Below are positions 1-64,000 of a stretch of DNA of 64,000 nucleotides, piece by piece. The translations under genes and the position numbers were made by a program. The stretch is from positions 65,412 through 129,411 of the forward strand of contig JAWSVA010000010.1 of the NCBI GenBank assembly GCA_033852155.1, given 5' to 3'. The notes beneath the pieces are model-generated. The model was not told the origin of the DNA, made no database searches, and worked only from the letters and a program-made list of their open reading frames with translations. Origin of the DNA: Gammaproteobacteria bacterium (GTDB lineage Bacteria; Pseudomonadota; Gammaproteobacteria; QZLD01). Each line of letters starts with the position of its first letter. Position 1 is the stretch's first letter.

Positions 1-14
1 ATGTAATAGTGATT

Positions 15-638
15 CTAATCTATCTTTCGATTTCTAGCCACATAATATACCTCACGACTTCTTGGTCTTGAGGCTTTTGGTTTACGCGTGTACACCTTTG
101 TAAACGCTTGATTTAGTTCTTTCATTGTTTCCTGAAACCCTTCACCTTGAAAGACCTTGGCTACGAAGTCCCCTCCTGGCTTAAGGGTTTCTTTGGCAAA
201 TTCCACTGCCAATTCAACCAGATACATTGCTCTAGGCTGATCTACTTCATTATGACCACTCATATTTGGTGCCATATCTGAGACAACAGCATCTACTTTT
301 CTATCCCCTATTATCTCTAAAAGTTTTTGAAATACTTCATCTTCACGGAAATCACCTTGAATTGAAACAACTCCTGGAATTGTGTCCATTGGCAAAATAT
401 CGAGTCCGATAACTTCACCACTATCACCAACCTCTTCCGCTATATACTGCGACCAAGCGCCTGGGGCGGCACCTAAATCAATAATTAACATTCCCGGTTT
501 AAAGAGTCGATCTTTTTGCTGAATCTCTTTCAGTTTATATACAGCGCGGGAGCGATACCCATCTTTTTGCGCCATTGCGACATATTCATCGTCAAAATGT
601 TCTTTTAACCAACTGCCACTAGATTTACTTCTTGCCAT
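15..638 (-). CDS. rlmE: 23S rRNA (uridine2552-2'-O)-methyltransferase RlmE/FtsJ
   Basis: 207-aa translation has the SAM-binding motif region ([11 protein letters not shown]) and overall FtsJ/RrmJ architecture (KLKEI..., DMAPNMSG). It is divergent from yhbY, as in E. coli. Confidence 0.9.
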
Positions 639-774
639 TAAAAACCTTTGTTTATTCTAAAATTTATAGCTTTTTCATTTCACTTATATCAGCGCAATGA
701 TAGAATTCGCTGCTATTTTATACTATTCGATCTAATTTGTTCGATAGTTTGTTAATTCTCTATAGGAAAACTTC

Positions 775-1095
775 ATGGATTCATTATCAACAATTCAAAA
801 AAAGCATCTTAAAAAACTTGGGCATGACCTTAGCCCTGTTGTAAGACTTGGCAATGCTGGTCTTACAGAGGCTGTGATGAATGAACTCAACATTGCAATC
901 GAACACCATGAATTGATTAAAGTTAAAATTCCTGCAGAGCGTGAATCTAGAAAAGAGATTGCTGCAAAAATATGTGAAGATTGTGGCGCTATTTTAGTTA
1001 ACAGCATTGGCCACATCATCCTTATATTTAAACGTAATCACCCTGCACCAAAGATTGAGTTTCCGAAGAAGGAAAAGAAGTCGAAGAAGAATTAA
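775..1095 (+). CDS. yhbY: CRM-domain RNA-binding protein YhbY
   Basis: 106 aa with KKHLKKLGHDL...VRLGNAGLTEAV...HELIKVKI, typical of the YhbY/CRS1 family. Divergent from rlmE with conserved synteny. Confidence 0.8.
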   Translation: MDSLSTIQKKHLKKLGHDLSPVVRLGNAGLTEAVMNELNIAIEHHELIKVKIPAERESRKEIAAKICEDCGAILVNSIGHIILIFKRNHPAPKIEFPKKEKKSKKN

Positions 1096-1182
1096 TATTC
1101 TTTTTAAAAGAGATGCTGACTCATGTCGTGCTCACAACAGAGCTCAGCATCCTTAATTATTATTCCAATCTAGCTCTAAATA

Positions 1183-2526
1183 TCACCATATCTGATTTTG
1201 TTTGGCATCAAATTCCAGCTGTTCCCTGAAGTCAGGGTGAGCAATTGCAATTAAGCGTTTGACTCGTTCACGAATCGATTGGCCTCGTAACCAAGCAACA
1301 CCATGTTCCGTTACAACATAGTCAACATCGTTACGAGATAAGGTTACTGTTGTTCCCACCTTTAACATCGGTACTATGCAAGATACTGTCTTTACATTGC
1401 CATCATCATCTTTGATATCTGCTGTTGAATATAGAGCAATGAAAGATTTACCCTCTGGACATATTTGCGCACCCACTGCAGTATCAGCTTGCCCACCCGT
1501 TCCGGAATACTGTCTGGAACCAATAGATTCAGAAGCGCACTGCCCGGTAAGATCAACCTCAATAGAGGTATTAATGGAGACCATTTTATAGTTTTGTCCA
1601 ACAATATATGGATCGTTGGTCCAGCTACCTGTTTTAAATAACACTCCTGGATTGTCATCTACAAAATTATAGAGTCGTTTACTTCCAAGTACGAAGGTTG
1701 CAACAGCCTGGCCACGGTAAAGAGTTTTTCTTGAATGGTCTACTGCACCACATTCAACAAGATCGGCCATTCCATCTGTAAACATTTCAGTGTGGATACC
1801 TAGGTGTTTCTTTACCTTTAGTGCTTCTGCCACGGCATTGGGAATCGCGCCAATTCCAAGCTGAAATGTGGATCCATCATCAACTCTTTCTGCAATAAGC
1901 TCGCCTATCTTTTTATCTTTCTCATTGAGCGGAATTTCTGGTAATGCTGGCACTTCATAATTCACATCAACCAGTGCATCAATTTCAGAAATATGAATTC
2001 GTGTATCACCTAAAGAACGTGGAACATTTGGGTTCACTTCAACAATGACCAGAGCGCCATGATCGACTAGATCCCTTTCATAAGTGCACCCCATGCCCAT
2101 GCTTAAATAACCATGTTTATCCATTGGAGAGCAACTGCAGAATAATACTTTGCGCCTATCAGACATGGCGCATAGCCGTTTTTTCAAAGCTAAATGAAGG
2201 TGTTTGGGTACATGACTTATATTGCCAGCAGCATGTGCATTACGCACACCCGCTGAAAAAAACCAACAACCAACGAATATCGCATCAGCATACTCAGGAT
2301 TCTTAATGAACTCGTAATTTGCCATCGGAAGAGTGTTTGAAAGTTCACAATTCCGTACACCGTTATTTTTAACTGTATGTAGCAGGTGCAAAAGTTGTAT
2401 AGGCTCTCCACCACCAAGAGCAGTTACGATATAATCATCAGATTGTATCAGAGCCAGAGCATCTTCATTACACATGGCCTTTTGCTGATAAAGCGCATTA
2501 TAAACTGTCACATCGTCTCCTATCAA
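1183..2526 (-). CDS. acetyl-CoA hydrolase/transferase family protein (4-hydroxybutyrate/succinyl-CoA:CoA transferase-like)
   Basis: 447 aa with the N- and C-terminal halves typical of the acetyl-CoA hydrolase/transferase family (GIGAIPNAVAEAL, EMFTDG, GGQADT). Sits 20 nt downstream of the FabH-like gene on the same strand. Confidence 0.7.
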   Translation of the reverse strand: MIGDDVTVYNALYQQKAMCNEDALALIQSDDYIVTALGGGEPIQLLHLLHTVKNNGVRNCELSNTLPMANYEFIKNPEYADAIFVGCWFFSAGVRNAHAAGNISHVPKHLHLALKKRLCAMSDRRKVLFCSCSPMDKHGYLSMGMGCTYERDLVDHGALVIVEVNPNVPRSLGDTRIHISEIDALVDVNYEVPALPEIPLNEKDKKIGELIAERVDDGSTFQLGIGAIPNAVAEALKVKKHLGIHTEMFTDGMADLVECGAVDHSRKTLYRGQAVATFVLGSKRLYNFVDDNPGVLFKTGSWTNDPYIVGQNYKMVSINTSIEVDLTGQCASESIGSRQYSGTGGQADTAVGAQICPEGKSFIALYSTADIKDDDGNVKTVSCIVPMLKVGTTVTLSRNDVDYVVTEHGVAWLRGQSIRERVKRLIAIAHPDFREQLEFDAKQNQIW

Positions 2527-2545
2527 ATTCTAATTTGAATCCTAT

Positions 2546-3622
2546 TTAGCTCTTTCCCCAACGAATCAGCGCGCTTGAAAACGCATATCCTGTTCCCGCC
2601 CCTAGCAGACAGACCAGAGATCCATCTTTGATTTTGCCAGACTTAATCCCAAGATCTAATGCAATCCAGTTATCACTATGACCACAGTGTCCATAATCAT
2701 AGAGATATTCTGTTTTTTCCTGCTCTATTCCTAGCTCTGCCATTACAGCAAAGTGTGCCCGAGGATTAGTTGTTACCAGCGACATAAAATCAATATCATT
2801 TGTCTCATAATCATTTACATCACAGGCTTTTTTAACGACACCAGTAAAATCTGCAAGAGACCTACTTCCAAGATCTGCTTTCATTCGCTCTGGATCGGGG
2901 ATAGTAAGTTTATTAACCTCATCAAGCAAAGCTGGATTTTCTACAATAGCTTTGGCTTTTTCTAATGTCATATGGTTACGAGAACCGCCATGGGTGCAAA
3001 CCACATCAGTTGCAAACACAGGATCTGTAAGAATACCAGTTCCAACCAGTTGATTTCGATCGTAATCACGTTTGAGTATAGTTGCAAATGCCGATGGTGC
3101 CAGGTTATACATAAAGCTCTGGTTTGGGTCATTATAATTGACCAGATATGCATTAGCATTGCCACCCACTACCATCACGGTTTTAAGATTTGGGTCCGCC
3201 ATCATCATCTCTTGGGCCACTTTTAGCCCCAGAGGAGAACCGGCACACCGAAATGATAGGTCAAATGCATAACAAGATTCGGCTGAAGCCCCAATCTGCT
3301 GCTGAATATAGATACCAACAGTCCAGCAAGTAAATTCGGCGTAGGACTCACCAGCATAAACAATCATGTCGATTTCATCTGCACCAATATCTGTTTTTTT
3401 AAGTACGTCCTTCGCAGCCTTTACTGCCATGATCCCTGGGTGATCATCCGGCCCGCCAACGTATTTACGGTGAATACCCATTTTATCTCTAAGAACATCT
3501 ACTGGAACATTTATTTCGGCTGATAGCTCATCGGCTGTGATTGTTTTATCTGGAAGGTAAATTGAATAATCAACTACGCCGACTTTACAAGAATTCATAC
3601 TGCAATCTCCAAGTTTCTTCAA
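2546..3622 (-). CDS. FabH-like 3-oxoacyl-ACP synthase III family condensing enzyme
   Basis: 358-aa thiolase-fold KAS III-like protein with a candidate active-site Cys in FRCAGSPLGL and a C-terminal GHCGHSDNW...LLGAGTGYAFSSALIRW region. The true start is probably the internal Met (MNSCKVGVVDYSIYLP, about 3598). Confidence 0.65.
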   Translation of the reverse strand: MKKLGDCSMNSCKVGVVDYSIYLPDKTITADELSAEINVPVDVLRDKMGIHRKYVGGPDDHPGIMAVKAAKDVLKKTDIGADEIDMIVYAGESYAEFTCWTVGIYIQQQIGASAESCYAFDLSFRCAGSPLGLKVAQEMMMADPNLKTVMVVGGNANAYLVNYNDPNQSFMYNLAPSAFATILKRDYDRNQLVGTGILTDPVFATDVVCTHGGSRNHMTLEKAKAIVENPALLDEVNKLTIPDPERMKADLGSRSLADFTGVVKKACDVNDYETNDIDFMSLVTTNPRAHFAVMAELGIEQEKTEYLYDYGHCGHSDNWIALDLGIKSGKIKDGSLVCLLGAGTGYAFSSALIRWGKS

Positions 3623-4032
3623 TTTTCTGGCTTATCTTCTACCATTTTTTAATGGTATATAATCACATTATAATGCTGTTAACTATAAGTAAATCCATTG
3701 TATTTTATACGCATCATTCACATTCACTATAGTACGCCAGATTTAATTTGGAGTAGATTTGATATTTCATACTTAATATATTTAAAAACAGATAGATAAA
3801 ACAGATACTCACAGCACCAGCAAAACCAATATTCAGAAGCATCAAGATATTCATGCTGCAAACAATATTCATAAAACATGATCTAGTTAACATTTAAATT
3901 TTTGGTAACTGCGAGAAAAATGATGCAGTTGCAAATATATCTCGTTCCAATGCGCCGTCGTTGCAACGCATACATAATTTTATGCCTGTATCAATACAAT
4001 GAATACGCATTCCAACGAGGAATTTTTATTAT

Positions 4033-4060
4033 AAAAAAAGGGCGCTTATCTAAGCACCCT
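4033..4060 (-). terminator. rho-independent terminator downstream of greA
   Basis: Minus-strand transcript forms GGGUGC-uuagauaa-GCGCCC followed by a U7 run, immediately after the greA stop. Confidence 0.6.
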
Positions 4061-4095
4061 TTAATCAAATATATGAAATTTTTGATACTTTTAAA

Positions 4096-4575
4096 TTAGA
4101 TATAAAGAACCTCTAAAATCTCAAATTCACGCATCCCATCAGGTACTGATATTGATATCTCATCGCCCTCTTCTTTCCCAACAAGCCCTCTGGCAATTGG
4201 TGAAGAAAAAGAGATACGGCCTTGTTTAATACTAGCCTCATCCTCGCCAACTATCTGATATTTTTCTTCTTTCTCGGTATCTATATCCAGAAGTATCACA
4301 GTTGAACCAAAGATCACTTTACCACCCGCGTCCATCTCAGTAACATCAATAATCTGCGAGTTACTAAGTTTACCATCGATATCTTTGATTCTACCTTCAA
4401 TAAAACCTTGTTGTTCACGAGCAGCGTGATATTCGGCATTTTCTTTTAGATCGCCGTGCGCCCTTGCTTCAGCAATGGCTTCAATAACCTTTGGTCTTTC
4501 TTCGTATTTAAGTTTCTTTAACTCTGCACGAAGTTTTTCTGCGCCCTTTAGCGTTAAAGGTACTTTATTCATCAT
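4096..4575 (-). CDS. greA: transcription elongation factor GreA
   Basis: 159 aa with the full-length GreA N-terminal coiled coil ([17 protein letters not shown]...[12 protein letters not shown]) and C-terminal FKBP-like domain. Confidence 0.93.
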
Positions 4576-4584
4576 AATTAATCC

Positions 4585-7500
4585 TTAATGTAACTCTTGT
4601 AGGCAGTAGACTGTTTCATTATCAATATGATCCAGTGCCAATATCGTTGCTCTCGCTCCAGATATAGTTGTAGTATATGGAACCTTTCTATTCAAGGCTT
4701 CACGTCTAATTGAGAATGAATCAGCGATTGCTTGCTTACCCTCTGTTGTATTTACAATCAGGGAAACTTCACCATTTTTCATTGCATCAACGATATGTGG
4801 TCTGCCTTCAAGCACCTTTTTGATGATTTCACACTCTATACCATTTTCTTTCAATACTCTTGCAGTACCGCGAGTTGCAATAACATTAAATCCTTTCAAA
4901 ATTAGCTGTTTTGCAACTTCAACTGCTGATGCTTTATCAGCATCTCTAACGCTGATAAATGCACTGTTTCTTTCAACCGGCAGATGAACGCTAGCACCTT
5001 TTTGCGCTTTTAGGTACGCTTCAGCGAATGTAGTGCCTACCCCCATAACTTCACCAGTTGATTTCATCTCTGGCCCAAGGATTGGATCTGCACCCTTGAA
5101 TTTTGAGAATGGAAATACCGATTCTTTTACCGAGAAGTGAGTCGGTTTAAGCTCAACCAGCATATCCTGGTCTTTCAGGCTGGTTCCAGCCATACATCTT
5201 GCAGCAACTTTGGCCAATGGCCGGCCAATTGCTTTAGAAACAAATGGTACTGTTCTTGAAGCTCTAGGATTAACCTCTAGCAAGAAGATTTTATCACCTT
5301 GAATTGCGAACTGGGTGTTCATTAGACCGATTACACCAATCCCATGCGCCAGCTGCTTCATTTGCACCCTGATTCTGTCTTGGATCTCTGCACTTAGAGT
5401 ATATGGAGGAAGTGAACATGCTGAGTCACCTGAGTGAACTCCTGCCTGCTCGATATGCTCCATGATACCGCCAATCAATACGTCTTCACCATCACAGATT
5501 GCATCAACATCAACTTCAACCGCATCATCCAGGAAGCGATCTAGAAGTACAGGGGACTCATTAGATACCTTTACGGCCTCTGTCATATAGCGCACAAGAT
5601 CTTTTTCATCATGAACGATCTCCATCGCTCTACCACCTAGCACGTAGGATGGTCTTACCACAAGTGGGTACCCAATCTCTTCTGCTAACTTTGGGGCATC
5701 CTCTGCATTCATACAGATACGGTTTGGCGGCTGAATTAACCCTAGTTTATCAACTAATTGCTGGAATCTTTCTCTATCCTCAGCTAGGTCAATTGAATCT
5801 GGTGATGTTCCTATAATTGGAGCACCTGCTTTTTCAAGGTCATTTGCCAGTTTAAGAGGTGTTTGACCACCGTACTGTACAATGATCCCTTTAGGCTTTT
5901 CTTTATGTACGATCTCTAGCACATCTTCTAGCGTAAGAGGCTCGAAGAATAATCTGTCAGATGTGTCATAGTCTGTTGATACAGTCTCTGGATTACAGTT
6001 AACCATAATGGTTTCATAACCATCTTCACGCATCGCAAGAGCAGCGTGAACACAGCAGTAATCAAACTCAATACCTTGACCGATTCTGTTTGGGCCGCCA
6101 CCAAGTACCATTATCTTCTCTTTGTCACTTGGATTGGCTTCACACTCCTCTTCATAGGAGGAGTACATGTAAGCTGTTGCAGCTGAGAATTCTGCCGCAC
6201 AGGAGTCAACGCGCTTATAGACAGGTCTAATATCGAGATCATGCCTTCTGTTACGCACCTGCATCTCTGTCACTTCTAGAAGCTTAGCCAGACGTCTGTC
6301 TGAAAAACCTTTTTGCTTTAACTTGAAGAGTTGCCTTGCTTCTATATCAACTAACTCAACACCTTTGATTGAATCTTCAATATCGATGATCTCTTCGATC
6401 TGAGCCAGGAACCATGGGTCGATTGCGGTGAATTCATTGATATCTTCTAGTGACATTCCTGCTCTGAATGCATCAGCAACATACCACAGCCTATCAACCC
6501 CTGTTGATCTTAGGTTTTGACGAATAATGGTTAACGCATCTGGATCACTAAGATCTACATGCTCGTCTAAACCATCAACACCAATCTCAAGACCTCTTAG
6601 AGCTTTTTGCATAGACTCTTGGAAGGTTCTACCGATTGCCATCACCTCACCCACAGATTTCATCTGGGTGGTCAAGATTGGCTCGGTGCCTGGGAATTTT
6701 TCAAAAGTGAAGCGAGGAACCTTAGTCACAACATAATCAAGTGTAGGCTCAAATGATGCTGGAGTAGCGCCGCCTGTAATCTCATTTTGTAGTTCATCAA
6801 GTGTATAACCAACTGCTAGTTTTGCTGCAACCTTTGCAATTGGGAAACCTGTTGCTTTTGAAGCAAGAGCTGACGAACGCGATACCCTTGGGTTCATCTC
6901 GATGATTATCATCGCGCCATCTTCTGGATTTATCGCAAACTGTACGTTTGAACCACCTGTATCAACACCAATCTCACGCAGTACGTCAATCGATGCGTTA
7001 CGCATGATTTGGTACTCTTTATCAGTAAGTGTTTGTGCTGGTGCTATAGTGATTGAGTCTCCAGTATGGATACCCATTGGATCTAAATTCTCGATTGAAC
7101 ACACGATTATGCAGTTATCTGCTTTATCGCGCACAACTTCCATCTCGTACTCTTTCCAACCTAATACAGACTGCTCGATAAGAACTTCTGTGGTTGGAGA
7201 TAGATCAAGTCCGTGCTCAACGATTTCAATGAATTCTTCACGATTATATGCGATACCACCACCAGATCCACCCATAGTAAATGATGGTCTGATAATTAGA
7301 GGATAACCTAGATTTTTCTGGGACTCTAGGCCATCTTCAATGGTACGTACAACATATGACTTCGGAGTCGACAAGCCAATCTTGTTCATAGCAACGCGGA
7401 AGCGTTCTCTATCTTCTGCCTTATCGATAGCGTCACGTGACGCACCTATCAACTCAACACCATGCTTTTCTAAAACGCCATTATCCGCAAGATCCAATGC

Positions 7501-7794
7501 ACAGTTTAGAGCTGTCTGCCCACCCATTGTTGGCAGCAAAGCATCTGGCTTCTCTTTTTCGATGATCTTTTCAACCACCTTCCATTCAACTGGTTCAATA
7601 TATACAGCATCTGACATCTCTGGGTCTGTCATGATAGTAGCTGGGTTTGAATTGACCAAGATTACGCGGTAACCCTCTTCCTTCAGCGCTCTACAAGCCT
7701 GAGCTCCTGAGTAGTCAAATTCACAAGCCTGACCAATTACGATAGGTCCTGCACCAATAATCAAAATACTTTTAATATCTGTACGTTTTGCCAT
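4585..7794 (-). CDS. carB: carbamoyl-phosphate synthase large subunit
   Basis: 1069 aa with two ATP-grasp halves, an oligomerisation domain and an MGS-like domain. The N-terminus is [23 protein letters not shown]. Confidence 0.96.
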
Positions 7795-7842
7795 GTCTTC
7801 TGTCTTTTCTCTATCGTTGGTGTATTTTATCTTTGCTCAATA

Positions 7843-9000
7843 TTAGGCGTTTGCTTGTTGCATAAGTTCGATAAAGTGATCGAACAAAGGAGCTACATCA
7901 TGCGGACCTGGACTTGCTTCAGGGTGACCCTGAAAACTAAATGCTGGTCTATCAGTTAAATGTATACCCTGCAAAGATTGATCAAATAGTGATTTATGCG
8001 TCATCTCTACATTTTCTGGCAAGGTTGTTTCATCAATAGCAAAACCGTGATTCTGACTGGTAATCATAACCTTTTTGGTTTTAAGATCTTGAACCGGATG
8101 ATTACCACCATGGTGACCAAACTTCATTTTCATTGTTTTTGCGCCGCTAGCTAAACCAAGCAACTGATGACCTAAACAGATACCAAATACAGGAACCTTA
8201 GTTTCAAGCACCTCTTTGATTGCTGAGATAGCATAATCACAAGGCTCTGGATCGCCAGGACCATTTGATAAAAATACGCCATCTGGATTCATTGCCATAA
8301 CTTCGCTTGCAGGTGTCTGCGCAGGCACAACAGTCAATTTACAACCGCGATCTACCAACATACGCAGGATGTTTCTTTTTACACCGTAATCATATGCTAC
8401 AACGTGATATTGAAGATCTGCTGCATCTGTATCTTTTGCATCTTCAGTTCCATCGGTAAGCTTCCATGAACCTTTGGCCCACTGAAATTGCTCTTTAACA
8501 GTGACCTCTTTAGCAAGATCCATCCCTTTCAGGCCTGGAAACTCTTTAGCTGTTTCAACAGCTTTTGCCTCGTCAATCTTATCACCAACCATGATACAAC
8601 CATTCTGCGCACCTTTATCACGTAGGATTCTGGTTAGCCTTCTGGTATCAATATCTGATATCGCGACAATTTTATTACGGGTGAGGTAATCACTAAGGCT
8701 CTCTTCAGATCGCCAGTTACTTAAAACTGGAGGGAGATCGCGAATAATTAATCCGCTTAAATGTAACTTATCTGATTCAGCATCGATTGCGTTTACACCA
8801 ACGTTACCAATATGTGGGTAAGTCAATGTAACGATCTGCTGACTATAGGAGGGGTCTGTTGCTATCTCTTGATAGCCGGTCATTGAGGTATTAAATACAA
8901 CTTCTCCGGTTGTGATACCATTTGCACCAATGGATTCACCGCGGAAAATACTACCATCTTCTAGAGCTAAAATTGCTGGCTTGTTCAAAGCTTTCTCCAA
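7843..9000 (-). CDS. carA: carbamoyl-phosphate synthase small subunit (glutamine amidotransferase)
   Basis: 385 aa with a CPSase small-chain N-domain and a class-I GATase (GICLGHQLL). The ORF track begins at TTG 9000. A second in-frame TTG at 8986-8988 is preceded by GGAG at SD spacing and gives an N-terminus matching E. coli CarA length, so 7843..8988 is the likely CDS. E. coli carA also uses a UUG start. Confidence 0.93.
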
Positions 9001-9520
9001 ATTCAGACGTACAAAAACGGGAGGTTAAGCTTGCCTCCCGTGGATTTATGAATTTTGTGTAAGTAACCCAGTTCATTCACAAGATATGTTGAAATTCAGG
9101 TGAATTTTCTCGGTTGGGCACCAAATCTGGGAGTGAATGATACTTGAAACACAGAGATAATTCTATGGCTAATGTAGATAATATTAAAGTATGCTGGGAT
9201 TTTTTAAGTTGCAGAGGAAATTAACCTGCTTATAGCATTAACTGCAGTGGTTTTTAAACCATTCTACCAGTAGTTTTTATCTAGAATTGCACGATTAATA
9301 TATATTGATAAATTTAATTTCATGTCAACCGATGTGGTTTTGATGCGTTACTTATAAGCAATTGTAGGTGTGCAACGAATCAAATGAACAAATCCTGCAT
9401 AAAAATATGCTATACGACAATAATTTAATCTAGAATAGAAACCAAAACATAGCATTTTTATAGGGCAGTTTTTATAGATATCGACCAGAATTTGTCAAGA
9501 TCTGCTCTTGACCGGAGAAA

Positions 9521-10717
9521 GTGATGAAAGGCCGTTTTTTTACCCATTGGATACTCCCGCTATTGATTGCAGTAGGGGCGATTTTTGTTGCTTATTGGTT
9601 TATTGCCATGGCCCCAAAGGCCAAACCAAAGCCCGCTGCGGAGCGCACAGCAACAATTGTCGAAGTTATTAAACCTGAATATGGTAGTTTCGCAGTTGAA
9701 ATTAACACCATGGGCGAAGTAATTCCATCCAAAAGTCTTTTATTGACCTCTAGAGTATCTGGAGAAGTTACCGCGATCTCTCCGAACCTCGAGGCTGGAG
9801 GAATTATTAGCAAAGGCGAACTATTAGCCAAGATCGATGACCGTGATTACCAACTGATTAAACAACAGCGCGAAGCTAATGTTCAAAATGCTAAAAGCGC
9901 GCTGCTTTTAGAGCATGGAAAACAGATAGTTGCAAAAAATGACCTCAAACTTTTAAACAGGGCTAAAAAGTTCAGTAAAATACAGCTGGATTTGGCATTG
10001 CGCAAGCCGCAGCAGCTACAAGCCCAGGCAGAGCTTGCGAAAGCAAAGGCATCACTGAATGAAGCTAATCTGGCGATAGAGCGTACTCGTATTTATGCTC
10101 CGTGGGATGCAATTGTAATTGAGCGCAACATCAGCGTAGGCTCTAACATTAATACCCAGCAATCTGTGGCTTCGTTAATTGATTACAAGCAATACTATAT
10201 CAAGGCTTCTATCCCTGCAGACAAACTGGTCTATCTAAATAGTGGAACCGATGCCAGTAAAGCCATTATCATATCTAAATCCAGCAATAAACCAATAGCA
10301 GCCACCCTGCTGAACATCCTTCCATCCCTAGATAATAAATCACGCTTGGCCCAAGTATTAATCTCTGTAGATGACCCGTTGGGCATTGATAGCGCTATTG
10401 ATGATAATATAAAAAGAAAAGCAAAAACTGACCTTATCGTTAATGACTTTGTACAGGTAAAAGTTGTTGGCATACCGCTTGAGAATATCTTCCGCATTCA
10501 CAGATCTCATGTACGCGATGGCAATACGGCATGGGTTATGCGCGACAAAGCCCTGGTAATCATATCTGCCAAGCCTGTACATGAAGACCGTGATTACATC
10601 TATTCCTATTCCGATATCAAAGCAGACGACCTTTTGGTTATATCCAATCTGGCTACACCCGTTTCCGGCATGAAATTGGCCACTGCAAAAAACCAAGCTG
10701 ATAAGAAGCAAAAATGA
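9521..10717 (+). CDS. RND efflux periplasmic adaptor (HlyD/AcrA family membrane fusion protein)
   Basis: 398 aa with an N-terminal TM anchor and coiled-coil/lipoyl/beta-barrel adaptor layout. Its stop overlaps the start of the downstream RND permease (ATGA coupling). Confidence 0.75.
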   Translation: MMKGRFFTHWILPLLIAVGAIFVAYWFIAMAPKAKPKPAAERTATIVEVIKPEYGSFAVEINTMGEVIPSKSLLLTSRVSGEVTAISPNLEAGGIISKGELLAKIDDRDYQLIKQQREANVQNAKSALLLEHGKQIVAKNDLKLLNRAKKFSKIQLDLALRKPQQLQAQAELAKAKASLNEANLAIERTRIYAPWDAIVIERNISVGSNINTQQSVASLIDYKQYYIKASIPADKLVYLNSGTDASKAIIISKSSNKPIAATLLNILPSLDNKSRLAQVLISVDDPLGIDSAIDDNIKRKAKTDLIVNDFVQVKVVGIPLENIFRIHRSHVRDGNTAWVMRDKALVIISAKPVHEDRDYIYSYSDIKADDLLVISNLATPVSGMKLATAKNQADKKQK

Positions 10718-13700
10718 GCATCAAAAATAACAATCCATATAATCCAATTAATTGGATGGCGAGCAACAAGGTTGCCTCAAACCTGTTAATGATTCTATGC
10801 CTGGCAGGCGGCCTTTTTGTATTCACGCAAACTACTCAAGAGGTCTTTCCCGACTTTGAGCTTGATACCGTTTCAATAAGCGTGCCCTACCCCGGAGCCA
10901 GTCCAGAAGAGGTTGAAAAAAGTGTGGTGCTTGCTCTGGAAGATGCCATAAATGAGATTGATGGGATTGGAGAGGTATCATCGGTTGCTTCTGAAGGTGG
11001 AGCCCATGTCAGAATAGAGGTTATAAAAAGCGATGAGCGGATGCGTGTGGCGCAAGATGTTAAAAGCGCCGTCGATCGTATCAGCTCATTCCCGGATGAC
11101 ACCGAAGACCCAGTTGTAACTGTTGATAGCAGGAGGCGTGAAGTGATGCGCCTTGTCCTTTACGGTGATGCATCTGAAATTACTCTGCGTGAAGCTGCTG
11201 ACACCGTTAAAGATCATCTTTCACAGAATTCTGAGATTGGCCCTGTCGACTTGGTTGCAGCAAAAAATCTTGAGATCAAAATCAATATTTCACAGTACGA
11301 ATTGCGCCGCCTAGGCCTGTCGTTAAATGATATCTCAAATAAATTAAAGCAGATCGCAGTAGAGATCCCTGGCGGCACCCTGGAAACGAAATCTGGCGAC
11401 CTACTCCTGCGACTCAGCGAGCGCCGCGAAAATGCACAGGATTTTGCCAACATCCCTATCGCCGTAGCAGCTAATGGCTCTCAGTTACTACTCAAGGATA
11501 TTGCCACAATTGAGTTTGGGCTTGAAGACTCGAATAAACAGACTCTTTTTAATGGCAAGCAAGCAATAGCAATTGAGGTATATCGTATCGGAGATCAAAC
11601 TCCGGTAGGTGTTTCTGATGCCGTTAAAGGTGAGATTCCTAAGCTGAACAGCGCACTGCCAGGCAATCTGACTCTTGAAATTAGAAACGATCGTTCACGC
11701 ATATTTAAACAGCGTGCCGACCTACTCCTGAAAAATGGATATTGGGGTCTTGGATTAGTTATCCTGTTCCTGGCTCTGTTTTTGGAACTTAGAATTGCGT
11801 TTTGGGTGAGCATGGGGATACCCATCTCATTTGCCGGCGCATTTTTAATATTCCCAGCAACTGATTTCTCTATAAACGTTGTCTCTATGTTTGCATTTAT
11901 CATATCACTGGGCATCGTCGTTGATGACGCTATAGTGGTGGGGGAAAATATCTATTCGTATCGTGAAAAGGGATATTCCGCCCTTGATGCTGCGATTACG
12001 GGCTCCAGAGAAGTTGCCTGGCCAATAATTTTCAGTGTTTTAACCAATATAGTCGCATTTATTCCGCTCTATTTTATTCCTGGAATCCTAGGTAAGATTT
12101 TTCAGGTTATACCGCTCGTGGTTATCTGTGTATTTAGTATCTCGCTAATCGAATGCCTGTTGATTCTCCCCTCCCACCTGCGCCTGAAAAGTCTGGTCAA
12201 AAAACATGACCATGGCTTGCTTGCTACCCTGATTCGATTCCAAACCTGGTTTAACAAACGCTTTGAGAATTTTGTCGAAAGTCACTACAAAGGGTTCTTA
12301 ACCGGCGTCATCAATAATCGTTATGGTGTGGTAATCATAGCCGTTTCTATATTAATAATGGCCTATGCATACGCATTTAGTGGCCGCATGGGGATGGTGC
12401 CATTCCCTCGAGTAGAATCTGACTATGCCTACTCTAAGGTCACCCTGCCACTAGGATCGCCAGAGGACGATATCCAAAAAATTCAGCAACAGATTTTAGA
12501 TGGCGCACAAAGACTTATCGCCAAATACCCAAAAGATGGCTTATCAACCGGAATTTATTCAGTAATAGATGAGAACTCTATCGAGGCGCGCATGTATCTA
12601 TTACCAGCCGAAGAGAGACTGATAAGTACAACAGAAACCACCAAACTATGGCGCAAACAGACAGGTAAATTATTGGGGGTTGAAACATCCAGTTTTGTTT
12701 CCAACCGTGGTGGACCTGGGTCAGGATCATCACTGACAGTTGAACTTAGTCACCGTGACAATGCGACTCTTACTGCAGCCGGAGAAGCACTAGCGCAAAA
12801 ACTAGCAGAATTCCCCAATGCCAATGATATAGATGATGGAACAGCCAATGGTAAACGCCAGTTCGACTTCAAAGTAAGTCAATATGGCTATGCACTTGGA
12901 TTAAACGCGCAGAGCATTGCATCACAGATACGTGCCTCATTTTATGGATTAGAGGCCTTTAAGCAACAACAAGGAATCAACGAGGTAACTATTCGTCTGC
13001 GATTACCTGAAGGTGAGAGAGAATCAGAACACGATCTGAATAACCTAATTATCAAGACCGCATCAGGGCAGGAAGTTCTACTTAAAGATGTAGTTACCAT
13101 CACCGAAGGTCGTGCTTATACACAAATCAAACGCCGCAATGGCAGACGCACTATTCAGGTACAAGCAGATATTGAACCACCTTCACAAACCAATCGCATT
13201 GTTGAAGCGATAATGGCAGATACCCTGCCGGAATTGCAGCAACGCTATCAGGGACTAAGCTACTCATTTGAGGGAAGACAAGCAGAGATCCGCGATAGCA
13301 TACAATCTTTGATCTATGGTCTAATAACCGTGTTATTAGTTATCTATGCCCTCATCGCTATTTTATTTGGCAGCTACACCCAACCGTTAATGGTGATGAT
13401 TGCGATTCCATTTAGCGCAATTGGCGCCGTGATTGGCCACCTAGTTATGGGCTACTCATTAAGCCTTATGAGTCTGTTTGGATTACTGGCACTTACCGGT
13501 GTTGTTGTTAATGATTCGATAGTTCTAATCGAATTTGCCAACCGCAGCCGCCACAAAGATACAGAGTTATTGGAATCATTATTGATAGCATCTGTACGCC
13601 GTTTCCGCCCCATCATCCTAACCACCATGACCACCTTTGTTGGTTTGGCCCCAATGATCTTCGAGACCTCAAGACAAGCTAGATTTTTGATTCCGATGGC

Positions 13701-13833
13701 TTTATCACTGGGATTTGGAATCCTATTTGCTACGATGATTACCCTGATATTGATCCCAGCGCTTTATATGATAATTGAGGATATTAAGGGGTTGTTTGTT
13801 GGGGGTGAGAGGCAGGAAGTTGTTGGGGAGTAA
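10714..13833 (+). CDS. RND family efflux transporter permease (AcrB/AcrD/AcrF-like)
   Basis: 1039 aa with 12-TM RND topology and two large periplasmic loops. Conserved TM4/TM10 region motifs (GIVVDDAIVVGENI, VVNDSIVLIEF). Confidence 0.88.
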   Translation: MSIKNNNPYNPINWMASNKVASNLLMILCLAGGLFVFTQTTQEVFPDFELDTVSISVPYPGASPEEVEKSVVLALEDAINEIDGIGEVSSVASEGGAHVRIEVIKSDERMRVAQDVKSAVDRISSFPDDTEDPVVTVDSRRREVMRLVLYGDASEITLREAADTVKDHLSQNSEIGPVDLVAAKNLEIKINISQYELRRLGLSLNDISNKLKQIAVEIPGGTLETKSGDLLLRLSERRENAQDFANIPIAVAANGSQLLLKDIATIEFGLEDSNKQTLFNGKQAIAIEVYRIGDQTPVGVSDAVKGEIPKLNSALPGNLTLEIRNDRSRIFKQRADLLLKNGYWGLGLVILFLALFLELRIAFWVSMGIPISFAGAFLIFPATDFSINVVSMFAFIISLGIVVDDAIVVGENIYSYREKGYSALDAAITGSREVAWPIIFSVLTNIVAFIPLYFIPGILGKIFQVIPLVVICVFSISLIECLLILPSHLRLKSLVKKHDHGLLATLIRFQTWFNKRFENFVESHYKGFLTGVINNRYGVVIIAVSILIMAYAYAFSGRMGMVPFPRVESDYAYSKVTLPLGSPEDDIQKIQQQILDGAQRLIAKYPKDGLSTGIYSVIDENSIEARMYLLPAEERLISTTETTKLWRKQTGKLLGVETSSFVSNRGGPGSGSSLTVELSHRDNATLTAAGEALAQKLAEFPNANDIDDGTANGKRQFDFKVSQYGYALGLNAQSIASQIRASFYGLEAFKQQQGINEVTIRLRLPEGERESEHDLNNLIIKTASGQEVLLKDVVTITEGRAYTQIKRRNGRRTIQVQADIEPPSQTNRIVEAIMADTLPELQQRYQGLSYSFEGRQAEIRDSIQSLIYGLITVLLVIYALIAILFGSYTQPLMVMIAIPFSAIGAVIGHLVMGYSLSLMSLFGLLALTGVVVNDSIVLIEFANRSRHKDTELLESLLIASVRRFRPIILTTMTTFVGLAPMIFETSRQARFLIPMALSLGFGILFATMITLILIPALYMIIEDIKGLFVGGERQEVVGE

Positions 13834-13842
13834 ACATTAGTA

Positions 13843-13872
13843 GGGTGCTTCGCTTATTGACAACCTACAAAA
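13843..13872. repeat. partial copy of the intergenic repeat family seen in the eCIS operon (GCTTCGCTTATTGACAaCCTACA module)
   Basis: gggtgcttcgcttattgacaacctacaaaag closely matches ggtgcaatgcgcttcgcttattgacaccctacatttt at 56612-56648. Confidence 0.5.
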
Positions 13873-13938
13873 GCATAATATGACAAAGATGCATCATGGC
13901 AATATTACATCATTGCAAACTCACTAATTCTTGAATGT

Positions 13939-13969
13939 AAAAAAGCCCTGGAAAATTTCCAGGGCTTTT
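13939..13969. terminator. bidirectional rho-independent terminator between the RND permease (+) and the PEP-CTERM gene (-)
   Basis: Perfect palindrome AAAAGCCCTGGAAA/ATTTCCAGGGCTTTT with A/T runs on both sides, sitting between convergent genes. Confidence 0.65.
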
Positions 13970-13997
13970 GAATATAACAAGCTTTTTTACTATGCGA

Positions 13998-14630
13998 TTA
14001 CTTTCTTTTTCTTAAAAAAGACAATCCCAAAAAAGCAAAACCAAATAGTGCAATTACACTTGGCTCAGGAACTGAGTAAGCTGTTACTGACTCAAAAGAG
14101 ATGTCATCCCAAGTTGTGTAATCTGAAACAGAAGTAACATTGATACGTGAAATCTCACCAATACCTGACACACCCAGATCTTCAAAAGAAGAAGTATTTG
14201 CAACTTCAGCTAATACGTTTCCATCAACATCATATGCTAAAAGAGTAGATAGGCCTGGAGCTGAATCACCAATATTAACTGAAAATGCAGTTGTGAAAGC
14301 TTGGTTTAATGAATCATAAGGATCTACAAAGATAAAATCGATAGATGCTGTAGTATCACCACAACCACTAAAAGAGTTACCTTGTCCAATAGCGCCATAC
14401 AAATGGAAAGGACCAGAACCAGGACCACAGTTACCAACACTTGCAGCCATGTTATGCTCTACATCCCAAAACAATATGCCCTGAGAAGCAAATTGGTCAG
14501 TCAAGTTCTGCTGACCAGATGTAGGTACATAATCAGCTTGTGCTGAATCAAAATTGATAGTGATTGGTGTAGCATTTACTATTGTCGATAACAATACAGC
14601 GGATAAACCCATAATTACTTTTCTTAACAT
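13998..14630 (-). CDS. secreted PEP-CTERM sorting-domain protein
   Basis: 210 aa with an N-terminal signal peptide. The C-terminus is VPEPSVIALFGFAFLGLSFLRKRK, i.e. a PEP motif, a hydrophobic helix and a basic tail (exosortase sorting signal). Confidence 0.7.
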   Translation of the reverse strand: MLRKVIMGLSAVLLSTIVNATPITINFDSAQADYVPTSGQQNLTDQFASQGILFWDVEHNMAASVGNCGPGSGPFHLYGAIGQGNSFSGCGDTTASIDFIFVDPYDSLNQAFTTAFSVNIGDSAPGLSTLLAYDVDGNVLAEVANTSSFEDLGVSGIGEISRINVTSVSDYTTWDDISFESVTAYSVPEPSVIALFGFAFLGLSFLRKRK

Positions 14631-14827
14631 TACTGATAACTCCTACTCATTAAATTACAATGAAGCAATATAAGCAAATTGCATACCACTTATCATACAA
14701 CACTGTTTTTATGCGATTTTATTAAATCCTTTAGGTATCAACAAGTAAAAACTGTAAAGAAACATGACACTAACATATGCTACCCATTTTTCACTAACAA
14801 TAAATGCTAACAAATTAGAACAATAGA

Positions 14828-15649
<822 letters not shown>

Positions 15650-15673
15650 TTATATGGTGCACTTAAATCAATG

Positions 15674-15709
15674 GGATCAGAGTCAATTTAAACAACGACT
15701 CTGTTCCCG
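15674..15709. terminator. hairpin between dnaJ and dapB (GGGAtCAGAGTC...GACTCTGtTCCC)
   Basis: 12-bp stem with one mismatch and an 11-nt loop. It shares the CAGAGTCAAT..GACTCTG core with the hairpin at 40390-40420. Confidence 0.4.
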
Positions 15710-15736
15710 CTGATTTTACAATTGATTTTTATAAAC

Positions 15737-16876
15737 TCAATTCTTTACAGTATCAAAAAACTTTTTAACCTTATCCATCCATGAAGATGACTGTGGGTTG
15801 TGCTTACTATTACCTTTAAAGCTATCTTCAAACTTCTTCAACAGATCTTTTTGATCGCGGGTTAACCTTACTGGGGTTTCGATAATTACACGACACATAA
15901 GATCACCTTTAATGCCACCACGAACTGGTTTTACACCTTTGCCTCGAACGCGGAAGATCTTACCGCTTTGAGTTTCTGCGGGGATTGCTAGTTTAACCCT
16001 GCCATCTATGCACGGTACTTCTAGCTCACCACCTAATGCTGCGGTTGTGAATGAAATTGGAACTTCACAGTATAAATTACTATCTTCACGCTCAAAAATT
16101 GAGTGGTCTTTAACTACTACTTGGACGAATAGATCACCAGCTGGTCCACCATGCTTGCCTGGCTCACCTTCACCACCTAGCCTGATTCTATCACCATTAT
16201 CAACACCTTCTGGTACTTTTACAGAAAGAGTTTTAGATTCTTTTACCTGTCCTGTTCCACGGCATGTACGACATGGATCTTTGATTACCTTACCGCTACC
16301 ATGGCATCTTGGGCATGATTGTTGAATTGTGAAGAAACCTTGAGAAACTCTGACTTCACCAGATCCACCACATGTTGGACAGCTCTCTGCATGGGTACCC
16401 TCTTTGGCACCACTTCCATGACAGCTTTTACAGTTAACATTTGCGGTATAGTTTATCTTTTTCTCACATCCGAGAACCGCTTCTTCAAGATTTAGCTCAA
16501 GCACGTAACGTAAATCTGCTCCACGCTGCACATGACTTTGCTGCGATCTTCCGCGACCACCACCGCCACCGCCACCAAAGATATCTCCGAATACGTCACC
16601 GAATATATCATGGAAGTTTCCACCACCTTGTCCGCCTCCGCCCATTGATTGATCTACACCTGCATGTCCAAATTGATCATAGGCTTGACGCTTTTCACCA
16701 CTAGAGAGAATTTCATAGGCTTCTTTCGCCTCTTTAAACTTCTCTTCGGCATTTGCTTCACCAGAATTTCTGTCTGGATGATACTTCATCGCTAGACGAC
16801 GGTAGGCCTTTTTAATTTCAGCCTCGTTTGCATTTTTCTGGACACCTAGTGTTTCGTAAAAATCTCTTTTGGACAT
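15737..16876 (-). CDS. dnaJ: chaperone DnaJ
   Basis: J-domain (HPD motif: KYHPDRN), a Gly/Phe-rich region, four CxxCxGxG zinc-finger repeats and a C-terminal domain. Confidence 0.96.
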
Positions 16877-16961
16877 CAGTTATCGCTCATTTTAAATGTA
16901 TTAAGGACGTAGCTGTTTTTAACAACTACGTCCTGTATTTTTTCAGATATTTTCAGCTAAA

Positions 16962-18890
16962 TTAGTCTTTCTTAACTTCTTCAAATTCAGCATCAACAAT
17001 ATCATCATCAGAAGCGTTAGTACTTTGTGCTTGCTCAGCACCAGCTGCACCTTCTGCTCCAGCCTGTGCCTGCTGTTCAGCATATACACGTTCTGCAAGC
17101 TTGCCTGAAGCTTCAGTCAGCTTTGTGGTTTTCTCTTCAATCTCTTCTTTGTTATCGCCATCTTTAACGGCTTTAAGCTCTTCCATAGCTGCTTCGATGT
17201 TTTTCTTCTCTTCATCTTCAACTTTGTCTTTCATCTCTTCTAGAGCTTTTTCAGTAGCATGAATCATCGCGTCAGCTTGGTTTCTTGCAGATACTAGCTC
17301 TTGGAATGCCTTATCTTCTTCAGCATGAGCTTCAGCATCCTTAACCATTTTTTCTACTTCTTCATCTGACAAACCACTGCTGGCTTTGATGATGATAGAT
17401 TGCTCTTTACCAGTTGCTTTATCTTTAGCAGATACATTCAAGATACCATTTGCATCGATATCAAATGCAACCTCAATTTGAGGAATGCCACGTGGAGCTG
17501 GTGGGATATCTGAAAGATCAAAACGACCAAGTGATTTATTTGCAGCAGCTATTTCACGCTCACCTTGAATCACATGGATTGTTACAGCTGTTTGGTTATT
17601 ATCTGCAGTTGAAAACACCTGCTCTGCTTTACTTGGAATAGTTGTGTTCTTCTCAATCAGTTTGGTCATTACACCGCCCTGAGTTTCAATACCAAGTGAA
17701 AGAGGAGTTACATCTAGAAGCAATACGTCTTTTACGTCACCACCAAGTACGCCACCTTGAATTGAAGCACCAATTGCTACTGCTTCGTCAGGGTTAACAT
17801 CTTTACGAGGATCTTTACCAAAGAAGTCTTTAACAACTTCTTGAACTTTAGGCATACGTGTTTGACCACCAACTAGGATTACATCGTCGATTTCAGTAAT
17901 TTTAAGACCAGCATCTTTAAGAGCGATCTTACATGGCTCCATTGTTCTTTGAACCAGGTCACCAACTAGAGACTCAAGCTTAGCGCGAGTTAGCTTTAAA
18001 TTAAGATGTTTTGGACCACTTGCATCAGCAGTGATGTAAGGAAGGTTTACATCTGTTTGTTGTGTAGATGAAAGTTCAATCTTAGCTTTCTCTGCAGCTT
18101 CTTTTAATCGTTGTAGAGCTAGAGGGTCATTGGTTACATCCATACCGCTGGACTTTTTGAATTCAGATACAAGATAATCAATTACAGCCTTATCAAAATC
18201 CTCACCACCTAGGAATGTATCACCATTTGTAGCTAGTACTTCAAACTGGTGCTCACCATCGATCTCTGCAATCTCAATGATTGATACGTCGAATGTACCA
18301 CCGCCAAGGTCAAATACTGCTACGACCTTATCACCTTTCTCTTTATCCATACCATATGCAAGTGCTGCTGCAGTTGGCTCATTGATAATTCTTTTTACTT
18401 CAAGACCAGCAATCTTACCTGCATCTTTAGTTGCTTGACGCTGTGAGTCATTAAAGTAGGCAGGTACTGTAATTACTGCTTCTGTAACTTCTTCACCAAG
18501 ATACTCTTCAGCTGTTCTTTTCATCTTTTGCAGTACGCGAGCCGATACCTCTGGTGGCGCCATTTTTTCGCCATGAGCTTCAACCCATGCATCACCGTTG
18601 TCAGCTTTTACGATTTTGTATGGAACAAGATCCATATCTTTTTGTACAACTTTCTCATCAAAGCTTCGGCCGATAAGTCTTTTTACCGCAAACAATGTAT
18701 TCTGTGGGTTTGTAACTCCCTGACGCTTAGCTGGCTGACCTACAAGAACCTCTCCATCTTCAGAAAAAGCTACAATTGAAGGGGTTGTACGATCACCTTC
18801 ACTATTCTCAATAACTTTGTAGTTCTTACCGTCCATGATAGCTACACAAGAGTTTGTAGTTCCTAAATCAATTCCAATAATTTTACCCAT
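16962..18890 (-). CDS. dnaK: chaperone DnaK (Hsp70)
   Basis: Canonical Hsp70 ([20 protein letters not shown]). The ORF track starts 4 codons early ([10 protein letters not shown]); the true start is the MGKIIG Met at 18890, preceded by GGAG. Confidence 0.96.
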
Positions 18891-18943
18891 TTTAATCTCC
18901 AAACCTTTAATTCAAAATTCTGTTAATTTTTCAGTTACTTTAG

Positions 18944-18972
18944 ATATGGGGGTCACATTTAACTTTTCAACC
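18944..18972 (-). promoter_or_regulatory. sigma32-type heat-shock promoter candidate for dnaK
   Basis: Minus strand reads gTTGAAA-13 nt-CCCCATATcTA, against the consensus CTTGAAA-N13-15-CCCCATnT. It lies 50-80 nt upstream of the dnaK start. Confidence 0.55.
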
Positions 18973-19006
18973 CCGCAAATCTGTATAATTTGCGCTTATT
19001 TACGTA

Positions 19007-19654
19007 TCAAGCGGTTTCATCTATCGATGGCTGCTCATCTTTTTGCAGACCTGGGCCATTAGACACCACGACCAGTGCTGGCTTAACAACACGCTCGTTG
19101 AGAAGGTAGCCTTTTTGCACAACGGTCATCACCATGTTTGCTTCATATTCTGGTGATGGCAGCATACTTATCGCTTCGTGAAATGTAGGATTGAATTTCT
19201 CACCCACCGGATTAAGCTCTACGATCTTGAACTTATCAAACATTGAACCAAACATTTTCAATGTAAGCTCAGTTCCCTCTTTGATCTTGGCGATATCAGC
19301 ATTTTCTTCATGAGATGCCGCATATCCTAGATCCATACTTTCTTTAATCGGTAAAAGTTCTGCCACAAATTTATCAATTGCATATTTATGCGCAGATTCA
19401 ACATCTCTAGATGCTCTTTTACGCACATTTTCAATATCTGCCTGTGAACGCAAATATAGGTTCCAGTTTTCATCAGCTTTGGCTTTTAGTTCTTCAACCT
19501 GCTGTTTAAGCTGATCTACTTCGTTAAGCTCTTCGGCTGTTTCAGTTGCCTCAGTTGCCTCAGTTGCCTCAGCCTGATCTTGCTCAGTCACATCTTCATT
19601 TGTTTCAGTAAGATCATTCTCTTCTTTTGACATTTGTGTCTCCACTTCTTGCAT
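19007..19654 (-). CDS. grpE: nucleotide exchange factor GrpE
   Basis: 215 aa with an acidic N-terminus plus the GrpE coiled-coil and beta-domain (RKRASRD...YAIDKF). Confidence 0.9.
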   Translation of the reverse strand: MQEVETQMSKEENDLTETNEDVTEQDQAEATEATEATETAEELNEVDQLKQQVEELKAKADENWNLYLRSQADIENVRKRASRDVESAHKYAIDKFVAELLPIKESMDLGYAASHEENADIAKIKEGTELTLKMFGSMFDKFKIVELNPVGEKFNPTFHEAISMLPSPEYEANMVMTVVQKGYLLNERVVKPALVVVSNGPGLQKDEQPSIDETA

Positions 19655-19718
19655 TTCTAATTGGCTAACTTGCAGTAAAAATCTCTGCTTATACCAGTAC
19701 TAAATTTCTGTTATTTAC

Positions 19719-19750
19719 TAGTTGGGGACAGGAAAATAGAATTCAAGGGG
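19719..19750 (-). promoter_or_regulatory. sigma32-type promoter candidate for grpE
   Basis: Minus strand reads cCCCTTGAA-14 nt-CCCCAaCTA upstream of grpE, in the region divergent from nadK. Confidence 0.4.
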
Positions 19751-19904
19751 AAGGTTATAAAAATTTAGCAAAAAACATTTCTATAAAAAACAATTGATGG
19801 GCTGATTAAGATGGAGTTATCATCAACTGTTATCTTTTTAAATTATTATTTGTTAATTACCACCATTGAGACAAAGTCTCTTCTACAAGGTATTTGAATT
19901 ATTT

Positions 19905-20783
19905 ATGTCACATAGATTCAACCGTATTGGAATTGTCGGGAAACCTACTTCAACAAGAGCTGCAAAGACCGTTGATAGAATTGCTGATTTTCTTCAACAA
20001 CGATCTATTGAAGTGATGGTAGATTGTGAATTAAATCTCTGTAAATCATGCGGAGGTAAGACATATGACCTGGAAGATATAGGAAAGAACTGCGATTTAA
20101 TCATAGTAGTTGGTGGTGATGGCACCTTATTAGGAGTTGCTCGCTCTCTGGTTGATTTAGAAAAGCCTATATTAGGTGTTAATCGAGGTCGTCTTGGGTT
20201 TTTGGTTGATGTGTCTCCTGAAGATCTTTTTGAAATTGATGAAATTCTTTCCGGTAATTATGTGTCTGATATGCGCATGTTACTTGACGTTAAGGTGATG
20301 AAGGGTGATGAAGTTATCTCATCCTCTCGCGCCTTAAACGATGCTGTCCTTTATAAGTGGAATACACCTCGCATGATTGAGTTTGATATCCATATTGATG
20401 GAAAACTACTCAATAGCCATAGATCTGATGGGTTAATTATTTCAACCCCAACGGGATCTACCGCTTACGCTCTTTCAGGTGGAGGACCAATTGTCCACCC
20501 TAGCATGGAATCAATGCTTTTAGTCCCTATCTGCCCTCACACACTATCTAATCGCCCGTTTATGATTGGTTCCAACAGTAAGATAGAGATAACTTTAAGG
20601 GGGGGTTCGGTTAATCACTCTCGTATTAGTTGTGATGGGCAATTAGACCTGCTTTTGGAAGATGATGTTAAAATCGTCATCACTAAAGAAGAGAAAAAGT
20701 TACACCTTCTTCATCCAAGTCATCATGACTTTTTTGAAATTCTAAGAGCTAAACTACGTTGGGGTGACCCATCTCTTGGCTAG
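19905..20783 (+). CDS. nadK: NAD(+) kinase
   Basis: GGDGTLL motif, an NGDG-region equivalent and a DGxxxSTPTGSTAYSxSAGGP motif. The ORF track starts at a TTG (19866); the first ATG (MSHRFNRIGIVGK) at 19905 matches the NadK N-terminus. Confidence 0.9.
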   Translation: MSHRFNRIGIVGKPTSTRAAKTVDRIADFLQQRSIEVMVDCELNLCKSCGGKTYDLEDIGKNCDLIIVVGGDGTLLGVARSLVDLEKPILGVNRGRLGFLVDVSPEDLFEIDEILSGNYVSDMRMLLDVKVMKGDEVISSSRALNDAVLYKWNTPRMIEFDIHIDGKLLNSHRSDGLIISTPTGSTAYALSGGGPIVHPSMESMLLVPICPHTLSNRPFMIGSNSKIEITLRGGSVNHSRISCDGQLDLLLEDDVKIVITKEEKKLHLLHPSHHDFFEILRAKLRWGDPSLG

Positions 20784-20813
20784 TTACGTGTTTTTACTCC
20801 ATCAAGGATTACG

Positions 20814-22490
20814 ATGATAACTCAGATTTTTATCCGCAACTTTGCCATTGTTGAACAACTAGAGCTGGACTTTATCCATGGCATGACTGCTTTTACCGGT
20901 GAAACTGGTGCTGGTAAGTCCATTCTACTTGATGCTATCGGCCTGATTTTAGGTGATAGATCTAATTCTGATACTGTTCGACATGGTACGGATAAAGCTG
21001 AAATAGTTTGTAGCTTTGATATATCAAATATAAAGCCTGCTCAAAAATGGCTTAATGAAAATGATCTTTTATTGGATGAAAATGATTGTTCAATAAGGCG
21101 CATCGTAAGTTGCGAAGGACGATCTAAAAGCTACATAAATGGCTCCCCCGCTCCGCTACAATCATTAAAGCAACTTGGGGAGATGTTGGTAGACATTCAT
21201 GGACAACATGAGCATCAATCCCTTACAAAGAAAGATACTCAGCGTGATATCCTCGATGAATATTCAAAAAACAAGCCTCTACTGCAGGAGGTTTCTAAAA
21301 TATTCGCTGAGTATTCAGCGGTTAAGAATGAGCTAGAAGCTCTTAAAAACAATAATAAAACAGCTCTTGAGCGCATTGATTTTCTTTGCTTTCAAACCAA
21401 TGAATTAGAATCTTTGGGGCTGATAGAAAATGAATACAAAAAGCTATCTGAAGAACATAGAATTCTTGCTAATGCAGGCAATATCTCCTCAATTGGCCGG
21501 CAAGTTTCGCAGTTATTGAGTGAAAACGAACAATTTAATGTAAATGATGTATTAGGCCAGTCACTATCTCTAATTGATTCTATGGGGATAAAAGATGAAA
21601 GACTAGGCACTATAACTGAGCTTCTTCGTTCTGCACAAATTCAGATTGACGAAGGCTATAACGAATTAACATCTTATATAGACAATATAGATCTAGACCC
21701 AAGCAGACTTGTTTTTGTTGAAGACCGTATTGCTGCAATAATCGATGTAGCGCGCAAGCACCACTGCGAACCAACCGAATTACTAACTAAATTTGATAGT
21801 TTAAAAAGCGAATTATCATCTTTAGAAAATGCTGAACATATTACAGAAGGCCTAGAAAAACAGCTTGCTACTTTAAAACTAACATACCAAGAAAAAGCCA
21901 ATAAGTTGTCAATTAAACGCTCTAAAGGTGCAAAAGAGTTAAGCAAAAAAATATCGACATCGATGGATGAACTTGGAATGACGGGTGGAATATTCGAGAT
22001 AAGTATCTCCAATAATGCTACGGAAGAACCACTTAAATTCGGTATCGATAAAATTGAATATTTAGTTTCCGCGAACAAAGGTCAGCCGCTTAAGGCTCTA
22101 GCTAAAATCGCATCCGGTGGTGAGCTATCTCGCATCAGCCTTGCCCTTCAAGTTGCAGCAGCAAATAGCATTAAAATTCCAACTATGATTTTTGATGAGG
22201 TTGATACTGGCATTGGTGGTGGGATTGCGCAGGTAGTTGGTAATAAGTTACGCCAACTATCTAGCGGTAGACAGGTGTTTTGCGTTACGCACTTACCACA
22301 AGTAGCTTCTAGTGCACATAATCATCTAAAAGTTGAAAAAAGTGTCAGTGGTGGGGTTACAAAAACCAGCATAAATTCTCTTAAAACTACACTTAGAGTT
22401 GATGAAATTGCACGGATGTTGGGTGGGATAACGATTACAGAAAATACTTTAAATCATGCGAAAGAGATGATTGAACATGCAGGGGTTTAA
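20814..22490 (+). CDS. recN: DNA repair protein RecN
   Basis: 558 aa with an N-terminal Walker A (GETGAGKS), a long coiled coil, and the C-terminal SMC-like signature and Walker B. Confidence 0.92.
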   Translation: MITQIFIRNFAIVEQLELDFIHGMTAFTGETGAGKSILLDAIGLILGDRSNSDTVRHGTDKAEIVCSFDISNIKPAQKWLNENDLLLDENDCSIRRIVSCEGRSKSYINGSPAPLQSLKQLGEMLVDIHGQHEHQSLTKKDTQRDILDEYSKNKPLLQEVSKIFAEYSAVKNELEALKNNNKTALERIDFLCFQTNELESLGLIENEYKKLSEEHRILANAGNISSIGRQVSQLLSENEQFNVNDVLGQSLSLIDSMGIKDERLGTITELLRSAQIQIDEGYNELTSYIDNIDLDPSRLVFVEDRIAAIIDVARKHHCEPTELLTKFDSLKSELSSLENAEHITEGLEKQLATLKLTYQEKANKLSIKRSKGAKELSKKISTSMDELGMTGGIFEISISNNATEEPLKFGIDKIEYLVSANKGQPLKALAKIASGGELSRISLALQVAAANSIKIPTMIFDEVDTGIGGGIAQVVGNKLRQLSSGRQVFCVTHLPQVASSAHNHLKVEKSVSGGVTKTSINSLKTTLRVDEIARMLGGITITENTLNHAKEMIEHAGV

Positions 22491-22550
22491 GCTAGTTATT
22501 TCAAACTAATAAAGCTGAATTTCACTTCACTCAGCAAGTTGTTATATGAC

Positions 22551-24206
22551 TTATTCAGTAAACTTAACTATGCAATTTCTGCCACGCTCTTTGGCTCTAT
22601 AAAGAGCTTTATCTGCCTCTAAGGCCATATCGACAGCATCTTTGCATTCTGGAAAAGTTGCAATTCCAGCACTAAATGATACGGTAAACTCCCCTTTTGA
22701 AGAGTGCTGTTTTATCGCCTCAAAATTTTCTCTTATCTCGTCAAGAACCTGAAAGGCAAATTCCTCATCAGCATCTGGCAGTACAACAGCGAACTCCTCA
22801 CCACCATAGCGCCCAATATAATCAGATTTTCTAAGTCTTTGCTGAAGTACGCGAGCCACGCTTTTAATCACACGGTCACCAACATGATGCCCATATGTAT
22901 CGTTGACAGATTTAAAGTGGTCAATATCTATCATTGCAAAGGTTAGTGAACCATTCTTACGCACTGCTCTGGCAACTTCATGAGTCAACTGGTCTTTAAT
23001 TCTGGTGTGGTTTAATAATCCGGTGAGATTATCTGTAACCATAAAGGTACGTAGGATTCTTGCTCTCTCAGCTCTAATTGCAACAGAGCGGATTAAGTGA
23101 GGTGGATTTATAGGTTTGGTAAGAAAATCATCGCCACCAAGGCTCATCGCATCAAGTTGACGTTCAATCTCTGTTTCTGCAGACAAGAATACTATTGGAA
23201 TACTTGCATAAGCAGGGAACTGTCTAATCACTTTAGCCAATTCCATACCACTACATTTTGGCATATACATATCCATGAGGATCATGTCTGCAGATACATC
23301 TTCCATTACGGCTAAGATATCAAGAGGGTCATTTATTACACTGGTTTCCATCCCTGCACGTTCAAGAATAGATGAGTAATAAAGCGATTGGGTTGCGCTA
23401 TCTTCAACAATAACTATATGTAGAGGGTCTACTTGCTCCTCTCCAGTTAGCTTATCTAGCTGGTCAATCATTTCATGCACATTAAGTGGTTTTACAAAAT
23501 ATGCATCAGCTCCAGATCTTGCAGCTGTTAAACGATGTTCAATATCATCATCATCTGATAGGAATACAATTGGTAAGTCGTCGTGGGTAATCTTACGAAT
23601 CTGGTCTGCCGCTTCTGCAGGGGATATGATCATCCCTGGGATGTTTACCGACATAATAATCACATCAGGAATATTATCAGTACTTAGCTCTTCAAATAGA
23701 TTTATATATGAATCAAACAGAGAGATATTATATCCAAAATGGGTAACTTGATCTGCAACCTCTTCATATAAAGCACGATCATTCTCTAACAGAAATACTT
23801 TGTAATTATTTACACGTAATTTAGAAACATTAAATTCTTGGCTTTTCCAATCAGAGTCGTCAATTTCTTCCAGCTCTACCTCTTTCAAAGCTCCAAGATA
23901 GTCTGCAAATACTTCATTTAACTCTTCACCTATAGATTCACCACCTTCTACCACAGGTAAAAGAGCCACATCTATAATTCTGGCTAATTCACTTACTTGA
24001 TGGAATTTAAGTGCCACACCTGAAGCTGCTAGATCATGTACTAATCTATGCATTGCATGCACAGACTCTCTTGAGCCTGTTTTTCTGACATTTAACCAGC
24101 AGAATTCAATATCAGCCACCTTCGCAGGCAACTCATCACGAAATTTCTTTCTTAGTATTTGTAATTTCTGATTTTGACTTAAATCAGTGTTGTTCATAAC
24201 AACCAT
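22551..24206 (-). CDS. response regulator with pseudo-receiver + receiver + GGDEF diguanylate cyclase (PleD-like)
   Basis: C-terminal GGDEF domain with an intact GGEEF active site (RYGGEEF). The preceding REC has the phospho-Asp context (ILMDMYMP). An upstream REC-like domain has Ser in place of the acceptor Asp (IIMSVNIP). The N-terminal ~130 aa may be HPt-like (HRLVHDLAASG). The start codon is uncertain (Met at 24206 or 24197). Confidence 0.75.
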   Translation of the reverse strand: MVVMNNTDLSQNQKLQILRKKFRDELPAKVADIEFCWLNVRKTGSRESVHAMHRLVHDLAASGVALKFHQVSELARIIDVALLPVVEGGESIGEELNEVFADYLGALKEVELEEIDDSDWKSQEFNVSKLRVNNYKVFLLENDRALYEEVADQVTHFGYNISLFDSYINLFEELSTDNIPDVIIMSVNIPGMIISPAEAADQIRKITHDDLPIVFLSDDDDIEHRLTAARSGADAYFVKPLNVHEMIDQLDKLTGEEQVDPLHIVIVEDSATQSLYYSSILERAGMETSVINDPLDILAVMEDVSADMILMDMYMPKCSGMELAKVIRQFPAYASIPIVFLSAETEIERQLDAMSLGGDDFLTKPINPPHLIRSVAIRAERARILRTFMVTDNLTGLLNHTRIKDQLTHEVARAVRKNGSLTFAMIDIDHFKSVNDTYGHHVGDRVIKSVARVLQQRLRKSDYIGRYGGEEFAVVLPDADEEFAFQVLDEIRENFEAIKQHSSKGEFTVSFSAGIATFPECKDAVDMALEADKALYRAKERGRNCIVKFTE

Positions 24207-24624
24207 TATCCTAATACTTATATAATTGAACTTTAAACAAAATATTACCAAGCATAACCTGTTAGATAGTTTTCAAAAAATCACTAACTTAGCTTTTAAA
24301 GTAAGGATAGCAGACAATAATTTATTTAGGCGATTACATACATCGAATGAATCACACTTTACTTGAATTTAAATTTATTTATATTTTTACGGCCTCAGAA
24401 ATACTGGTAAAATGAACCACTTCACACTTTTGGTGCAAGTATAAAAAAATATTTTTATTATTCTAAGTTATTTGCGATATTGCTTCTATAATTACCATTA
24501 TAAGTAAGCAACAAGGAGTTGTGCCATCAGGTTGTAGAAGCTTTGAATAATTTTTAAAATGATCTAACTATAGGTTTTTTAAACTTTACAATGAGAATAG
24601 CAATGGTGGCAAATAAAGATACCG

Positions 24625-26103
24625 ATGGGAAACTCAGTGATATCTAAACTAACATGCGGAATTATTGCCGGAAAGAAGAAAGATAAGAGCGAAAAATATA
24701 ATTTCGATCCTGATATTGTTATGGCCGCATTACAGAAAACAGCTGGAAGTGTTGGTAGTCTAGGCACTGAAGTTGTTGATATTGCCGGCAGAATTGAAAG
24801 TCTTGATGTGAAAATCAAGCATGAAGGGGAGATGTTTGGAAAGCTATTAGAGATCTCTAGCATCTTGATGGATAGCAATAAACGAGTCGAATCTTCAGTG
24901 CAGAAAGCAAAAAACCTTACCGCTTCTGCTAATCATAATATTGAAGCATCTAAAGGTACAATCGATTCATCCCTCTCGGATATAGTTACCCTTACCGAAT
25001 CCGTTACCAAAAGCTCTGACCAACTTGAAGAATTAAGCGATTCTCTTAAAGAGGTTCGCAAAATTGCAGTTACCATTAGCTCTATTGCCAAACAAACTAA
25101 CCTTCTTGCTCTCAATGCAACTATTGAAGCATCAAGAGCAGGAGAAGCTGGTCGTGGTTTTGCTGTTGTTGCTGAAGAGGTTAAAAACCTAGCTAAAAAA
25201 ACTGCTGATTCTACTATACAAATTAGCTCTACCCTTTCAACCCTAAGTAAAACAATTGAAACCTTGATTGACCAAGGTAACGAAAATAAAACAACCGCTG
25301 AAGATGTACGTCAAGGTACCACTCAGATTCAGAAAGTTATTGAAGAAATTGGTTCTACAGTTGCCCAAATTGATGAAGAAACAATTATGATCGTTGATGC
25401 TGTAGGCGAAATTGACGAGCAATGTGAAAAAACTGTAGACGGGTTAAATGATCTAACTACTGATGTGCAAGATGCGACACAAACTGTAAATAAAGCTCGT
25501 GAGCGAGCCACTACCCTTAGATCATGGACTGAAGAGTTAATCCGTTATACGGTTGTTCCCGGTGTTGTTACCGTTGACACTCCAATGATTGAAATGGTCA
25601 AAATGAAGGGTAAAGAAATAGAAAAGCTACTTGAAGGGGCAATCACAAAAGGGCTGCTGAGTGAGCAAGATATATTTGACCATAACTACGAACCTATACC
25701 ACATACTAATCCGCAGCATTTTATGACTCGCTATACCGATTTCTGCGGGAAAAACTTACCTGGAATTCAGGAGCCTGCACTAGAAAATGAAAGAGTTACC
25801 GCCTGTGTAACAGTTGATATTAATGGATATATGCCAAGACATATGAACTTTAGATCGCACCCACAAAGACCAGATGACCCAGAATGGAATAAAACCAACA
25901 GTCGTTACAGAATGATGTTTAATGACCCAGTTGGCATAGCTGCAGCAAGAAATACCAAACCTTTTCTACTACAAACTTATAGAGCACCGCTTGGAAAAGG
26001 GGAATATGCCTTAGTAAAAGACTGCTCTGTTCCTGTATATGTTAATGGCAAACATTGGGGCGCAATAAGGCTGACTTATGATCTAAAAGTTACTCACGAT
26101 TAG
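24625..26103 (+). CDS. soluble MCP-signalling-domain protein with conserved uncharacterised C-terminal domain (paralog 1)
   Basis: No TM segment. Methyl-accepting signalling-domain tip ([36 protein letters not shown]). C-terminal ~190 aa carries the motifs DTPMI, LFDxNYEPIP, [19 protein letters not shown] and NGKHWG shared with paralogs 2 and 4. Confidence 0.75.
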
Positions 26104-26171
26104 ACCTTAAATTATTCTTAATTTTATACTTTACTGATGTTTGTGTTTTTAATTAAGCACAAAAGGATAAA

Positions 26172-27572
26172 TTGGTAGCACAACTAATGAGTAACCCCGA
26201 ACTATTATCCACCATTCATAAAATTGCAGTAGCATCTGGAAAACTCGGCGTCCAAATTGTAGAGATGGCTGGCAATCTTGATACAACAACCATTCAAATC
26301 TCTGAAAAAGCTAAAAGTTTGCGTGAATTTGAAACCATATCATCCAAACTTTTAAGAAGTAATTCTGATATAGGCAGTGCAGCATCAAGCATTACCGGCG
26401 CTATAAATATTGCCTCCAGCAAAATCATTGTATCTGATGAAACCATCCGTGAATCACTAAATTCATTATCATCACTTACATCTTCCGTTGGTGATTTAGG
26501 CAGTCAAATCACAAGTTTCAAAGATTCTATGGATAAAGTTGGTAGCATTGCCAAAAAAATTGGCTCTATTGCTAAACAAACAAATCTACTTGCTCTTAAT
26601 GCTACCATTGAGGCTGTTCGCGCTGGCGGGAGAGGGAAAGGATTTGCTGTTGTAGCAGATGAGGTAAAAGCTTTATCCAAACAAGCATCAGATGCAGCAG
26701 CTGACATTGATAAAACTCTTGGAGATCTTGATACGATAACTAATAGATTAACTAATAAAGGGGAAATTTGCGCAGACCTTTCAGGTAAATTTGGCTCTAA
26801 AACTTCAGAAATTACAGCCATGTCTTCTCATGTAAAAGACATGATAAATTCTATTGACGGCGTATCGCAAAATATCACTTCATCGGTTAATGAAATCGAT
26901 AACGTCACCTCCTCTGCTGCCACTGAGATGGGCAAGCTTGTTGATAATTCAATTGCTACAAGCGAAGAACTTGAGCAGTCAAAACCTGCACTTGAAAATC
27001 TTTTAATAAACGCTCAAGAACTGGTCGGGCTAACTGCTATTGATGGCATTGAAACCATTGACACACCATATATAAATCTTGCTATTGAGCTTGCACAACG
27101 AGCGCAGAAAACCTTTGAGCAATGCATTAAAAGAAAAGAGGTGGATGAGAGGGTTTTGTTTGATTTTAGCTATGAAACCATTCCAGGCACGAACCCAACA
27201 CAGTATAAAGCCACTTTCCTAGAAACCACTGATGAATATTTTACAGATTTTCAAGAAGAGATAGCAAAGAAACTCCCAAATATCGTCGCTTCAGTTTGTT
27301 GTGATATAAATGGCTATATTGGAACGCATATGAAGGCCGTGTCCCAACCACCGACTGACGACCCAGAGTGGAATGCGCAACATTGCAGAAATAGAAAAGT
27401 TTATAATGATCCTGTTGGAATTAAATCTGCCAGAAACCAGGCAAAATCCCTACTTCAAATATACCGCCGAGACCAAGGAGCGGGAGAGTTTCTAATAGTT
27501 AAAGAAGCGACGGCCCCTATTCATATTTTTGGGCGCCACTGGGGTGCCGCTAGAATTAATTATACATCTTAA
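26172..27572 (+). CDS. soluble MCP-signalling-domain protein with the same C-terminal domain (paralog 2)
   Basis: MCP hairpin tip ([36 protein letters not shown]). C-terminal domain with DTPYI, LFDFSYETIPGTNP, DINGY, PTDDPEWN, NDPVG and GRHWG. Confidence 0.75.
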   Translation: MVAQLMSNPELLSTIHKIAVASGKLGVQIVEMAGNLDTTTIQISEKAKSLREFETISSKLLRSNSDIGSAASSITGAINIASSKIIVSDETIRESLNSLSSLTSSVGDLGSQITSFKDSMDKVGSIAKKIGSIAKQTNLLALNATIEAVRAGGRGKGFAVVADEVKALSKQASDAAADIDKTLGDLDTITNRLTNKGEICADLSGKFGSKTSEITAMSSHVKDMINSIDGVSQNITSSVNEIDNVTSSAATEMGKLVDNSIATSEELEQSKPALENLLINAQELVGLTAIDGIETIDTPYINLAIELAQRAQKTFEQCIKRKEVDERVLFDFSYETIPGTNPTQYKATFLETTDEYFTDFQEEIAKKLPNIVASVCCDINGYIGTHMKAVSQPPTDDPEWNAQHCRNRKVYNDPVGIKSARNQAKSLLQIYRRDQGAGEFLIVKEATAPIHIFGRHWGAARINYTS

Positions 27573-27591
27573 CTTATCAAGGATAGATTAG

Positions 27592-28509
27592 ATGTTTTTT
27601 CAAAAAAAAGCTGCAAAATCAAAGTCTGGCGTCAATGATGACCAATTAAATATCTATACTCGAATTATTAGGAATACGATTTCTCAAAGTGATGTTATCG
27701 AGAAACAGATACGCAATACTGAAACAAGAGTACTTTCAGCGATTGACAAAACAGAACAGGAAAAAATTCTTCTTGATGAGTTAACGCATAACTCTCAACA
27801 GGCAATTGATGCAATCAACTCTATTAAACACCATACAGATGAATCATCCGCTATATCAGAATCCTCTCTGCATGAAATAATGGGAACAAAAACTGACATC
27901 CATAAGTCACTTGATGCAATACAACTTCTAGTTGAAGCATCATTTGAGATTCAAGATGACCTGTTTGCGATATCAACAACTTTAAAGCGAATAGGCAAAG
28001 TTGCAGCAGGAATCAATAATATTGCCAAGCAGACAAACCTATTAGCATTGAATGCCACTATTGAGGCTGCACGAGCAGGAGAATCTGGCATCGGCTTCGC
28101 TAATGTAGCTGAAGAGGTAAAAAACCTCTCTAATGAAACGTCAAAAGCTACTATTGAAATTGATTCCATCTTAAAAATACTTAATGGCCAGATTCAGCGC
28201 CTAATCGATGAAAGTGCTGAGGGTGCAGGTAAGCAAAAAGAGCTAGATATCTGTCGCAAATCTATCGACAATATTTATGATTCTTTAAAAATGACTATAG
28301 AAACTGTCTCCTCTGCTTCCGGAGTAATAGGTAGAAATACCGATGATGTTGCAAGCCAGTGCAACTTTACTATTGAAAAACTTAATGGCCTAAAAGAAGA
28401 GTCAAATAGCTCTCTAGAATCACTTATGGTTGCCAAGAAAAACTCTAATATGCTTGTTCATGAATCCACTCAACTCATTGAACAATCAAAAGCAAAAACT
28501 GAAAACTAA
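27592..28509 (+). CDS. soluble MCP-signalling-domain-only protein (paralog 3, lacks the C-terminal domain)
   Basis: 305 aa, MCP tip ([36 protein letters not shown]), no TM and no C-terminal extension. Confidence 0.7.
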
Positions 28510-28644
28510 CACACAAAAGAAGCATAACATCGACTAGTTCTCGTTTTTCGGTTTTTTATCCAAATTTTATGGCAGTATTATTAGAACTAATTTCTTATAT
28601 GCTAGAATGAATTAAAGTTAAAATTATAAATTAGTTATATATGG

Positions 28645-30261
28645 ATGCACGTTTGGCTACATGGTGCATTAATTAATCAAACAAAAACAAATAAAGTAAT
28701 GGCTATGGTCTGGAATTTTCGTAAAAAAAATAATGACATGATAAAAAAGCGTGATTTCGATGTAGATGAACTACTCGACTCTATGCAAAAGACAGCAGAA
28801 GGTGTTGGAGAGCTTACCCTTGAGATTGTCGGAATATCTGGACGTGTTGACTCTCTGAGCCAGCAGGTTGATAACGAAGCAAAAATGTTTAATGATCTTA
28901 AAGACAATGCTAATTCAATGATTCAAAGCAACCACACTGTGAATGATTCAGTTAATATGACTAAAGGTGTCATAGTTAATGCAATAGATCATATCCAAGA
29001 ATCAAAAGTAACTATTAGTAGCTCTATCCATAATATTAAAGGGTTATCTGAATCTGTTACTGAAAGCAGCACAGAACTTATAAAACTTAGCTCTGCCCTA
29101 CGCCAGGTTAAAAAGATTACATCTACTATCGCTTCCATTTCAAAGCAAACAAATTTACTTGCACTAAATGCAACTATTGAAGCATCAAGAGCTGGTGAAG
29201 CTGGTAGAGGATTTGCTGTAGTAGCTGATGAAGTAAAATCTCTTTCTAAGAAAGCAGGTGAAGCAACATCAGAAATTTCAGTAACAATTAATGCACTTTC
29301 AAACCAGATTGAATCTCTGGTTAAAATGAGTGAGATTAATAATCAAAAAGCTGATTCTGTGAAAGATGACGCTCAAATGATTGATAATGCAATCACCTCA
29401 CTTGAGCACGATATAAATGAAATAGATGAAAATTCATCTAATATTGTTGCTGCAGCCTCAGATATTGAACAGCAATGTAATTTAACCGTTGATGGCCTTA
29501 ATAACCTTACAGAAGATGTCGAACAAGCTAGTGACACCTTTGGAAAGACAAAGGGGCGTATTAATGCTCTACGCAATAAAATTGAAGATATTGTAAGGCA
29601 TACGTTAGTTGATGGCGTTGAAACCATCGATACTCCAATGATTAATACCTGTAAAGGTCTTGCACAAGATGTAACCAACCTATTTGAAGGTGCCATCAAA
29701 AATGGGCAGATAGAAGAGTCTGACCTATTTGACTTTAACTATGTGGAGATACCAGGAACTAACCCGGTTCAATACAACACCAAATTTGTGCAATTTTGTG
29801 ATAGATCGCTTCCAGGGATTCAGCAACCTGTTCTTGAAGGTGATAATAAAAGAATTGCTACCTGTACGGTTACTGACATTAATGGCTTTATCCCCAGACA
29901 TATTAATGCAAGACACAATCCTCAACGCCCTGAGGACCCAGCGTGGAATAACTTAAACTGCCGCAGTATGAGAATATACAACGATCCATCAGGTATGAAT
30001 GCAGCAAAAAACAGAAATAAATTCCTATTACAAACTTATAGAATCCCCTACCTTGGTGGACAATTTGCCGTACTTAAAGACTGCTCATCACCCGTATATA
30101 TCAACGGCAAGCATTGGGGTTGCATGCGCATCACTTATGACATACAAGTTACCGATGAAGAGGGTAATGACATAATGAATACTGAAGCATTTAAACAAGT
30201 GCTAAAACAAGATAATTACCTAAAAGATAATGCGGACAAGGTTAAACTATCAAATAATTAG
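28645..30261 (+). CDS. soluble MCP-signalling-domain protein with the conserved C-terminal domain (paralog 4)
   Basis: MCP tip ([36 protein letters not shown]). C-terminal domain with [41 protein letters not shown] and NGKHWG. Start uncertain (several in-frame Met at 28645-28738). Confidence 0.75.
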
Positions 30262-30354
30262 TCAACCAATAATCGCAGTAAAATTACTTAATTTGCGATA
30301 GTAAACTCATCATGAGAAATATATAATCCCCTTTCAATCTAGGGGATTATATTT

Positions 30355-30687
30355 ATGAAACTTACTAAACTACTTTTAATAACATTTTCTATTTGCTTTC
30401 TTGCTGCTTGTTCTGATGGTCCATCAGAATCAGATATTGAATCAGTAATGCAAAAAAACTTCGACGACTTTAACGAATTAGTCCCTGCAGGTTTGGGCAC
30501 AAACATGAAGTTCGAGATCCATGAAATCATAAGCCATGGTTGTGAAAAGAAGCCTGATAACATATATGTATGTGATATTGAGGTTGATATGAGCGCACCG
30601 ATGATTGGCAGAAGAAAAGACAGGAGCAAAGTCGACTTCATTAAGAAAGATGGCAATTGGCAGACAACAGCTCAGTTTAAACCATAG
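30355..30687 (+). CDS. small lipoprotein, function unknown
   Basis: 110 aa with a signal peptide and lipobox (FLAAC). RBS-like GGGGATT upstream. Confidence 0.5.
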   Translation: MKLTKLLLITFSICFLAACSDGPSESDIESVMQKNFDDFNELVPAGLGTNMKFEIHEIISHGCEKKPDNIYVCDIEVDMSAPMIGRRKDRSKVDFIKKDGNWQTTAQFKP

Positions 30688-30844
30688 CCACACTTACACC
30701 ATTGAATAAATTGGCTCCATAAACAAATTGGCTCCGTGAGCAAATAGCACGACCTGATGATTAATACGTTTGGGCACAGAATATTGTGCTCAAGCTTAAC
30801 AAACCAATATACACCCCTCCCTTACCATACAAGACCATCTAGAT

Positions 30845-31729
30845 TTATTCAGATGCTTCCTGCAATAATTCAAGCATCACATTAGCCGCGTTAGATATAG
30901 TTCTGGACTTATTTAACACCACTCCAAGTTTTCGCTGCATTGGATGTTTTATTGGAATTGCACATACATCAGCCCCTGCTGCATTAGCACCTATCATTGT
31001 GCGCGGTAGAACGCTCCAGCCTAGCCCAATTGATACCATTTTTCTAATGGTCTCAAGATAATTGGTCTCAATATTTATATCGATGCTTAAGCTCTCTTTA
31101 ATGAATAGTTCTTCAACAATTGAGCGGGTGAATGTATTTTTTGCAGGAAGTATGGCCGTAATATCCACAAGATCCTGCAAAACTACCTTTTTCTTAGCTA
31201 GTAAAGGATGATTCTTACTAATCACAAATTCAAGTGGATCTTCCCACAGTTGAATTTGCTGAACATGGTCATTCTCATATGGAGGAAGGGTTACAATGCC
31301 GAGATCTAACTCTCCCCTCTCTACGCTAGAATAAACTTCTTCAGAACCAATAAAGCTTATCTGTGGACGCACGTTCGGGTATGAATCTATATATGATTGC
31401 AAAATCTTAGGAAGGCGATGTAATCCAATATGATGACTTGTTCCCATAGATAGGGTGCCGGCAACATTGTCATTTAAATTGCTTATAGCTTTTTTAGCGT
31501 CTTCAACTTGCTCAAGAATATGTCTTGCACGTTTGTATAGCTCTTCACCCTGAGAAGTTAATAGCGCAGAATGACCTGAACGATCTAGTAGCTTTGCATC
31601 TAAAAAAACTTCTAAGGCCTTAATCCTCTTACTAACGGCAGGCTGAGTTATAAACAACTGCTCAGCAGCCCGTGAAAAAGATTTGGTATCAGCTACTGCT
31701 ACAAACGCTTTAAGACTTATATGGTCCAA
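30845..31729 (-). CDS. LysR-family transcriptional regulator
   Basis: 294 aa with an N-terminal wHTH (LKAFVAVADTKSFSRAAEQLFITQPAVSKRIKALE) and a C-terminal LysR substrate-binding domain. Confidence 0.85.
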   Translation of the reverse strand: MDHISLKAFVAVADTKSFSRAAEQLFITQPAVSKRIKALEVFLDAKLLDRSGHSALLTSQGEELYKRARHILEQVEDAKKAISNLNDNVAGTLSMGTSHHIGLHRLPKILQSYIDSYPNVRPQISFIGSEEVYSSVERGELDLGIVTLPPYENDHVQQIQLWEDPLEFVISKNHPLLAKKKVVLQDLVDITAILPAKNTFTRSIVEELFIKESLSIDINIETNYLETIRKMVSIGLGWSVLPRTMIGANAAGADVCAIPIKHPMQRKLGVVLNKSRTISNAANVMLELLQEASE

Positions 31730-31971
31730 AACCAGCCCCTCTAATTATTACCAATAGCTATTGAATTCAATGAAAACAATAAAACTTAGTTATTAACCAT
31801 CTAGTGTAATAACTTATGAATGCAAAATATATATCTAATGCAACAATGGTAATTAAAGATTTAACTCATCGATTATTTTTCTTGTTATCTCGGCAGCCCT
31901 ACCAACATAATCACCACTAGGTTTTTTGCACAAATCATTGCGCGAACCCAAATAATATATAGTTAAATTGG

Positions 31972-32496
31972 TTAAGCGTCAGTCTTATTCGACCTTGTAT
32001 TTATAATATCAAGAATCTCATCAAAATCACCATCAACACCAATAAGGTTGATATTGAATTGTTGAAAACCTAGTGATTTATTCGTTTTAAGAAGAAACCT
32101 TTTTACCAAGGTTTGATTATTGAGGTATTTCTGCGTATTTAGTTCATCGATATAAAGACAAATAAATGCGTTGTGCCTTATATGCTTAATCTCTGCCCCA
32201 TTAATATCACTCCATAGTATCTTGCCAACACCAATGGTTCGGTCTGTTATGCCATCTTCATCCATAGATATTCTTGGAGTATTATCCAAAATCTCTTTTA
32301 TACAGAATGGGATCCCAATACCAAAAAAACCTGCGGTAATAATACCACCCAATAGTTCAGCAGTATCTAAAATAATAAAGACACCAATTGCCACAAAAAT
32401 CAGTGATAAAAACAAGATGAAGATGTATTTAAGTTTTGAATTATAGTATTCGATTATTTCCATATTTTTGTGCTTTGTAGTTTCACGTGATTTCAA
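31972..32496 (-). CDS. membrane protein (2 TM near N-terminus), function unknown
   Basis: 174 aa with two predicted TM helices (FILFLSLIFVAIGVFIIL, GGIITAGFFGIGIPFCI) and a soluble C-terminal domain. Confidence 0.4.
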   Translation of the reverse strand: MKSRETTKHKNMEIIEYYNSKLKYIFILFLSLIFVAIGVFIILDTAELLGGIITAGFFGIGIPFCIKEILDNTPRISMDEDGITDRTIGVGKILWSDINGAEIKHIRHNAFICLYIDELNTQKYLNNQTLVKRFLLKTNKSLGFQQFNINLIGVDGDFDEILDIINTRSNKTDA

Positions 32497-32532
32497 ATAA
32501 AAGGTGTAGTTTAAACCTAATTGCGCCTTGCG

Positions 32533-32982
32533 CTATATATTCTGCGCCAAAATTCTATCTAAATGATTTGCAAATGCCTGCCTATCACTTTGGGACATCA
32601 CTGCCGGACCACCGCCCATCTCTACACCGCTAGCACGCATCGTATCCATAAAATCACGTATATTTAAGCGTTGCTTAATAGTATCAGCAGTATACATCTC
32701 TCCACGTGAGCTTAGTGCATGTACTCCATTATCCATCACTTCAGCAGCTAAAGGTATATCACTGGTAATCACTAAGTCACCAGCCTTTGCCCTTGCGACA
32801 ATTTCATTATCAGCAACATCAAATCCCTTTGGGACCTGCAGCATTTTAACATTAGGCATTTGTGGAATAGTTAAATATTGATTAGCCACAAGAGTTAAAC
32901 TCACCCCTGTTCTTTTAGCTGCACGAAATAAAATATCTTTGATTACCACGGGACAGGCATCTGCATCTACCCATATATGCAT
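32533..32982 (-). CDS. yaiI: YaiI/YqgV (UPF0178, DUF188) family protein
   Basis: 149 aa starting [22 protein letters not shown], characteristic of the YaiI family. Confidence 0.75.
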
Positions 32983-33277
32983 ATGTAAAACCTTTAATTA
33001 AATTTCATAGATAATCAAAGTTTATCATGAGTAATTACTAATAATAGTTATTTAGTCGGTATTTTAATACATCCATATATATATGGATGTCCACAAAATG
33101 GCAGCACATAACAAATAATTCAACATATTCATATATGCCATAAGTCATGGTTTCAAAGCGTGACTTTTCACACTATTGCGCATCGCAACATTTAACTATT
33201 ATGCAGACTTGGACACTGAACAAACCGGTTGGTTGTTCACTTATTAAATGATTTTAAATTTTAAATGGGAAATTTTA

Positions 33278-35995
33278 ATGGACATTAAATCATTATTAAA
33301 ACGTGCGAAAATCATCGTACCAATATTTTTACTTCTAGTTTCGGCAGTTACTCCAGCTTTAGCAGAGAGTGTTGAACCTACACAAAATACAATCAACTTT
33401 AAACTCCTTGCTGAAAATGGAAGGATTGGCGGCAATCGATTTATAGTTAAATATCGCAACACTCAAACCCCAGGATTTGGCTCTTCAATTTTATCTCAGT
33501 ATAAACTTGATAGTTTTACCCCTCTATTTACAGCAGCAAATAAACTTAACCTAAATTTAAATGTTCATGACTTTGCTAAATGGCACCTGGTTAAATTTAA
33601 AGCCGGACAAAATATTCAGCAAGCATACGAACAGCTAAAAAATGATTCTAATGTAGAATCTATCACTCCTGATTGGATTGTAAGCACAAAAGCTGCTCCT
33701 AATGATCTTGATGAACAGTTATGGGGTTTAGAAAACACTGGGCAACTTGCTCAAAAGTGGAGATATATCGAAGATTCAAATAACCCAGGTAGACTTATTG
33801 CAGATAAATATTTTGAAGCCGGAACTCCTGGTTCAGATATCAATGCAACAGCTGCATGGGATTTAAACACCGATTCTAGCGATGTAATCGTCGCTGTAAT
33901 CGACTCAGGTATTGATTATAACCACGAAGATCTACGCAACAATATGTGGACTAATACTGGAGAAATTGCTGATAACGGTATCGACGATGATGGTAACGGT
34001 TTTATTGATGATATTTATGGTTATAACTTCGTTAGTGGCAACGGAAATCCGATGGATGATTTCTATCACGGTACTCATTGTGCAGGTACCATTGCAGCAG
34101 AAGGTAATAACGGCATCGGCATTACCGGTGTTAGCTGGAACGCTAAATTGATGGCGGTTAAAGTTCTAGATCAATCTGGCATGGGCTATATATCTGACAT
34201 CGCCGCCGGCATCATCTACGCAACCAATATGGGTGCAAAGGTTTCAAATAATAGTTACGGAGCCATTTTCGAACAGGAACTTTTTGGTAGAGCTGTATAC
34301 GGCCCGGTTGCAGATGCTTTTAAAGCAGCAAACGATGCTGGCATGGTTGCTGTAGTATCTGCAGGAAATTCAAATGCAGACTTGGATGATATTACTGATA
34401 CAGATGAAGAGCTAACTGCTGTTTTCCCAGTTAGTGTTGAGGCTCAAAATATTATTTCTGTTGCAGCAACTGATGCAGACGATGCTTTGGCACCATTTAG
34501 TAACTACGGCTTTACTGATGTTGATATCGCAGCTCCTGGCGTTGGAATCTACAGCACTATTCCAAACAATGGATACAAACTTGCAAGCGGCACATCAATG
34601 GCAGGCCCTCATGTTGCTGGTGCTGCCGCACTACTTCTAGCGCAAAACCCTGACCTTAAACCATATGAAGTAAGAGCAATCCTGATGCAGACAGGTGATT
34701 CAGTTGATAGCCTGCAAGACATCACTGTAAGTGGTAAAAGACTTAATGTTTATGCCGCTTTAACTCATTTTTCGGATGAAGTTTTATGTGACAATTTCAC
34801 AGCAACTCTTGCTGAACACGAATCAGCTGGGCGCGCTTACAGCTTGACTAAAACTACCAGCCAAACATGCTGGGGTACTTTCTGCTGGGGCGGAACTACA
34901 ACAACTACCTACTACGCAGAAGGTTCTGCTGAAGAGCTGGGTACAATCAGTACAACCGTTGCAACCCTTACAGAAACTAGTTCTGGCAACTTCTCTACAG
35001 CTGGAGCTTGCGCTGGTGGCAATGACCTTCCTCCAGTAATCACCCTTAACGGTGAAATGAACGACTATATTATTCTTGGCACTCAATACCAAAAACCTGG
35101 TGCTACAGCCACAGACAGTGAAGATGGCGACATCTCATCAAACATAACTATTGCTGGCAGTGTGAATGTAAATATTGTTGGCAACTACCCATTAACTTAT
35201 GAAGTAACTGATTCAGCTGGCAACAACGCCGTCAAAGTTACCCGCTTTGTTAATGTAAGAGAAACAGATGGTACACCTCAGGTTTATATTTCTCCTGTTG
35301 ATGAGAAAATAGCTGGTACCGAGCTTGTTTTCCATGAAAAAGGCACAAGCTGGAATGAGCCTGGATATTTTGCATGGGATCGAATCGATGGTGACCTAAC
35401 CTCACAAGCCACTGTTGATTCATTTGATACCAACATAGAAGGTTTCCACGTAATTACCTATAAAGCGACTGATTCAAAAGGTAATGCCGGAATTGCACAG
35501 CGTACTGTAGCTGTACTTGATGCGAACAAACCATTTATTATGTCTACTGATAATCCTTATGATGTTTCTACTTTTTCAAGTGATGACTTAGTTGAATATT
35601 CAAGAGCAGTTGAAGAGATAAACGAATATGGCAACTGCCCTAAATTCTCTATGTTTTCCATGCCTGTAGATTTAGAAGATAAAACAAGTCTTAGCGTCAC
35701 AAGCTCTGGTGAGGTTAATCTCTGTGAAGCTGGCATCTACGACATCAACCTTAACGTTACTGATAACGATGGCTACACGGACACTCAAATCGTTCGCGTT
35801 ACTGTATCAGATGGTTCATCAAACTGTGTAACAGCTCAAAATACAGACCACGTTACAACTGGCCGCGCTGAATTAAAATATAACGTTCTAGTTTATGCAA
35901 ACGGTTCACAGAACTACCTTGGCATGTCTAGCGATACTTCGTCACTTGAGGAGACTTCAGATGGCACTTGGACAAAAGTTACAACATGTCCATAG
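33278..35995 (+). CDS. secreted subtilisin-like serine protease (peptidase S8) with C-terminal tandem Ig-like (DUF5011-like) domains
   Basis: Signal peptide (MDIKSLLKRAKIIVPIFLLLVSAVTPALA). S8 catalytic triad context (VIDSGIDYNHEDL, HGTHCAGTIAA, GTSMAGPHVAGAAALL). Two repeated ~90-aa Ig-like modules (PPVITLNGEMNDYIILGTQYQKPGATATDSEDGDIS... and GTELVFHEKGTSWNEPGYFAWDRIDGDLTS...). The ORF track starts 10 codons upstream at 33248. Confidence 0.85.
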   Translation: MDIKSLLKRAKIIVPIFLLLVSAVTPALAESVEPTQNTINFKLLAENGRIGGNRFIVKYRNTQTPGFGSSILSQYKLDSFTPLFTAANKLNLNLNVHDFAKWHLVKFKAGQNIQQAYEQLKNDSNVESITPDWIVSTKAAPNDLDEQLWGLENTGQLAQKWRYIEDSNNPGRLIADKYFEAGTPGSDINATAAWDLNTDSSDVIVAVIDSGIDYNHEDLRNNMWTNTGEIADNGIDDDGNGFIDDIYGYNFVSGNGNPMDDFYHGTHCAGTIAAEGNNGIGITGVSWNAKLMAVKVLDQSGMGYISDIAAGIIYATNMGAKVSNNSYGAIFEQELFGRAVYGPVADAFKAANDAGMVAVVSAGNSNADLDDITDTDEELTAVFPVSVEAQNIISVAATDADDALAPFSNYGFTDVDIAAPGVGIYSTIPNNGYKLASGTSMAGPHVAGAAALLLAQNPDLKPYEVRAILMQTGDSVDSLQDITVSGKRLNVYAALTHFSDEVLCDNFTATLAEHESAGRAYSLTKTTSQTCWGTFCWGGTTTTTYYAEGSAEELGTISTTVATLTETSSGNFSTAGACAGGNDLPPVITLNGEMNDYIILGTQYQKPGATATDSEDGDISSNITIAGSVNVNIVGNYPLTYEVTDSAGNNAVKVTRFVNVRETDGTPQVYISPVDEKIAGTELVFHEKGTSWNEPGYFAWDRIDGDLTSQATVDSFDTNIEGFHVITYKATDSKGNAGIAQRTVAVLDANKPFIMSTDNPYDVSTFSSDDLVEYSRAVEEINEYGNCPKFSMFSMPVDLEDKTSLSVTSSGEVNLCEAGIYDINLNVTDNDGYTDTQIVRVTVSDGSSNCVTAQNTDHVTTGRAELKYNVLVYANGSQNYLGMSSDTSSLEETSDGTWTKVTTCP

Positions 35996-36006
35996 CCAAC
36001 TGAACT

Positions 36007-36033
36007 GTGTGTGATTAATAATTAATCACACAC
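36007..36033. promoter_or_regulatory. 27-bp perfect palindrome GTGTGTGATTAAT-A-ATTAATCACACAC between convergent protease and kinase genes
   Basis: Perfect dyad with 13-bp arms, read directly from the sequence. Either a protein-binding site or a bidirectional terminator stem. Confidence 0.4.
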
Positions 36034-36042
36034 CGGAAGGCT

Positions 36043-36075
36043 GGGTGGAAGTCTTTGGCTTTCACCCATTTTTTA
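36043..36075 (+). terminator. rho-independent terminator of the S8 protease gene
   Basis: GGGTGgAAG-tctttgg-CTTTCACCC followed by a TTTTTT run. Confidence 0.6.
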
Positions 36076-36106
36076 TGCAAAAATTAAATATTTACAGATA
36101 TTTTAC

Positions 36107-39100
36107 TTATGGAGCTAATATATTTATATCACCAAGGAACATGGTGAACTCTGTTTCCATAAATGGTAATAAGGTTTCTATTTGTTCTGAGTTTCTTGAA
36201 TGTATAGCCTGCTCTAAATTGAAAGAGGCTTGCTGAAACTTATCTGCAGATATAGTGGCTGCAACACCTTTAAGGCTATGACAAAGTCTATGGGCTAATC
36301 CATAATCTTTCTTTTGAAGGTACTCTTTTAGCTTTTCAATACTATCGCCGTAATCATTTTTAAACAGATAACATATCTCAGTAAAAAGCCCCTCATTTCC
36401 AGCCAGCATATCTAGTGTATTATGCACATCAATTGACTGTAAGTTATTCGGGAAATTAGCACTATCAACCTTTTCCTCAATATCTGCTTCAACCAAAATA
36501 GGCTCTGGAACTATTTGAACTCTTCTATCCCATTTTAGAATAAGCTCATAAAGATCTTTAGATTTAACTGGTTTTGATATGTAATCATCCATTCCATTTG
36601 AGATACAGGATTCTCTATCACCTTGCATGGCATTGGCTGTCATAGCAATTATCACTAAGTCTTTAGTAGCAGGCATAGATCTTAATATCTGTGTAGCCTC
36701 TATCCCACCAATTTCTGGCATATGAATATCCATAAAGACGACGTCGTATCTATTTTGTAGCGTTTTTGCAATTGCTTGCTTGCCATCTTCTGCAATATCT
36801 ACAACCGCACCGACTCTTTCTAGCATCTCACGACCAACTTGCTGATTTATTCTATTATCATCGGTTAGAAGAATTCTTATGCCTCTAATCTTTTCAAGAA
36901 TTTCAACTTCGTCATATGCTTTTTCATCATTTACACTAGATTTATAAATTGGCTTAAAGTCATGATTTGGCAGTAAACTTTTACAAACTGAATTGACAAG
37001 ATCTGATATTTTTATCGGCTTGGTAATGATATTAGATATATCTTTAAGTTGATCTTTGGCAATAGAATTATCGTACCCAAAAACAGATAATAACATAATC
37101 TTTGAATCACAAGAGGATCGTAACTCAGCTAGCCTGCAAGAGAAATCTTGGTCTAGCATATCAGCATCAACAAGTATTAAATCATAACCATTTGCAGATG
37201 ATATTTGCTGTAACAGCGATGCGTAATTATCTGTACTATCAGTATAGATACCATGATTTTTTAACGTTTCTTTTAAATAACTAGCTTCATGCTTATTGGT
37301 AGCAGCTATAAGAATATTCTTTTGCAAGATTTGTTCTGAAATCAGGCTAAGACTGTTATATAACCCAATACTGTTTGAGTCAGAGACTTTCATCTCGGTG
37401 GTAAATGTAAACTTACTTCCCTTACCTACTTCACTAGTTGCACTTATATCTCCATTCATCAGTGCTACTAAATGTTTGCAGATACTTAAACCAAGTCCAG
37501 TACCACCAAATTTTCTTGTGGTAGAGCCATCAGCCTGAGTAAATGGGGTAAATAGTCTTGGCAATACCTCTGGCGCGATACCAATACCAGTATCTGAAAC
37601 CATAAACGAAAGGGTAACTAAACCATTTTCAATCTTGGCTATATCTACAGTTATCTGAATTTCACCTTCATCGGTAAATTTGATTGCATTATTTATAATA
37701 TTTATAAGAACCTGACTCAGACGCAAAGGGTCACCAATAACTTGCCCAGGGAGCTTAGAGCTTGGGTTGATAATCATACTGATGTTCTTATCAACTATTC
37801 TGGTAGAAAAGATATCGGATATATGATCAATAACTTCATATATATTGAACTCTGTCTCTTCAATATTTAGCTTACCAGCCTCGATTTTTGAGAAATCGAG
37901 GATGTCATTTATTATCCCCAGCAGAGTCTGTGAAGAAGTGTTAATTTTACCTAGATAATCACGCAATTTTGTGGACATATCACGCTGAAGGGCCAGCTCA
38001 GTAAGTCCAATAATAGCATTCATCGGGGTTCTGATTTCATGGCTCATATTAGCCAAGAATGAGCTTTTAGCATCTGCAGAAGCTTCAGCAGCCTGCATAG
38101 CAATCATTAGAGCTTCATTTTTCTTTCTTTCAGTATCAACCAATTTGTCCTGAGTAATTTTCAACTCAGACAGAGTATTTTCAATCTCATCTTTTTGCTC
38201 AGCAATAGTTGAGTATAGGCCTGCATTGACAATTGCTGTACCAATAAATGATGATAGAAGTTCAAGAAAATTAATATCTTCTCGAGAAAGGTTAACATAC
38301 GATTTAAAACCGCTTATTGAAATAACACCAATAGATTTACCATCTTTATTGATTGGTAAATGGATAATAGATTTCAACCCTTCCAACCGCTCCAACATCA
38401 CTCTATCGTTGTGGTTCATAGGTAGATTCATTACCTGTGGTACATCAGGAAAATATAAATTTTGATTATTTAGATAACACATAGAGTACGAGCCACCTTC
38501 ATAGCTAATATCGTATGGGTTATCCTCCGTAAATTCAGACCATAATCTAGCTTTTTCCTTATACTCTTCCCCTTTGGTATAGGAAGATACCCCGCGCAAC
38601 AGCCCACCCTTTTCAATCAATATCACAACCATATCAAATGGATAGCGGCTTAAAAACTCATCCGAAATCTTTTCGTATATTTTATCAACTGAATTTAGGT
38701 TATTTACTTCATTTACAAAATTAAGAAACTGCGCGCGTTCAGCGATACCGGTTTCTACAATCTGCTCTTTCTGCTTAAGCTCAGAGTATTTAATTGAATT
38801 ATCAATTGGGTCAAAGAACAGCGAAAGTTTTTTGCCTAAATAATCTATAGATTTCTTACTAATAGCCTCGGAACTATTGAATAACATAATAGCACCCAAT
38901 ACTGGGGCGTTATTATCTTCTATATTGGTTATAGGTATGCTAACCATGTTGTGCATTTTCCAGGCCTTAAACCTAGAGCGAGTTGATTCCGAGAATTTTT
39001 CAATATTATCAGCATTGATTGATACAACTCGTTTATTCTGTATTACTGGTGTGTTTTCATCTGTTGGCCCAAGAGAGTAATTAAAATGATGGAAGGTTTT

Positions 39101-39922
39101 CTCTATAGCTTTAAACTCACCAGGCAAACAAACCCTATTACAAGTAAGATACTTTTTAGCTTTATCTAACAGATTAATCGAATAACCATTTACACTTTCA
39201 AGCTTGCCAATCTCACCACCAAGAATCTCCATGATTTCATCTAGTTTGATTGTTCGGCTTATTCTATGAACTATATCAAGTGTTTCCAGCTGCTCTTGCT
39301 TTATATACTCCTGCTCAAATTTATTTTTTACAATCAGAAAATTTGGAGCCAAACTACCTATAAAAAGATAGATCTCTTCACAAATTTCTTTAGTAAGGTT
39401 TAATTGTTTATCAATAGCACCTAGATGTATTACAGCTATGGTCTTACCACCATCAATAATTGGGAGAATCAAATTTTCTTTAATATTAAGCAGCTCAAGA
39501 CTATTACGGTCAACTTCAGGAATATCACTCAGGGACTCAATTGCTTCAGAATTTGCATAAACCCATCTTTTTGATAGTGCGACTGATGCTGATACAGAAA
39601 GCTTCGGGTCCAAAGGTATATCTACAGATACCTTTTTTCGAATATCATCGCTAACTTCATCTTTGGTATAAAAAGTTAAGAACTTAAGGGCATTTTTCTC
39701 TTCATCAATGATTTGCCCAGCAGACATGTTGAATCCATATCTTTTGTGCAATGCATTGAGAATGACATTTAAAACTTCTTCTAAGGAATCAGAGTGTGCA
39801 ATTTCATGAATTAATGAAATTTCGTTTTGCAAAACATCAATATTACCAGGCCCATGGACCAAAGTTCCACTAAATTGATCTAAGCTTACTTCAGCAAATG
39901 ATTGTTTCTGATTATTTTGCAT
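36107..39922 (-). CDS. hybrid sensor histidine kinase: GAF repeats - HisKA - HATPase_c - pseudo-receiver - receiver - HPt
   Basis: 1271 aa with no obvious TM. HisKA H-box (MSHEIRTPMNAIIGL). ATPase G-boxes (DTGIGI, GGTGLGLSICKHLV). A receiver with phospho-Asp context (VVFMDIHMPEIGG) preceded by a degenerate REC-like module. C-terminal HPt (HRLCHSLKGVAATISA). Confidence 0.85.
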   Translation of the reverse strand: MQNNQKQSFAEVSLDQFSGTLVHGPGNIDVLQNEISLIHEIAHSDSLEEVLNVILNALHKRYGFNMSAGQIIDEEKNALKFLTFYTKDEVSDDIRKKVSVDIPLDPKLSVSASVALSKRWVYANSEAIESLSDIPEVDRNSLELLNIKENLILPIIDGGKTIAVIHLGAIDKQLNLTKEICEEIYLFIGSLAPNFLIVKNKFEQEYIKQEQLETLDIVHRISRTIKLDEIMEILGGEIGKLESVNGYSINLLDKAKKYLTCNRVCLPGEFKAIEKTFHHFNYSLGPTDENTPVIQNKRVVSINADNIEKFSESTRSRFKAWKMHNMVSIPITNIEDNNAPVLGAIMLFNSSEAISKKSIDYLGKKLSLFFDPIDNSIKYSELKQKEQIVETGIAERAQFLNFVNEVNNLNSVDKIYEKISDEFLSRYPFDMVVILIEKGGLLRGVSSYTKGEEYKEKARLWSEFTEDNPYDISYEGGSYSMCYLNNQNLYFPDVPQVMNLPMNHNDRVMLERLEGLKSIIHLPINKDGKSIGVISISGFKSYVNLSREDINFLELLSSFIGTAIVNAGLYSTIAEQKDEIENTLSELKITQDKLVDTERKKNEALMIAMQAAEASADAKSSFLANMSHEIRTPMNAIIGLTELALQRDMSTKLRDYLGKINTSSQTLLGIINDILDFSKIEAGKLNIEETEFNIYEVIDHISDIFSTRIVDKNISMIINPSSKLPGQVIGDPLRLSQVLINIINNAIKFTDEGEIQITVDIAKIENGLVTLSFMVSDTGIGIAPEVLPRLFTPFTQADGSTTRKFGGTGLGLSICKHLVALMNGDISATSEVGKGSKFTFTTEMKVSDSNSIGLYNSLSLISEQILQKNILIAATNKHEASYLKETLKNHGIYTDSTDNYASLLQQISSANGYDLILVDADMLDQDFSCRLAELRSSCDSKIMLLSVFGYDNSIAKDQLKDISNIITKPIKISDLVNSVCKSLLPNHDFKPIYKSSVNDEKAYDEVEILEKIRGIRILLTDDNRINQQVGREMLERVGAVVDIAEDGKQAIAKTLQNRYDVVFMDIHMPEIGGIEATQILRSMPATKDLVIIAMTANAMQGDRESCISNGMDDYISKPVKSKDLYELILKWDRRVQIVPEPILVEADIEEKVDSANFPNNLQSIDVHNTLDMLAGNEGLFTEICYLFKNDYGDSIEKLKEYLQKKDYGLAHRLCHSLKGVAATISADKFQQASFNLEQAIHSRNSEQIETLLPFMETEFTMFLGDINILAP

Positions 39923-40389
39923 TTATCTTATTATTATTCTATGTTCGTTTATTTTTAATCGTTTTTATTATTCTAGCAACAGCTACCTACAGATCTAGAT
40001 TAATTATAGATAGTTTAAGTATATAAATCTATTTTGATTGCTTGTTTTGTGAGTCTTATCAACAAAAATAAGTTCAGACTAATATGCATTGTTATTATCT
40101 ATCGGAATAATTTGCGATTTCTTTATCCTCTTTGAAAATCTTGGCTTTTCTTTTTCTCAAACTGTTTTACGAAATCTTTACTAGCTGCTTTTGCAGTATT
40201 CCCTTTTGCCGTTAATGTGCATTAACGGCACTTTAAAAGGTGTCCAGATTTACTGAACCACTACATTTTCTTTGCGTAGAGAGTGGCTTTCATGCGGCTC
40301 CTCTACAATGTTTGTTGTTTGTACTGTTCTGTTTCAGAACTCTTTTGTTTTAAATCGCCCATTTGATTTTCGTTATTTAAACCAATGGT

Positions 40390-40420
40390 GTCAGAGTCAA
40401 TTAATTATATCGACTCTGAC
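40390..40420. terminator. hairpin GTCAGAGTC-N13-GACTCTGAC downstream of the 40432..41112 gene
   Basis: Perfect 9-bp stem with a T-run on the plus side (ATCATTGATTTTT). Sits 12 nt beyond the stop of the minus-strand gene. Same CAGAGTCAAT core as the hairpin at 15674-15709. Confidence 0.4.
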
Positions 40421-40431
40421 ATCATTGATTT

Positions 40432-41112
40432 TTACAGTCCAAAATTCTTCTTTACACCTGAAGCTGTTTTACTAACATCTGCCAATGACGCGCCTAATTT
40501 CAGATCTGGATAACCCATAGTTTTCTCAAAGAAACGAGCCCTTTCTTCATTCTCAATATCAGTTGCAATTTCAATATTAGTTTTAATTGCTGCTTTGAAT
40601 TCATTTGCAAACTTTTGCTGTTCAACTGCTTCACCCTGAAAACTCGTGATTTTATTACCCCACTCACGTTCAAAACTAAAAAGCTGCTTTTTAAGTTTTG
40701 CCGCAGCCTCATGAAATATCCCTACTCCGCTCCGAACATCCATCCAGGTTCTCATAACATTCTGAAATGCAATAAGACCTGCTAACAAAGCGGTAATTTG
40801 AGTGGCAATTGTTGTTGATGCTGCATTGCCATTTAGTGTTGCCAACAGGAATACGGCAACGGGTAATAAAAGTAAAAGCAAAGCACTAACAAAAAAGAAA
40901 AAACGCCTTTTTGCAGTCTCTTTTGCTATCTTATTTTGATACCAAAAAATATTAAGATGCACTTGAGTAATCAGTTCAATAAGATCTTCATCAAACCTTT
41001 TATCATCAAGTCCGATGCCTAGATTATGTTTCATCACCGGAAGGTCAACCAAAGCTTCTGCTGGATTACGCCTTGATGATTTATTTGCCTTTTCGAAGCT
41101 ATATTGTTTCAT
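40432..41112 (-). CDS. hypothetical membrane protein with a central 2-TM hairpin
   Basis: 226 aa with two adjacent hydrophobic helices (FFFFVSALLLLLLPVAVFLLATL, TQITALLAGLIAFQNVM) flanked by charged helical regions. No recognised family. Confidence 0.4.
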   Translation of the reverse strand: MKQYSFEKANKSSRRNPAEALVDLPVMKHNLGIGLDDKRFDEDLIELITQVHLNIFWYQNKIAKETAKRRFFFFVSALLLLLLPVAVFLLATLNGNAASTTIATQITALLAGLIAFQNVMRTWMDVRSGVGIFHEAAAKLKKQLFSFEREWGNKITSFQGEAVEQQKFANEFKAAIKTNIEIATDIENEERARFFEKTMGYPDLKLGASLADVSKTASGVKKNFGL

Positions 41113-41145
41113 GGGGTTTTCCTAGTCAGAGTCGGTTAATCTTAG

Positions 41146-41430
41146 CTAAACAAACTTATCCAGAAGAGTAACTATAATATCTGCAAACTCTTCTGTATTT
41201 TCGACTATTTTGTTTACCTTGGTATTTTGGTCTTCAGCAGACTTAACAATTTTCATTAACTTTGTTAAACGCTGCAAATCTGCAGGCACCGGAAAAAACT
41301 CAGATATCTCTTCATCTGTCATTCTGGTAACAGAAGATACTTTTGCAGCAAGTTTTGCATCGGTTATGGTTACACTATCATCAATAGCATCATTTAAATC
41401 AGTTTCAAAATTATCCCAATCTATCGGCAT
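41146..41430 (-). CDS. small acidic hypothetical protein
   Basis: 94 aa, Asp/Glu-rich (MPIDWDNFETDLNDAIDDS...). The ORF is co-oriented and closely spaced with the neighbours on both sides. Confidence 0.35.
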   Translation of the reverse strand: MPIDWDNFETDLNDAIDDSVTITDAKLAAKVSSVTRMTDEEISEFFPVPADLQRLTKLMKIVKSAEDQNTKVNKIVENTEEFADIIVTLLDKFV

Positions 41431-41507
41431 GTCCTTTTCCCTTTTTATTTAATTCTTATCGCTTAGTCATTCCCGCGCAGACGTACTACTGTCTGGGACA
41501 TTAGAAA

Positions 41508-42170
41508 TTAAAGAGAGTTTTTAAGCTCCCTAATCTTCCCAACATACTCTTCAGCTATTGCAGACTTTTCATCAACTGTCTTAGCGCCATCCAGAAGCTT
41601 AGTTACAATCTCATCAGTTTTATCGATAACTTTTGAGATTTCCTCTTCAGTTACTCCAGCTTTCGCTAATAGTCGATCCCTATTTTCAGCAACTTTAGAC
41701 GCTGATAACAAGAACGATGTAACAGAGTTGTTAATCGCCTTGGCCTGCGCATATTCATTCTTGAGTGAATGCTCAATCTGCCTTTCAAGCTCATCAAGTG
41801 GTCTAATTAGCTCTAATCTTTTTTGATTTATGGTTTCTTGCAGGCTGGTGCCAACTTTCATAAGAAACTTGGTTCTTTGCTTGTTATCATTTTCGCGTAC
41901 TACTGTATTCCAAGCATTGGCTATCTGCGGTCTACGGAAGAACTCATTGGAAAATGTTGGTAGCCATTCATGCTCAATAAAGGTATCAATGTCTTTGCGC
42001 TTTTGTTCAAAGAATCTATTTAAAAGCCTTATATTAGCTTCTTCTAGGCTTTCAATACGTTTACCCAATTCTGATGAAAGAGTTGGGGCTTCAGATGGGA
42101 TGTTTGCGCAACCAGAGAAGCTAAATACAACTATTCCCAAAGCTACAAATCTAAATAATCCTTTTATCAT
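41508..42170 (-). CDS. coiled-coil lipoprotein, function unknown
   Basis: Signal peptide with lipobox (FRFVALGIVVFSFSGC) then a largely helical, heptad-rich sequence. Start placed at the MIKGL Met. Lies 12 nt downstream of the DUF4157 gene. Confidence 0.5.
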   Translation of the reverse strand: MIKGLFRFVALGIVVFSFSGCANIPSEAPTLSSELGKRIESLEEANIRLLNRFFEQKRKDIDTFIEHEWLPTFSNEFFRRPQIANAWNTVVRENDNKQRTKFLMKVGTSLQETINQKRLELIRPLDELERQIEHSLKNEYAQAKAINNSVTSFLLSASKVAENRDRLLAKAGVTEEEISKVIDKTDEIVTKLLDGAKTVDEKSAIAEEYVGKIRELKNSL

Positions 42171-42215
42171 TCTGTTTTCCTTTTTACTACTCACTAATAA
42201 CAATAACCAATTTAT

Positions 42216-44636
42216 TTAAGACTTCCAGTATTTATGCATCCACGCTGATATGGTATCCCACTGCCCCCAGTCGACACCATCATCCATCTCGTCCTTACTA
42301 ATACCATTTTTTCCGCCTAAGTATTCACCATCTAAATTAAGAATCATTTGGCGTACTATATATACAATTGCATCCTCATCATCGTTATCACAGTTGCCAT
42401 CTAAAAGAACGCGTATTATGGCGACCCATTTTTCTTTGGTTAGGTTGTAATACGGTATCGGTTGTACAAGTAGTCCCCGCCACTGGCCAATTTTTGTTAG
42501 CCATCTAGCTGCAACATCATCATTATCTTTTATAATCCAATTGGCTCCAGCATTATTTGCAGGATCTGACTTCAAGGTATACATATAAAGGAAGAAATCC
42601 CAGTTATCCCCCTGAATAGAGTTATCAAACACATCCATGCCAATATCTTTAATCAGCCTCTGGCATACCTCATCACTCTGGTAATAAAGAATCGCTATTA
42701 CAGCAACCTCTTCATCATCCATACATAAACCGTCAACTGTTTCCTCTTCAAACAGGTCATACCAATTATCAGTTGGCTTATTCAATAATGACATAATTAT
42801 ATGTTTTAACGCGCTATAAGGCAGGTATAGAGCATTTATCCTGCTTACATCTATCTTGCCTTTGTCGTTGGTCAGGAATGTCATAATGTCGTCATCGACA
42901 TCAGTTTTCATAAACCCTGGGTCATGCAGGACCTTTTCATAGAATTTGCATGTTTTCTCATATATTTTCTGTTCTACTGGGTCACTCTTTTTCCCAAGAG
43001 CAAGTGTTTGCTCTGTAGTTAGCTCATTCCCCTTTTCATCTTTATGCGCGGCACGCCAGGCATTCATGATTTCTGCCTGTGTTTTTGTTACTTTGCCAGA
43101 TGACGTACTGACCTCTTCATTTTCCACTTTGCCGCCAGTGAACTTATCCATATCGGTTTCCATTGCATGCCAAATTGGCCCTGCAACTGGATCTTTCATA
43201 ATCTTGGGAATGTTTGGACCGGGGTTTGGCATTGGTTTTTCCGCCTTAATAGCAGATGGCTTGACCCCTGTTGCTATAGAATAGATCTCAGCGATTGAGT
43301 TATATGATTCACCACCAACAATCTCAGCATCCTCATTAGTCCCTGTGCCATCACCATGAAACTTATGCGAAGTATTACGGCTATAACGCATATCTATGCC
43401 GGTTTCTAAATCACAGAGGATGTCATGATAGGTTTTAGATCTAAAATCAGGCCCGTCAAATGCTGAATCAAATGCACGCGGGTATTGATGCCCTGATGCG
43501 AAAGTATCCTGCAGAAAATGGAGTGCAAATGCTTCATGAATTAAAGCGTTATGCATTGAGTCTTTTGCTTTGCCTAATTTATTCTCTTTTAACTCACGAT
43601 TTGCAGCTGCAGCATAACCTTTTGCGGTCTTATGATTAGCCTCCCATTCACACTCTGCTAACGGGAAAAAATGGTTCCAGTTAGTTTTGGCTAAAGCAAT
43701 ATACGGAGATACTATTGCTGTAAGGCCTTCGGCTCCATATTGGTCTTTATCCATATCTTGTGCTGTTCTACTGTGGTCTCCTGCATTTTTAGTTGCCCAG
43801 CCAAGACTTTTTCTTTTAGGTTTTACTTGGGTTTCAGTAGTTTGACCTTCGCCATCATCTACCTCTACTTCTACTTCTTCACGAAACTCAATAGAATATT
43901 CATCTCCAAACCCTAGCCCTGAGTGTTCACCCTTAGCTTTGGAGTTTATCTTTTTAAGCCCTTCAAGCAATGTACTTTTATGTTGCACCAGTTTTTGCCC
44001 AGCGATATCTCCATAGCTTTTATGTTCTTTGGCACCCCATTTGCGCAGTGTATTACCAGAATCCTGCTGCATAGTATGCGCAATTTCATGGGTTAATATT
44101 GCCTGTCCTGATTCAGTATTTGGGGCATATTGTCCCTGGCCAAAATATATATCACGTCCGACACTAAATGCCTTTGCATCTACAGCGTTTGCAGCCTCAG
44201 CCGCACCACTACCAGTGTGTACTCTCACATTAGAAAGCGATTGACCGTAATATGATTCATACCCTTGTCTTTGTGAACCAGAAAGTGATGCGCCACTTTG
44301 CTCAAAGCCAAGGTTAATTCCATTGGATGATGAAACTGGAGATGTCTTGAATGGAGCGTTTTTGCCACCAGACATATAACCTGCAGCTGCAGAATCAGCT
44401 TGCTGTTCACTGGGGTCGCCGCTGGAACCAAACTTAAGTTTTCCCTTAGCAGATGATGCATAGAGGATATCTCTTATTTGCTCTTGCCTATCGGCACTGT
44501 TTGACTCTTTGCAAACGACATCATTGCATTTTGCTGGTGATTCTTGTTTTTCAGCTGCGCGTTGTTTCATTAAGTTCTCTAGCTTTGTATCAATTGGCGA
44601 AAGATTTTTCGCCCCTACACAACTCATCATTCCCAC
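42216..44636 (-). CDS. DUF4157 (zincin-like HExxH) domain protein with large uncharacterised C-terminal region; candidate eCIS cargo/toxin
   Basis: 806 aa. Residues ~115-190 (GASLSGSQRQGYESYYGQSLSNVRVHTGSGAAEAANAVDAKAFSVGRDIYFGQGQYAPNTESGQAILTHEIAHTMQQ) match the DUF4157 signature VRVHT...A.AFT.G.DI.F..G.Y.P.T..G..LLAHELTHVVQQ almost position for position. The N-terminal ~100 aa is low-complexity and disordered. The C-terminal ~600 aa matches no known domain. Sits immediately downstream of the eCIS structural genes on the same strand. Confidence 0.8.
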   Translation of the reverse strand: MGMMSCVGAKNLSPIDTKLENLMKQRAAEKQESPAKCNDVVCKESNSADRQEQIRDILYASSAKGKLKFGSSGDPSEQQADSAAAGYMSGGKNAPFKTSPVSSSNGINLGFEQSGASLSGSQRQGYESYYGQSLSNVRVHTGSGAAEAANAVDAKAFSVGRDIYFGQGQYAPNTESGQAILTHEIAHTMQQDSGNTLRKWGAKEHKSYGDIAGQKLVQHKSTLLEGLKKINSKAKGEHSGLGFGDEYSIEFREEVEVEVDDGEGQTTETQVKPKRKSLGWATKNAGDHSRTAQDMDKDQYGAEGLTAIVSPYIALAKTNWNHFFPLAECEWEANHKTAKGYAAAANRELKENKLGKAKDSMHNALIHEAFALHFLQDTFASGHQYPRAFDSAFDGPDFRSKTYHDILCDLETGIDMRYSRNTSHKFHGDGTGTNEDAEIVGGESYNSIAEIYSIATGVKPSAIKAEKPMPNPGPNIPKIMKDPVAGPIWHAMETDMDKFTGGKVENEEVSTSSGKVTKTQAEIMNAWRAAHKDEKGNELTTEQTLALGKKSDPVEQKIYEKTCKFYEKVLHDPGFMKTDVDDDIMTFLTNDKGKIDVSRINALYLPYSALKHIIMSLLNKPTDNWYDLFEEETVDGLCMDDEEVAVIAILYYQSDEVCQRLIKDIGMDVFDNSIQGDNWDFFLYMYTLKSDPANNAGANWIIKDNDDVAARWLTKIGQWRGLLVQPIPYYNLTKEKWVAIIRVLLDGNCDNDDEDAIVYIVRQMILNLDGEYLGGKNGISKDEMDDGVDWGQWDTISAWMHKYWKS

Positions 44637-44644
44637 GAAAGCAA

Positions 44645-44740
44645 GAATCTATTTTTCCCTTCCAATGCTCTGCGTTGGAACGAGGGTTATGATGGAGTTT
44701 TTGATTTATACTTCGACTACGCTCAGTAGACTTAAATCAA
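44645..44740. repeat. intergenic repeat copy (a): TTCCAATGCTCTGCGTTGGAACGAG palindrome plus CTTCGACTACGCTCAG module
   Basis: Shares modules with copies at 53984, 55012, 56575 and 61330. The palindrome module is present in reverse-complement orientation relative to TTCCCACGCAGAGCGTGGGAACGAG. Confidence 0.6.
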
Positions 44741-44760
44741 AAGCTCTCCACACAGATTTA

Positions 44761-47727
44761 TTACTTAAATACCAAAAAGTTTGCGGCTTCTTTCAGCCCT
44801 TTAATAAACTTTTTACTAATAACAGCATAAGGGCTTTGTGCCATATTTGCGGTAAAGATTCCATTACCAACAAATGGGACCATTGCAATCTCTTCAGCAG
44901 TTCCAGCTGTGCTAAATTTATTACCACTCATGGTCAGGTAACCTGCAAACACAGCATTATCCTCTTCATGAATGATATTATCCGTTAAAGCCAAACAATC
45001 TAATGCAGGTAAGTATTGTTTAATTACACCTGTAGCAGGAACTGATGCTGAAGACACCATCCCTTTAATGGAGATAAATTTGCTGTTGGTAATACTCAAA
45101 TCTGCCCCTAGGCTTAGGAATGACTTCATCGTCTGCCTCGCTGTCATTATCTTCTTACGAGCTAGTATATTTATTGCTCTTGGTGTTCCTGAGTTCAGCC
45201 AGATATCTCCATTGATATCAGTTGATCTAATTGTTCCACCAACATGATTATTAAATAAACCTAAACATGCACCAAATTTTTTGTGCCTAATCGACCTGAT
45301 AGCTCTATCCAATGAGCCGATTAAAACAGCTTCCGATGCGTTGGTATTACCTACGTTAGCTATAAACGAATTAAAACTGGTCTTAGGAGATATTCTGGAG
45401 CGTCTAATACGGAAGTTATTTGCCGATAAGCTACTTTCATTCGCAGCAGCTGCAATGTGACTAACCTCATACCCTTCATATAACTCCGGTAGATTGGTTA
45501 CTGCTGTTCCAGCTGAATACCTGACCCATTTGGCTCTAGTATCTGCTGGCATTGCAGTGATTTTTTTAGCTACACTAAATAGCTCTCTCTTGTATGCTGC
45601 TGCATCATCAACTGAGTCAATTGCTAAAAGTTTTTCTATATCGTCAGAGATTGTGTGAACATTTCTTCCTCTTACACGAACCCCAGCACTAAAAATACCT
45701 AAAGGTGCAATTGCCTCTGTCCAGCTTGAGGTCATCGTATTATTGTCCCATAAGATTTGGGTCTCATTCTTAGCTGTTCCGACAACAACCATTGGTTTTG
45801 CTGCAGCTGAAGAAGCAATTCTGGAGAACAAACATCCTTGCGCGGTAATCTTCATCCCTTGCATAAAGATTTGCGATGCGCCTCTTAATTTGAAGGTGAT
45901 ATTTTCAAATATTAATTCATCAGCTTCAAAGTCATTTTTTTCACCTGACATTTCAACTGTAACTGCAGCTGAAGAACTACCGGATATTCTTAGACTGTTG
46001 AATTTAGTCGCTTTTGGATTTTCAGGTACGCTATGAATACCTGGCTGTAAGCATATCCAGATATCTTTCGCGCTTAAATCTGCTTTTAAAGCATCTTTTA
46101 GAGTTTCGAACTGACCACCTTTGCCGACTGTAATTAGGAAATCACTACCGCCACCTCCAGAAGGTTTTTTATTAAGTGCGATTAAAGCATCTTGAACCGT
46201 CTTGATATTAACTGGTGCCAACACCCCCGTTAAACCATTATCAGGTCTGCGTAGGTCTATATTATCTGCATCAAGAGCATCAATATCCTGCTCTATATCA
46301 ACTACAGTTTCCTGTAGACTTTCAAGTGCATCATGCACATTTTTAGCATTGCCATAAATATCAGAAGATAGGTTATCTATCGCTATATCACGCGCTTGAA
46401 TATTGGTTAAACTTGGGAAGTTCAGCTGGCGTTTTTGCTCATCTGTTAACGCCTGGATTTTTCCATTGCTGGCGATAGTAGCGATTAATAGGTAGTTATG
46501 CTTAATACCTTTTGGTAGTACTCCATCTTCGTCATCATCTGTTGCGCTAAGAATGATTCCGCCATCATAGCCATCTCTGACTACAATTTCCCAGTAATCA
46601 CCAACGATTATGTTTTTGTTCTTCAGCTCAACCTGCATCTCATGGTCTTTCAGATGCAAAGTAGCTGTATTAGCATCAACATTTACACTGCCGTGGCTCT
46701 TATTGCTGTTGACTTTTAGTGGTGCAAATCTGTCTTTTGCTGGATAATCACTAGCTTTAATAGCCCAGCTATGGCCAGCTTTAACAAGTGTGCAGCAACC
46801 ATCCCAACGTCTAACATAGTTAAACTTTTTACCAGAATCAGCTTCAACCTTTGTCTTAAGCTCACCACGTTGCAAAGCTAAACTAGCAGAGCTTTCTAGA
46901 TGCACACCGATATGCTTTTCACATGCATCGTTGTAGTGTTCAAAAATCCAATCACCAGTTTCAAAATCTTGTGGTACCGGAATCTCGTTGTTGTCATCAT
47001 CTAAAATCTGATACGCCTCAGCACCATTCTCACATGACCATTTGATTGTCACTTCTGAAGGGCTGGTTGGACTACCTTTGATATCATGCACTTCAACGCG
47101 AAAGATGTAGTTACCCGATTTTTGTACTGAGCTGCTGGCAAATGTGTCTACGTCAAAAGAATCACCTTCCACATCAACCGTTCTGTTTTTTAGTGTTAGT
47201 CGGCTGTTACCTGATGTTGGGTTTATCTTGGTTGATTGCGGATCTAAACCTAGTTTTGCACACTTTATCTGTACCATTCTTTGGGTTCTGGTACATGTGT
47301 CAGCACCAAAGAGAGCGGGATCGAGAAGGTTTTCATCTTCTAAAGAGGTAACAGATCTGTCCCAGATATCTGCATAGATATGCACGCTCTTACTTGGCAG
47401 TTTACCTAACCCTGGTAGATCTAGCTGTTTTTCAAATGAAAATGGCTGATTATCCACATCTGGAGATATCAACTCTGCAGCAACACCATTTACACTTATC
47501 TTACCTGGCTGAATTTTAAAATCACTTCCTTGCGTAGCGATTTTAAGGCCTGAATCTTTTGGTGTTCCGCTACCAATAACAGCTTGTGCTAATTGGTTTA
47601 ATCTACCGTTAACAATATCAACGAACTCATTCCAATCAGCATCGGTAAGCATTCTTCCCTGCTGCTGATATATGCCGCTGTATTGTTTCTCTTCCTGATA
47701 ACTATCTCTTGAAATTTGTGTCTTCAT
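44761..47727 (-). CDS. large eCIS distal protein (putative tail fibre / Afp13-like)
   Basis: 988 aa, last gene of the structural block and after the gpI-like gene, as fibre genes are in P2/Afp. No enzymatic motifs recognised. The call rests on position and size only. Confidence 0.35.
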   Translation of the reverse strand: MKTQISRDSYQEEKQYSGIYQQQGRMLTDADWNEFVDIVNGRLNQLAQAVIGSGTPKDSGLKIATQGSDFKIQPGKISVNGVAAELISPDVDNQPFSFEKQLDLPGLGKLPSKSVHIYADIWDRSVTSLEDENLLDPALFGADTCTRTQRMVQIKCAKLGLDPQSTKINPTSGNSRLTLKNRTVDVEGDSFDVDTFASSSVQKSGNYIFRVEVHDIKGSPTSPSEVTIKWSCENGAEAYQILDDDNNEIPVPQDFETGDWIFEHYNDACEKHIGVHLESSASLALQRGELKTKVEADSGKKFNYVRRWDGCCTLVKAGHSWAIKASDYPAKDRFAPLKVNSNKSHGSVNVDANTATLHLKDHEMQVELKNKNIIVGDYWEIVVRDGYDGGIILSATDDDEDGVLPKGIKHNYLLIATIASNGKIQALTDEQKRQLNFPSLTNIQARDIAIDNLSSDIYGNAKNVHDALESLQETVVDIEQDIDALDADNIDLRRPDNGLTGVLAPVNIKTVQDALIALNKKPSGGGGSDFLITVGKGGQFETLKDALKADLSAKDIWICLQPGIHSVPENPKATKFNSLRISGSSSAAVTVEMSGEKNDFEADELIFENITFKLRGASQIFMQGMKITAQGCLFSRIASSAAAKPMVVVGTAKNETQILWDNNTMTSSWTEAIAPLGIFSAGVRVRGRNVHTISDDIEKLLAIDSVDDAAAYKRELFSVAKKITAMPADTRAKWVRYSAGTAVTNLPELYEGYEVSHIAAAANESSLSANNFRIRRSRISPKTSFNSFIANVGNTNASEAVLIGSLDRAIRSIRHKKFGACLGLFNNHVGGTIRSTDINGDIWLNSGTPRAINILARKKIMTARQTMKSFLSLGADLSITNSKFISIKGMVSSASVPATGVIKQYLPALDCLALTDNIIHEEDNAVFAGYLTMSGNKFSTAGTAEEIAMVPFVGNGIFTANMAQSPYAVISKKFIKGLKEAANFLVFK

Positions 47728-47739
47728 TTTCGTTTCTCT

Positions 47740-49374
47740 TTAGTTCATCGCTAATGGAGCGCGTGAAAGTGTTTCATCTGGAATCAGCGCGATCTTTAAA
47801 CCGACTGGTAAATTCTCTTTAATCTTTAAAATAACTGCTTCATAACGCAGGCAATATCTTTGTTGATGATATACGCCTATCTCACCACCATTCTCTGCAC
47901 CAAATTTTATTTGCTCAGCTGCTGCAGGGTGAATCACACCGCAACCTTTTTCAGCAAATCTGGTAGTAAAAAACAATGGAGATTCATCAGTACAATTAAA
48001 CAATAAATTTGGCATTCTCAATCGATCTTGAGATGGAAAACAGCTATAACGAATGCAGCCATCTATCTTTCTGTTATAGCGGTTCTTCTCTTTACGTAAC
48101 GTGCCAGCAAAAATACAATCACTAGCTTGAATTTTTGGAGTTATAGCGCTTTTTAATACTGTGCAATATTCAAATTGAGCCATACCTGCTTTGAGATAAA
48201 CCTCTTCAAAAATTGTTCCCACTGCATCCAGAGCTGGTAGCTGCTCTGTATGAATTGAGTTAATAGTTAAGTCCTTAACTGCACAATTTACGAAGCTGAC
48301 ATTGGTTTTTTTGATATCTATATCTTTTTCAAATACTAGATTTTCAAAGTGGTATATCTTGTTTTGCAGCAAGCTGATTTTTGTACTTATTTTGACTGGT
48401 GATTCAGTTACAGCTCGATAGGTAATTTTCTCAACTTTTTCTTCGGAACCAATCCCCTCAATACTAGCACCACCAATATTTACCTCTTCTTTAGATATTT
48501 CAATCTGCTCTGAAGAATTTATTTGTGACCAAGAGATTTCCTGCATATCATCATTGAAGAATCCCTGTGGCACAGGGCAATACAAAAGGACACTGCGTGG
48601 ATTTGCATGACCACTCTTCCAGTCTGGTTCTCTTACATCTACTGTCCTACGCGATAGATCCTGATAACTACCTTGGTGAAGCGGAACCGCAGACCTGTTC
48701 TTTTGAATCCAAAGTACATCCTCTCCACCATTCTCCGCACGATCGGAGCCTGCTCCAAAGCGAGAGATATGAGTTTCTGCTGTTGCCTGTTGAGCCTTAA
48801 CTGCCATAGAGTACTTTCTGACATCTACAGTTGTGGTTAATAACCCTGGATGTTTTGCTGCTGTTAATGGCTTGCTGGCATCTACATCTTTCTCACCATA
48901 GCTACTTTCAGGCATAATCGGGGCATCAATCCGCGGTGTCATTGCAACGCGCTTCCACCCTTCTTGAACCTCAACCTCCATATCGCCAATGTTTTGCGCT
49001 ATCTCTTCGGTTGCTACAACTGTGCCGCGCCTTTGTCTCCACCTAACCGCATTGGCTATCTCTTTTGACTGACCTTTGGCATCTGGTGAAACTAGGTTTA
49101 CATCAAGTAGGTCAGAGAAATAAGGAAGTAACCACGGCTGGCAACTTATATCTTTCTCATCTTCAGATGAAGAGTTAAACGGAAAATTATCTGCATAGAA
49201 CTGGTCGATATTGGATGATATCTCATCTAACAGACCACCAAATACAGATAGTAAGTTTTTGAGGTCACCGTCATCCTCTTTTGAATTATCACGAGCACGA
49301 TAAACCGTTGGCATCAACTTATATAGCATCTCGCTATGGCTTAGTTTATCTTTTTGTTTATTAGTATTAGTCAT
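47740..49374 (-). CDS. phage P2 gpI-like baseplate protein (Afp12-like)
   Basis: The 544-aa N-terminus LYKLMPTVY...QPWLLPYFSDLLDVNLVSP...ANAVRWRQRRGTVVATEEIAQNIGDMEVEVQEGW parallels P2 gpI (LLPWLAWAFSVD...W...KGT...G...EWW). There is a 4-nt overlap with the upstream gene. Confidence 0.55.
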   Translation of the reverse strand: MTNTNKQKDKLSHSEMLYKLMPTVYRARDNSKEDDGDLKNLLSVFGGLLDEISSNIDQFYADNFPFNSSSEDEKDISCQPWLLPYFSDLLDVNLVSPDAKGQSKEIANAVRWRQRRGTVVATEEIAQNIGDMEVEVQEGWKRVAMTPRIDAPIMPESSYGEKDVDASKPLTAAKHPGLLTTTVDVRKYSMAVKAQQATAETHISRFGAGSDRAENGGEDVLWIQKNRSAVPLHQGSYQDLSRRTVDVREPDWKSGHANPRSVLLYCPVPQGFFNDDMQEISWSQINSSEQIEISKEEVNIGGASIEGIGSEEKVEKITYRAVTESPVKISTKISLLQNKIYHFENLVFEKDIDIKKTNVSFVNCAVKDLTINSIHTEQLPALDAVGTIFEEVYLKAGMAQFEYCTVLKSAITPKIQASDCIFAGTLRKEKNRYNRKIDGCIRYSCFPSQDRLRMPNLLFNCTDESPLFFTTRFAEKGCGVIHPAAAEQIKFGAENGGEIGVYHQQRYCLRYEAVILKIKENLPVGLKIALIPDETLSRAPLAMN

Positions 49375-52346
49375 ACAGAATAGTCCTCCACCGTGATGCT
49401 AATCTGTGGAATATTGATATCTAGATGTACCAATTGTTTCGGTGATGGTTGTACCATTCTAACGACGTCATCATCGCCTTTGATAACACGTGGTCGCTGT
49501 GCATTTGCAGGAACTTCAATGCCCCCGTTCTCAAGATCAATGGTGCAATCAGAGTTGGTAACGCCTTCTATATTTTCTACCACCTTATAGATCTCACCAC
49601 GGTGCAACGATTGCCCCAGCTCACGGTTGTTCACCGAGAATTCAGCTGCAATCTTCTGCTTAACTTCGTTATTAATAACTTCAGAACTATAACGATTAAG
49701 GTCTGCTCGAATAGTGATATTTATACTTACAATAACCGGCTGGTAAGCACTGGTTTTTATCATCACACCTGGAATTGCACGTTTTTGCAGAAACTCTTTA
49801 ATCTGGTCACTGACAAATTCGAGCCCTGTTCCACCAACTGGAACAATCACCACGTCGATAAACTCACGACGGCTTTTGCTCATGGTGCTCATAAATGAAC
49901 TTGCCTGCAGCACAGACGAATGGGTGCGAGCCAGTTTAGAAAAATCATCCAACGAAACCGCTCTTTCTAAACTCAGAACAGCGCCCGGTGCATTTTGCCC
50001 CATCTGCTGTGAGTTCTCCATCTGGTGTCCACCATATGTAGCGCTTGGTTGATATACCTCTTGCAGCAATGGATGCATCTTGGCTGGTTTGGTGATTTTT
50101 TGTGCAGGGATATTACCCCCTTCACCAACACCCTGTCTGAAATTCAGGCGTACATTATTCTTACCGGTAGGAACACGTCTGCCATTGTTTCCGTCACCAA
50201 ACTCAATCTTAATATTTCCACTTTCAGTCATTTTGACAACATAGTGCATATCAACTGAATCTGAATCTTTTAGGTTGGCTACCTGAGACCATTTCTGACC
50301 ATCTATTAAAACTTCAATATCAGCTCTAACGCCAGTAGACATTGAGCTGTCTGGTACAAAGCTGACATTTTTGGCGTTTACCTCAAATGCTTGATTTGCG
50401 GTGGTTGCATCACCACTACCAAGCACCATAGCTGGTTTAACTGCACCATGACTAATGGCTATAACATTTGCATAGATGCTTGTGTTACCAATTTCAAATC
50501 CACCAGATAAATTGTCTGCAAGAGTTATAACATCACCACTGATATCTTTAACAGATGTCAGTACAGTATTGCCTTCTGTTTCAATTAGTACTTTGCGCCC
50601 TAACCTAAGAGAGGCCGGAAGCTGCTGTAAAACTATTTTCTTGCCCGCAATAACATTATGATTTTCTGTGGAATCAATCAGATAAGCCTGCTCTTTAAAG
50701 GTTGTATAAACCTTGGTCTGAGAGATAAAGAATGGGCCACCACCATGGTCATTCCACCTGTTTTCAGCAGTTATATAAGCAGCCTCTTCGTCCTGATTAA
50801 TTCGCGCACTTTCCACCTTAGCCCAGGTAATTTGTGCTCCGCGAACTATTGCTGCAAAGTCACCTGTTGCTATCTGTTTTGGCTCTGTTGTACAGATAGT
50901 TTGCACCAATCTTCCGTTATTACTTCTCGAAAGAAATGGGTCAACATCCCATGAGCTATCAGCACGATTTGGAACATTAAGAGTTTGTGGATTTTTTATC
51001 TTTAAATCAGATAGGTTTCCGGTGGTTGCTTTAACCATTGCATGGTCAGGGTTCCAAACAATTGTCAGCACTGTAAACCCAGGTTCTAATGTCGCATCAT
51101 CAACCTCAGCACCTATTGGGGTGTATTTAGCTGCTGTGACATTGTAATGAACTAGTAAGCTTTTTCCTTTATGAACTCTTGTATCGCACACCCACTTATT
51201 GGCTAAATATGACCAATCACCAGCAGCATATACCACCATGATATAGTTGTTATTTTTCTTCACCGGGCGCTTGGCATAACGCACGATTGGTAAAGCAATA
51301 GTATCGATGATTTTGGAATGTTTGTGGTCTATATGTCCAACCGATTCACTGAAGGTAACTCGGTTTTTATTAATCTCTTTAACACGGCGGTAACTGTGAT
51401 TTCTGCCATTGTATATCGCAACAATTTCACCAGATAAAAGATCTTTAGGCTCTTCTTTTAAGTGCAGGGTTTTATCAACCTGTGAACTTAAAGAGATTGG
51501 TCCTTTTGCCTGTAGCTTTTCCTTCGGTAATAGGTGAACAGTGGTATAGCCTTTTCTGAAAGAGTTTGATATCTCACCACCAAGTCCAATTGTGGTTTTA
51601 TCTTTCTCAACTTTGAGCGAAGTGATAAGCAGTGCCTGAATCTTGCCAGCATTGTGCCTCATGGTTGATTCAAGAATTACCGGCTCACCAATCTTGAGTT
51701 TTTTAAACTCACCAGCCAGCATTAACTCATTGCCAGATATTCTTTGTTGATTACTGTTATACCCTTTTGCCCTTAGTAGGTTCAGTTGCGCATCAACTTC
51801 TAGCTTCTCAATAGTTTCATAGGTTTTTGGTTCTGAACCATCTTCTGGAGCGTATTTAAATTGAACCCCTTTATCCACTATTCCCAACTTGGCTTCTTTT
51901 ACAAACAGCGCGATATCAGTTGTAGCAGAAGCAGGAGGAGCAGGATAATAATCAAGCATTGCCACCAAGCGACGCATGCTATCCCACTGCGTTGCTGTTC
52001 CAATATATCTTTCATTAGCATATGCATTGATATGCTCTGTTAGAACATGGCATCCACGAGCAAAGCTACGTGACACTTCAAATAATAGGTCTTTGGTCTT
52101 ACCCTGATTTTGGTCAATGCCAGCGTATTGATTTTCTACTCTGGTTTTTGATTCCGACTCAGTTTCATTACTCGAATCGTGTTGTACTTTTTCCCATTGT
52201 GGAAACTTATCTGCTAACCCTTCCCTTATCTTTTCCAGATATGTAGCTGCATTACCATCTACATATTGAAACTTTTCCAGGCCAGCACGATTCCAACGAG
52301 TCAGGTCATTAGTTAGGCTGTTATTAGTTTGACTATTATCTGTCAT
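49371..52346 (-). CDS. large baseplate-associated protein (gp6/gp7-like wedge component, Afp11/12-like)
   Basis: 991 aa, translationally coupled (TAATG) to the Baseplate_J-like gene upstream and overlapping the gpI-like gene downstream. No specific motif recognised. Confidence 0.35.
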   Translation of the reverse strand: MTDNSQTNNSLTNDLTRWNRAGLEKFQYVDGNAATYLEKIREGLADKFPQWEKVQHDSSNETESESKTRVENQYAGIDQNQGKTKDLLFEVSRSFARGCHVLTEHINAYANERYIGTATQWDSMRRLVAMLDYYPAPPASATTDIALFVKEAKLGIVDKGVQFKYAPEDGSEPKTYETIEKLEVDAQLNLLRAKGYNSNQQRISGNELMLAGEFKKLKIGEPVILESTMRHNAGKIQALLITSLKVEKDKTTIGLGGEISNSFRKGYTTVHLLPKEKLQAKGPISLSSQVDKTLHLKEEPKDLLSGEIVAIYNGRNHSYRRVKEINKNRVTFSESVGHIDHKHSKIIDTIALPIVRYAKRPVKKNNNYIMVVYAAGDWSYLANKWVCDTRVHKGKSLLVHYNVTAAKYTPIGAEVDDATLEPGFTVLTIVWNPDHAMVKATTGNLSDLKIKNPQTLNVPNRADSSWDVDPFLSRSNNGRLVQTICTTEPKQIATGDFAAIVRGAQITWAKVESARINQDEEAAYITAENRWNDHGGGPFFISQTKVYTTFKEQAYLIDSTENHNVIAGKKIVLQQLPASLRLGRKVLIETEGNTVLTSVKDISGDVITLADNLSGGFEIGNTSIYANVIAISHGAVKPAMVLGSGDATTANQAFEVNAKNVSFVPDSSMSTGVRADIEVLIDGQKWSQVANLKDSDSVDMHYVVKMTESGNIKIEFGDGNNGRRVPTGKNNVRLNFRQGVGEGGNIPAQKITKPAKMHPLLQEVYQPSATYGGHQMENSQQMGQNAPGAVLSLERAVSLDDFSKLARTHSSVLQASSFMSTMSKSRREFIDVVIVPVGGTGLEFVSDQIKEFLQKRAIPGVMIKTSAYQPVIVSINITIRADLNRYSSEVINNEVKQKIAAEFSVNNRELGQSLHRGEIYKVVENIEGVTNSDCTIDLENGGIEVPANAQRPRVIKGDDDVVRMVQPSPKQLVHLDINIPQISITVEDYSV

Positions 52347-53548
52347 TATCCTCTACGACCTCCCTGGAACTTCAGGTAGTAATATCCACGAGCAGGGTCT
52401 GTGGAATTATTATCACAAATAGCTATCTCTAAGCCATTAAGGACAACTCTTCCAGACTCAGATTGGTCGGTAAATGTACTACCAGCACGTTTAAAACGTT
52501 CAATATGAATATTTTCAACACCATCTATATTCATTAATACTTCAAAGATATCTCCGGCAAAAAGATCTTCGCCAAATTGAAGTCTGCCAGGCTGGAAGAA
52601 TCCACCATCTGTGGTTGCCAATGCCTGATTTACTGCATATTGCACTTCTGACTGGAAGTAGTTCGAATCTACTGTAACCATTAGTGACATGAAGATTCCA
52701 ACCTCTTCAGCATCACATAACTGCACCTCTTGCCCTATCATGCGATACGATTCTACGAATGGTTTTAGTATGGTGCGAATCGATGGATTACCTGCAAAGT
52801 CAGGTACAAAAATCTCACGAGATTTATGAAAACTTTCTATCTCATCGATTATCTGTTCATTGTATTCGACTTTATCTGCATCAAGCTTGTTACGTTTCCA
52901 CAGAATAACGGCAACCTTGATAATCAACCATGAACCACTCCATTCACTCCATGAATGAGCACGCAATACCAAAGGGTGCTCTTCAATTCGGTTTACATAG
53001 TCATCAACTGTAACCATGCGATGCTGGTCATGAATTGAGCGAATACCCTGCTTTTTTGCCTGCTCCATCTCGGCTGGATTATTCAGCCAATAGTTATCGA
53101 AAACTCTTTTCTCTTCAGCTGCAATCTCTTCAGCAGTTCCATCTAGTGTTGCTGAAGATGTAAATGGCTCTTGTTTTTTCGCCCTAGACAGTGCCAGAGC
53201 ATCGTAACCAATAATCTGCAATAACTTACGCACCGAATCTGGTCTGCGCGCAATCTCTAAGAATGCCTCAACTGTAACTCTATCAAGCTTATCTGAAAGT
53301 AAATCAAGTACAGATGATAAAGCCTCGGTTATAACCACTTCTAAATCAGCTGGGGTCCATCGGCTTCTTTCTGGAAAACGAGCTATTAACTCCTCCATCA
53401 TCGCCAAACGGATACTATCGTAATCACGAGTTTGCCAGTTGAAATCGTCACCTATCTCCGGCAACTTATTTGGTAGCTCCACTATCCTTTTACCACAATC
53501 TGGATAGTGACCTTCAAATACTAATTCTGGTGTTGGACTATGAGCCAT
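52346..53548 (-). CDS. Baseplate_J-like protein (P2 gpJ / T4 gp6 family, Afp11-like)
   Basis: 400 aa directly after the gp25/W gene (1-nt overlap), as in P2 W-J-I order. The N-terminal region (DYDSIRLAMMEELIARFPE...) resembles the gpJ N-terminus. Confidence 0.5.
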   Translation of the reverse strand: MAHSPTPELVFEGHYPDCGKRIVELPNKLPEIGDDFNWQTRDYDSIRLAMMEELIARFPERSRWTPADLEVVITEALSSVLDLLSDKLDRVTVEAFLEIARRPDSVRKLLQIIGYDALALSRAKKQEPFTSSATLDGTAEEIAAEEKRVFDNYWLNNPAEMEQAKKQGIRSIHDQHRMVTVDDYVNRIEEHPLVLRAHSWSEWSGSWLIIKVAVILWKRNKLDADKVEYNEQIIDEIESFHKSREIFVPDFAGNPSIRTILKPFVESYRMIGQEVQLCDAEEVGIFMSLMVTVDSNYFQSEVQYAVNQALATTDGGFFQPGRLQFGEDLFAGDIFEVLMNIDGVENIHIERFKRAGSTFTDQSESGRVVLNGLEIAICDNNSTDPARGYYYLKFQGGRRG

Positions 53549-53946
53549 TACAATGACTCCTTAGACAGTGAAAATGTTTGTCGCTCAGTAAAGCCTATTG
53601 TTGCCAGCGTATAAGCGACATGGATATGTAGCATCTCACCATCACCTGCCACATTAACATCGATAGTCTTCGGATCTACCTCGCCGTGCAGCGCCTGAGC
53701 GAGAGACGAGATAAGCCTTTTGCGCGTTACCTGCCACATTGCTGATGTATTTGGTTCAAAAACCAATGTACGCAACCCTGCACCAAATTCCGGGCGAAAC
53801 ACCCTCTCACCAGGATTGGTGAATAATACCTGCTCAATCTGACCACGCACATGTGCGCTTCTGTTCGCCAGGTTGGCTCCATTTTTGCCAACTCTAAGCG
53901 GGAAACTCAGGTATGGAGGATCTACTAATCTTTTTCCCATGTTCAT
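53548..53946 (-). CDS. GPW/gp25-like baseplate wedge protein (Afp9-like)
   Basis: 132 aa with the gp25 signature region VRGQIEQVLFTNPGERVFRPEFGAGLRTLVFEPN. Confidence 0.8.
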   Translation of the reverse strand: MNMGKRLVDPPYLSFPLRVGKNGANLANRSAHVRGQIEQVLFTNPGERVFRPEFGAGLRTLVFEPNTSAMWQVTRKRLISSLAQALHGEVDPKTIDVNVAGDGEMLHIHVAYTLATIGFTERQTFSLSKESL

Positions 53947-53983
53947 TTTTTGAACCTAAATCCTTAGATAAATCTTTTTCATT

Positions 53984-54175
53984 TGGTGGGCATTGCCCAC
54001 CCTACGTTCTGTTACTTCAATCAAGCACACTTCGACTACGCTCAGTGAACTTGTTTTTGTTGGGCTTCGCAAGCTCAGCGCCAACCTACATTCATTACCT
54101 TATTTCCCTTCACTTCGACCTTGGTTTATCTCGAGCGTAGTCGAGAGGCTCAGCGGGCGGAAAATAATCAGCAAT
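53984..54175. repeat. intergenic repeat copy (b): GGTGGGCATTGCCCACC palindrome, CTTCGACTACGCTCAG, CCTACATT and GAGCGTAGTCGAG modules
   Basis: Read directly from the sequence. Fills the 245-bp gap between the spike and gp25 genes. Confidence 0.65.
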
Positions 54176-54191
54176 CGCAATAGTTTTTCTC

Positions 54192-54992
54192 CTACGCAGA
54201 CGTTACCTTCATCGACAGTGTAGACATCTCACCCTGCGGTATGGGTGGACCCGAAGGCCCCATACTTGTCGGGTGAATATGGGTAGCAAACATGGTGAGA
54301 AAACTCTGACCTTTGATAATCGGCTCTCCACCTGCGCCACCTAGCTGTACTTGCGTTGCATCAAGGTTAATGGTTTGTGCTTGAATCTTTATTCCTGCAG
54401 CACCCATCTCAACCTTATTACCATTACTGTCTTCAACCACGACTCCACTTGAATCCATAGTTGCTGTATTACCATTGGCATCAACAATCTCTATCGAGCC
54501 GCCTTCGGCATCCATAGTAAGTGCGCCATCATCTTGCGCACGTAGTTCAATCGAACCATTATTATCAATTTTAAAAATGGCACCACCTGAGTGGGTAATA
54601 AGGATCTCTTCTTCATCTTCCTTATCTTCTAGCTCAATAGAGTGTCCTGACTGTGTGCGCAAAATCTTTCTGGTTGGTTGTGCACCTTCGCCAGTTGGCA
54701 TTGCCTGTTCTGGCTGCCAAAAAGTTCCTGTCCAGATTGGATGTGATACCATCCCCTCTTCAAACTCAACCCACACTTGGGCATCAACTTCTGGAATAAA
54801 ACTCATACCAACATTATCCATACCGCCATATGGAAGGCATGGCAAAGCCCATCCGGTAACCTCTTCACCAAGTACCGAAGGCACCATAAGTTTAAGCTTA
54901 CCGAGTTTATCTGGGTCTTCTCTGTCCACTACGAAACCACGGTATTTACCGTAGTAGCGTTGTGTTGATGAGTTTTGTGTTTCGTCTGTCAT
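54192..54992 (-). CDS. gpV/gp5-like baseplate spike protein (OB-fold + beta-helix; VgrG C-terminal half equivalent)
   Basis: 266 aa starting YYGKYRGFVVDREDPDKLGKLKLMVPSVLGEEVTGWALPCLPYGGMDNVGMSFIPEVDAQVWVEFEEG...HPIWTG, a textbook Phage_base_V OB-fold. It is followed by Gly/Asn-rich beta-helix repeats. Confidence 0.8.
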   Translation of the reverse strand: MTDETQNSSTQRYYGKYRGFVVDREDPDKLGKLKLMVPSVLGEEVTGWALPCLPYGGMDNVGMSFIPEVDAQVWVEFEEGMVSHPIWTGTFWQPEQAMPTGEGAQPTRKILRTQSGHSIELEDKEDEEEILITHSGGAIFKIDNNGSIELRAQDDGALTMDAEGGSIEIVDANGNTATMDSSGVVVEDSNGNKVEMGAAGIKIQAQTINLDATQVQLGGAGGEPIIKGQSFLTMFATHIHPTSMGPSGPPIPQGEMSTLSMKVTSA

Positions 54993-55011
54993 ATACCTTT
55001 CAATTCTATTT

Positions 55012-55185
55012 GGTGGGCAGTGCCCACCCTACATTCATGTGTTTTACCGTATGCATTCCCACGCAGAGCGTGGGAACGAGAAAAAACAAGTCGGCTGAGC
55101 GTAGTCGAAGCCTCTTGTTTTTCAACAAATTCATCCTTATTTTCCTTCACTTCGACTACGCTCAGCGGGCGGAAAATATATAGCA
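55012..55185. repeat. intergenic repeat copy (c): GGTGGGCAGTGCCCACC, CCTACATT and TTCCCACGCAGAGCGTGGGAA palindromes plus a 16-bp inverted pair CTGAGCGTAGTCGAAG / CTTCGACTACGCTCAG
   Basis: Read directly from the sequence. Lies between the hub and spike genes. Confidence 0.65.
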
Positions 55186-55246
55186 TCGCATCACGGTTAT
55201 TACCCAACTCCTTTCTTTTTAAAGAAACAGAGGGTAATCCATTTTT

Positions 55247-56386
55247 TTAAATCAACGCAGCCAAGCTACCCAGCAGGCCACTTTCAATATTGTCACCAAA
55301 GGCATTACGAATAAGCTTAAAATTCTGCTGATATCCTTCAAAGGAGAAGCTGTGGGTTACTGAATCAACGTAATAAATTCCACCCAACCAATCACCAACT
55401 CCATCTACCGGAACTGGCTCTCCTACTCGTAAAACATGTCCATAGAAGGTGCCATCAAGAATACCTTGCGCCTTTACCTTCATCGATAATTCATTTGCCT
55501 TGGCCTGCGCCAAAGTTAACCTATCCTCTTCACTTACACCTGCTCCCTGATTGCGCATCTTCCAGGTGAAATCCGGTAGGCCAGAACCACTACTATCAGC
55601 CGCTGTTGTTCCCATTAAAGGAAGGTTTGAGGCTATAGTCTGAGTGACTACACCTGCTCCATTTTCCGCTGCCACATCGAAGGCAACCATGTCTGGAGAA
55701 TGGGAATCAACGTTGCTGGAGAAATTGATACAATTGGTATCGTCACCGGCGTAAACCATGATGTTTGCCTGTGGTTCCATCTCTAATCGCATCGGACCGA
55801 AATATATCAACCCTTCGCTGATTATCAGTTCATAGCCGTTTGCTATGGCGCGATCCTGCAGAAATACGATATCAGTAGAGTCCTGGTTTATTACTAATGA
55901 TTGTTTACCGACCTGACTATCGGGATGTACAGCTAAACCATGGTTACCTGCAATCTCGGCAACTATCACAGCATCTGTAGTTGGAGCAGTTGCCCCCCAT
56001 GATTTACCTACATGTAATCTATCTAAGGCAATCGATTCATCCTGACAATTCACAGTAACAACGCAGTTATTGTCACTTGGGTAATCAACCGACATCTCAC
56101 GGATATATCCGCGCATAACCTCTTCAGTGTTATCGCCAAAAACAGCCTCGATAACTATTGGCTCCCATGGAAGAAAGATACCTGCGTCTTGCACATCCCA
56201 AGTGCCATCGGTGTCTCTAACTGTGTTGAAAGTCAAAGTGGCTGTGGTAGCTCCTTCTCTGGATGCGTCTACTTTCACCTGTTGCAGATATTGGTAGAAA
56301 TCGGAGATCTCGCTCTCTTGCGATCCTACCTTTATCTTGCACTCTGCCGGGGCATTGTTTTGGGTGAATAATGAGAGTAGTGACAT
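55247..56386 (-). CDS. phage late control gene D-like baseplate hub (gp27/VgrG N-terminal half equivalent)
   Basis: 379 aa sitting immediately before the gpV-like spike as a separate gene. Size and architecture are consistent with Phage_GPD. Confidence 0.55.
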   Translation of the reverse strand: MSLLSLFTQNNAPAECKIKVGSQESEISDFYQYLQQVKVDASREGATTATLTFNTVRDTDGTWDVQDAGIFLPWEPIVIEAVFGDNTEEVMRGYIREMSVDYPSDNNCVVTVNCQDESIALDRLHVGKSWGATAPTTDAVIVAEIAGNHGLAVHPDSQVGKQSLVINQDSTDIVFLQDRAIANGYELIISEGLIYFGPMRLEMEPQANIMVYAGDDTNCINFSSNVDSHSPDMVAFDVAAENGAGVVTQTIASNLPLMGTTAADSSGSGLPDFTWKMRNQGAGVSEEDRLTLAQAKANELSMKVKAQGILDGTFYGHVLRVGEPVPVDGVGDWLGGIYYVDSVTHSFSFEGYQQNFKLIRNAFGDNIESGLLGSLAALI

Positions 56387-56574
56387 CGTTTTATCTATAG
56401 GCCTCGATTTGTTTTACCACTTTTACATATTCGGATGTAGCTTTATCAGCAATCCCGCGGCACATACCTATGCCTTTGGCTATAAGCTCTATACATAGCT
56501 TTTTTACCAATCTGAAAAGAATTAATTTTTTAACTTTTTTCATGTTCCTTTGCCTTTTTTGATGTTTTTAAAAC

Positions 56575-56695
56575 AAAGTGGTTTCGACTACGCTCAACCG
56601 ACTTGTTTTTTGGTGCAATGCGCTTCGCTTATTGACACCCTACATTTTCCGTCCTTCAATCTATGCATTCCCACGCAGAGCGTGGGAACGAGAAG
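56575..56695. repeat. intergenic repeat copy (d): GTTTCGACTACGCTCAA, GCTTCGCTTATTGACACCCTACATT and TTCCCACGCAGAGCGTGGGAACGAG
   Basis: Read directly from the sequence. Lies between the LysM and hub genes. Confidence 0.65.
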
Positions 56696-56706
56696 GTATT
56701 TTATTA

Positions 56707-57000
56707 TTATTCAGATTCCCGCGGAATCAGAATAATCTCACCAATCATATTGCTATCTAACATCAGGTCGGCTCCGTATGAGATATGGGGATTAGCATCC
56801 AGAATGCGCCACCACATACGGTCGTTGTTGTAGTAGTTTTGTGCTAGATGGTCTAAACGGTCACCCTGCTTTATCTCATACTCAACTACGCCTGTTGCCG
56901 GTTTAATATCTCTGAATCTCAGCCCTTTAAAGCCAGTTCCGCTAGTTTCGGATGGAGTAAATCCCGGTGTGTCTTTGTATCTAGATCTATCGGCTCTCAT
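56707..57000 (-). CDS. LysM-domain protein (Afp7/Pvc7-like baseplate/tube-initiator associated)
   Basis: 97 aa with the LysM signature YEIKQGDRLDHLAQNYYNNDRMWWRILDANP. Start overlaps the stop of the upstream tube-like gene (ATGA). Confidence 0.65.
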   Translation of the reverse strand: MRADRSRYKDTPGFTPSETSGTGFKGLRFRDIKPATGVVEYEIKQGDRLDHLAQNYYNNDRMWWRILDANPHISYGADLMLDSNMIGEIILIPRESE

Positions 57001-57635
57001 CAGAACAGGCCTCCTATCTGATTACCAAGATTCATAGCTGCTCCTATAACCTGGCGAATCTTCTCTGCTTTGTAGAAGATGTTGTTCCCTTCGATTACCT
57101 TCATAGAAAGGCTTACCTTGGCGCGATATGGAACTAGATTTGGGAAATGGTCGAGCTGCTCGACAGTGATTGATGTCAGAAATACTGGCAAAACATGACT
57201 GCCCCAGATAAACAACAATACTGAAGCAGACTTATCACGCTGAAATGCTCTGCTGCCACCGAAACCTAATCCAGCCAACATCTGCATTCCGCCAGGGCCG
57301 CTCTCTTTCGGCTCTACCATTGTTCTTAAAGTATCTAACTCTGGTTCGATACCGAAAGTCTCAGCAATTGTATTACCCTCTTCCAATCTATCAGTTGCAT
57401 CAATCAATACGTCGATGGTGAAGGTTTCTGGTTCTACACTTACACCTTGTGCAACCTTTGGAGTCTCTGTAGGTAAAACAAAATCATAACCACTTCTACC
57501 AGGAACATTGGTTTTTTTAATGGTAATGGTTCTGGTTCTGGTAAGGGTTTTTGGATTGAAATCGAACCCTAATACCAACGGTGGTATTGAGAGTGCATAT
57601 TCAACCAAAACTCCTTTTGTAACATTTAACATCAA
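57000..57635 (-). CDS. second tail-tube-family protein (Afp5/tube-initiator-like), tentative
   Basis: 211 aa. The N-terminal segment LVLGFDFNPKTLTRTRTITIKK and the C-terminal hydrophobic beta pattern resemble gp19/Afp tube proteins. Position directly before the LysM gene mirrors Afp5-Afp7. Confidence 0.4.
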   Translation of the reverse strand: MMLNVTKGVLVEYALSIPPLVLGFDFNPKTLTRTRTITIKKTNVPGRSGYDFVLPTETPKVAQGVSVEPETFTIDVLIDATDRLEEGNTIAETFGIEPELDTLRTMVEPKESGPGGMQMLAGLGFGGSRAFQRDKSASVLLFIWGSHVLPVFLTSITVEQLDHFPNLVPYRAKVSLSMKVIEGNNIFYKAEKIRQVIGAAMNLGNQIGGLF

Positions 57636-57922
57636 GCTATACCTTGCTGCTGCGTAGTTGTATTTTTAGAATGCGTACTTTGAGAATTGACGTTTTGACC
57701 ACCAAGGCTTTGCGAAAGAATAGAGTTAGCTATATTCCCTGCAATCGATTCATCGCTATCATTTACCTTTGCAATCACATCTGAAACCGACATAACATCA
57801 ATAGTTGCCGAATTTGTAATTTTGGCATTTTGTAGATATTCACCAATCAAACGCGCTATGTTCTGTCCTCGCGCATCAAAACCTTCTGGCAGTTGAATCG
57901 ACATTCTATCTATATGAATCAT
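57632..57922 (-). CDS. small hypothetical protein within the eCIS operon
   Basis: 96 aa, translationally coupled (4-nt overlap) to the downstream tube-like gene. Polar Q/N/S-rich C-terminus. No PAAR motifs. Confidence 0.3.
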   Translation of the reverse strand: MIHIDRMSIQLPEGFDARGQNIARLIGEYLQNAKITNSATIDVMSVSDVIAKVNDSDESIAGNIANSILSQSLGGQNVNSQSTHSKNTTTQQQGIA

Positions 57923-57935
57923 TGTTCCCTCTCTT

Positions 57936-59282
57936 TCAATTCAAACCACCCTCTAAATATTCCTTAAGGGGTCCAAGGTCTGAATCAAGTAGCTCTCTGC
58001 CATCTTTTGCCATCTCGCGCCAAACTGCAGTAGCGAGGTGTTTATATTCAATCTGTGTTGCATCAGCGGCTGCAAGATACGCTGCATTTAGTGCTGCATT
58101 CTTGATATTTCCGCCATTAAAATTAGAGATTTTCGCTAAAACTGACAAATCAATTTCACTAGATATCGGAGCCTTTGGTGGCAAGCTTTTGCCCCAAATA
58201 TTCTTACGTGAATTAGCATCAGGGCGCGGAAATTCGACCACAACTTGAAAGCGTCGTAAAAAAGCTGAATCTATATTCTTACGGATATTTGTAGTTAGAA
58301 TGCATGGAGTACTAATTGTCTCCAGGCGTGATAACAGGTGACTTACTTCAAGGTTGGAATAACGATCTTTAGATTCCTTGATATCGCCTCTTTTGCCAAA
58401 CAAACTATCCGCTTCATCAAATAGTAAAACTACATCACGACACTCGGCTGTATCGAAAAGACTATTAAGGTTCTTTTCAGTTTCACCAATATATTTACTC
58501 ACCAAACGCCCTAAATCTACTTTATACAGTGGGCGTCCAATCTCGCTGGCAATGATAGATGCCGCTAGTGTTTTACCTGTTCCAGATGGCCCACTAAAAA
58601 GGGCTATCGGTCCGCCAGATTTTTTACCTTGCCACTGCTCAATTACGGTAGATTTATACTTAATCCAGTTGAGATATTCCTGCAACATCTGAACACGGTC
58701 AGCAGGAAGGATAAGGTCACCCCATGAATACTCTTCATCAACCAGGGTTGCACCAGGAAGTTCGATAGCACTGTTGTCGTTGCCAAGAAACAGCTGTACT
58801 ACACCAGGCATCAAACGTAGAGGAGAATAAAGCTCAAACTCCTCATGCTTTATCAGGTTCTCATTTAGCAAGCTTGAGCCGCGCTCAAACACTTTGTAGA
58901 ACTCACCAAGCACTCTCAAATCGATGCAAAGTAGATCTATCAATAATGCTGCAGATGGAAAGTTAGAATTGGTTGATTGCAATCTTTGATATGCCCAACC
59001 CACAGCTGGGTCAAGCTCTGGGGCCAACATGCACGCTAGAACATCGGCCTCCATTAATGACAGTTCAAGTTTACATATACTTTCCCAAAATGGCTGATTG
59101 TTCCTCAGCGAGAAAATCTTATTCTGAACTGCACTTAGTTTTTCGTATTCACTGTTATCTACCGTACCAGCCTTACGGCTTGTCTCTAGAATCGAGCAAA
59201 GAATACGTACCCTTTCACACTCAAGCTCGAGTGTAGCCAGATCGTTATCTTTAAACTCATCTAAAGCAGTGGCTAACTTCAT
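57936..59282 (-). CDS. AAA+ ATPase (eCIS Afp15/Pvc15-like, single AAA module)
   Basis: 448 aa with Walker A (GPSGTGKTLAASIIA), Walker B (VLLFDEADSLF) and an arginine-finger region. The N-terminal ~200 aa is non-ATPase. Embedded in the tail-like cluster. Confidence 0.8.
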   Translation of the reverse strand: MKLATALDEFKDNDLATLELECERVRILCSILETSRKAGTVDNSEYEKLSAVQNKIFSLRNNQPFWESICKLELSLMEADVLACMLAPELDPAVGWAYQRLQSTNSNFPSAALLIDLLCIDLRVLGEFYKVFERGSSLLNENLIKHEEFELYSPLRLMPGVVQLFLGNDNSAIELPGATLVDEEYSWGDLILPADRVQMLQEYLNWIKYKSTVIEQWQGKKSGGPIALFSGPSGTGKTLAASIIASEIGRPLYKVDLGRLVSKYIGETEKNLNSLFDTAECRDVVLLFDEADSLFGKRGDIKESKDRYSNLEVSHLLSRLETISTPCILTTNIRKNIDSAFLRRFQVVVEFPRPDANSRKNIWGKSLPPKAPISSEIDLSVLAKISNFNGGNIKNAALNAAYLAAADATQIEYKHLATAVWREMAKDGRELLDSDLGPLKEYLEGGLN

Positions 59283-59914
59283 TTATCAGCCTCACAAACA
59301 GTAGTTTTAATACCGTGTTCTTTTACCGTGTCCATATCTGCTTTTTTATATGAGATATCAGACACAGTGATGAGAGAAACTTTTTCCACTGGAGGAGCCG
59401 GAATCTTTTTCTCTTTAGGAATAATCGGTGTTATTGAAATTTCGTATCCAATCGATGGTCTGTAGGTAACATCACGCTGATTGTTCCACACCTGATTAAT
59501 CTCTTCGATGGTCAACCCTTGTTGAATAATCTGTATAAAGAACTCTTCACCATCTTCAATCTTCACCTGTACAAATGGTTTCTCATGCAAGATGCGGATA
59601 ACTTCGCCCAGAAAACGCAGATCGTTTTCTCCAGAGCTGACATTATCTTCAGTAACTGCAAATGGAGTTATCAGGCAATGGGTCTTAGTCATTAAATTCT
59701 CGCCTGATGTGGTATCTGGCGAAAATGCATAAGGCTCAATTCTATAAAAGAAAAGATTAATCTTATGGTCAGAATCCTGCCCTGCTGGTTGAGCATTGGC
59801 TGGATTACCCAGCACTACGCGAACATCAGAACCATCATCAATAATATTATCACTGATATGTCTGGCAACCGCGTTGCAAACCTTTGATAGGGAAGAAGGA
59901 GAAGGAGCTGCCAT
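59279..59914 (-). CDS. putative tail terminator/cap protein (DUF4255/Pvc16_N-like), tentative
   Basis: 211 aa, the typical DUF4255 size. N-terminal pattern VRVVLGNPANAQP...INLFFYRIEP fits the G.P...LFLY.V.EN consensus I recall for this family. Stop-start coupled (TAAATG) with the upstream gene. Confidence 0.4.
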   Translation of the reverse strand: MAAPSPSSLSKVCNAVARHISDNIIDDGSDVRVVLGNPANAQPAGQDSDHKINLFFYRIEPYAFSPDTTSGENLMTKTHCLITPFAVTEDNVSSGENDLRFLGEVIRILHEKPFVQVKIEDGEEFFIQIIQQGLTIEEINQVWNNQRDVTYRPSIGYEISITPIIPKEKKIPAPPVEKVSLITVSDISYKKADMDTVKEHGIKTTVCEADK

Positions 59915-61300
59915 TTATATTCTCCTCGTATAGTATTTACTAGAGCCAGATTTACTAGAGCTAGCGTTACTAGAAAAACTACTATTGCTGGATTGACTGC
60001 TAGATGCAGATGAGAAATGATTAGCGGATTCACTTTTAGGTTCTGGAGCAGCAGTAACGATTACATCAATATGTCCAATGCTAACTTTAGGCTGCAACTG
60101 ATTTGCTTTAGAAGAACGGTTTTCACCTTGTGGTTTATTCTTTAGCTTCTGCGCCCTGTTATTCGAACGTTTTGAACCCAGCTGTTTTCTACCATTCAAC
60201 TCAAATAGGTCTTCAATTTGAGTCTCAGCTTCAGATTTTTCTTTTTGATTAGATGGTCTATATCTGTTTTTAGATTGTTTTGAATCTGATGATAGAGCAC
60301 TTACAGCAGACTCTAACTCGGAGAAGATACTAGTCATATCTATCGACTTTTCACCTTCACCGTTAGCATGTTTTTTAGATAAGCGTTCAGAACTTTTTTC
60401 TAAACGCTCAGGCCCTCTAGTGTAACGCTCAGGCCCGTTTTCTAAACGCCCAGGCTGAGTGCGCTGCCCCTGACTGTCTCTCAGATTTATGCCTTCTTCA
60501 TCAATACTCGTCTTACTTTCACGTTGATTTATCTGACTCTTAGTGAGTTCGACCTTTCGATCATAGAAAGACTTGTCTGAATTATAGCGATTGTGCAAAA
60601 TTTTATCACACTCACGCCCAACAGAACTGCTCTCAAAAAACTCAGAATCCGACATATAATCACGATCATTTTCAGCACCATACTTCAGCTTCCGATCTAT
60701 ACTGGATTTATTCACATTAATTTCATGTAAATGTTCATCAGAACCACCACCTTTTGGGTTAATCATTTGTGACTCTTCAGAACAAGGGACATTATCACGC
60801 ACTCTAGATCGCGTTTTCAGCGACCGTTCTACCTGAACACTGTGTAACTCAGCAGCTAAGTCAATTTGAAGGTCATCTTCAATTGACTGTTCATCTGCAG
60901 AGTTAAATTCTTCTCCCTCAACTTCAGGAGTATTGGTTTGGATCTTTTGACTAGATAATTTCGAGCTCTGTAAATTACCATTTTCTAAATTATGCCCTTC
61001 ACGCATAAGGCTATGCGACACATCTTTATCAACTGATTCTTTACTGAATCGCGGTATATGGATATCAGAATCAATATTGGCATCAGCCAAAGGAAATGCA
61101 TTTGAATTGTCCTGCAGGTGACTACTCTGATGACCAGTTTTTTGTAAGCTAGTTTTTGAAGAGCTCAGGCTCGACAAATCGTGGCTGTGTAATCCTTGGT
61201 CATCCGCGTTATTAGAAGAACTATTTGAGCGCATAAAACCACGCTTGGCAGAAGTATTTCCTGCAGCACAGTCCTGAATTATCTCGCTAAAAAATCCCAC
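59915..61300 (-). CDS. highly disordered Ser/Asn/Lys/Glu-rich 461-aa protein (tape-measure candidate or cargo)
   Basis: Almost no hydrophobic segments and Ser-rich termini. Sits between the sheath/tube genes and the cap/ATPase genes. Confidence 0.4.
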   Translation of the reverse strand: MGFFSEIIQDCAAGNTSAKRGFMRSNSSSNNADDQGLHSHDLSSLSSSKTSLQKTGHQSSHLQDNSNAFPLADANIDSDIHIPRFSKESVDKDVSHSLMREGHNLENGNLQSSKLSSQKIQTNTPEVEGEEFNSADEQSIEDDLQIDLAAELHSVQVERSLKTRSRVRDNVPCSEESQMINPKGGGSDEHLHEINVNKSSIDRKLKYGAENDRDYMSDSEFFESSSVGRECDKILHNRYNSDKSFYDRKVELTKSQINQRESKTSIDEEGINLRDSQGQRTQPGRLENGPERYTRGPERLEKSSERLSKKHANGEGEKSIDMTSIFSELESAVSALSSDSKQSKNRYRPSNQKEKSEAETQIEDLFELNGRKQLGSKRSNNRAQKLKNKPQGENRSSKANQLQPKVSIGHIDVIVTAAPEPKSESANHFSSASSSQSSNSSFSSNASSSKSGSSKYYTRRI

Positions 61301-61329
61301 TATATAACCTCTTCTTTCAACCTTTTGTT

Positions 61330-61436
61330 GGGTTTCGCACTCAGCACCAACCTACATTTTTCTTCAAAGTACCATCATATTTTCCTACCCTTCACTTGTG
61401 CTGAGCGTCGCCGAAGTGCGCTCAGGGGTCGGAAAT
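61330..61436. repeat. intergenic repeat copy (e): CACCAACCTACATTTTTC, CCTTCACTTGTGCTGAGCG and GCGCTCAGGGGTCGGAAATAATC modules
   Basis: Shares the CCTACATT core and the TTCACTTCGAC...GCTCAGCGGGCGGAAAATAAT-type tail with copies b and c. Confidence 0.6.
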
Positions 61437-61438
61437 AA

Positions 61439-62290
61439 TCACTCTTCAGCAAAAGAGTCCTTATCTATCAAACCAAGATAGGTCTCTCTTCTACTTCTGC
61501 TTAGTGCCAAAATCTCCGCCTCACTCCAATTATAATTAAGAGCTATAGTGTGGATCTCATTAAACAGATCTTTTCCGCCTTCCTTTTGCAACAAGTAGTA
61601 CGGATCTAAACGAATTTGATGCTCTGTCCCACACTCTGGGCAACCAGCATTAATACTAGTAATAATTCCCGGAGAAACCTCATCAAGCGCCGCCTCAATC
61701 TTCTCCAGATCTTCAGCGGTAAACTCAAGATTCTCATTAGAACAAAGGCATAATCCGATTAATAAATCTTCGGCGCCTTTCATATCTATTTTACGATTGG
61801 TCTTATCTGTAAGACTTGCTACTGCCTCTTGGTCAACACCAGTTGGGACACGGAATGTTTTAGCCCCATGTGATGTATCAAGAGTAATGAACGGAAAACT
61901 CTTCTGAGCAGGAGTTACTGGAAAATCAGAATTGGTAAGTTGGAAATCAAAATCCGCCTTACAATTTGAGCACTTTTTAGAAAACCAATAAGAATCATAA
62001 CCAAGCATAATTGCCAGTTTGCGCATCAGAAACTGTCTGTCGGCAACCGAAAAATTATGGACGATATCGCGAGTAGGCTTCCTACCCTCAAAGGTCTCTA
62101 GTGCAGCCACCAATACAGACGTAACCAAAGATGGCACAGATGTAACCTGAGCAGAAAGTGAAGCAGGAGCAGATTCAACCCCTACCATCGCTTCAATAAT
62201 ATCCAGCTCCATCTGCCCGGTTAAAGAGCGAAAACTATAGCTCTTTAAACAGGTTCGGCCATCCCAATATCCACCAGGAAGTGTTTCCAC
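61439..62290 (-). CDS. hypothetical eCIS-associated protein with putative Cys4 zinc ribbon
   Basis: 283 aa with CSNCK...(~100 aa)...CPECG cysteine pairs. No family recognised. Located between the tube gene and the disordered protein. Confidence 0.3.
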   Translation of the reverse strand: METLPGGYWDGRTCLKSYSFRSLTGQMELDIIEAMVGVESAPASLSAQVTSVPSLVTSVLVAALETFEGRKPTRDIVHNFSVADRQFLMRKLAIMLGYDSYWFSKKCSNCKADFDFQLTNSDFPVTPAQKSFPFITLDTSHGAKTFRVPTGVDQEAVASLTDKTNRKIDMKGAEDLLIGLCLCSNENLEFTAEDLEKIEAALDEVSPGIITSINAGCPECGTEHQIRLDPYYLLQKEGGKDLFNEIHTIALNYNWSEAEILALSRSRRETYLGLIDKDSFAEE

Positions 62291-62324
62291 TATTCCTTAC
62301 CTCGCCTTTCAGCTAAAGCCACAA

Positions 62325-62834
62325 CTAAGCTTCAGTCGGCTCTGATACGCTAGTATCTCTTTCCCAGCCTTCATGCTGCAAAGTGACAGTTTGAATACCA
62401 ACAGCGTTCATGCTACCAGCATCCAAATCAGGCAATGCCTGAAAATCAGAAACCCAAGCACGATAAAGCTTATAAGAGATAGCAACCTCACCTTGCAGAT
62501 TAAGGACATTGATGATGATATCTTTTCTGAAGTTCTTTAAAGAGATCGCAGAATCGCCATCAATATTGTTCACTGACTTAGCCCAATCCTCAAAAATAGG
62601 ATCGTGAGTCAAACCCATCTCTAAAGTAACAGGCTCGTAGCTTGAACCACCAGGCATTACTCTCTCGTGAGAAGGATCGCCTGCACTACGCCATTTAACC
62701 GCTTCAGTCTTTTTCTTCAGTGCGCCCATCTTGCGTAGACCAGCTACTGACTTACCATCGATAATCACCTGAAACTTAAAAGTTCTGTAAGGATCATGAC
62801 GGTGCGTATTAACATTAAACATTGGTGCTGCCAT
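62325..62834 (-). CDS. contractile tail tube protein (T4 gp19 / Afp1-Pvc1 family)
   Basis: 169 aa. YRTFKFQVIIDGKSVAGLRKMGALKKKTEAVKWRSAGDPSHERVMPGGSSYEPVTLEMGLTHD matches the tube-protein signature F.F.V.I.G..V.G.....GL....EV.EYR.GG...PG...Y..vTL..G.t.D. Confidence 0.85.
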   Translation of the reverse strand: MAAPMFNVNTHRHDPYRTFKFQVIIDGKSVAGLRKMGALKKKTEAVKWRSAGDPSHERVMPGGSSYEPVTLEMGLTHDPIFEDWAKSVNNIDGDSAISLKNFRKDIIINVLNLQGEVAISYKLYRAWVSDFQALPDLDAGSMNAVGIQTVTLQHEGWERDTSVSEPTEA

Positions 62835-62911
62835 TGTTTTATTCCTTTTTCAATTCTTCCCTGAAAAAGCCCTCAAGAGAGCTTTCTCAGATTGATTACT
62901 TATTCGTTAGC

Positions 62912-64000
62912 TTATTGCTGTCCAACTTTTTGTTGGATTCTCAAGATTACAAACTCAGCAGGTTTTAACGGCGCAAAACCAACAACAGCAATAACTTGTC
63001 CTCTGTCGATATCAGCTTGAGTCATTGTGTCACCAAGTCCACAACGCACAAAATAAGCATCAGAAGCCTTAGTACCTTGGAAGGCACCGGCACGGAAAAG
63101 ACCATTCATAAACGATTCAATATTCACACGCAGTGAAGACCAAAGGTCATTATTATTTGGCTCAAACACAGCCCATTGAATGCCGTCAGAAACGCTTTCC
63201 TCAATAAACATAGCTGTTCTTCTGACAGGAACATAACGCCACTCAGGGTCAGCCTTAGTGGCCAGAGTACGCGCACCCCAAACAACAGAACCATAAGATG
63301 GCAATGTTCTAAGAGCATTAACACCAAGAGGATTCAGATAATCCTGCTCGCTATCTTCAACGATATACTCAAGACCATTAAGGCCAAGTACACCAGTTTC
63401 AACACCAGCAGGAGCTTTCCACACACCACGTCTAGCGTCAGTCTTAGCCCATATGCCAGCTGCAAAAGCAGAAGACTGAACCAATACATTCTTAGCAGCT
63501 CCTGGGTTAGTGTCTGCATTATAGAAAGGATTTGAAACTTGCGCCCAAGGATAATAAGTTGCGCAGTAAGTTTTAGTAGGAAGACCAAGATCGGTAACAT
63601 CCTTCTCTTGCTCCAGCTCAGTGCTAGGAGGAAGATCGACGATAACCATACGGCTCTTCATCTGCTCACAGTGAGCCACCGCAGATTCAATCGCAGGCTT
63701 ATGAGCGCTGTTCCACCATTTGCCAGGAAGACAGATAACATTGATATCACGAATCTTCACAAACTTAGCGAATACATAATCATAAGCGCCGTTATCAGCA
63801 GCAGCACCATCTTTGCCACCTTCCAACACAACCTCAACCGCATCACCAGCAGCAAGCTTATTAATAGCAGCAGCTTTAAGGCCAGATAAAGCCTCAGCAG
63901 AGATATAGTTTGAAACACCGTTGATATTACCAACGATATACTCAGCTTTATCAGCAGAGTTTAAGCTGATGTCAGCGAATCTCTCTGCAGCTTCAAAATC
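62912..64000 (-). CDS. contractile tail sheath protein (gp18/Afp2-4 family), 5' end beyond window
   Basis: The reading frame stays open on the minus strand from 63829 to position 64000 (checked codon by codon), so the gene is truncated by the window edge. The C-terminal region (GVNALRTLPSYGSVVWGARTLA...AYFVRCGLGDTMTQ) is typical of the sheath C-domain. Confidence 0.8.
   Translation of the reverse strand, partial: DFEAAERFADISLNSADKAEYIVGNINGVSNYISAEALSGLKAAAINKLAAGDAVEVVLEGGKDGAAADNGAYDYVFAKFVKIRDINVICLPGKWWNSAHKPAIESAVAHCEQMKSRMVIVDLPPSTELEQEKDVTDLGLPTKTYCATYYPWAQVSNPFYNADTNPGAAKNVLVQSSAFAAGIWAKTDARRGVWKAPAGVETGVLGLNGLEYIVEDSEQDYLNPLGVNALRTLPSYGSVVWGARTLATKADPEWRYVPVRRTAMFIEESVSDGIQWAVFEPNNNDLWSSLRVNIESFMNGLFRAGAFQGTKASDAYFVRCGLGDTMTQADIDRGQVIAVVGFAPLKPAEFVILRIQQKVGQQ

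What the first reader, a model, noticed from the sequence alone, without database searches (positions are those of the whole stretch)
24625..30261. Tandem array of four cytoplasmic MCP-signalling-domain paralogs, three sharing an unrecognised ~190-aa C-terminal domain
None of the four has a transmembrane segment, a periplasmic sensor or a HAMP domain. Paralogs 1, 2 and 4 append the same conserved C-terminal domain with the invariant motifs DTP(M/Y)I, LFDF(N/S)YE.IPGTNP.Q, DING(Y/F), Q.P.DDPEWN, R.(R/M)...NDP.G, LLQ(T/I)YR and (N)G(K/R)HWG..R(I/L).Y. Its placement after the signalling hairpin, rather than before it, is unusual for chemoreceptors. I cannot match it to the known C-terminal add-ons CZB or CheW-like, or to PAS or PilZ. 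Paralog 3 is a bare signalling domain. Together these look like an expanded family of soluble sensors with a possibly undescribed ligand- or partner-binding domain. They sit next to a GGDEF response regulator.
Basis: seen in the sequence. Interest (0 to 1): 0.75.

Follow-up and report, generated by a model that had tools for sequence, protein, structure and literature searches.

The report
Soluble chemoreceptors with C-terminal Cache-like sensor
Four neighbouring genes encode membrane-free chemotaxis-receptor proteins, and three of them end in a widespread sensor domain that has the fold of the well-known Cache/PAS sensors, is missing from the domain databases searched, and has an unknown ligand.

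Summary
Four co-directional ORFs (24625-30261) each carry one MCP signalling domain and no TM segment or HAMP. Paralogs 1, 2 and 4 share a ~175-aa C-terminal domain that Pfam and NCBIfam do not recognise.

The family is large: 2,600 representatives of 50%-identity clusters. Most members are soluble MCPs of ~450-560 aa with the domain at the extreme C-terminus. The same domain also sits between TM1 and TM2, ahead of HAMP, in ordinary MCPs and histidine kinases. It also occurs fused to PilZ and on its own.

The array, together with the divergent REC-REC-GGDEF gene, is conserved as a cassette in three related genomes, once at a different chromosomal site. No che genes lie in the window.

Most likely these are 40H-type cytoplasmic chemoreceptors that read an intracellular small molecule through the Cache pocket. 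A link to c-di-GMP output is possible. The ligand is unknown.

Verdict: a new family or variant of a known kind, of moderate interest.

The parts
22551..24197 (-). Divergently transcribed (Hpt-like)-REC-REC-GGDEF diguanylate cyclase gene. The ORF extends to 24251; the called start gives 548 aa.
   Evidence: PF00072 Response_reg matches twice (E 6e-36) and PF00990 GGDEF matches at E 8e-45. RYGGEEF, preceded by RKSD, can be read in the translation. The Hpt match is sub-threshold (E 0.038). The gene is 77-87% identical in three related cassettes, matching paralog 1 and exceeding RecN.
24625..26103 (+). Paralog 1: soluble MCP, 492 aa. Disordered aa 1-28; helix 29-171; hairpin tip ~172-174; helix 173-309; linker 310-318; Cache-like domain 319-492.
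   Evidence: PF00015 at E 4.5e-29. Full-length AF2 model has pLDDT 84.8. No TM segment. It is the most conserved paralog across relatives, at 77-87%.
25576..26100 (+). C-terminal Cache-like sensor domain of paralog 1 (aa 318-492).
26187..27572 (+). Paralog 2: soluble MCP, 461 aa from the ATG at 26187. The mechanical ORF starts at a TTG at 26172.
   Evidence: PF00015 at E 2.9e-27. Start taken from the gene call in L002. It is 34% identical to p1. Orthologues are 46-73% identical.
27060..27569 (+). C-terminal Cache-like domain of paralog 2 (aa 292-461).
   Evidence: Alignments A1 and A2. Every column invariant across the 17-sequence alignment A2, which includes this paralog, is retained. Coordinates.
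27592..28509 (+). Paralog 3: bare signalling hairpin, 305 aa. It ends 141 residues after the tip, where the C-arm of the other paralogs ends.
   Evidence: PF00015 at E 6.5e-24 only. Arm lengths. It is conserved but fast-evolving in relatives, at 39-61%.
28705..30261 (+). Paralog 4: soluble MCP, 518 aa from 28705. The mechanical ORF starts at 28645.
   Evidence: PF00015 at E 3.9e-28. Cluster relatives are 518 aa. It is 48% identical to p1. It is duplicated in L089 and absent from L085.
29629..30138 (+). C-terminal Cache-like domain of paralog 4 (aa 309-478). A ~40-aa low-conservation tail follows, to 30258.
   Evidence: Alignments A1 and A2. Coordinates.
30321..30352 (.). Inverted repeat just downstream of paralog 4, terminator-like on both strands.
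   Evidence: Consensus scan only. The total number of terminator-like sites was not clearly above the shuffled expectation (7 found against 4.2 +/- 2.2).

Best explanation
The four genes are a lineage-specific expansion of class IV (cytoplasmic) chemoreceptors of about 40 heptads.

Structure. Each protein is a long antiparallel coiled-coil hairpin. Its tip, [16 protein letters not shown](S/A/V)RAGE.G.GFA, has the canonical sequence of the region that docks CheA and CheW in characterised MCPs.

Sensor. In paralogs 1, 2 and 4 the C-terminal helix of the hairpin leaves through a short conserved non-helical linker (..G.ET(V/I)DTP). It enters a single-Cache (PDC/PAS-like) sensor domain. Because the hairpin is antiparallel, this places the sensor at the tip-distal end, where HAMP or an N-terminal sensor sits in ordinary receptors. 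The topology matches the CZB domain of TlpD or the PilZ domain of Tlp1.

Proposed mechanism. The domain binds a small ligand. The candidate pocket lies between the beta-sheet (Q140, Y142, H167) and the motif-rich insertion (D88, N90, H96, R117, D124, N133). Binding alters packing of the tip-distal bundle and hence kinase control at the tip. The same domain, with the same invariant polar residues, also works in the periplasm. The ligand is therefore probably a small ion or metabolite present on both sides of the membrane.

Paralog 3 has no sensor. It probably joins mixed trimers of dimers as a modulator or scaffold.

Output. The divergent (Hpt-like)-REC-REC-GGDEF protein is co-inherited with the array. 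It is a likely co-regulated partner or output, as WspR is in the Wsp system.

Shown: the gene structure, the MCP domain, the fold, the family size, the architectures, and cassette conservation.
Inferred: ligand binding, CheA/CheW coupling, the pocket residues, the role of paralog 3, and the c-di-GMP link.
For: MCP identity:
- PF00015 matches in all four proteins.
- The tip sequence is invariant across the paralogs.
- The AF2 model shows helix 29-171, a turn, helix 173-309, a 9-residue linker, then the domain.
- The C-arm from the tip to the DTP motif is 143 aa in p1, p2 and p4. In p3 it is 141 aa to the stop. That is about 20 heptads per arm.

Sensor fold:
- pLDDT 90.5.
- Foldseek gives the same set.

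Sensor role:
- The same domain lies between two TM segments, followed by HAMP. This is seen in MCPs P0072, P0101, P0160 and P0180, in histidine kinases P0128 and P0144, and in HAMP-GAF proteins.
- P0055 carries one periplasmic and one C-terminal copy.

Family size and conservation:
- 2,600 representatives at E<=1e-3 and 1,261 at E<=1e-30.
- 54 of 66 sampled members have MCPsignal.
- 110 of 153 domain instances are at the C-terminus.
- All 80 best genome loci encode proteins with the domain at the extreme C-terminus, nearly all ~450-630 aa.
- The invariant polar residues are listed.

Cassette:
- The GGDEF response regulator plus MCPs occur at the nadK-recN site in L089 and L090, and at a different site in L085/L086.
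- GGDEF and p1 are 77-87% identical to their orthologues. RecN is 72-75%.
Against: - No cheA, cheW, cheR, cheB or cheY lies in the 64-kb window. Coupling to a kinase is therefore unverified.
- A simple scan found no methylation-site-like [ASTGV]xx[EQ][EQ]xx[ASTGV] motif in the expected parts of the arms, apart from one loose match in the C-arm of paralog 3. There is no C-terminal CheR-binding pentapeptide. Classical adaptation may be absent. That scan is crude.
- The hairpin and the sensor are joined by a non-helical linker rather than a continuous helix. The transmission path is not obvious.
- No ligand can be named. I had no access to model coordinates, so the pocket assignment rests only on secondary-structure position and strand periodicity.
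- In 80 unrelated genomes the family member is an orphan gene with no conserved neighbour and no GGDEF. The c-di-GMP link is specific to this clade.
- The heptad class was estimated from arm lengths, not from class-specific models.
Confidence: 0.6

Rival explanations
1. The cassette is a c-di-GMP control module rather than a motility-taxis input. The MCP-like proteins regulate the divergent REC-REC-GGDEF cyclase. They do this either through a CheA-type kinase encoded elsewhere (Wsp-like logic) or by direct protein contact. The output is c-di-GMP, biofilm or surface behaviour.
For: - GGDEF response regulator plus MCPs travel together at two different chromosomal sites.
- GGDEF and paralog 1 show matched, unusually high conservation: 87/87, 87/85 and 77/77%, against RecN at 72-75%.
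- The cyclase has an intact GGEEF and RxxD and two REC domains.
- Elsewhere the same Cache-like domain is repeatedly fused to PilZ, a c-di-GMP receptor.
Against: - No CheA, CheW, CheB or CheR is in the cassette or the window. Wsp-type systems normally keep these together.
- The hairpin tip is fully canonical, which fits ordinary arrays.
- Outside this clade, family members have no GGDEF neighbour.
- GGDEF genes are abundant, so adjacency alone is weak evidence.
- This reading is not exclusive of the best explanation.
Confidence: 0.3
2. The C-terminal domain holds a tightly bound metal or cofactor through the invariant His, Asp and Tyr residues. It reports redox state, oxygen, NO or metal availability. 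It would be an energy- or stress-taxis sensor rather than a reversible metabolite binder.
For: - Two invariant histidines (H96, H167) occur with invariant D88, D124, N90, N133, Q140 and Y142.
- The polar core is nearly identical in periplasmic and cytoplasmic members. This fits a fixed cofactor or ion better than diverse ligands.
- Many soluble MCPs are energy or redox sensors. This is general knowledge of Aer2, HemAT, AerC and TlpD.
- A related design, Cache_heme, uses an insertion in the Cache fold to hold heme c (bioRxiv 10.64898/2026.05.25.727664).
Against: - There is no CXXCH, no conserved Cys across the family, and no match to DUF3365/Cache_heme or any heme or metal family.
- The geometry of the conserved residues could not be checked.
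- The invariant Arg residues (R117, R172) would fit an anionic ligand as well.
Confidence: 0.2
3. The C-terminal domain is not a signal input. It is a localisation, oligomerisation or partner-binding module, for example recruiting the soluble receptors to an array, to the pole, or to the cyclase.
For: - Soluble receptors need some way of joining arrays.
- The C-terminus of TlpD is reported to be needed for polar localisation (PMC13001251; title and abstract only).
- The linker to the hairpin is non-helical, which is not ideal for conformational coupling.
- The family also occurs as a stand-alone protein and fused to PilZ.
Against: - In transmembrane MCPs and kinases the domain is the only extracytoplasmic module, and it sits exactly where ligand-binding domains sit.
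- The fold is that of ligand-binding Cache domains.
- The conserved residues are polar and lie in strands or the insertion. They do not form a surface hydrophobic patch, although this could not be checked in 3D.
Confidence: 0.12
4. Paralogs 2 to 4 are redundant duplicates drifting towards loss. Only paralog 1 is functional.
For: Orthologue identity falls from p1 (77-87%) to p2 (46-73%) and p3 (39-61%). Paralog 4 is absent from one relative and duplicated in another.
Against: - All are intact ORFs in four genomes.
- Paralogs 2 and 4 keep every family-invariant residue.
- All keep the canonical tip.
- The bare paralog 3 is retained in every cassette.
Confidence: 0.05

Closest known systems
Helicobacter pylori TlpD (soluble MCP with a C-terminal CZB zinc-binding sensor)
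   Same: It is a cytoplasmic class IV chemoreceptor. The sensor is attached after the signalling hairpin, so it sits at the tip-distal end. It has no TM segment and no HAMP.
   Different: CZB is an all-helical zinc-binding bundle with its own Pfam model. The domain here is an alpha/beta Cache/PDC fold with no CZB hit.
Azospirillum brasilense Tlp1 (MCP with a C-terminal PilZ domain; PMC3604760, PMC6406031)
   Same: An extra input domain follows the signalling hairpin. Chemoreceptor signalling is tied to c-di-GMP.
   Different: Tlp1 is transmembrane and its add-on is PilZ. The window proteins have no PilZ. Relatives do exist as MCPsignal-PilZ-domain, for example on a Methylobacterium currus plasmid.
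Single-Cache / PDC extracytoplasmic sensor domains (WalK 4ywz/7dud, CitA, DctB, the modules of Tlp3, Adeh_3718 sCache_2)
   Different: Sequence identity is 7-16%. No Pfam Cache model matches. There is a ~45-residue motif-rich insertion after the strand ending at D88. In most family members the domain is cytoplasmic and C-terminal, which is atypical for Cache.
Pseudomonas aeruginosa Wsp system (WspA MCP feeding the WspR REC-GGDEF protein)
   Same: An MCP-type receptor gene neighbours a REC-GGDEF cyclase. A chemosensory route to c-di-GMP is plausible.
   Different: Wsp encodes its own CheA, CheW, CheR and CheB homologues next to the receptor, and WspA is a membrane protein. None of these is in the window. 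The cyclase here has two REC domains and a possible Hpt.
Cache_heme (DUF3365)-HAMP receptors (bioRxiv 10.64898/2026.05.25.727664)
   Same: Relatives of the domain form TM-Cache-like-TM-HAMP proteins of ~300 aa with no output domain. One such gene lies beside a Ser/Thr kinase gene. Both designs modify the Cache fold with an insertion.
   Different: There is no CXXCH heme c motif and no DUF3365 match. The window proteins are soluble MCPs, not HAMP-only membrane receptors.

Membership tests
Methyl-accepting chemotaxis protein (MCP signalling domain, PF00015) | Match to the signalling-domain model above the curated cut-off | tested here: met
   Scores are 85-102 bits against a cut-off of 34.6 for all four proteins.
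Methyl-accepting chemotaxis protein (MCP signalling domain, PF00015) | Antiparallel coiled-coil hairpin with the conserved CheA/CheW-binding tip | tested here: met
   AF2 shows helix 29-171, a turn, then helix 173-309. The tip [21 protein letters not shown] is invariant in the four paralogs.
Methyl-accepting chemotaxis protein (MCP signalling domain, PF00015) | Methylation sites and/or a CheR/CheB-tethering pentapeptide (adaptation) | tested here: inconclusive
   Simple consensus scans found no such motif in the expected parts of the arms, apart from one loose match in paralog 3, and no pentapeptide at the C-termini. The scan is crude, and many MCPs lack the pentapeptide.
Methyl-accepting chemotaxis protein (MCP signalling domain, PF00015) | Works with CheA and CheW encoded in the same genome | not testable with these tools
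   Only 64 kb is available and it holds no che genes. The source genome was not among the species representatives.
40H heptad class of MCPs | About 20 heptads in each arm of the hairpin | tested here: inconclusive
   The C-arm is 141-143 aa in all four. In the p1 model the helices are 143 and 137 aa. This is consistent with 40H, but no class-specific model was available.
Cache superfamily (PDC/PAS-like extracytoplasmic sensors) | Fold: long N-terminal helix plus PAS-like alpha/beta module | tested here: met
Cache superfamily (PDC/PAS-like extracytoplasmic sensors) | Sequence match to a described Cache family (sCache_2, sCache_3, dCache_1-3, Cache_3-Cache_2 and others) | tested here: not met
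   No Cache model hits the window proteins at E<=0.1. None covers this domain in 66 relatives. The profile search of PDB sequences gave a best Cache hit of E 0.42.
Cache superfamily (PDC/PAS-like extracytoplasmic sensors) | Extracytoplasmic location between two TM helices or after a signal peptide | tested here: not met
   The window copies are cytoplasmic and C-terminal. The feature is met in relatives: P0072, P0101, P0160, P0128, P0005 and P0008.
Cache superfamily (PDC/PAS-like extracytoplasmic sensors) | Binds a small-molecule ligand in the pocket | not testable with these tools
   Needs biochemistry or an experimental structure.
PAS domain (cytoplasmic) | Match to a PAS sequence model | tested here: not met
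CZB (chemoreceptor zinc-binding) domain | Helical bundle with a His/Cys zinc site and a match to the CZB model | tested here: not met
   No Pfam hit. The predicted fold is alpha/beta, not a helical bundle.
PilZ domain | Match to PF07238 | tested here: not met
   No hit in the window proteins. In some relatives PilZ is a separate neighbouring domain.
Cache_heme (DUF3365) | CXXCH heme c motif in a helical insertion | tested here: not met
   No CXXCH and no Cys conserved across the family. No DUF3365 hit.
Wsp-like (ACF) chemosensory system | Receptor clustered with CheA, CheW, CheR and CheB homologues and a REC-GGDEF output | tested here: not met
   Only the receptors and a REC-REC-GGDEF gene are present. 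No CheA, CheW, CheR or CheB is in the window or in the related cassettes. Genes elsewhere in the genome cannot be checked.

The most novel reading that the evidence does not exclude
This could be an undescribed, very large Cache-superfamily sensor family. It would recognise one conserved small ligand or ion on both sides of the membrane. It would also be the principal C-terminal sensor of soluble ~40H chemoreceptors across Alpha-, Beta- and Gammaproteobacteria.

In this gammaproteobacterial clade it has expanded into a 3-5 gene cassette hard-wired to a REC-REC-GGDEF cyclase. That would be a chemoreceptor-type route from an intracellular cue to c-di-GMP without a dedicated che operon.
Probability: 0.25. 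Interest if true: 0.7.

Novelty: new variant of a known kind. Interest (0 to 1): 0.5.

Why it matters
About a quarter of cytoplasmic chemoreceptors are reported to have no identifiable sensor (Collins et al. 2014, as quoted in PMC10613068). This finding accounts for a sizeable share of them.

It identifies a single-Cache-type domain with 2,600 cluster representatives. The domain is unmodelled in the Pfam and NCBIfam copies searched, and no relative was found by sequence among PDB chains. It sits after the signalling hairpin.

A profile built from alignment A2 would let annotators label thousands of 'MCP, no sensor' proteins. It would also label periplasmic domains of MCPs, kinases and HAMP-only receptors that currently have no annotation.

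The polar core is almost invariant. One ligand-identification experiment could therefore be informative for the whole family.

The conserved pairing with a REC-REC-GGDEF gene in this clade gives a tractable system for asking how soluble receptors feed c-di-GMP signalling.

The gain is incremental rather than conceptual. Cache sensors, C-terminal add-ons on soluble MCPs, and MCP-to-GGDEF wiring are all known principles.

Tried and rejected
- Amb0994 lead. I recalled this soluble MCP-like protein of Magnetospirillum as possibly having a C-terminal partner-binding domain. The literature describes it as a CetA-type transducer without a sensory domain. Rejected.
- Cache_heme/DUF3365. Considered because of the Cache-plus-insertion design and the HAMP-only architecture of relatives. 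Rejected because there is no CXXCH and no model hit.
- McpR of Caulobacter (copper taxis). Its sensor is N-terminal and is followed by HAMP. Not this architecture.
- MtpA of Methylobacterium aquaticum 22A. This is a soluble formaldehyde-taxis MCP in which only MCPsignal was detected (PMC10613068). It could be a family member, but its sequence was not obtainable. The one Methylobacterium member I could read is MCPsignal-PilZ-domain (M. currus plasmid), so it is not MtpA-like. My last homologue search returned only short proteins. Left as an untested lead.
- Gene-neighbourhood clustering of 80 genome loci. No neighbour is conserved beyond close relatives, so context gives no ligand hint.
- Contexts of periplasmic and HAMP-only relatives. 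These showed only a recurrent DUF8082 gene and one Ser/Thr kinase.
- Sequence and profile searches of the PDB. Nothing significant.
- Foldseek against afdb50. The library was unavailable.
- Pfam scan of 149 representatives. It exceeded the size limit and was repeated on 66.
- Promoter and terminator scans. Not above the shuffled expectation.
- Literature searches for a description of a cytoplasmic or C-terminal Cache domain on MCPs. Nothing found. This is absence in the searchable library only, and the Collins et al. review could not be opened.
The 3D clustering of conserved residues could not be checked.

Full report
**1. What is there**

ORF listing shows four co-directional + strand genes at 24625-26103 (492 aa), 26172-27572, 27592-28509 (305 aa) and 28645-30261.
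- Gene calls on identical public contigs put the start of paralog 2 at the ATG at 26187 (461 aa).
- Cluster relatives of 518 aa put the start of paralog 4 at 28705.
- With the revised starts, the gaps between genes are 83, 19 and 195 bp.

Each protein matches PF00015 (MCP signalling domain) at E 6.5e-24 to 4.5e-29. No other family is matched above its cut-off. There is no HAMP, PAS, Cache, CZB or PilZ hit, and nothing in Pfam or NCBIfam covers the last ~175 residues of paralogs 1, 2 and 4. The highest 19-residue hydropathy is 1.13, so no TM segment is predicted.

The paralogs are old duplicates. Full-length identities are p1-p4 48%, p1-p2 34% and p1-p3 32%, with E-values from 1e-31 to 4e-166. 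The C-terminal domains alone are 39-52% identical.

**2. The signalling part**

The hairpin-tip sequence [21 protein letters not shown] is identical in all four paralogs.

A full-length AlphaFold2 model of paralog 1 was built on 51 homologues (pLDDT 84.8). It shows:
- a disordered N-terminus (aa 1-28);
- helix 29-171, a turn, then helix 173-309;
- a 9-residue non-helical linker (310-318, VVPGVVTVD);
- the C-terminal domain.

The distance from the tip to the conserved DTP motif is 143 residues in paralogs 1, 2 and 4. Paralog 3 stops 141 residues after its tip. Paralog 3 is therefore exactly the hairpin without the add-on, and all four have about 20 heptads per arm. That is consistent with the 40H class, although I had no class-specific models.

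I found no methylation-site-like motif in the expected parts of the arms, apart from one loose match in paralog 3. I also found no C-terminal pentapeptide. This weakly suggests that classical adaptation may be absent.

**3. The C-terminal domain**

A first homologue search with aa 305-492 of paralog 1 found relatives at 32-69% identity. None were in the expected architecture. They included ~300-aa TM-domain-TM-HAMP proteins, ~200-aa proteins with a signal peptide, and ~230-250-aa soluble proteins.

A 17-sequence alignment (A2) keeps 16 invariant positions: F41, Y45, D88, N90, G91, H96, R117, D124, N133, Q140, Y142, P160, G165, H167, W168 and G169, numbered from V311 of paralog 1.

AlphaFold2 on A2 gave pLDDT 90.5 and pTM 0.85. 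The model has a long N-terminal helix, two short strands, two helices, a strand ending at D88, a ~45-residue insertion holding most of the motifs, and three long antiparallel strands.

Fold comparison gave:

Sequence identity in these matches is 6-16%, and sequence or profile searches of PDB chains found nothing significant. The domain is therefore a divergent single-Cache-type sensor domain. The fold is known; the family is not covered by the libraries I could search.

**4. Size and architectures of the family**

A profile search of 1.84 billion cluster representatives found 2,600 proteins at E<=1e-3 and 1,261 at E<=1e-30.

Among the best 149 representatives I counted 153 domain instances:
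- 110 lie at the C-terminus after more than 200 residues;
- 16 are N-terminal;
- 10 are essentially stand-alone;
- 17 are other cases, largely fragments.

A sample of 66, enriched for unusual lengths, gave 54 with MCPsignal and 12 with HAMP. The rest included GAF, PAS, HATPase_c and PilZ, and no Pfam model covered the domain itself.

In the N-terminal cases the domain lies between two predicted TM segments and is followed by HAMP. These include ordinary MCPs (P0072, P0101, P0160, P0180), histidine kinases (P0128, P0144) and HAMP-GAF proteins. One receptor, P0055, has the domain both in the periplasmic position and after the hairpin.

The best 80 loci come from Burkholderia, Paraburkholderia, Pandoraea, Ralstonia, Rhizobium, Neorhizobium, Hoeflea, Sneathiella, Rhodospirillales, Halorhodospira, Myxococcota and others. 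In all 80 the domain is at the extreme C-terminus, and nearly all the proteins are 450-630 aa. Azospirillum species carry 463-467-aa members. PilZ-domain fusions and 180-240-aa stand-alone forms are common. A Methylobacterium currus plasmid encodes MCPsignal-PilZ-domain.

The placement after the hairpin is thus the rule for this family, not an oddity of this locus.

**5. Genomic context**

The window holds no che genes.
- Upstream are carAB, an RND pump, dapB, dnaJ-dnaK-grpE, nadK and recN.
- Downstream are a 110-aa lipoprotein-like ORF, a LysR regulator, DUF188, a subtilase, a hybrid kinase and a contractile-injection-system cluster.

The divergent neighbour (22551-24197) has two REC domains and an intact GGDEF domain. 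Its N-terminus is weakly Hpt-like (E 0.038).

Across the 80 unrelated genomes no neighbour is conserved, and a 50%-identical relative is a lone gene. Within the clade of the window, however, the cassette is conserved:
- L089: the same nadK-recN site, with five MCP genes.
- L090: MAG GCA_033852075.1, the same site, with four MCP genes.
- L085/L086: GCA_004796385.1, a different chromosomal site, with three MCP genes.

All have the divergent REC-GGDEF gene.

Identity of each gene to the window copy:

| Gene | L089 | L090 | L085 |
|---|---|---|---|
| GGDEF response regulator | 87.5% | 86.6% | 77.4% |
| Paralog 1 | 86.6% | 85.2% | 77.1% |
| Paralog 2 | 73% | 70% | 46% |
| Paralog 3 | 61% | 59% | 39% |
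| Paralog 4 | 71-73% (two copies) | 71% | absent |
| RecN | 72% | 75% | not in locus |

Two observations argue for a functional link between the array and the cyclase: the cassette stays together at two different sites, and the cyclase and paralog 1 show matched, high conservation. This remains an inference.

**6. How it most likely works**

Shown: these are soluble MCP hairpins with a canonical tip. Three of them carry a Cache-fold domain that serves as the extracytoplasmic sensor module in other receptors.

Inferred:
- The domain binds a small ligand.
- Because the hairpin is antiparallel, a domain on the C-terminal helix sits at the tip-distal end, the normal input end. Ligand-induced changes there would modulate CheA control at the tip, as proposed for CZB in TlpD.
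- By strand periodicity, Q140 and Y142 share one face, and H167 lies on the neighbouring strand. D88 ends the preceding strand. N90, H96, R117, D124 and N133 lie in the insertion that corresponds to the lid region of Cache and PAS domains. These are my candidate pocket residues, but I could not inspect coordinates.
- The polar core is nearly identical in periplasmic and cytoplasmic members. This suggests one conserved ligand class available in both compartments, such as a small anion, a metal ion or a permeant metabolite.
- Paralog 3 probably joins mixed receptor trimers without providing input.
- The REC-REC-GGDEF protein is a plausible output or partner.

**7. Comparison with what is known, and verdict**

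The closest functional analogues are TlpD (C-terminal CZB) and Tlp1 (C-terminal PilZ). The closest structural relatives are single-Cache and dCache sensor domains. The closest system-level analogue is Wsp, but the che components that define Wsp are not in the cassette. Cache_heme-HAMP receptors parallel the HAMP-only relatives.

My literature searches found no description of this domain. I cannot exclude one outside the searchable library or in newer database releases. One possible characterised member, MtpA of Methylobacterium aquaticum, could not be tested.

I classify the finding as a new variant of a known kind: a new Cache-superfamily family, typically placed after the hairpin of soluble chemoreceptors. 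Interest is moderate (0.5). It is useful for annotation and testable, but it does not overturn any principle.

Noticed in passing
window 41508-63829 (- strand): A probable extracellular contractile injection system (eCIS/PVC-like) gene cluster. It contains an eCIS_core protein (42216-44636), a DUF6519 protein (44761-47727), Phage_base_V (54192-54992), an AAA ATPase (57936-59282) and Pvc16_N (59279-59914). Several large ORFs in the cluster have no Pfam hit.
   Followed up: partly
window 36107-39922 (- strand): A 1271-aa hybrid sensor kinase (GAF-HisKA-HATPase_c-REC-Hpt) lies a few genes downstream of the array. It keeps this position in the syntenic relatives L089 and L090. It could be a phosphodonor for the REC-REC-GGDEF protein. 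Not tested.
   Followed up: no
window 30355-30687 (+ strand): A 110-aa ORF has a lipoprotein-type signal (…FLAAC SD) and no Pfam hit. It lies directly after paralog 4 and is conserved in that position at 56-61% identity in L089 and L090.
   Followed up: partly
L092 3475-6918; L083 1166-3792: The ~300-aa TM-domain-TM-HAMP relatives, which have no output domain, sit just downstream of a DUF8082 gene in two unrelated contigs. In L092 they are also near a Ser/Thr protein kinase. This recalls the Cache_heme-HAMP/kinase pairs described in bioRxiv 10.64898/2026.05.25.727664.
   Followed up: partly
P0055 (758 aa), P0053 (1089 aa): One receptor carries the domain twice: once between TM1 and TM2, and once after the signalling hairpin. 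Another carries two copies ahead of the MCP domain (residues 37-218 and 272-450), with TM-like segments at 17-35 and 220-238.
   Followed up: partly
L093 3768-5504 (Methylobacterium currus plasmid NZ_CP089298.1); P0320, P0342 and others: The domain is repeatedly fused to PilZ. One form is MCPsignal-PilZ-domain (578 aa). Many others are 255-300-aa PilZ-domain proteins. This is a second, independent association of the domain with c-di-GMP signalling.
   Followed up: partly
literature: PMC10613068: MtpA of Methylobacterium aquaticum 22A is a soluble MCP that mediates formaldehyde taxis. Only MCPsignal was detected in it, and its ligand site is unknown. It has the annotation signature of this family, but its sequence could not be obtained to test membership.
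   Followed up: partly
window 22551-24251 versus 20814-22490, compared with L089, L090 and L085: The REC-REC-GGDEF protein and paralog 1 are more conserved between relatives (77-87%) than the housekeeping RecN next door (72-75%).
   Followed up: yes
homologue tables: A few homologues carry precomputed hits to Pfam accessions absent from the local Pfam copy (PF28175.1 in P0205; PF28019.1 in P0231, P0296 and P0301). They occur in only 4 of 120 relatives, so they are unlikely to model the C-terminal domain. I could not look up what they are. One homologue (P0256) comes from a eukaryotic transcriptome set, presumably bacterial contamination.
   Followed up: no

Follow-up and report, generated by a model that had tools for sequence, protein, structure and literature searches.

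DUF4157 (PF13699, now named eCIS_core and also PVC-metallopeptidase) is found in the eCIS loci of 13 phyla and has been labelled a core domain (PMC8213781). Roughly one in two predicted eCIS toxins carries it (PMC11297309), and its role is still called unknown in the literature from 2021 to 2026 (PMC8213781, PMC11297309, bioRxiv 10.64898/2026.05.27.728243). Among the described systems, the AlgoCIS cargos Cgo1 and Cgo2 are built from a leader, DUF4157 and a variable CTD and are encoded in an eCIS cluster with an AAA+ loader. Experiments place both in the tube lumen and show that they are not loaded without their NTD (PMC8894135; bioRxiv 10.64898/2026.05.27.728243). DUF4157-fused EATs, such as the transglutaminase EAT14 and the deaminase EAT11, have an N-terminal DUF4157 followed by a toxin domain and are encoded at the 3' side of the operon; 983 of 1130 predicted DUF4157 EATs are without an annotated C-terminal domain (Geller 2021, Danov 2024). 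The PVC payloads Pnf and Pdp1 are encoded downstream of the structural genes as well, with a leader that directs loading through the Pvc15 ATPase, but they do not carry DUF4157 (bioRxiv 10.64898/2026.05.27.728243). Danov et al. proposed a chaperone role for the domain, in cis or in trans. PMC11297309, citing Xu et al. 2022, describes the toxicity of Cgo1 in E. coli as independent of the HExxH motifs, and AlgoCIS cargo loading does not require DUF4157 (bioRxiv 10.64898/2026.05.27.728243); therefore a protease role of DUF4157 is either not general or not obligatory. A literature search for cleavage or autoprocessing by DUF4157 yielded no experimental report of proteolysis.

We analysed a window of 64,000 nucleotides from a gammaproteobacterial assembly (GCA_033852155.1, contig JAWSVA010000010.1, positions 65,412 to 129,411), in which the genes upstream of a DUF4157 cargo gene form a real eCIS cluster. 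Pfam and NCBIfam identify the sheath, a gp19 tube, a Pvc16_N cap, an AAA+/WHD ATPase, CIS_tube, a Phage_base_V spike and gp25, besides TIGR02243-like baseplate proteins and a DUF6519/DUF4815-like protein of 988 aa. The gene order of PVC and Afp runs from afp1 to afp16; the cluster in the window differs from it in that the ATPase and the cap lie in the middle. The AAA+ ATPase with its winged-helix domain (57936..59282, minus strand; Pfam AAA E=2.9e-27, WHD E=2.6e-9) is a candidate cargo loader of the Pvc15/Alg15 type, and the same architecture adjoins the PLC-like gene in a related locus (L015).

The cargo gene (42216..44636, minus strand) lies at the 3' end of the eCIS operon and shares its orientation. 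An initial annotation made from the letters of the window had described it as an open reading frame of 806 aa, co-oriented with the last structural gene and 124 bp past it. The ORF list contains this frame, which starts with GTG at 44636, and the distance holds for the GTG start, as the stop codon of the 988-aa gene lies at 44761. The position of M23 is the start in 10 of the 11 closest homologs, and the gene call in an 87%-identical locus (L016) begins there too, so the likely start is ATG 44570, which gives a protein of 784 aa and a gap of 190 bp (residue numbers here are those of the GTG frame). The intergenic gap (44637..44760) contains repeated hairpin-forming elements that recur in the other intergenic gaps of the operon, in agreement with the structured repeat noted initially, and at the RNA level its folding is better than that of shuffled sequence (z=-3.18). 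No terminator-like site was found between the 988-aa gene and the cargo gene. A strong terminator-like hairpin with a 13-bp stem (40389..40421, minus strand) ends the operon tail, only beyond three small genes located 3' of the cargo gene. The one directly downstream (41508..42203, minus strand) encodes a lipoprotein-like protein of 231 aa with a lipobox-like sequence ending in FSFSGC; it has no family match in Pfam or NCBIfam, is conserved by synteny in two related loci (L001 and L016) and is a candidate accessory or immunity gene. It is followed by a 94-aa ORF (41146..41430, minus strand), conserved in the same two loci, and by a 226-aa ORF with two TM segments (40432..41112, minus strand) which resembles SLATT/DUF4231 weakly (Pfam DUF4231 E=0.0019, NCBIfam SLATT_1 E=0.001). 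In four loci (L001, L002, L003 and L016) the latter is kept directly behind either the cargo gene or the two small genes next to it.

Our analysis of the cargo protein is computational throughout. Its nearest relatives are encoded in MAGs of Gammaproteobacteria, and the wider family comprises about 1,170 uncharacterised clusters at E<=1e-3; among its distant members that were examined, the majority look secreted. From the N-terminus, residues 23-117 (44286..44570, minus strand) form a leader rich in S, A, G, K and Q, which is 19% hydrophobic and poorly conserved apart from the short motifs IRDIL and KLKFGSSGDPSEQQADSAAAGYM. These motifs recur in other DUF4157 cargos of L001 and across the family. 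Disorder of the leader is plausible, and a charge-hydropathy score of the FoldIndex type does not separate it from the folded domains. By analogy with AlgoCIS, where the NTD is needed for cargo loading (bioRxiv 10.64898/2026.05.27.728243), the leader is a candidate loading signal. The likeness to PVC-effector leaders proposed earlier can be kept as an analogy only, because the PVC payloads are without DUF4157.

DUF4157 itself spans residues 118-194 (44055..44285, minus strand). The signature had been read directly from the translation, and the HMM search with PF13699 bears it out with E=2e-25 and 89.2 bits against a cut-off of 22, covering profile positions 2-78 of 79. The HExxH metallopeptidase motif, H183-E-I-A-H187 (44076..44090, minus strand), is intact, aligns across the DUF4157 domains of the family and is retained in every copy. 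The cargo is the sole DUF4157 protein of the window. Close relatives encode one to three additional DUF4157 genes with differing C-terminal domains, and the sister cargos of L001, L002 and L016 have DUF4157 in common but not the CTD, which is a polymorphic-toxin pattern. DUF4157 is present in 9 of 10 sampled closer relatives. Members without the domain keep the junction described below, and a separate DUF4157 gene is located nearby in three of the four with adequate contigs; within 10 kb of one such relative (L014) there are no eCIS genes and no DUF4157. Taken together, the intact HExxH in PF13699, the co-oriented 3' position, the missing terminator, the AAA+ ATPase and the AlgoCIS-like architecture support the reading as a payload gene, with which all computationally checkable features fit.

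According to the initial annotation the remaining C-terminal region of about 600 aa matched no recognisable domain. This stands for Pfam and NCBIfam: no Pfam family besides PF13699 was found at E<=1 (Peptidase_M91 at E=1.6 is at noise level), NCBIfam gave nothing for the protein, and all PDB sequences, searched with the family profile, yielded only a chance match to Maelstrom (E=0.34). It no longer holds for the region as such, which can now be divided into a PLC/P1-like domain and an alpha-solenoid. Residues 200-520 (43077..44039, minus strand) correspond to a domain resembling zinc-dependent PLC and S1/P1 nucleases, with a metal-binding motif H-x3-D-x5-H, H373-F-L-Q-D377-T-F-A-S-G-H383 (43488..43520, minus strand), that is invariant in 34 of 34 sequences. 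The assignment was predicted from this motif ahead of any modelling. In hhalign the family aligns with the PLC family profile (Prob 70.8, E=3.8e-5), pairing H373/D377/H383 with PLC H118/D122/H128 and H322 with H69; H373 and D377 are also aligned to P1 H116/D120. The positive control, PLC against P1 nuclease, reached a similar score (Prob 73.1, E=3.1e-5). Against single PLC and P1 sequences the right motif is aligned, at scores that are too weak (P=0.009 and 0.27). The AF2 model of the domain has a pLDDT of 90 and shows an all-helical fold that is superimposable on PLC and P1 nuclease. A Foldseek search against the PDB ranked PLC/alpha-toxin first, without reaching significance (E>=0.45, TM<=0.24), and is hence not used as support.

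Nine candidate metal ligands appear in the right order. W200, H205, D287, H322, H373, D377, H383, H404 and D405 are invariant down to about 26% identity and C408 is found in 33 of 34 sequences, while the alignment supports only H322, H373, D377 and H383; the equivalences of D287 and H404/C408 rest on order and invariance and not on confident alignment. C408 in place of a Glu/Asp ligand would be unusual. Seven of the 34 family members match PF00882 on their own (best E=5.9e-4), as does P0054, with about 15-17 bits where shown and thus below the gathering threshold of 26.8 bits, and the window protein has no match to PF00882 at E<=1. We therefore do not file it as a member of PF00882 but as a separate branch of the superfamily; from the profile alignments and the model, the domain probably represents a branch of the phospholipase C / S1-P1 nuclease superfamily that is new and without annotation. 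Compared with clostridial alpha-toxin and Bacillus cereus PC-PLC (PF00882), its insertions are large and include a beta-hairpin as well as extra helices, the spacing from W to His is 5 and not 13, a Cys stands at the place of Glu146, and there is no PLAT/C2-like domain. From the S1/P1 nucleases (PF02265; P1 1ak0, SmNuc1 8qjl) it differs by a weaker profile similarity (E=0.058) and a different C-terminal half. In a literature search, no paper linked DUF4157 with 'phospholipase C'. A match of the C-terminal region to a housekeeping enzyme family would have spoken against a toxin; what it resembles is a toxin-type hydrolase superfamily (alpha-toxin, PC-PLC, S1/P1 nuclease). We rejected a housekeeping enzyme on account of the fold family, the place of the gene in the operon and the polymorphic sister cargos.

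The enzyme domain is followed by a variable linker (residues 521-574; 42915..43076, minus strand), which has the lowest conservation of any region and pLDDT values of 52-70 over the first ~60 residues of the second model. Residues 575-806 (42219..42914, minus strand) make up an alpha-solenoid with internal repeats of the type G-x-C-x2-DDE-x-A-(I/V)-x2-I(L/V), modelled as stacked helical hairpin repeats in a generic fold of the HEAT/ARM type. It probably binds the target or regulates the enzyme.

Enzymes of the PLC/P1 superfamily complete their trinuclear metal site with the alpha-amino group of a Trp that is the N-terminus of the mature protein. In Listeria LmPC-PLC one residue added before W1 abolishes activity, and the propeptide is removed by Mpl (PMC10576769). 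The corresponding Trp of the window protein, W200, is internal and lies in a junction, L197-R-K199 | W200-G-A-K-E204-H205 (44022..44048, minus strand), that would be the maturation site. Across the family P1 is R or K in 30 of 31 sequences, P3 is I, L or V, and W, E and H are invariant; the [ILV]-x-[RK] motif precedes the Trp even where DUF4157 is absent. W200 follows the second His of HExxH by 13 residues. HExxH lies upstream of the internal Trp in 52 of 61 proteins, that is in all that are not DUF4157-less, with a spacing fixed at 11-13 residues in 18 of these 52. Among the distant W-x3-E-H relatives, the Trp stands directly after a predicted Sec signal peptide with an AxA site in 34 of 47, and in these secreted non-eCIS proteins it is accordingly predicted to become the mature N-terminus, as in PLC. 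These outlying relatives carry no Pfam annotation at all; they thus provide no bridge to a named family and are informative only through their signal peptides. Unrelated DUF4157 cargos, too, have motifs of the h-Q-R type at a distance of 8-25 residues past HExxH, which hints that cleavage after DUF4157 could be a general rule.

We consider it somewhat better than even (about 0.55) that the gene encodes an eCIS cargo pro-toxin, consisting of leader, DUF4157, zinc phosphodiesterase domain and alpha-solenoid, which is activated by cleavage between K199 and W200. The leader would direct loading into the tube by the AAA+ ATPase of the cluster. As the superfamily needs the alpha-amino group of the Trp at the metal site, the full-length cargo, with its Trp at residue 200, is expected to be inactive, and the cut between K199 and W200 would activate the enzyme. 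With the scissile bond only 13 residues past HExxH, the best candidate for the protease is DUF4157, cutting its own molecule or another one, much as Mpl matures the Listeria PC-PLC. A toxin activated after delivery would do no harm to the producer, which could explain the absence of a clear immunity gene. The more specific proposal, that DUF4157 is a built-in maturation protease which cuts past hydrophobic-x-Arg/Lys, either in the chain that it belongs to or, in trans, in a cargo nearby, so that a zymogen is armed post-delivery, is tentative and in our estimate falls short of even odds; if true, it would also account for the lack of immunity genes for many eCIS toxins. Compared with the Listeria monocytogenes pair PlcB/Mpl, in which Mpl is a separate, secreted, thermolysin-like enzyme, the propeptide has 26 aa and export is by Sec, the putative protease of the window protein is fused in cis and is a DUF4157, delivery is proposed to occur by a contractile particle, and identity is only ~11-16%. 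Similarity to Cgo1/Cgo2 is not detectable beyond DUF4157: the CTD of the window protein combines a PLC/P1-like domain with a solenoid, only its family has the Trp junction logic, and Cgo1 is toxic without need of HExxH. Relative to the EATs mentioned above, the toxin domain belongs to another enzyme class, whose chemistry demands an exact N-terminus.

With architecture and delivery unchanged, the toxin could instead be a nuclease or nucleotidase of the S1/P1 type, degrading nucleic acids in the cytoplasm of the target. We regard this as unlikely, given that the sub-threshold Pfam matches all fall on PF00882 and never on PF02265, for which none of the 34 members has a match even at E<=10. The hhalign values point the same way (3.8e-5 for PLC against 0.058 for S1/P1), to be read with the S1/P1 profile being the less diverse of the two, and the peptidoglycan-binding OmpA or SH3 modules that some relatives add point to the cell envelope. 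A phospholipid substrate is in our estimate about twice as probable as nucleic acid.

It is rather doubtful that there is no maturation cut at all, with DUF4157 as a chaperone/adaptor or as a protease toxin in its own right and the PLC-like domain working or binding intact, E204 or other residues replacing the amine. The chaperone proposal of Danov et al., the HExxH-independent toxicity of Cgo1 as cited in PMC11297309, loading without DUF4157 and the lack of direct evidence for DUF4157 proteolysis in the literature searched would all agree with it, as would the invariance of E204 next to H205. Against it stand the signal-peptidase site exactly before the equivalent Trp in secreted relatives, the conservation of [ILV]-x-[RK] before the Trp even in proteins without DUF4157, the intact HExxH in all DUF4157 copies of the family, and the inactivation of LmPC-PLC by a single extra N-terminal residue (PMC10576769). 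The invariant E204 might take over from the free amine, and no cut would then be needed. That the protein is a structural or assembly component of the particle and not an injected effector would suit the core-domain label, the spread of DUF4157 over 13 phyla (PMC8213781) and the single DUF4157 protein of the window, but is very improbable: AlgoCIS particles assemble without Cgo1/Cgo2, the tubes being merely empty (PMC8894135), close relatives carry further DUF4157 genes with different CTDs, and the CTD is a hydrolase fold that occurs also in secreted non-eCIS proteins. We rejected this structural reading on these three grounds.

Returning to the pro-toxin, the family in the window offers an unusually clean test, as an enzyme dependent on an N-terminal Trp carries this Trp at a fixed, conserved site just after DUF4157, and cleavage, HExxH dependence and gain of activity are all readable by standard assays. 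Most DUF4157 cargos are without an annotated effector domain, and the CTD of the window protein is now assigned computationally, by which the eCIS toxin repertoire would gain a predicted zinc PLC/P1-like enzyme class. If the proposal is true, the mechanism of DUF4157 would be that of a pro-toxin maturation protease, which would explain how producers tolerate toxins without immunity and would provide a payload design rule for engineered eCIS, namely scar-free release of cargo with a defined N-terminus.

The open reading frame at 42216..44636 (minus strand) encodes, as first described, 806 aa counted from its GTG codon, and its product is the sole DUF4157 protein of the window. The DUF4157 signature that the initial annotation had read from the translation was confirmed by the HMM search it proposed: residues 118-194 match PF13699 (the former DUF4157, since renamed 'eCIS core domain') with E=2e-25 and 89.2 bits against a cut-off of 22 bits, and the HExxH motif occupies residues 183-187. 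The C-terminal ~600 aa were also rightly described as lacking a library assignment. Besides PF13699, Pfam was empty at E<=1 and NCBIfam was empty, and a sequence search of solved structures with the whole-family profile gave no match. The equivalent of M23 is the start in 10 of the 11 closest homologs and in the gene call of the 87%-identical locus L016; ATG 44570 is therefore the probable start, which shortens the protein to 784 aa and widens the gap to the upstream gene to 190 bp. Residue numbers below count from GTG 44636.

Family matches identify the same-strand genes upstream as a genuine extracellular contractile injection system (eCIS): sheath, gp19-type tube, Pvc16_N cap, CIS_tube, Phage_base_V spike, gp25, a winged-helix-bearing AAA+ ATPase, two TIGR02243-like baseplate proteins and a Tail_P2_I-like protein. 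The last eCIS gene before the cargo gene (44761-47727, minus strand) encodes a 988-aa DUF6519/DUF4815-like protein, probably a tail-fibre or receptor-binding protein, in which only residues 1-85 match these families and the remainder is mostly without annotation. It is separated from the GTG by the 124 bp initially noted, and this gap does hold a structured repeat, in the form of repeated hairpin-forming elements; shuffled versions of the gap fold less well (z=-3.18 for the real sequence). The same elements are found in further gaps of the operon. A mosaic of short hairpin-forming elements fills several eCIS gaps, with repeat-bearing stretches at 44654-44686 and 44710-44739 in the gap before the cargo gene and at 53981-54058, 55008-55185 and 56562-56694 elsewhere. 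Among the repeat types are the 17-nt ACTTCGACTACGCTCAG, present in four direct copies and once inverted, a palindrome of the TTCCCACGCAGAGCGTGGGAACGAG type, and ATTTGGTGGGCA(T/G)TGCCCACCCTAC. They may be REP-like, or else serve as signals for RNA processing or stability between cistrons.

No terminator-like site was found between the eCIS structural genes and the cargo gene, and a terminator-like hairpin with a 13-bp stem lies at 40421-40389, beyond the third small ORF downstream; the cargo gene and these three ORFs thus make up the operon's 3' tail. The three ORFs, all on the minus strand, encode a lipoprotein-like protein of 231 aa (41508-42203) and one of 94 aa (41146-41430), both also present in the related loci L001 and L016, and a third protein of 226 aa with two TM segments and a weak resemblance to SLATT/DUF4231 (40432-41112), which is kept downstream of the cargo gene in L001-L003 and L016. 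All three are candidate genes for immunity, holin-like release or an accessory function. Past the small ORFs, close relatives continue with one to three more DUF4157 genes that differ in their C-terminal regions, a polymorphic cargo array (L001 14209-20975; L002 13107-15221; L016 7395-13879); in the window the array is absent and a hybrid histidine kinase (36107-39922) stands there instead.

An alignment of the window protein with 33 homologs (26-90% identity) revealed invariant or near-invariant polar residues W200, E204, H205, D287, N319, H322, H373, D377, H383, H404, D405, C408 and D429. The H-x3-D-x5-H spacing and a Trp closely before a His suggested the superfamily of zinc-dependent phospholipase C (PLC) and S1-P1 nucleases, an idea put on record ahead of any structure modelling. 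The structure prediction proposed at the outset gave, with the family alignment as input, a confident AlphaFold2 model of residues 196-530 (pLDDT 90, pTM 0.91). In the proposed Foldseek search the PLC/P1 family was top-ranked without reaching significance (E>=0.45, TM<=0.24). PF00882 (Zn_dep_PLPC) was matched below threshold by 7 of the 34 family members individually (best E=5.9e-4) and likewise by the homolog P0054, while the window protein itself reached no PF00882 score. For profile-profile comparison, PLC and P1 query sequences were checked against PDB 1ah7 and 1ak0 and family members were then gathered. The new domain matched the PLC family with Prob 70.8% and E=3.8e-5; HFLQD pairs with HYLGD, equating H373/D377 with H118/D122, and in the relaxed alignment H128 lies opposite H383 and H69 opposite H322. 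PLC and P1 nuclease, accepted remote homologs with a common trinuclear zinc site, scored Prob 73.1% and E=3.1e-5 in the same set-up, so the distance from the new domain to PLC roughly equals that between PLC and P1. Against the P1 profile, which is less diverse than the PLC profile, E was 0.058. From profiles and model we judge a PLC/P1-like domain probable (roughly 0.85) and conclude that residues ~200-520 represent a separate, so far unannotated branch of the superfamily outside PF00882 and PF02265.

An exhaustive search of 1.84 billion representative proteins with an HMM of this domain alone yielded 68 clusters at E<=1e-30, 175 at E<=1e-10 and 1,172 at E<=1e-3. Among 185,579 species genomes relatives are encoded at only 13 loci, in hosts scattered over Gammaproteobacteria, Bacillota, Desulfobacterales, Anaerolineae, Thermoflexales, Myxococcota (including Plesiocystis pacifica SIR-1) and one Methanosarcinales archaeon. 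DUF4157 lies N-terminal to the PLC-like domain in 9 of 10 sampled closer relatives, some of which carry extra OmpA, bacterial SH3 or Peptidase_C39-like modules. eCIS genes were detected beside relatives at L001-L004, L006, L008 and L015, and synteny with the window extends to the three Gammaproteobacteria MAG loci and L016. The distant relatives P0102-P0177 form a large family of 400-600 aa, most with a predicted Sec signal peptide, having in common the metal-site core and a W-x3-E-H start after the signal peptide; ten sampled members gave no Pfam match, and the Gly/aromatic-rich C-terminal halves of several could be membrane beta-barrels.

The invariant Trp of the eCIS-type proteins occupies an internal position, and conservation extends to the residues before it, with the consensus [ILV]-x-[RK] | W-x3-E-H-x2-[FY]-G (P3 is I/L/V; 30 of 31 sequences have R/K at P1). 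Among 61 proteins whose Trp is internal, HExxH precedes it in 52, and in 18 of these 52, the window protein among them, the Trp follows the second His at a fixed 11-13 residues. In the distant relatives W-x3-E-H comes right after the AxA site of a classical Sec signal peptide (34 of 47 motif carriers by a strict test; AAA|WKDGEH, ANA|WSWSEH, ARA|WVYVEH), and signal peptidase is predicted to make Trp the mature N-terminus there, as it is in alpha-toxin, PLC and P1 nuclease. Trp1 of the PLC/P1 superfamily coordinates metal through its alpha-amino group. In Listeria PC-PLC, which is synthesised as an inactive proenzyme and loses its 26-residue propeptide to the metalloprotease Mpl, one residue added N-terminal to W1 abolishes activity (PMC10576769). 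Family alignment, linkers, the unrelated DUF4157 proteins P0035-P0045 and the L001/L015/L016 cargos also contain two short, apparently recurrent motifs: K-L-x-[IV]-G-x3-D-x-[YF]-E-x-E-A-D-x-[VA]-A, N- or C-terminal to DUF4157 domains, and hydrophobic-Q-R/T-K/R/D, 8-25 residues past HExxH. They could serve in recognition, inhibition or cleavage.

The proposed mechanism starts from what the analysis shows: which domains the protein has, its place in an eCIS operon, the conserved junction and the likewise placed signal-peptidase site of the secreted relatives. The window protein has the leader - DUF4157 - C-terminal domain architecture of the AlgoCIS cargos Cgo1 and Cgo2, which occupy the tube lumen and require their N-terminal domain for loading (PMC8894135; bioRxiv 10.64898/2026.05.27.728243). 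By analogy, the AAA+ ATPase of the cluster would load it into the tube via its N-terminal leader, and we consider it a likely eCIS cargo. Because its W200 lies inside the chain, the full-length protein would be an inactive zymogen, and cleavage at K199|W200 would arm the enzyme; we lean towards such a maturation cut. It would take place once the cargo is delivered, a timing that would shield the producer.

That the adjacent DUF4157 peptidase makes this cut is a tentative proposal, somewhat short of an even chance. In its favour, the junction is retained in family members without DUF4157, and three of four such members on adequately long contigs have a separate DUF4157 gene nearby (L006, L012, L015). 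At L008 a DUF4157 ORF (580-1554) directly precedes and overlaps the PLC-like ORF (1509-3626) in a different frame, which could be a natural two-gene split or a frameshift or assembly error. Against it, L014 has neither DUF4157 nor eCIS genes within 10 kb, HExxH is not required for Cgo1 toxicity (cited in PMC11297309), loading proceeds without DUF4157 (bioRxiv 10.64898/2026.05.27.728243), and our literature search found no experimental evidence of DUF4157 proteolysis. The DUF4157-less L014 member (P0020, Anaerolineae; 4626-7247, minus strand) adjoins a divergent NB-ARC/TPR STAND NTPase (7496-10033, plus strand), a neighbourhood hinting that the enzyme domain also serves in a conflict system of another type.

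A DUF4157 protein closing an eCIS operon is of an already known kind: ~51% of predicted eCIS toxins contain DUF4157, and 983 of these 1,130 are without an annotated effector domain (PMC11297309). What is new is, first, the identification of the effector domain as a zinc enzyme of PLC/P1-like type, for whose combination with DUF4157 our literature search found no paper; second, the realisation that PLC/P1-type chemistry requires an exact N-terminus; and third, comparative evidence that the eCIS lineage swapped the signal-peptidase site for a conserved one directly beside DUF4157. These three points jointly make the question of DUF4157 function directly testable by experiment.

Follow-up and report, generated by a model that had tools for sequence, protein, structure and literature searches.

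Extracellular contractile injection systems (eCIS) of subtype Ia, represented by Afp of Serratia entomophila and PVC of Photorhabdus, are encoded by operons with three sheath genes, with the cap and ATPase genes at the operon end. Chen et al. (2019, PMC6899500) described a lineage II with subtype-specific gene organisation: afp8 is split into gp27 and gp5 open reading frames in IIa, IIb and IIc, no Afp14 homologue occurs in the lineage, IIb has no PAAR, one afp11 copy and a divergent afp12, and IId has a fused VgrG. DUF6519 fibres on a Tail_P2_I adaptor have been catalogued as the 'eBAP5' baseplate type, with 658 DUF6519 fibre-locus genes (PMC12923769, 2026), and toxins with an N-terminal DUF4157 domain have been validated (Geller 2021).

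We analysed a 64,000-nucleotide stretch of DNA from a marine gammaproteobacterium (the window), in which a chromosomal operon on the minus strand (44761–64000) encodes the sheath-to-fibre genes of a contractile injection system, most of them overlapping or abutting (Table 1). Every gene named in the preliminary description is present in this co-oriented operon. By contrast, its proposal that the cluster continues past the window edge holds only marginally: what extends past position 64000 is the 5' end of the sheath gene (162 codons), and in relatives the operon starts with sheath. Nor does the cluster end at 44761, since the description had missed a payload module just downstream (40432–44636), consisting of a DUF4157 effector and three small genes; the functional unit reaches to about 40432. 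The gene cluster for the phage-tail-like contractile machine and its toxin is apparently complete. In agreement with that description, no capsid, portal, terminase, integrase or T6SS gene was found among the 20 larger open reading frames scanned in 1–42000. These are housekeeping or signalling genes, one without a Pfam match, and include rlmE, carAB, dapB, dnaKJ and recN and genes for an AcrB-type efflux pump, methyl-accepting chemotaxis proteins (MCPs), a subtilase and a LysR regulator. A hybrid histidine kinase (36107–39922) was called from its own sequence and the Pfam matches of its homologue in the related locus L017. Housekeeping genes flank the cluster both in the window and in relatives.

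Table 1 Features of the contractile injection cluster and its payload module (window positions).
Feature	Position	Strand	Evidence or remark
Tail sheath (Afp2/Cis2-like)	62912–64000	-	PF04984 6e-13; PF17482 1e-13
Inner tube protein (gp19/Afp1/Cis1-like)	62325–62834	-	PF06841 2e-38; TIGR02241 5e-31
X, T4 gp26-like baseplate-hub-assembly protein	61439–62290	-	Tail-assembly-chaperone-like domains and zinc ribbon
Y, disordered length-variable protein	59915–61300	-	Candidate tape-measure or tube-lumen protein
Tube/sheath terminator cap (Afp16/Pvc16 N-terminal domain only)	59279–59914	-	PF14065 Pvc16_N 8e-20
AAA+ ATPase (Afp15/Cis15-like)	57936–59282	-	PF00004 3e-27; PF22977 3e-9
Small conserved protein, 96 aa	57632–57922	-	No family match
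Second tube-fold protein, candidate tube initiator (Afp5/7-like)	57000–57635	-	PF19266 CIS_tube 1.1e-5
Putative LysM/P2 gpX-like baseplate protein	56707–57000	-	PF05489 Phage_tail_X 5e-4
gp27/gpD-like baseplate hub (N-terminal half of VgrG)	55247–56386	-	Structure matches (see text)
gpV/gp5-like spike with C-terminal HxH apex	54192–54992	-	PF04717 7e-22
gp25/gpW baseplate wedge protein (Afp9)	53548–53946	-	PF04965 2e-12
gp6/Baseplate-J-like wedge protein (Afp11-like)	52346–53548	-	TIGR02243 5e-14; PHROG_6 and PHROG_10646 4e-6
Large gp6/J-like wedge (second Afp11 copy or Afp12-like), 991 aa	49371–52346	-	TIGR02243 2e-31
Putative gpI/Tail_P2_I-like fibre adaptor, large C-terminal extension	47740–49374	-	PF09684 0.007
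Tail fibre, N-terminal DUF6519 ('eBAP5') baseplate-attachment domain	44761–47727	-	PF20129 6e-13
Effector, DUF4157/eCIS_core (HEIAH) and C-terminal zinc PLC/S1-P1 nuclease-fold domain	42216–44636	-	
Three small accessory genes after effector	40432–42203	-	Weak profile matches only
Scar of deleted effector array	40206–40374	-	Match to L017 DUF4157 genes

The sheath, tube, spike, gp25, cap and ATPase assignments held up, each matching its expected profile (PF04984, PF06841, PF04717, PF04965, PF14065 and PF00004). The window carries the C-terminal 362 of the 524 residues of the sheath, and the reading frame at the window edge was checked. A full-length copy from the related locus L002 gave its best matches among solved structures to the sheaths of the Streptomyces CIS (8bky/8bl4, 7e-80) and a haloarchaeal CIS (9ezm, 9e-77); phage and T6SS sheaths were not among the closest, these E values of about 1e-77 to 1e-80 compare with 1e-9 for pyocin, and the similarity to solved CIS is family-level only. 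The cap lacks the C-terminal domain carried by relatives of 339–353 aa, no remnant of which was found in the window; this domain-short form, unlike most relatives, could mean altered or impaired capping. The ATPase (448 aa) consists of a single AAA domain and a winged helix. The second tube-like protein matches PF19266 with 25.6 bits, under the cut-off of 27, and its homologues give the same match. The cap, the second tube-like protein and the smaller J-like protein (J400) had no PDB sequence match below E 0.1.

For the remaining baseplate proteins the expected profiles were less informative. The hub had no Pfam match, and PF04865 matched neither J-like protein. Nevertheless, the roles proposed for these proteins are supported by other families: the hub matches residues ~20–340 of VgrG-like chains of solved CIS (9rce, 1.6e-9; AlgoCIS 7aef, 7e-6; tCIS 7b5h, 7e-5) and VgrG_rel (8e-6), and both J-like proteins match TIGR02243 and PHROG wedge families, the larger also matching PHROG_219 baseplate wedge (4e-19) and the J-like chain of the Streptomyces coelicolor CIS, CIS-Sc (9gtp_1K, 0.005). 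The gpI-like protein matches PF09684 weakly at residues 78–163 and pyocin PA0619 (0.005) at residues 75–142, the same N-terminal stretch, and its homologue in the related locus L013 gives a weak Tail_P2_I match. The LysM protein additionally matches LysM NF008399 (0.004) and PHROG_7145 baseplate (1e-9). At the sequence level, the tube-initiator, gpI-like and LysM assignments are all tentative. The hub and spike are encoded by separate genes, as previously described. The HxH motif of the spike is conserved in 8 loci; no PAAR open reading frame was found after the spike gene or in the window's other gaps, and in distant loci just 3–22 nt separate the spike gene from the gp25 gene.

Three proteins add to this core. 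X (283 aa) shows similarity to hub assembly proteins of the T4 gp26-like type and to the tail assembly chaperone of HK97; its homologues form 636 clusters at 50% identity (E<=1e-30), and it had no PDB sequence match. Y matched no family in profile searches, PHROG included, and showed no homology to Afp14. Its termini are conserved in 8 loci (N-terminal MGFFSEII.D; C-terminal IG.IDV.V ... S(R/K)NY.RR(I/L)), and its middle, which ranges in length between 302 and 481 aa across loci, tracks genome composition. Y lies between the chaperone-like gene X and the terminator, where phages encode the tape measure; however, it is serine/asparagine-rich and predicted to be disordered, whereas phage tape measures are helical, which counts against a tape-measure reading. 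All related loci whose sequence covers the position of the 96-aa gene have an open reading frame of 73–100 aa there.

The gene order is as previously described, sheath–tube–X–Y–cap–ATPase followed by later baseplate genes and then the fibre, and it differs from that of Afp and PVC. The conclusion that this order marks a divergent lineage did not survive comparison. Each gene has a counterpart of similar size at the same place in Desulfobulbus propionicus, Chitinimonas naiadis, distant gammaproteobacterial MAGs and a JGI metagenome contig, and a Thermoanaerobaculia MAG contig has this order over the sheath-to-ATPase stretch that it covers. The order spans Gammaproteobacteria, Betaproteobacteria, Desulfobacterota and Acidobacteriota, and what seemed 'unusual' is standard and conserved within a large, already catalogued branch. 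The traits of lineage II had been published in 2019 (PMC6899500). All eight 'core backbone' components of Chen 2019 are present, and, judged by composition only (no PAAR gene), subtype IIb is most likely the best fit: separate gp27-like and gp5-like genes stand in for afp8, an Afp14 homologue is absent, Afp12-like and fibre genes are present, and X, Y and the 96-aa protein would be the subtype-specific extra genes. Two proteins here match J-like models, in contrast to the single afp11 and divergent afp12 of IIb. As in eBAP5 loci, the gene for the fibre with its N-terminal DUF6519 immediately follows a Tail_P2_I-like gene; those loci, however, largely lack Afp12 homologues, whereas a 991-aa J-like protein is present here. 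The occurrence of eBAP5 correlates with Actinobacteriota, but every eBAP type is also found in some Pseudomonadota (PMC12923769); the host here is a gammaproteobacterium.

We considered whether this order instead defines a new eCIS sub-lineage outside existing catalogues. In the part of the catalogue available to us, the Geobacter, Dechloromonas and Magnetospirillum entries have the cap ahead of the sheath, with the ATPase either also ahead of the sheath or behind the baseplate genes, and Desulfobulbus propionicus was not among the entries listed; moreover, a structure has been solved for none of the systems with this architecture. This possibility is nonetheless unlikely, because the composition agrees with published lineage II and subtype IIb, complete carrier genomes, D. 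propionicus DSM 2032 for example, are older than the surveys of 2019 and 2021, the genus Chitinimonas appears as an eCIS carrier in that same part of the catalogue, DUF6519 fibre loci were catalogued in 2026 and hundreds of homologous clusters exist.

Comparison with other systems places the locus further. Afp and PVC belong to the same superfamily, with the same predicted mechanism, and share sheath, tube, gp25, J-like wedge, Pvc16_N cap, AAA+ ATPase, fibre and 3' toxin genes. By contrast, the present cluster has one sheath gene, a mid-operon cap and ATPase, separate hub and spike genes, neither a PAAR gene nor an Afp14 homologue, a single-domain ATPase, an effector with a DUF4157 N terminus, and a DUF6519 fibre on a Tail_P2_I-like adaptor in place of the adenovirus-like Afp13. 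Like our locus, CIS-Sc (IId; 8bky/8bl4/9gtp) and the haloarchaeal CIS each build their sheath from one protein, and effectors of the DUF4157 type are found in that part of the tree. IId differs in its fused VgrG (PMC6899500), and a IId-like Chloroflexi locus (L009) has ATPase and DUF4157 genes upstream of the sheath.

The order is that of the phage P2 and R-pyocin tail modules, FI-FII-(chaperone)-(tape measure)-(terminator)...X-D then V-W-J-I-H, with the ATPase and tube initiator inserted. This parallel, together with the LysM gpX-like protein, the P2 gpV-like HxH spike apex, the weak match of the gpI-like adaptor to pyocin PA0619 and the REP-like elements inserted in three intergenic gaps, could point to an R-type tailocin that acts by membrane puncture alone, or to a decaying, functionless prophage tail module. 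Both are highly improbable: the Pvc16_N cap, AAA+ ATPase, extra tube-fold (CIS_tube) protein and DUF4157 cargo are eCIS markers rather than tailocin components, as is the DUF6519 fibre an eCIS-specific marker, and the sheath is far closer to CIS than to pyocin. Furthermore, the open reading frames are all intact, the structural proteins are 82–98% identical between MAGs with their order kept (the closest relatives being MAGs of order QZLD01), and no head, lysis or integrase genes were found. A disordered protein takes the place of the helical tape measure, and the chaperone-like protein is a gp26-like zinc-ribbon protein. Markers and gene absences thus uphold the placement of the locus in the eCIS/PLTS superfamily, neither prophage nor canonical T6SS. 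The locus very probably encodes a complete eCIS lineage II contractile injection system and its cargo.

The payload is consistent with this reading. Similar to the validated toxins, the effector has an N-terminal DUF4157 domain and lies at the 3' end of the cluster, and its C-terminal domain carries an invariant H-x3-D-x5-H motif. The accessory genes encode a lipoprotein-like protein of 231 aa, a protein of 94 aa and a two-TM protein of 226 aa with a weak DUF4231/SLATT match; all three are found in L017, and the 226-aa gene alone is kept in the related locus L019. L017 has three extra DUF4157 genes, and the scar matches the start of the first (5' ~100 nt) and the end of the last (3' ~70 nt). 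Effector number thus varies between close relatives (one versus four), as expected for cargo.

On the observed gene content, order, homologies and conservation, and by homology to solved systems, we propose that the hub, HxH spike, LysM protein, tube-initiator-like protein, gp25, two gp6/J-like wedges and gpI-like adaptor would form a baseplate bearing DUF6519 fibres. The gp19-like tube would polymerise on it around Y as a ruler or lumen protein, helped by the chaperone-like X, and the single sheath protein would assemble in the extended state until terminated by the Pvc16_N cap. The ATPase may aid loading of the DUF4157 effector; in published systems, a role for the ATPase in cargo loading (PMC11495950) and its dispensability for particle formation (PMC10020575) have been described. 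After release of the particle, fibre binding to a target cell would trigger sheath contraction and drive tube and spike through the target envelope, delivering a zinc phospholipase C/nuclease-fold toxin.

Because the closest solved sheaths come from systems that act from inside the cell, 'extracellular' is not established for this cluster. It is possible, albeit doubtful, that the same kind of machine stays unreleased and fires inside its producer, cytoplasmic or membrane-anchored, as in the Streptomyces CIS (stress-induced cell death), the thylakoid-anchored tCIS of Anabaena and the contact-dependent haloarchaeal system. The window showed no holin/endolysin cassette, and the two-TM DUF4231/SLATT-like protein that adjoins the effector in relatives could be a membrane partner. 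However, the conserved 988-aa DUF6519 fibre and gpI-like adaptor argue for release, fibres being a hallmark of particles that bind a target from outside; Streptomyces clusters have no conventional fibre, no CisA-like anchor was recognised here, and the sheath similarity does not go beyond the family level. As a lineage II system, the locus adds to a known kind, and its new details are X, the Y termini, the HxH spike tip, the cap without a C-terminal domain and the payload.

Consistent with an extracellular contractile injection system (eCIS), we found that six genes of the cluster are strongly supported by profile matches. The sheath matched PF04984 and PF17482, and its closest counterparts in the PDB are sheaths of contractile injection systems (CIS; 7e-80); the tube matched PF06841 (2e-38), the cap PF14065 (Pvc16_N, 8e-20), the AAA+ ATPase PF00004 (3e-27, plus a winged-helix domain), the spike PF04717 (7e-22) and gp25 PF04965. 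The other assignments are weaker and mutually consistent. A second tube-fold protein matched CIS_tube at 1e-5, as do its homologues in other loci. At weaker scores, the LysM protein matched Phage_tail_X and PHROG baseplate families, and the gpD-like hub aligned with VgrG-like chains of three solved CIS structures, in each case with the N-terminal half, which is gp27-like. Two gp6/Baseplate-J-like (J-like) proteins of 400 and 991 aa matched TIGR02243 and PHROG baseplate-wedge families, and two independent weak matches of the 544-aa gpI-like protein, to Tail_P2_I and to pyocin PA0619, fell on the same N-terminal stretch. The 988-aa fibre carries DUF6519 at its N terminus (PF20129, 6e-13, residues 1-66); together with the weak Tail_P2_I/PA0619 matches of the gene upstream, this fibre type and adaptor match the eBAP5 / Tail_P2_I class of baseplates, published in 2026 (PMC12923769). 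Sequence searches of the PDB with the protein after the tube (protein X), the effector and the fibre returned nothing significant, and those with the cap, the second tube-like protein and the 400-aa J-like protein gave no match below E 0.1. The core eCIS/CIS backbone as defined by Chen et al. 2019 is present, with a sheath, a tube, an Afp16-type cap, an Afp15-type ATPase and counterparts of Afp7, Afp8, Afp9 and Afp11 (Afp, the Serratia antifeeding prophage, being the eCIS reference). These profile and weaker supporting matches bear out the preliminary description, which placed a sheath-to-fibre gene set at 44761-64000 and proposed checking it with profiles that include those matched here by the sheath (PF04984), tube, cap, ATPase, spike and gp25.

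From 64000 down to about 40432, all sizeable ORFs lie on the minus strand and the majority of their junctions overlap or abut. The sheath gene runs in frame across the window edge at 64000, and its full length of 524 aa was read from a Logan contig encoding an identical tube protein. In two of the closest-relative MAGs the operon opens with the sheath gene; a conserved ribosome-binding site lies ahead of it, and the genes farther 5' are unrelated (one MAG has pheST/thrS there, the other has genes for an FAA hydrolase and a nucleotidyltransferase). Because the sheath comes first in these relatives and is preceded by unrelated genes, the cluster ends at the sheath; what had been read as a cluster running on past the window edge amounts to 162 sheath codons. 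ORFs directly upstream of the sheath in two related loci (L005 and L008) were considered as cluster genes and rejected as unrelated secreted proteins. A scan for an operon promoter and terminator found nothing above shuffles. REP-like palindromic elements fill the only sizeable intergenic gaps within the operon; among them are GTGGGCA(N)TGCCCAC, a 33-mer (TATGCATTCCCACGCAGAGCGTGGGAACGAGAA) in two identical copies and a 50-nt inverted pair. Genes parted by these gaps in the window abut in distant relatives.

The remaining 40 kb of the window are ordinary chromosome, with rlmE, carAB, an AcrB-type efflux pump, dapB, dnaKJ, an NAD kinase, recN, a GGDEF response regulator, four methyl-accepting chemotaxis protein (MCP) paralogues, a LysR regulator, a subtilase and a hybrid histidine kinase. 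The last two occupy the same flanking position in L017, the closest relative, and in L019, which indicates that the insertion site is conserved distally and not on the sheath side. No TssB/TssC, TssM/TssJ/TssL or ClpV was found in the cluster ORFs or in the 20 flanking window ORFs scanned, and a scan of ten ORFs 5' of the sheath gene in two relatives gave no T6SS gene either. No capsid, portal, terminase or integrase gene was found linked to the tail module; housekeeping genes make up the flanks in the window and in L005, L008, L017 and L019. On this flanking gene content we rejected the prophage and T6SS readings. The earlier assignment to an eCIS thus stands, and none of the capsid/terminase or TssBC/TssM/ClpV genes that had been thought worth seeking beyond 64000 turned up among the ORFs scanned upstream of the sheath in the two relatives. 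The closest relatives (sheath identity 83-96%) are gammaproteobacterial MAGs of the order QZLD01 from marine polyhydroxyalkanoate plastisphere biofilms.

Features of the locus and its flanks, in window coordinates (genes of the cluster are on the minus strand)
Feature	Coordinates	Remarks
Protein X	61439-62290	follows the tube gene
Protein Y	59915-61300	disordered; precedes the cap gene
Tandem repeats in Y	60384-60455	~14 residues; PERYT/PERLE units
Cap	59279-59914	211 aa
Hub, gp27-like	55247-56386	separate from spike
Spike, gp5-like	54192-54992	separate from hub
J-like protein, 400 aa	52346-53548	
J-like protein, 991 aa	49371-52346	
REP-like palindromic elements	44654-44686, 53986-54000, 55013-55130, 56562-56694	
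231-aa protein	41508-42203	directly after effector; lipoprotein-type signal (…FSFSGC)
226-aa protein	40432-41112	two TM helices; weak DUF4231/SLATT matches
Effector-array deletion scar	40206-40374	~170 nt
Hybrid histidine kinase	36107-39922	GAF, HisKA, receiver, Hpt; distal flank of locus
Subtilase	33248-35995	Ig-like domains; distal flank of locus
Four MCP paralogues	24625-30261	tandem; common 144-nt repeat family

Homologue searches with the cap and protein X reached loci in several distant hosts, namely two distant gammaproteobacterial MAGs (L010 and L011), a JGI metagenome contig (L013), Desulfobulbus propionicus (L015), Chitinimonas naiadis (L016) and a Thermoanaerobaculia MAG (L020). As far as the DNA of each locus extends (the L020 contig ends one small ORF past the ATPase), all have one and the same succession of genes, closely alike in size: sheath, tube, X, Y, cap, ATPase, small ORF, tube-fold protein, LysM-size ORF, hub, spike, gp25, J-like protein of ~400 aa, J-like protein of ~950-990 aa and gpI-like protein of ~520-560 aa. 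Among 1.84 billion representatives, the X profile matched 636 clusters (50% identity) at E<=1e-30 and 5,695 at E<=1e-10. With the same order in several distant hosts, the description of the locus as a non-canonical, newly divergent lineage was overstated. The contrast that it drew with Afp/PVC (subtype Ia) was correct: those operons have a fused VgrG-like Afp8, and the ATPase and cap at the 3' end, whereas here hub and spike are separate genes, and cap and ATPase come fifth and sixth. Those operons also have three sheath paralogues, against one sheath gene here.

In lineage II, gene organisation is conserved within each subtype and particular to it (Chen et al. 2019, PMC6899500). According to that study, IIa, IIb and IIc have afp8 divided into gp27 and gp5 ORFs, lineage II as a rule has no Afp14, PAAR is missing from IIb alone, and Afp12 and Afp13 are found in lineage I and IIb. 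At the present locus the afp8 counterpart is split into gp27-like and gp5-like genes, and neither a PAAR gene nor an Afp14 homologue was found; Y, at the phage tape-measure position, matches no family. Judged by gene composition, the locus fits best with subtype IIb. In the lineage II loci of Geobacter, Dechloromonas and Magnetospirillum, the cap gene precedes the sheath gene, and the ATPase gene either also precedes the sheath gene or follows the baseplate genes. Since these loci are arranged otherwise, the present order is one of several conserved arrangements. It is an architecture without an experimentally studied close relative.

Protein X (283 aa) has a high-confidence predicted fold (pLDDT 93.8) that resembles phage T4-like baseplate hub assembly proteins over its full length (Foldseek E 2e-13, TM 0.63-0.70). 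It gave a marginal PF12322 match and a PHROG 'baseplate hub' match, and four of its cysteines are invariant. This full-length similarity, and its position beside the tube and tape-measure-position genes, mark X as a gp26-like tail assembly chaperone. In a Chloroflexi IId-like locus (L009, 12027-12706), two overlapping ORF pieces after the tube match the X profile weakly (E 1e-5 and 9e-4); they may represent a frameshifted chaperone-like gene, comparable to phage G/GT.

Protein Y is conserved at its ends, with MGFFSEII.D at the N terminus and a C-terminal strand and tail (IG.IDV.V ... SRNYLRRL). The middle, 302 to 481 aa long depending on the locus, tracks genome composition. The orthologue in L008 has more copies of the ~14-residue repeat, suggesting that Y varies in length by repeat expansion. 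The maps of phage P2 and R-pyocins run FI-FII-E-T-U, with X-D and V-W-J-I-H later. With the cap included, the series of sheath, tube, chaperone, ruler and terminator reproduces this tail order. From its position and conservation pattern alone, we therefore infer that Y would play the part of a tape measure or a tube-lumen protein.

An HxH motif near the C terminus of the spike is kept in all eight loci compared. In P2 gpV, an apex with this motif is reported to bind iron (Browning et al. 2012). No cluster ORF matched PAAR, and the window's 250-320-nt gaps around the spike contain no candidate ORF; a PAAR gene in these gaps was therefore rejected, and REP-like palindromes lie there instead. In relatives the spike-gp25 gap is 3-22 nt, leaving a PAAR gene no room.

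The cap consists of Pvc16_N alone, as in the two closest MAGs, and its stop codon overlaps the ATPase start. Longer caps, of 339-353 aa and with a further C-terminal domain of ~140 aa, occur in a 74%-identity relative and in all distant relatives; a short cap (191 aa) also occurs in the Thermoanaerobaculia locus. No remnant or displaced copy of this domain was found within the window. Its absorption into a longer Y was considered and rejected, the extra Y length being low-complexity repeats. Loss of the domain looks recurrent and tolerated.

Directly after the fibre lies a gene for an 806-aa protein with a DUF4157/eCIS_core domain (PF13699, 2e-25, residues 118-194) containing a HEIAH motif. 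An N-terminal DUF4157 at the operon 3' end is an arrangement linked to eCIS toxins (Geller et al. 2021). With its N-terminal HExxH domain, its place at the operon 3' end and its variable C-terminal domain, this protein is a putative toxin. The C-terminal domain is predicted to adopt a PLC/P1-nuclease fold, and the C-terminal 612 residues define a family of 25 homologues, 16 of them annotated DUF4157. H373-x3-D377-x5-H383 is invariant; in Bacillus cereus PLC the zinc ligands H118/D122/H128 are spaced alike. L017 has three further DUF4157 genes (14203-20969), flanked by the accessory genes on one side and the histidine kinase on the other; the deletion scar in the window matches 5' sequence of the first of these genes and 3' sequence of the last. 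Of the three small genes that follow the effector, the one for the 226-aa protein alone is kept in the window, L017 and L019, and its product could act in immunity, as a membrane partner or in release. The 231-aa lipoprotein-like gene occurs in L017 and not in L019; it possibly encodes an immunity protein.

Because fibres and a 3' toxin are present, we give somewhat better than even chances to a released extracellular particle that binds a target. A particle that fires inside the cell or while anchored would agree with the nearest solved sheaths, which come from systems firing inside the cell or by contact, and with the fact that no lysis genes were seen; the fibres and 3' toxin speak against it, and we consider it unlikely, though a serious contender. 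Beyond the released particle, it is conceivable, if rather doubtful as a whole, that the conserved sheath-tube-X-Y-cap-ATPase architecture represents an experimentally untouched eCIS sub-lineage retaining an ancestral P2-like tail-assembly module. Such a module would comprise a gp26-like zinc-ribbon chaperone and a disordered ruler that drifts in length by tandem-repeat expansion and sets particle length instead of a helical tape measure; an iron-type HxH apex would stand in for PAAR, and clade-specific loss of the cap C-terminal domain would alter sheath capping.

These results add a well-resolved lineage II contractile injection system from marine biofilm gammaproteobacteria, with relatives from plastic-degrading communities, and do not overturn current understanding. 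They supply annotations for three genes left blank in catalogues: X as a gp26-like chaperone, Y as a candidate ruler or lumen protein, and the spike with its HxH tip. They also describe a family of DUF4157 effectors that has a predicted zinc phospholipase C / nuclease fold and varies in copy number between close relatives. Their value is as a guide to a cultivable representative (Desulfobulbus propionicus, Chitinimonas) for a first structural or functional study of this architecture.

Follow-up and report, generated by a model that had tools for sequence, protein, structure and literature searches.

Palindromic repeats fill five intergenic gaps of an eCIS operon, and the question raised by this locus is whether they take part in the operation of the genes that they separate or have simply settled at their junctions. 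The window, by which we mean the whole stretch of 64,000 nucleotides that was analysed, carries these genes on its minus strand, where Pfam identifies those around the repeats as an eCIS operon. The original prediction, that the gaps share a mosaic of the same hairpin modules, is borne out, all the modules that it quoted being found at the positions given for them. The gaps in question, all intergenic and all with repeat modules, are a (44570-44760), b (53947-54191), c (54993-55246), d (56547-56706) and e (61301-61438). The existence of five gaps stands, while two of their limits have to be moved. Gap a, first made to begin at 44645, probably reaches 44570, since the downstream gene, which codes for an 806-aa eCIS_core protein, more probably starts with the ATG at 44569; once extended in this way, it takes in a sixth element made of a hairpin and CCTAC (44596-44620). 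In gap d the lower edge is set by a conserved ORF of 51 codons on the minus strand (56390..56546), between the LysM-like and hub genes, so that the gap begins at 56547. This ORF, which is not a repeat, is also present in a close relative, L164, where it is uncalled.

Among eCIS gaps of at least 60 nt, five of six contain modules, against none of 19 in the rest of the window (hypergeometric p = 6/53130, ~1e-4). No module is found in the 77-nt gap that separates the sheath and tube genes (62835-62911). Restriction of the repeats to the eCIS part of the window is not what a purely neutral random dispersal predicts. A cyanobacterial origin, with repeats of the HIP1 type, was considered and rejected: GCGATCGC is absent from the window. 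Relatives were compared by the identity of their hub protein, which is 92% for L164, 82% for L166, 77% for L168 and 57-60% for further orthologues.

Hairpin families of the gaps

REPs are defined as palindromes preceded by GTAG (PMC3733652; PMC8266576), and in the GTAG-tagged class the tag stands immediately 5' of an imperfect palindrome of 20-50 nt that is able to form a stem-loop and whose stem variants keep pairing (PMC3733652). The 'hairpin + CCTACATT' module is such an element. It is present in six copies, with GTAG on the sense strand in every one: read on the minus strand, all six begin with (A/G)(A/T/C)GTAGG, followed by a stem of 7-8 bp (MFE -6 to -13 kcal/mol). Judged by their sequence, the six 'hairpin + CCTAC' elements all fit the published definition and would belong to the textbook GTAG-tagged class. 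Four stem sequences are found among them, GGTGGGCA, GTTGG(G)C, GGTG.CAAT and GGCGAAA. Taken alone CCTACATT is not rare in the window (5 found vs 2.4 expected); four of these five occurrences directly follow a palindrome, within eCIS gaps.

All copies are thus read on the minus strand. The sixth element, in gap a (44596..44620), reads GTGTAGG-GGCGAAA-AATC-TTTCGCC and ends 26 nt before the likely eCIS_core ATG (44569). Gap b has two copies. One (53985..54008; AACGTAGG-GTGGGCA-A-TGCCCACC) ends 38 nt before the gp25 ATG and is the orthologue of the last REP in the matching L164 junction; the other (54059..54092; AATGTAGGTTGGCGCTGAGCTTGCGAAGCCCAAC) includes a 31-mer that is found exactly in other genomes. 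The copy of gap c (55012..55035; AATGTAGG-GTGGGCA-C-TGCCCACC) ends 21 nt before the spike ATG, and GGTGGGCANTGCCCACC lies within this REP (55012-55028) as it does within the first of gap b (53985-54001). Gap d contributes AATGTAGG-GTGTCAATAAGCGAAGCGCATTGCACC (56612..56646), with one bulge in its stem. The copy of gap e (61327..61358; on the sense strand AATGTAGG-TTGGTGCTGAGTGCGAAACCCAAC) is of the same family as the 31-mer of gap b, and ends ~25 nt before the GTG of a 461-aa gene. All six are single and in one orientation, none forming an inverted dimer.

These elements are far from private to the locus. The 31-mer of gap b is identical in at least 119 stretches of other Beta- and Gammaproteobacteria genomes of 35-71% GC, with hosts that include Pseudomonas, Methyloprofundus, Cocleimonas, Nitrotoga, Deefgea and Vogesella. 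Elsewhere most of its copies are inverted dimers, and on two contigs (L209 and L238) it adjoins a homologue of E. coli RayT with a Y1_Tnp domain (E = 2e-39 and 2e-51); no RAYT gene is found within the 64-kb window. A 21-mer from the REP of gap c occurs in 25 IMG/VR stretches. The REP type of gap d recurs in L166 and L168 with both sides of its stem changed (CAAT/ATTG vs GATA/TATC), and the MAG of a relative has GTAG REP copies on further contigs (L200, L228).

A second family, M3, typified by CTTCGACTACGCTCAG, is built on a loop of 12 nt that is conserved, GAGCGTAGTCGA, and on a stem of 4-5 bp that closes it and whose sequence covaries between copies. CTTCGACTACGCTCAG is found in the window four times exactly and twice with two mismatches, against 0.00 expected (100 shuffles). 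The units are single, nested or arranged as an inverted pair. Three are read on the plus strand: TACT-TCGACTACGCTC-AGTA in gap a (44699..44742), inside an outer palindrome TTTTGATTTA...TAAATCAAAA; CACT-TCGACTACGCTC-AGTG, then AAC, in gap b (54028..54050); and GGTT-TCGACTACGCTC-AACC in gap d (56570..56609), inside an outer palindrome AAAACAAAG...CTTGTTTT. Two others, on the minus strand, are altered and come with a 'tail'. That of gap b (54130..54168; TATTTTCCGCCCGCTGAGC / CTCTCGACTACGCTCGAG) is degenerate and interrupted, while that of gap e (61400..61438), directly after the stop of a 283-aa gene, is rearranged (TTATTTCCGACCCCTGAGCG...CGCTCAG palindrome), at a site where L164 has an intact unit, CCCTGAGCGTAGCCGAAGGG. 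When JGI metagenomes were scanned with a 20-mer taken from the 'tail', it matched once only, by chance, within a GC-rich coding region; either the 'tail' is therefore confined to this lineage or the JGI collection does not contain the lineage.

The inverted pair of M3 units is in gap c (55094..55166). It had been described as perfect, which it is, with arms of 16 bp; these are of 17 bp (55094-55110 and 55150-55166), around 39 nt, and make a long, REPIN-like hairpin. The inner unit (55082-55122) also lies within a palindrome AAAAACAAG...CTTGTTTTT, and the same paired architecture is present in L164 and L166. M3 recurs in unrelated contigs of 42-69% GC: in 85 distinct IMG/VR instances its flanks pair in 75 and 69, vs 31 and 34 in shuffles.

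The third family, M2, has the form CTCG-TTCCCACGC-TCT-GCGTGGGAA-TGCA on the minus strand. Its copies in gap c (55051..55080, with TTCCCACGCAGAGCGTGGGAACGAG at 55056-55080) and gap d (56663..56692, with TTCCCACGCAGAGCGTGGGAACGAG at 56668-56692) are identical over 33 nt; the latter, CTCG-TTCCCACGC-TCT-GCGTGGGAA-TGCAT, has a perfect 9-bp stem. A variant of the minus strand in gap a (44660..44684; TTCCAATGCTCTGCGTTGGAACGAG) has its loop inverted, from AGA to TCT, and its stem altered, one C-G pair being replaced by A-T on both sides and another being G.T on the plus strand, hence A.C on the sense strand. In IMG/VR, 40 stretches contain M2; they belong to unrelated contigs with a GC content of 42-69%, and the central pair of the hairpin covaries. 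Read there on the TTCC...CGAG strand, it shows 8 C.A and 0 G.T, several of these copies not being independent; by themselves the counts would favour CTCG as the acting strand, with the gap a copy pointing the opposite way. Finally, gap c contains a hairpin that had escaped the earlier description (55195..55241, plus strand), ATTACCC...GGGTAAT then CCA, with a degenerate tag. Its likeness is to CGTC-type REPs carried by the relatives (compare GGATTACCC...GGGTAATGAC in L166).

All five gaps fold better than their shuffles, with z = -5.9 for gap c, where the inverted M3 pair dominates the fold, and -1.6 to -3.5 for the others. The expectation that true structured modules should fold and covary is in keeping with these data: the modules fold stably, and the stems of M3 and the central pair of M2 covary between copies.

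The same junctions in related loci

The closest assemblies are MAGs from marine plastic biofilms, 'Gammaproteobacteria bacterium PJM12_PHB_gam2' and a sister MAG. A search of IMG/VR with the hub protein found no eCIS relatives there. In L168, the junctions that correspond to gaps d and b measure 29-37 nt, and in the orthologues at 57-60% identity, which have the same gene order, junctions range from -4 to 40 nt, apart from a single one that measures 109 nt. Comparison of orthologous loci, which had been proposed as a check, therefore identifies the modules as insertions, missing at the compact junctions of distant orthologues. Nearer to the window the picture is one of turnover. At these same junctions L164 and L166 carry other mixtures, among them true CGTC REPs (CGTCATCCCGGCGAAGGCCGGGATCCA, CGTCATTCCCGCGCAGGCGGGAATC), of which the window has no canonical copy, and further junctions of theirs are occupied as well. 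In its first and last parts, junction b matches L164 base for base. In the MAG of a relative, similar repeat clusters adjoin ssb, wzi and capsule-export genes.

Because distant orthologues are compact, because mixtures differ at 82-92% identity and because clusters lie near unrelated genes, the insertions appear, from these sequence comparisons, to be recent and fast-changing, of REP/REPIN type, and would be ordinary selfish or passenger DNA.

Passengers or punctuation

We consider it likely that what fills the gaps are REP-type palindromes in clusters, belonging to at least three families, that have colonised the junctions of a formerly compact eCIS operon. A GTAG hairpin formed on single-stranded DNA would be the substrate of a tyrosine (HUH) transposase of the RAYT/TnpAREP kind acting in trans, and the repeats would spread by transposase- or recombination-mediated copying. 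They would then persist where their presence spares genes and start signals, that is, at junctions, in each of which 20-40 nt with an intact ribosome-binding region would be kept after the last REP. The repeats are probably co-transcribed with the operon, and their hairpins would then form in the polycistronic mRNA. By analogy with the REPs and BIMEs of E. coli, they may happen to delay 3'-to-5' decay or to uncouple translation, a side consequence that is not the reason for their presence.

The more ambitious reading, put forward in the original prediction, makes of the repeats a selected punctuation of the operon, with hairpins that stabilise or attenuate the mRNA so that sheath and tube exceed hub, spike and baseplate. 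We see this as improbable, despite a number of features that would suit it. Within the window, the eCIS part is strongly enriched in repeats. Occupancy is recurrent, in the window, L164 and L166, after the LysM-like, hub, spike, 283-aa and 542-aa genes. The six GTAG REPs are all oriented with transcription, and in gaps a, b, c and e one of them stands 20-40 nt before the next start. The gaps have stable folds, and effects of E. coli REP/BIME sequences on mRNA decay are documented, as cited in PMC8266576. Yet what a given junction contains is not conserved among relatives at 82-92% identity, and orthologues at 57-77% make do with compact junctions in the same gene order. The boundary of the high-copy components is marked inconsistently, with no repeat between sheath and tube and with gap e missing in L166, while like repeats lie near unrelated genes in a relative. 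Nor do the hairpins look like signals of one strand: summed over 16 modules, their stability is -197 kcal/mol on one strand vs -199 kcal/mol on the other.

Identification of the repeats as intrinsic terminators or promoters was rejected as well, since counts are no higher than in shuffles: no terminator-like site of the window falls on a repeat (15 sites vs 14.1 in shuffles), there is no terminator-like tail, and promoters are not in excess (30 vs 45.1). Orientation bias, which might be taken as a sign of RNA function, does not discriminate. Replication explains the bias equally well: according to GC skew, the leading strand is here the sense strand, and as such it is the lagging-strand template, which enzymes of the IS200/IS605 type prefer. 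All in all, a role of the repeats in subunit stoichiometry is not favoured.

A variant of the idea concerns M3 and M2. With its invariant loop GAGCGTAGTCGA, M3 might form with M2 widespread, uncatalogued hairpin families, kept near-identical across hosts of 42-69% GC by a conserved protein (for example a non-RAYT transposase) that would read the loop; their repeated capture at the same eCIS junctions, each time in sense orientation, could in that case be a mark of selected punctuation and not of mere tolerance. We regard this, too, as unlikely.

It is very unlikely that the gaps encode small proteins or a structured non-coding RNA of a described family. In L164 and L168, ORFs of 43 and 59 aa are called at the equivalent junction, and ORFs of 60-91 aa span gaps of the window; but the 43-aa product, which in L164 occupies junction c, is a REP read through (IPACAGMT..CRVGIAHQ), to which nothing in the window corresponds except the REP, and the repeats do not include the sole small ORF that is conserved (56390-56546). 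As for RNA, no Rfam family reaches its gathering score anywhere in the window, and in 53900-56750 its best hits, to unrelated eukaryotic snoRNA models, begin at E = 1.4. Outside this locus, the exact spike protein is found on one contig only, a 955-nt unitig which comes from a related sample and breaks off within the repeats, as multi-copy sequence would be expected to do. That break might evoke an assembly artefact, the metagenome contig having been misjoined across multi-copy sequence, yet this is barely credible when gene order across every gap matches two independent NCBI assemblies and several distant eCIS loci, and when the ends of junction b are those of L164.

The reading of the gaps as colonised by REPs has its value mainly for annotation. 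The repeats inflate gaps and break short-read assemblies; they create spurious small 'genes' in MAG annotation, such as the 43-aa and 59-aa ORFs of the relatives, and can shift the start codon that is predicted for a gene, the 806-aa eCIS_core protein being a case in point. The four related eCIS loci make a clean natural case of fast REP turnover in one operon with tolerant junctions, and would lend themselves well to the question of whether the expression of downstream eCIS genes is altered by REP hairpins. Current understanding of eCIS and of REPs is unchanged by these repeats, which are probably not a new regulatory device and belong to a known kind of element, the REP.

Likeness to known repeat systems

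The original prediction spoke of REP-, BIME- or Correia-like elements. Mobile palindromes of REP type are indeed what the GTAG REPs and the RAYT-adjoining 31-mer point to; the Correia and strict BIME parts of the proposal do not hold. With Correia/NEMIS elements and other MITEs the repeats have in common that they are small, non-coding hairpins in operons, the M3 pair, 73 bp long with 17-bp arms, having the look of a miniature inverted-repeat element. They differ in that the 26-bp Correia terminal repeats are absent, in that M3 units also occur singly, and in that no TA target duplication accompanies the M3 pairs, no direct repeats flanking them in the window, L164 or L166.

The BIME of E. coli associates a REP with an inverted REP through defined linkers, often in tandem, from REPs of types y, z1 and z2. 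The gaps are similar in being intergenic mosaics of a few hairpin types inside an operon. They are unlike it in mixing unrelated families and in leaving the GTAG REPs unpaired, M3 alone forming an inverted pair.

Another class of REPs is recognised by a CGTC tag (or TGTC/CCTC), a stem of 8-9 bp starting with A/T, a loop of 4-5 nt and a CCA tail, with dRS3 of Neisseria and RPE-4/6 of Rickettsia as examples (PMC3733652). M2 comes close to it in that its 9-bp stem opens on two A/T pairs (TTCCC...GGGAA) and its loop is short, with an unpaired tag on the 5' side and a tail on the 3' side; it departs from it by its (Y)CTCG tag (CCTCG in copy a), its 3-nt loop and its TGCA tail. No transposase is known for CGTC-type REPs. 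M2 and M3 match neither the GTAG nor the CGTC published definition exactly, and no transposase is assignable to them.

The closest likeness is with the GTAG REPs and REPINs mobilised by RAYTs, which Di Nocera et al. 2013 classified (PMC3733652) and which were studied further in PMC3116915 and PMC8266576. The copies of the window differ from these by being single, in the same orientation and interleaved with other repeat families. As in that system, however, GTAG precedes an imperfect palindrome of 17-28 nt, the copies lie between co-directional genes, and stem variants are changed on both sides.

The repeats and their place in the eCIS operon

The mosaics that fill gaps in the eCIS operon are repeats of the REP/REPIN type, belonging to several families, and thus a known kind of element. 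The window (39.9% GC, with no HIP1 motif) is chromosomal over its first 40 kb, where housekeeping functions are encoded: rlmE, greA, carAB, an AcrB-type pump, dapB, dnaJ-dnaK-grpE, nadK, recN and chemoreceptors. At 24625-30261, four paralogues encoding methyl-accepting chemotaxis proteins stand in tandem and have a 142-nt block in common (repeat family D1, 65-75% identical). The nearest assemblies, MAGs that bear the label Gammaproteobacteria bacterium (PJM12_PHB_gam2 and a sister), come from PHA-plastic biofilms sampled on the shore at a JAMSTEC site.

From about 40.4 kb to the window end, Pfam matches trace the eCIS operon, all on the minus strand: sheath (62912-63829), gp19-type tube (62325-62834), proteins of 283 and 461 aa, Pvc16_N, AAA ATPase, CIS_tube, a LysM/tail-X-like protein, a 379-aa hub (55247-56386), a spike with an OB fold (54192-54992), gp25 (53548-53946), large baseplate proteins and an eCIS_core (DUF4157) protein, called at 42216-44636. 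Beside the latter, at the operon's distal end (36107-42203), lie several genes that may encode cargo or effectors: their products are a 1271-aa protein, one that matches DUF4231 weakly, and two of 94 and 231 aa.

Most eCIS gene junctions overlap or span a few bases. The original prediction had placed repeat modules in five wider gaps, and every module that it quoted is indeed present there. Some limits had to be moved: the lower edge of gap a is most likely 44570, gap c (54993-55246) holds one more hairpin, at 55195-55241, and gap d begins only after a 51-codon open reading frame (56390-56546). The inverted pair of gap c is perfect, as predicted, around a spacer of about 40 nt (39 nt), but its arms measure 17 bp rather than 16. 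The proposed tail module, GCTCAGCGGGCGGAAAATA, which starts in gap e immediately past the upstream stop codon, is instead the flank of an M3 unit. CTTCGACTACGCTCAG occurs as four exact and two near copies in the window, against none in 100 shuffles, while the hairpin module M2 has an exact 33-nt duplicate. Modules occupy five of the six gaps of at least 60 nt in the eCIS part and 0/19 in the rest of the window (hypergeometric P about 1e-4); neither a mismatch-tolerant search nor a generic one for tagged hairpins found any in the first 44 kb. This enrichment is real, and only partly explained.

Two gene models are touched upon here. The 806-aa eCIS_core frame starts from GTG 44636, and its first 22 codons cross a REP, the sixth GTAG hairpin (44596-44620), which is followed by ATG 44569; a purine-rich stretch lies ahead of this ATG, which is the likelier true start. 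The 51-codon frame (MKKVKKLILFRLVKKLCIELIAKGIGMCRGIADKATSEYVKVVKQIEAYR, minus strand), between the LysM-like and hub genes, has its sequence kept in the eCIS locus L164 of a relative, uncalled there as a gene, and it may be a small eCIS component.

GTAG-tagged REPs, and RAYT genes beside them in other genomes

REPs are by definition palindromes of 20-50 nt with a conserved tetranucleotide ahead, usually GTAG (PMC8266576), and a GTAG super-family was set up by Di Nocera et al. (PMC3733652). On the sense strand, the tagged elements of the window read AATGTAGG, then a palindrome, with four stems: GTGGGCA-N-TGCCCAC (twice), TTGG..CCAA (twice), GTG.CAAT..ATTG.CAC and GGCGAAA..TTTCGCC (once each). 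The final hairpin ends 21-38 nt ahead of the next start codon in four of the gaps (a, b, c and e). Judged by sequence, these are REPs of the GTAG super-family: tag and palindrome fit the published definition, and a 31-mer of gap b is identical to a widespread REP that adjoins RAYT genes, which bears out the predicted REP-like identity.

This 31-mer, GTAGGTTGGYGCTGAGCTTGCGAAGCCCAAC, has exact matches in at least 119 stretches of a collection of species-representative genomes. Among the matches listed, the hosts comprise Pseudomonas schmalbachii, with dozens of copies, Methyloprofundus, Cocleimonas and other Thiotrichaceae, Nitrotoga, Deefgea, Vogesella and Burkholderiales; the DNA ranges from 35 to 71% GC, and REPIN-type inverted dimers make up most of the copies. 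Searching all fetched DNA by tblastn with E. coli RayT as query revealed homologues (Pfam Y1_Tnp) directly adjoining this REP in an uncultured gammaproteobacterium (locus L209, E = 2e-39) and in Deefgea (L238, E = 2e-51). In the former, at 6724-8000, at least eight REP doublets of the same family as the gap b REP follow the RAYT gene in tandem, one about every 95 nt: a very clean REPtron.

Turnover and the question of function

The closest hub homologues (92%, 82% and 77% identity) belong to three fetched loci, L164, L166 and L168. In L168 the counterparts of gaps d and b measure 29 and 37 nt, respectively, and are repeat-free; GTAG REPs are present at junction c. In L164 and L166 the same junctions are widened to 150-510 nt, with contents unlike those of the window: each locus has M3 pairs and TTGG-type REPs and, unlike the window, many canonical CGTC-tagged REPs (CGTCATCCCGGCGAAGGCCGGGATCCA, CGTCATTCCCGCGCAGGCGGGAATC). 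Junctions tight in the window are occupied after the 542-aa gene (L164, L166) and after the 74-aa gene (L166); L166 is without gap e. At junction b, the window and L164 agree over the initial 16 nt and over roughly the final 70 nt, which include the last REP; what lies between has been replaced. In three distant loci (57-60% identity) the matching junctions range from -4 to 40 nt, apart from a single one of 109 nt. As the distant junctions, and in L168 those of gaps d and b, are mostly compact and the contents differ between close relatives, the compact operon is ancestral, and the repeats are recent insertions with a quick turnover.

Nor are they eCIS-specific. In the source MAG of L166, clusters of CGTC REPs and M3 units separate ssb, wzi, capsule-export and Schlafen-like genes, and the L164 operon has a REP pair on its upstream side. 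Within a related sample, the only sequence to encode the exact spike protein is a 955-nt unitig ending within repeats, as expected if these are multi-copy in that community. Small 'genes' of public assemblies at the hub-spike junction (L164, 11166-11297; L168, 3743-3922) are REP read-through, with peptides such as IPACAGMT and CRVGIAHQ, and hence an annotation artefact of REP clusters.

On the sense strand all gaps fold better than shuffles (z of -5.9 for c, -2.8 for a, -2.6 for d, -2.5 for b and -1.6 for e), and no terminator-like or promoter-like site was found on the repeats, so that they are most likely co-transcribed within the operon mRNA. It had been proposed that the hairpins tune subunit stoichiometry. 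By analogy with E. coli REP/BIME they might do so; however, relatives differ in what a given junction contains, the junctions are compact in more distant orthologues, and the sheath-tube boundary lacks a repeat. As to the strand of action, folding energies summed over 16 modules are equal on both strands (-197 and -199 kcal/mol), and mismatch asymmetry in IMG/VR copies of M2 contradicts that of window copy a. The GTAG REPs all point one way, in keeping with transcription but equally with replication, since by GC skew the sense strand is the leading strand. There is thus no sequence sign of selection on an RNA form, and a regulatory role, unproven, is not favoured. We prefer to see the enrichment as tolerance: a long accessory operon, with internal junctions devoid of promoters or operators, would put up with insertions, and existing palindromes might attract more, a reading suggested by the nesting of M3 units in gaps b and e.

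Affinities of the M3 and M2 modules

M3 has a variable 4-bp stem (CACT/AGTG, TACT/AGTA, GGCT/AGCC or GGTT/AACC in the window) around the loop GAGCGTAGTCGA, often within a second, A/T-rich outer palindrome; in the window it forms one inverted pair and is twice split by another unit (gaps b and e). Its 16-mer occurs in 97 IMG/VR stretches. When two bases on each side were considered in 85 distinct IMG/VR instances, 75 and 69 of the instances showed pairing (31 and 34 once shuffled), which makes M3 a conserved loop on a stem that covaries. Six copies of GCCCTTCGACTACGCTCAGGGTGACAGCC, all in one orientation, lie between the genes of an AT-rich 24-kb 'viral' contig, IMGVR_UViG_3300037488_003126 (L020, L049, L068, L095); M3-type hairpins thus also exist in phage-like genomes.

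M2 reads CTCG-TTCCCACGC-TCT-GCGTGGGAA-TGCA on the sense strand. With its central positions left free, it is found in 40 IMG/VR stretches of 42-69% GC, and 45 of 53 distinct copies have C-G, A-T, G-C or T-A as their central pair. Outside the window a second hairpin, xGACGCAGAGCGTCx, usually lies ahead; in the two-hairpin unit of L103-L123 (sample 3300047160 and others) this is followed by about 8 nt, TGCG, then TTCCCACGCAGAGCGTGGGAACGAG. This first hairpin is missing from the copies in the window.

Both modules have the general build of REPs and are not private to the eCIS operon. The M3 core, CTGAGCG..G.CGAAG, is alike by eye to the loop region of TTGG-type REPs, GCTGAGC..GCGAAGC. M2, a candidate member of the CGTC-type REPs, has the same build as these, but its tag, loop length and tail set it apart.
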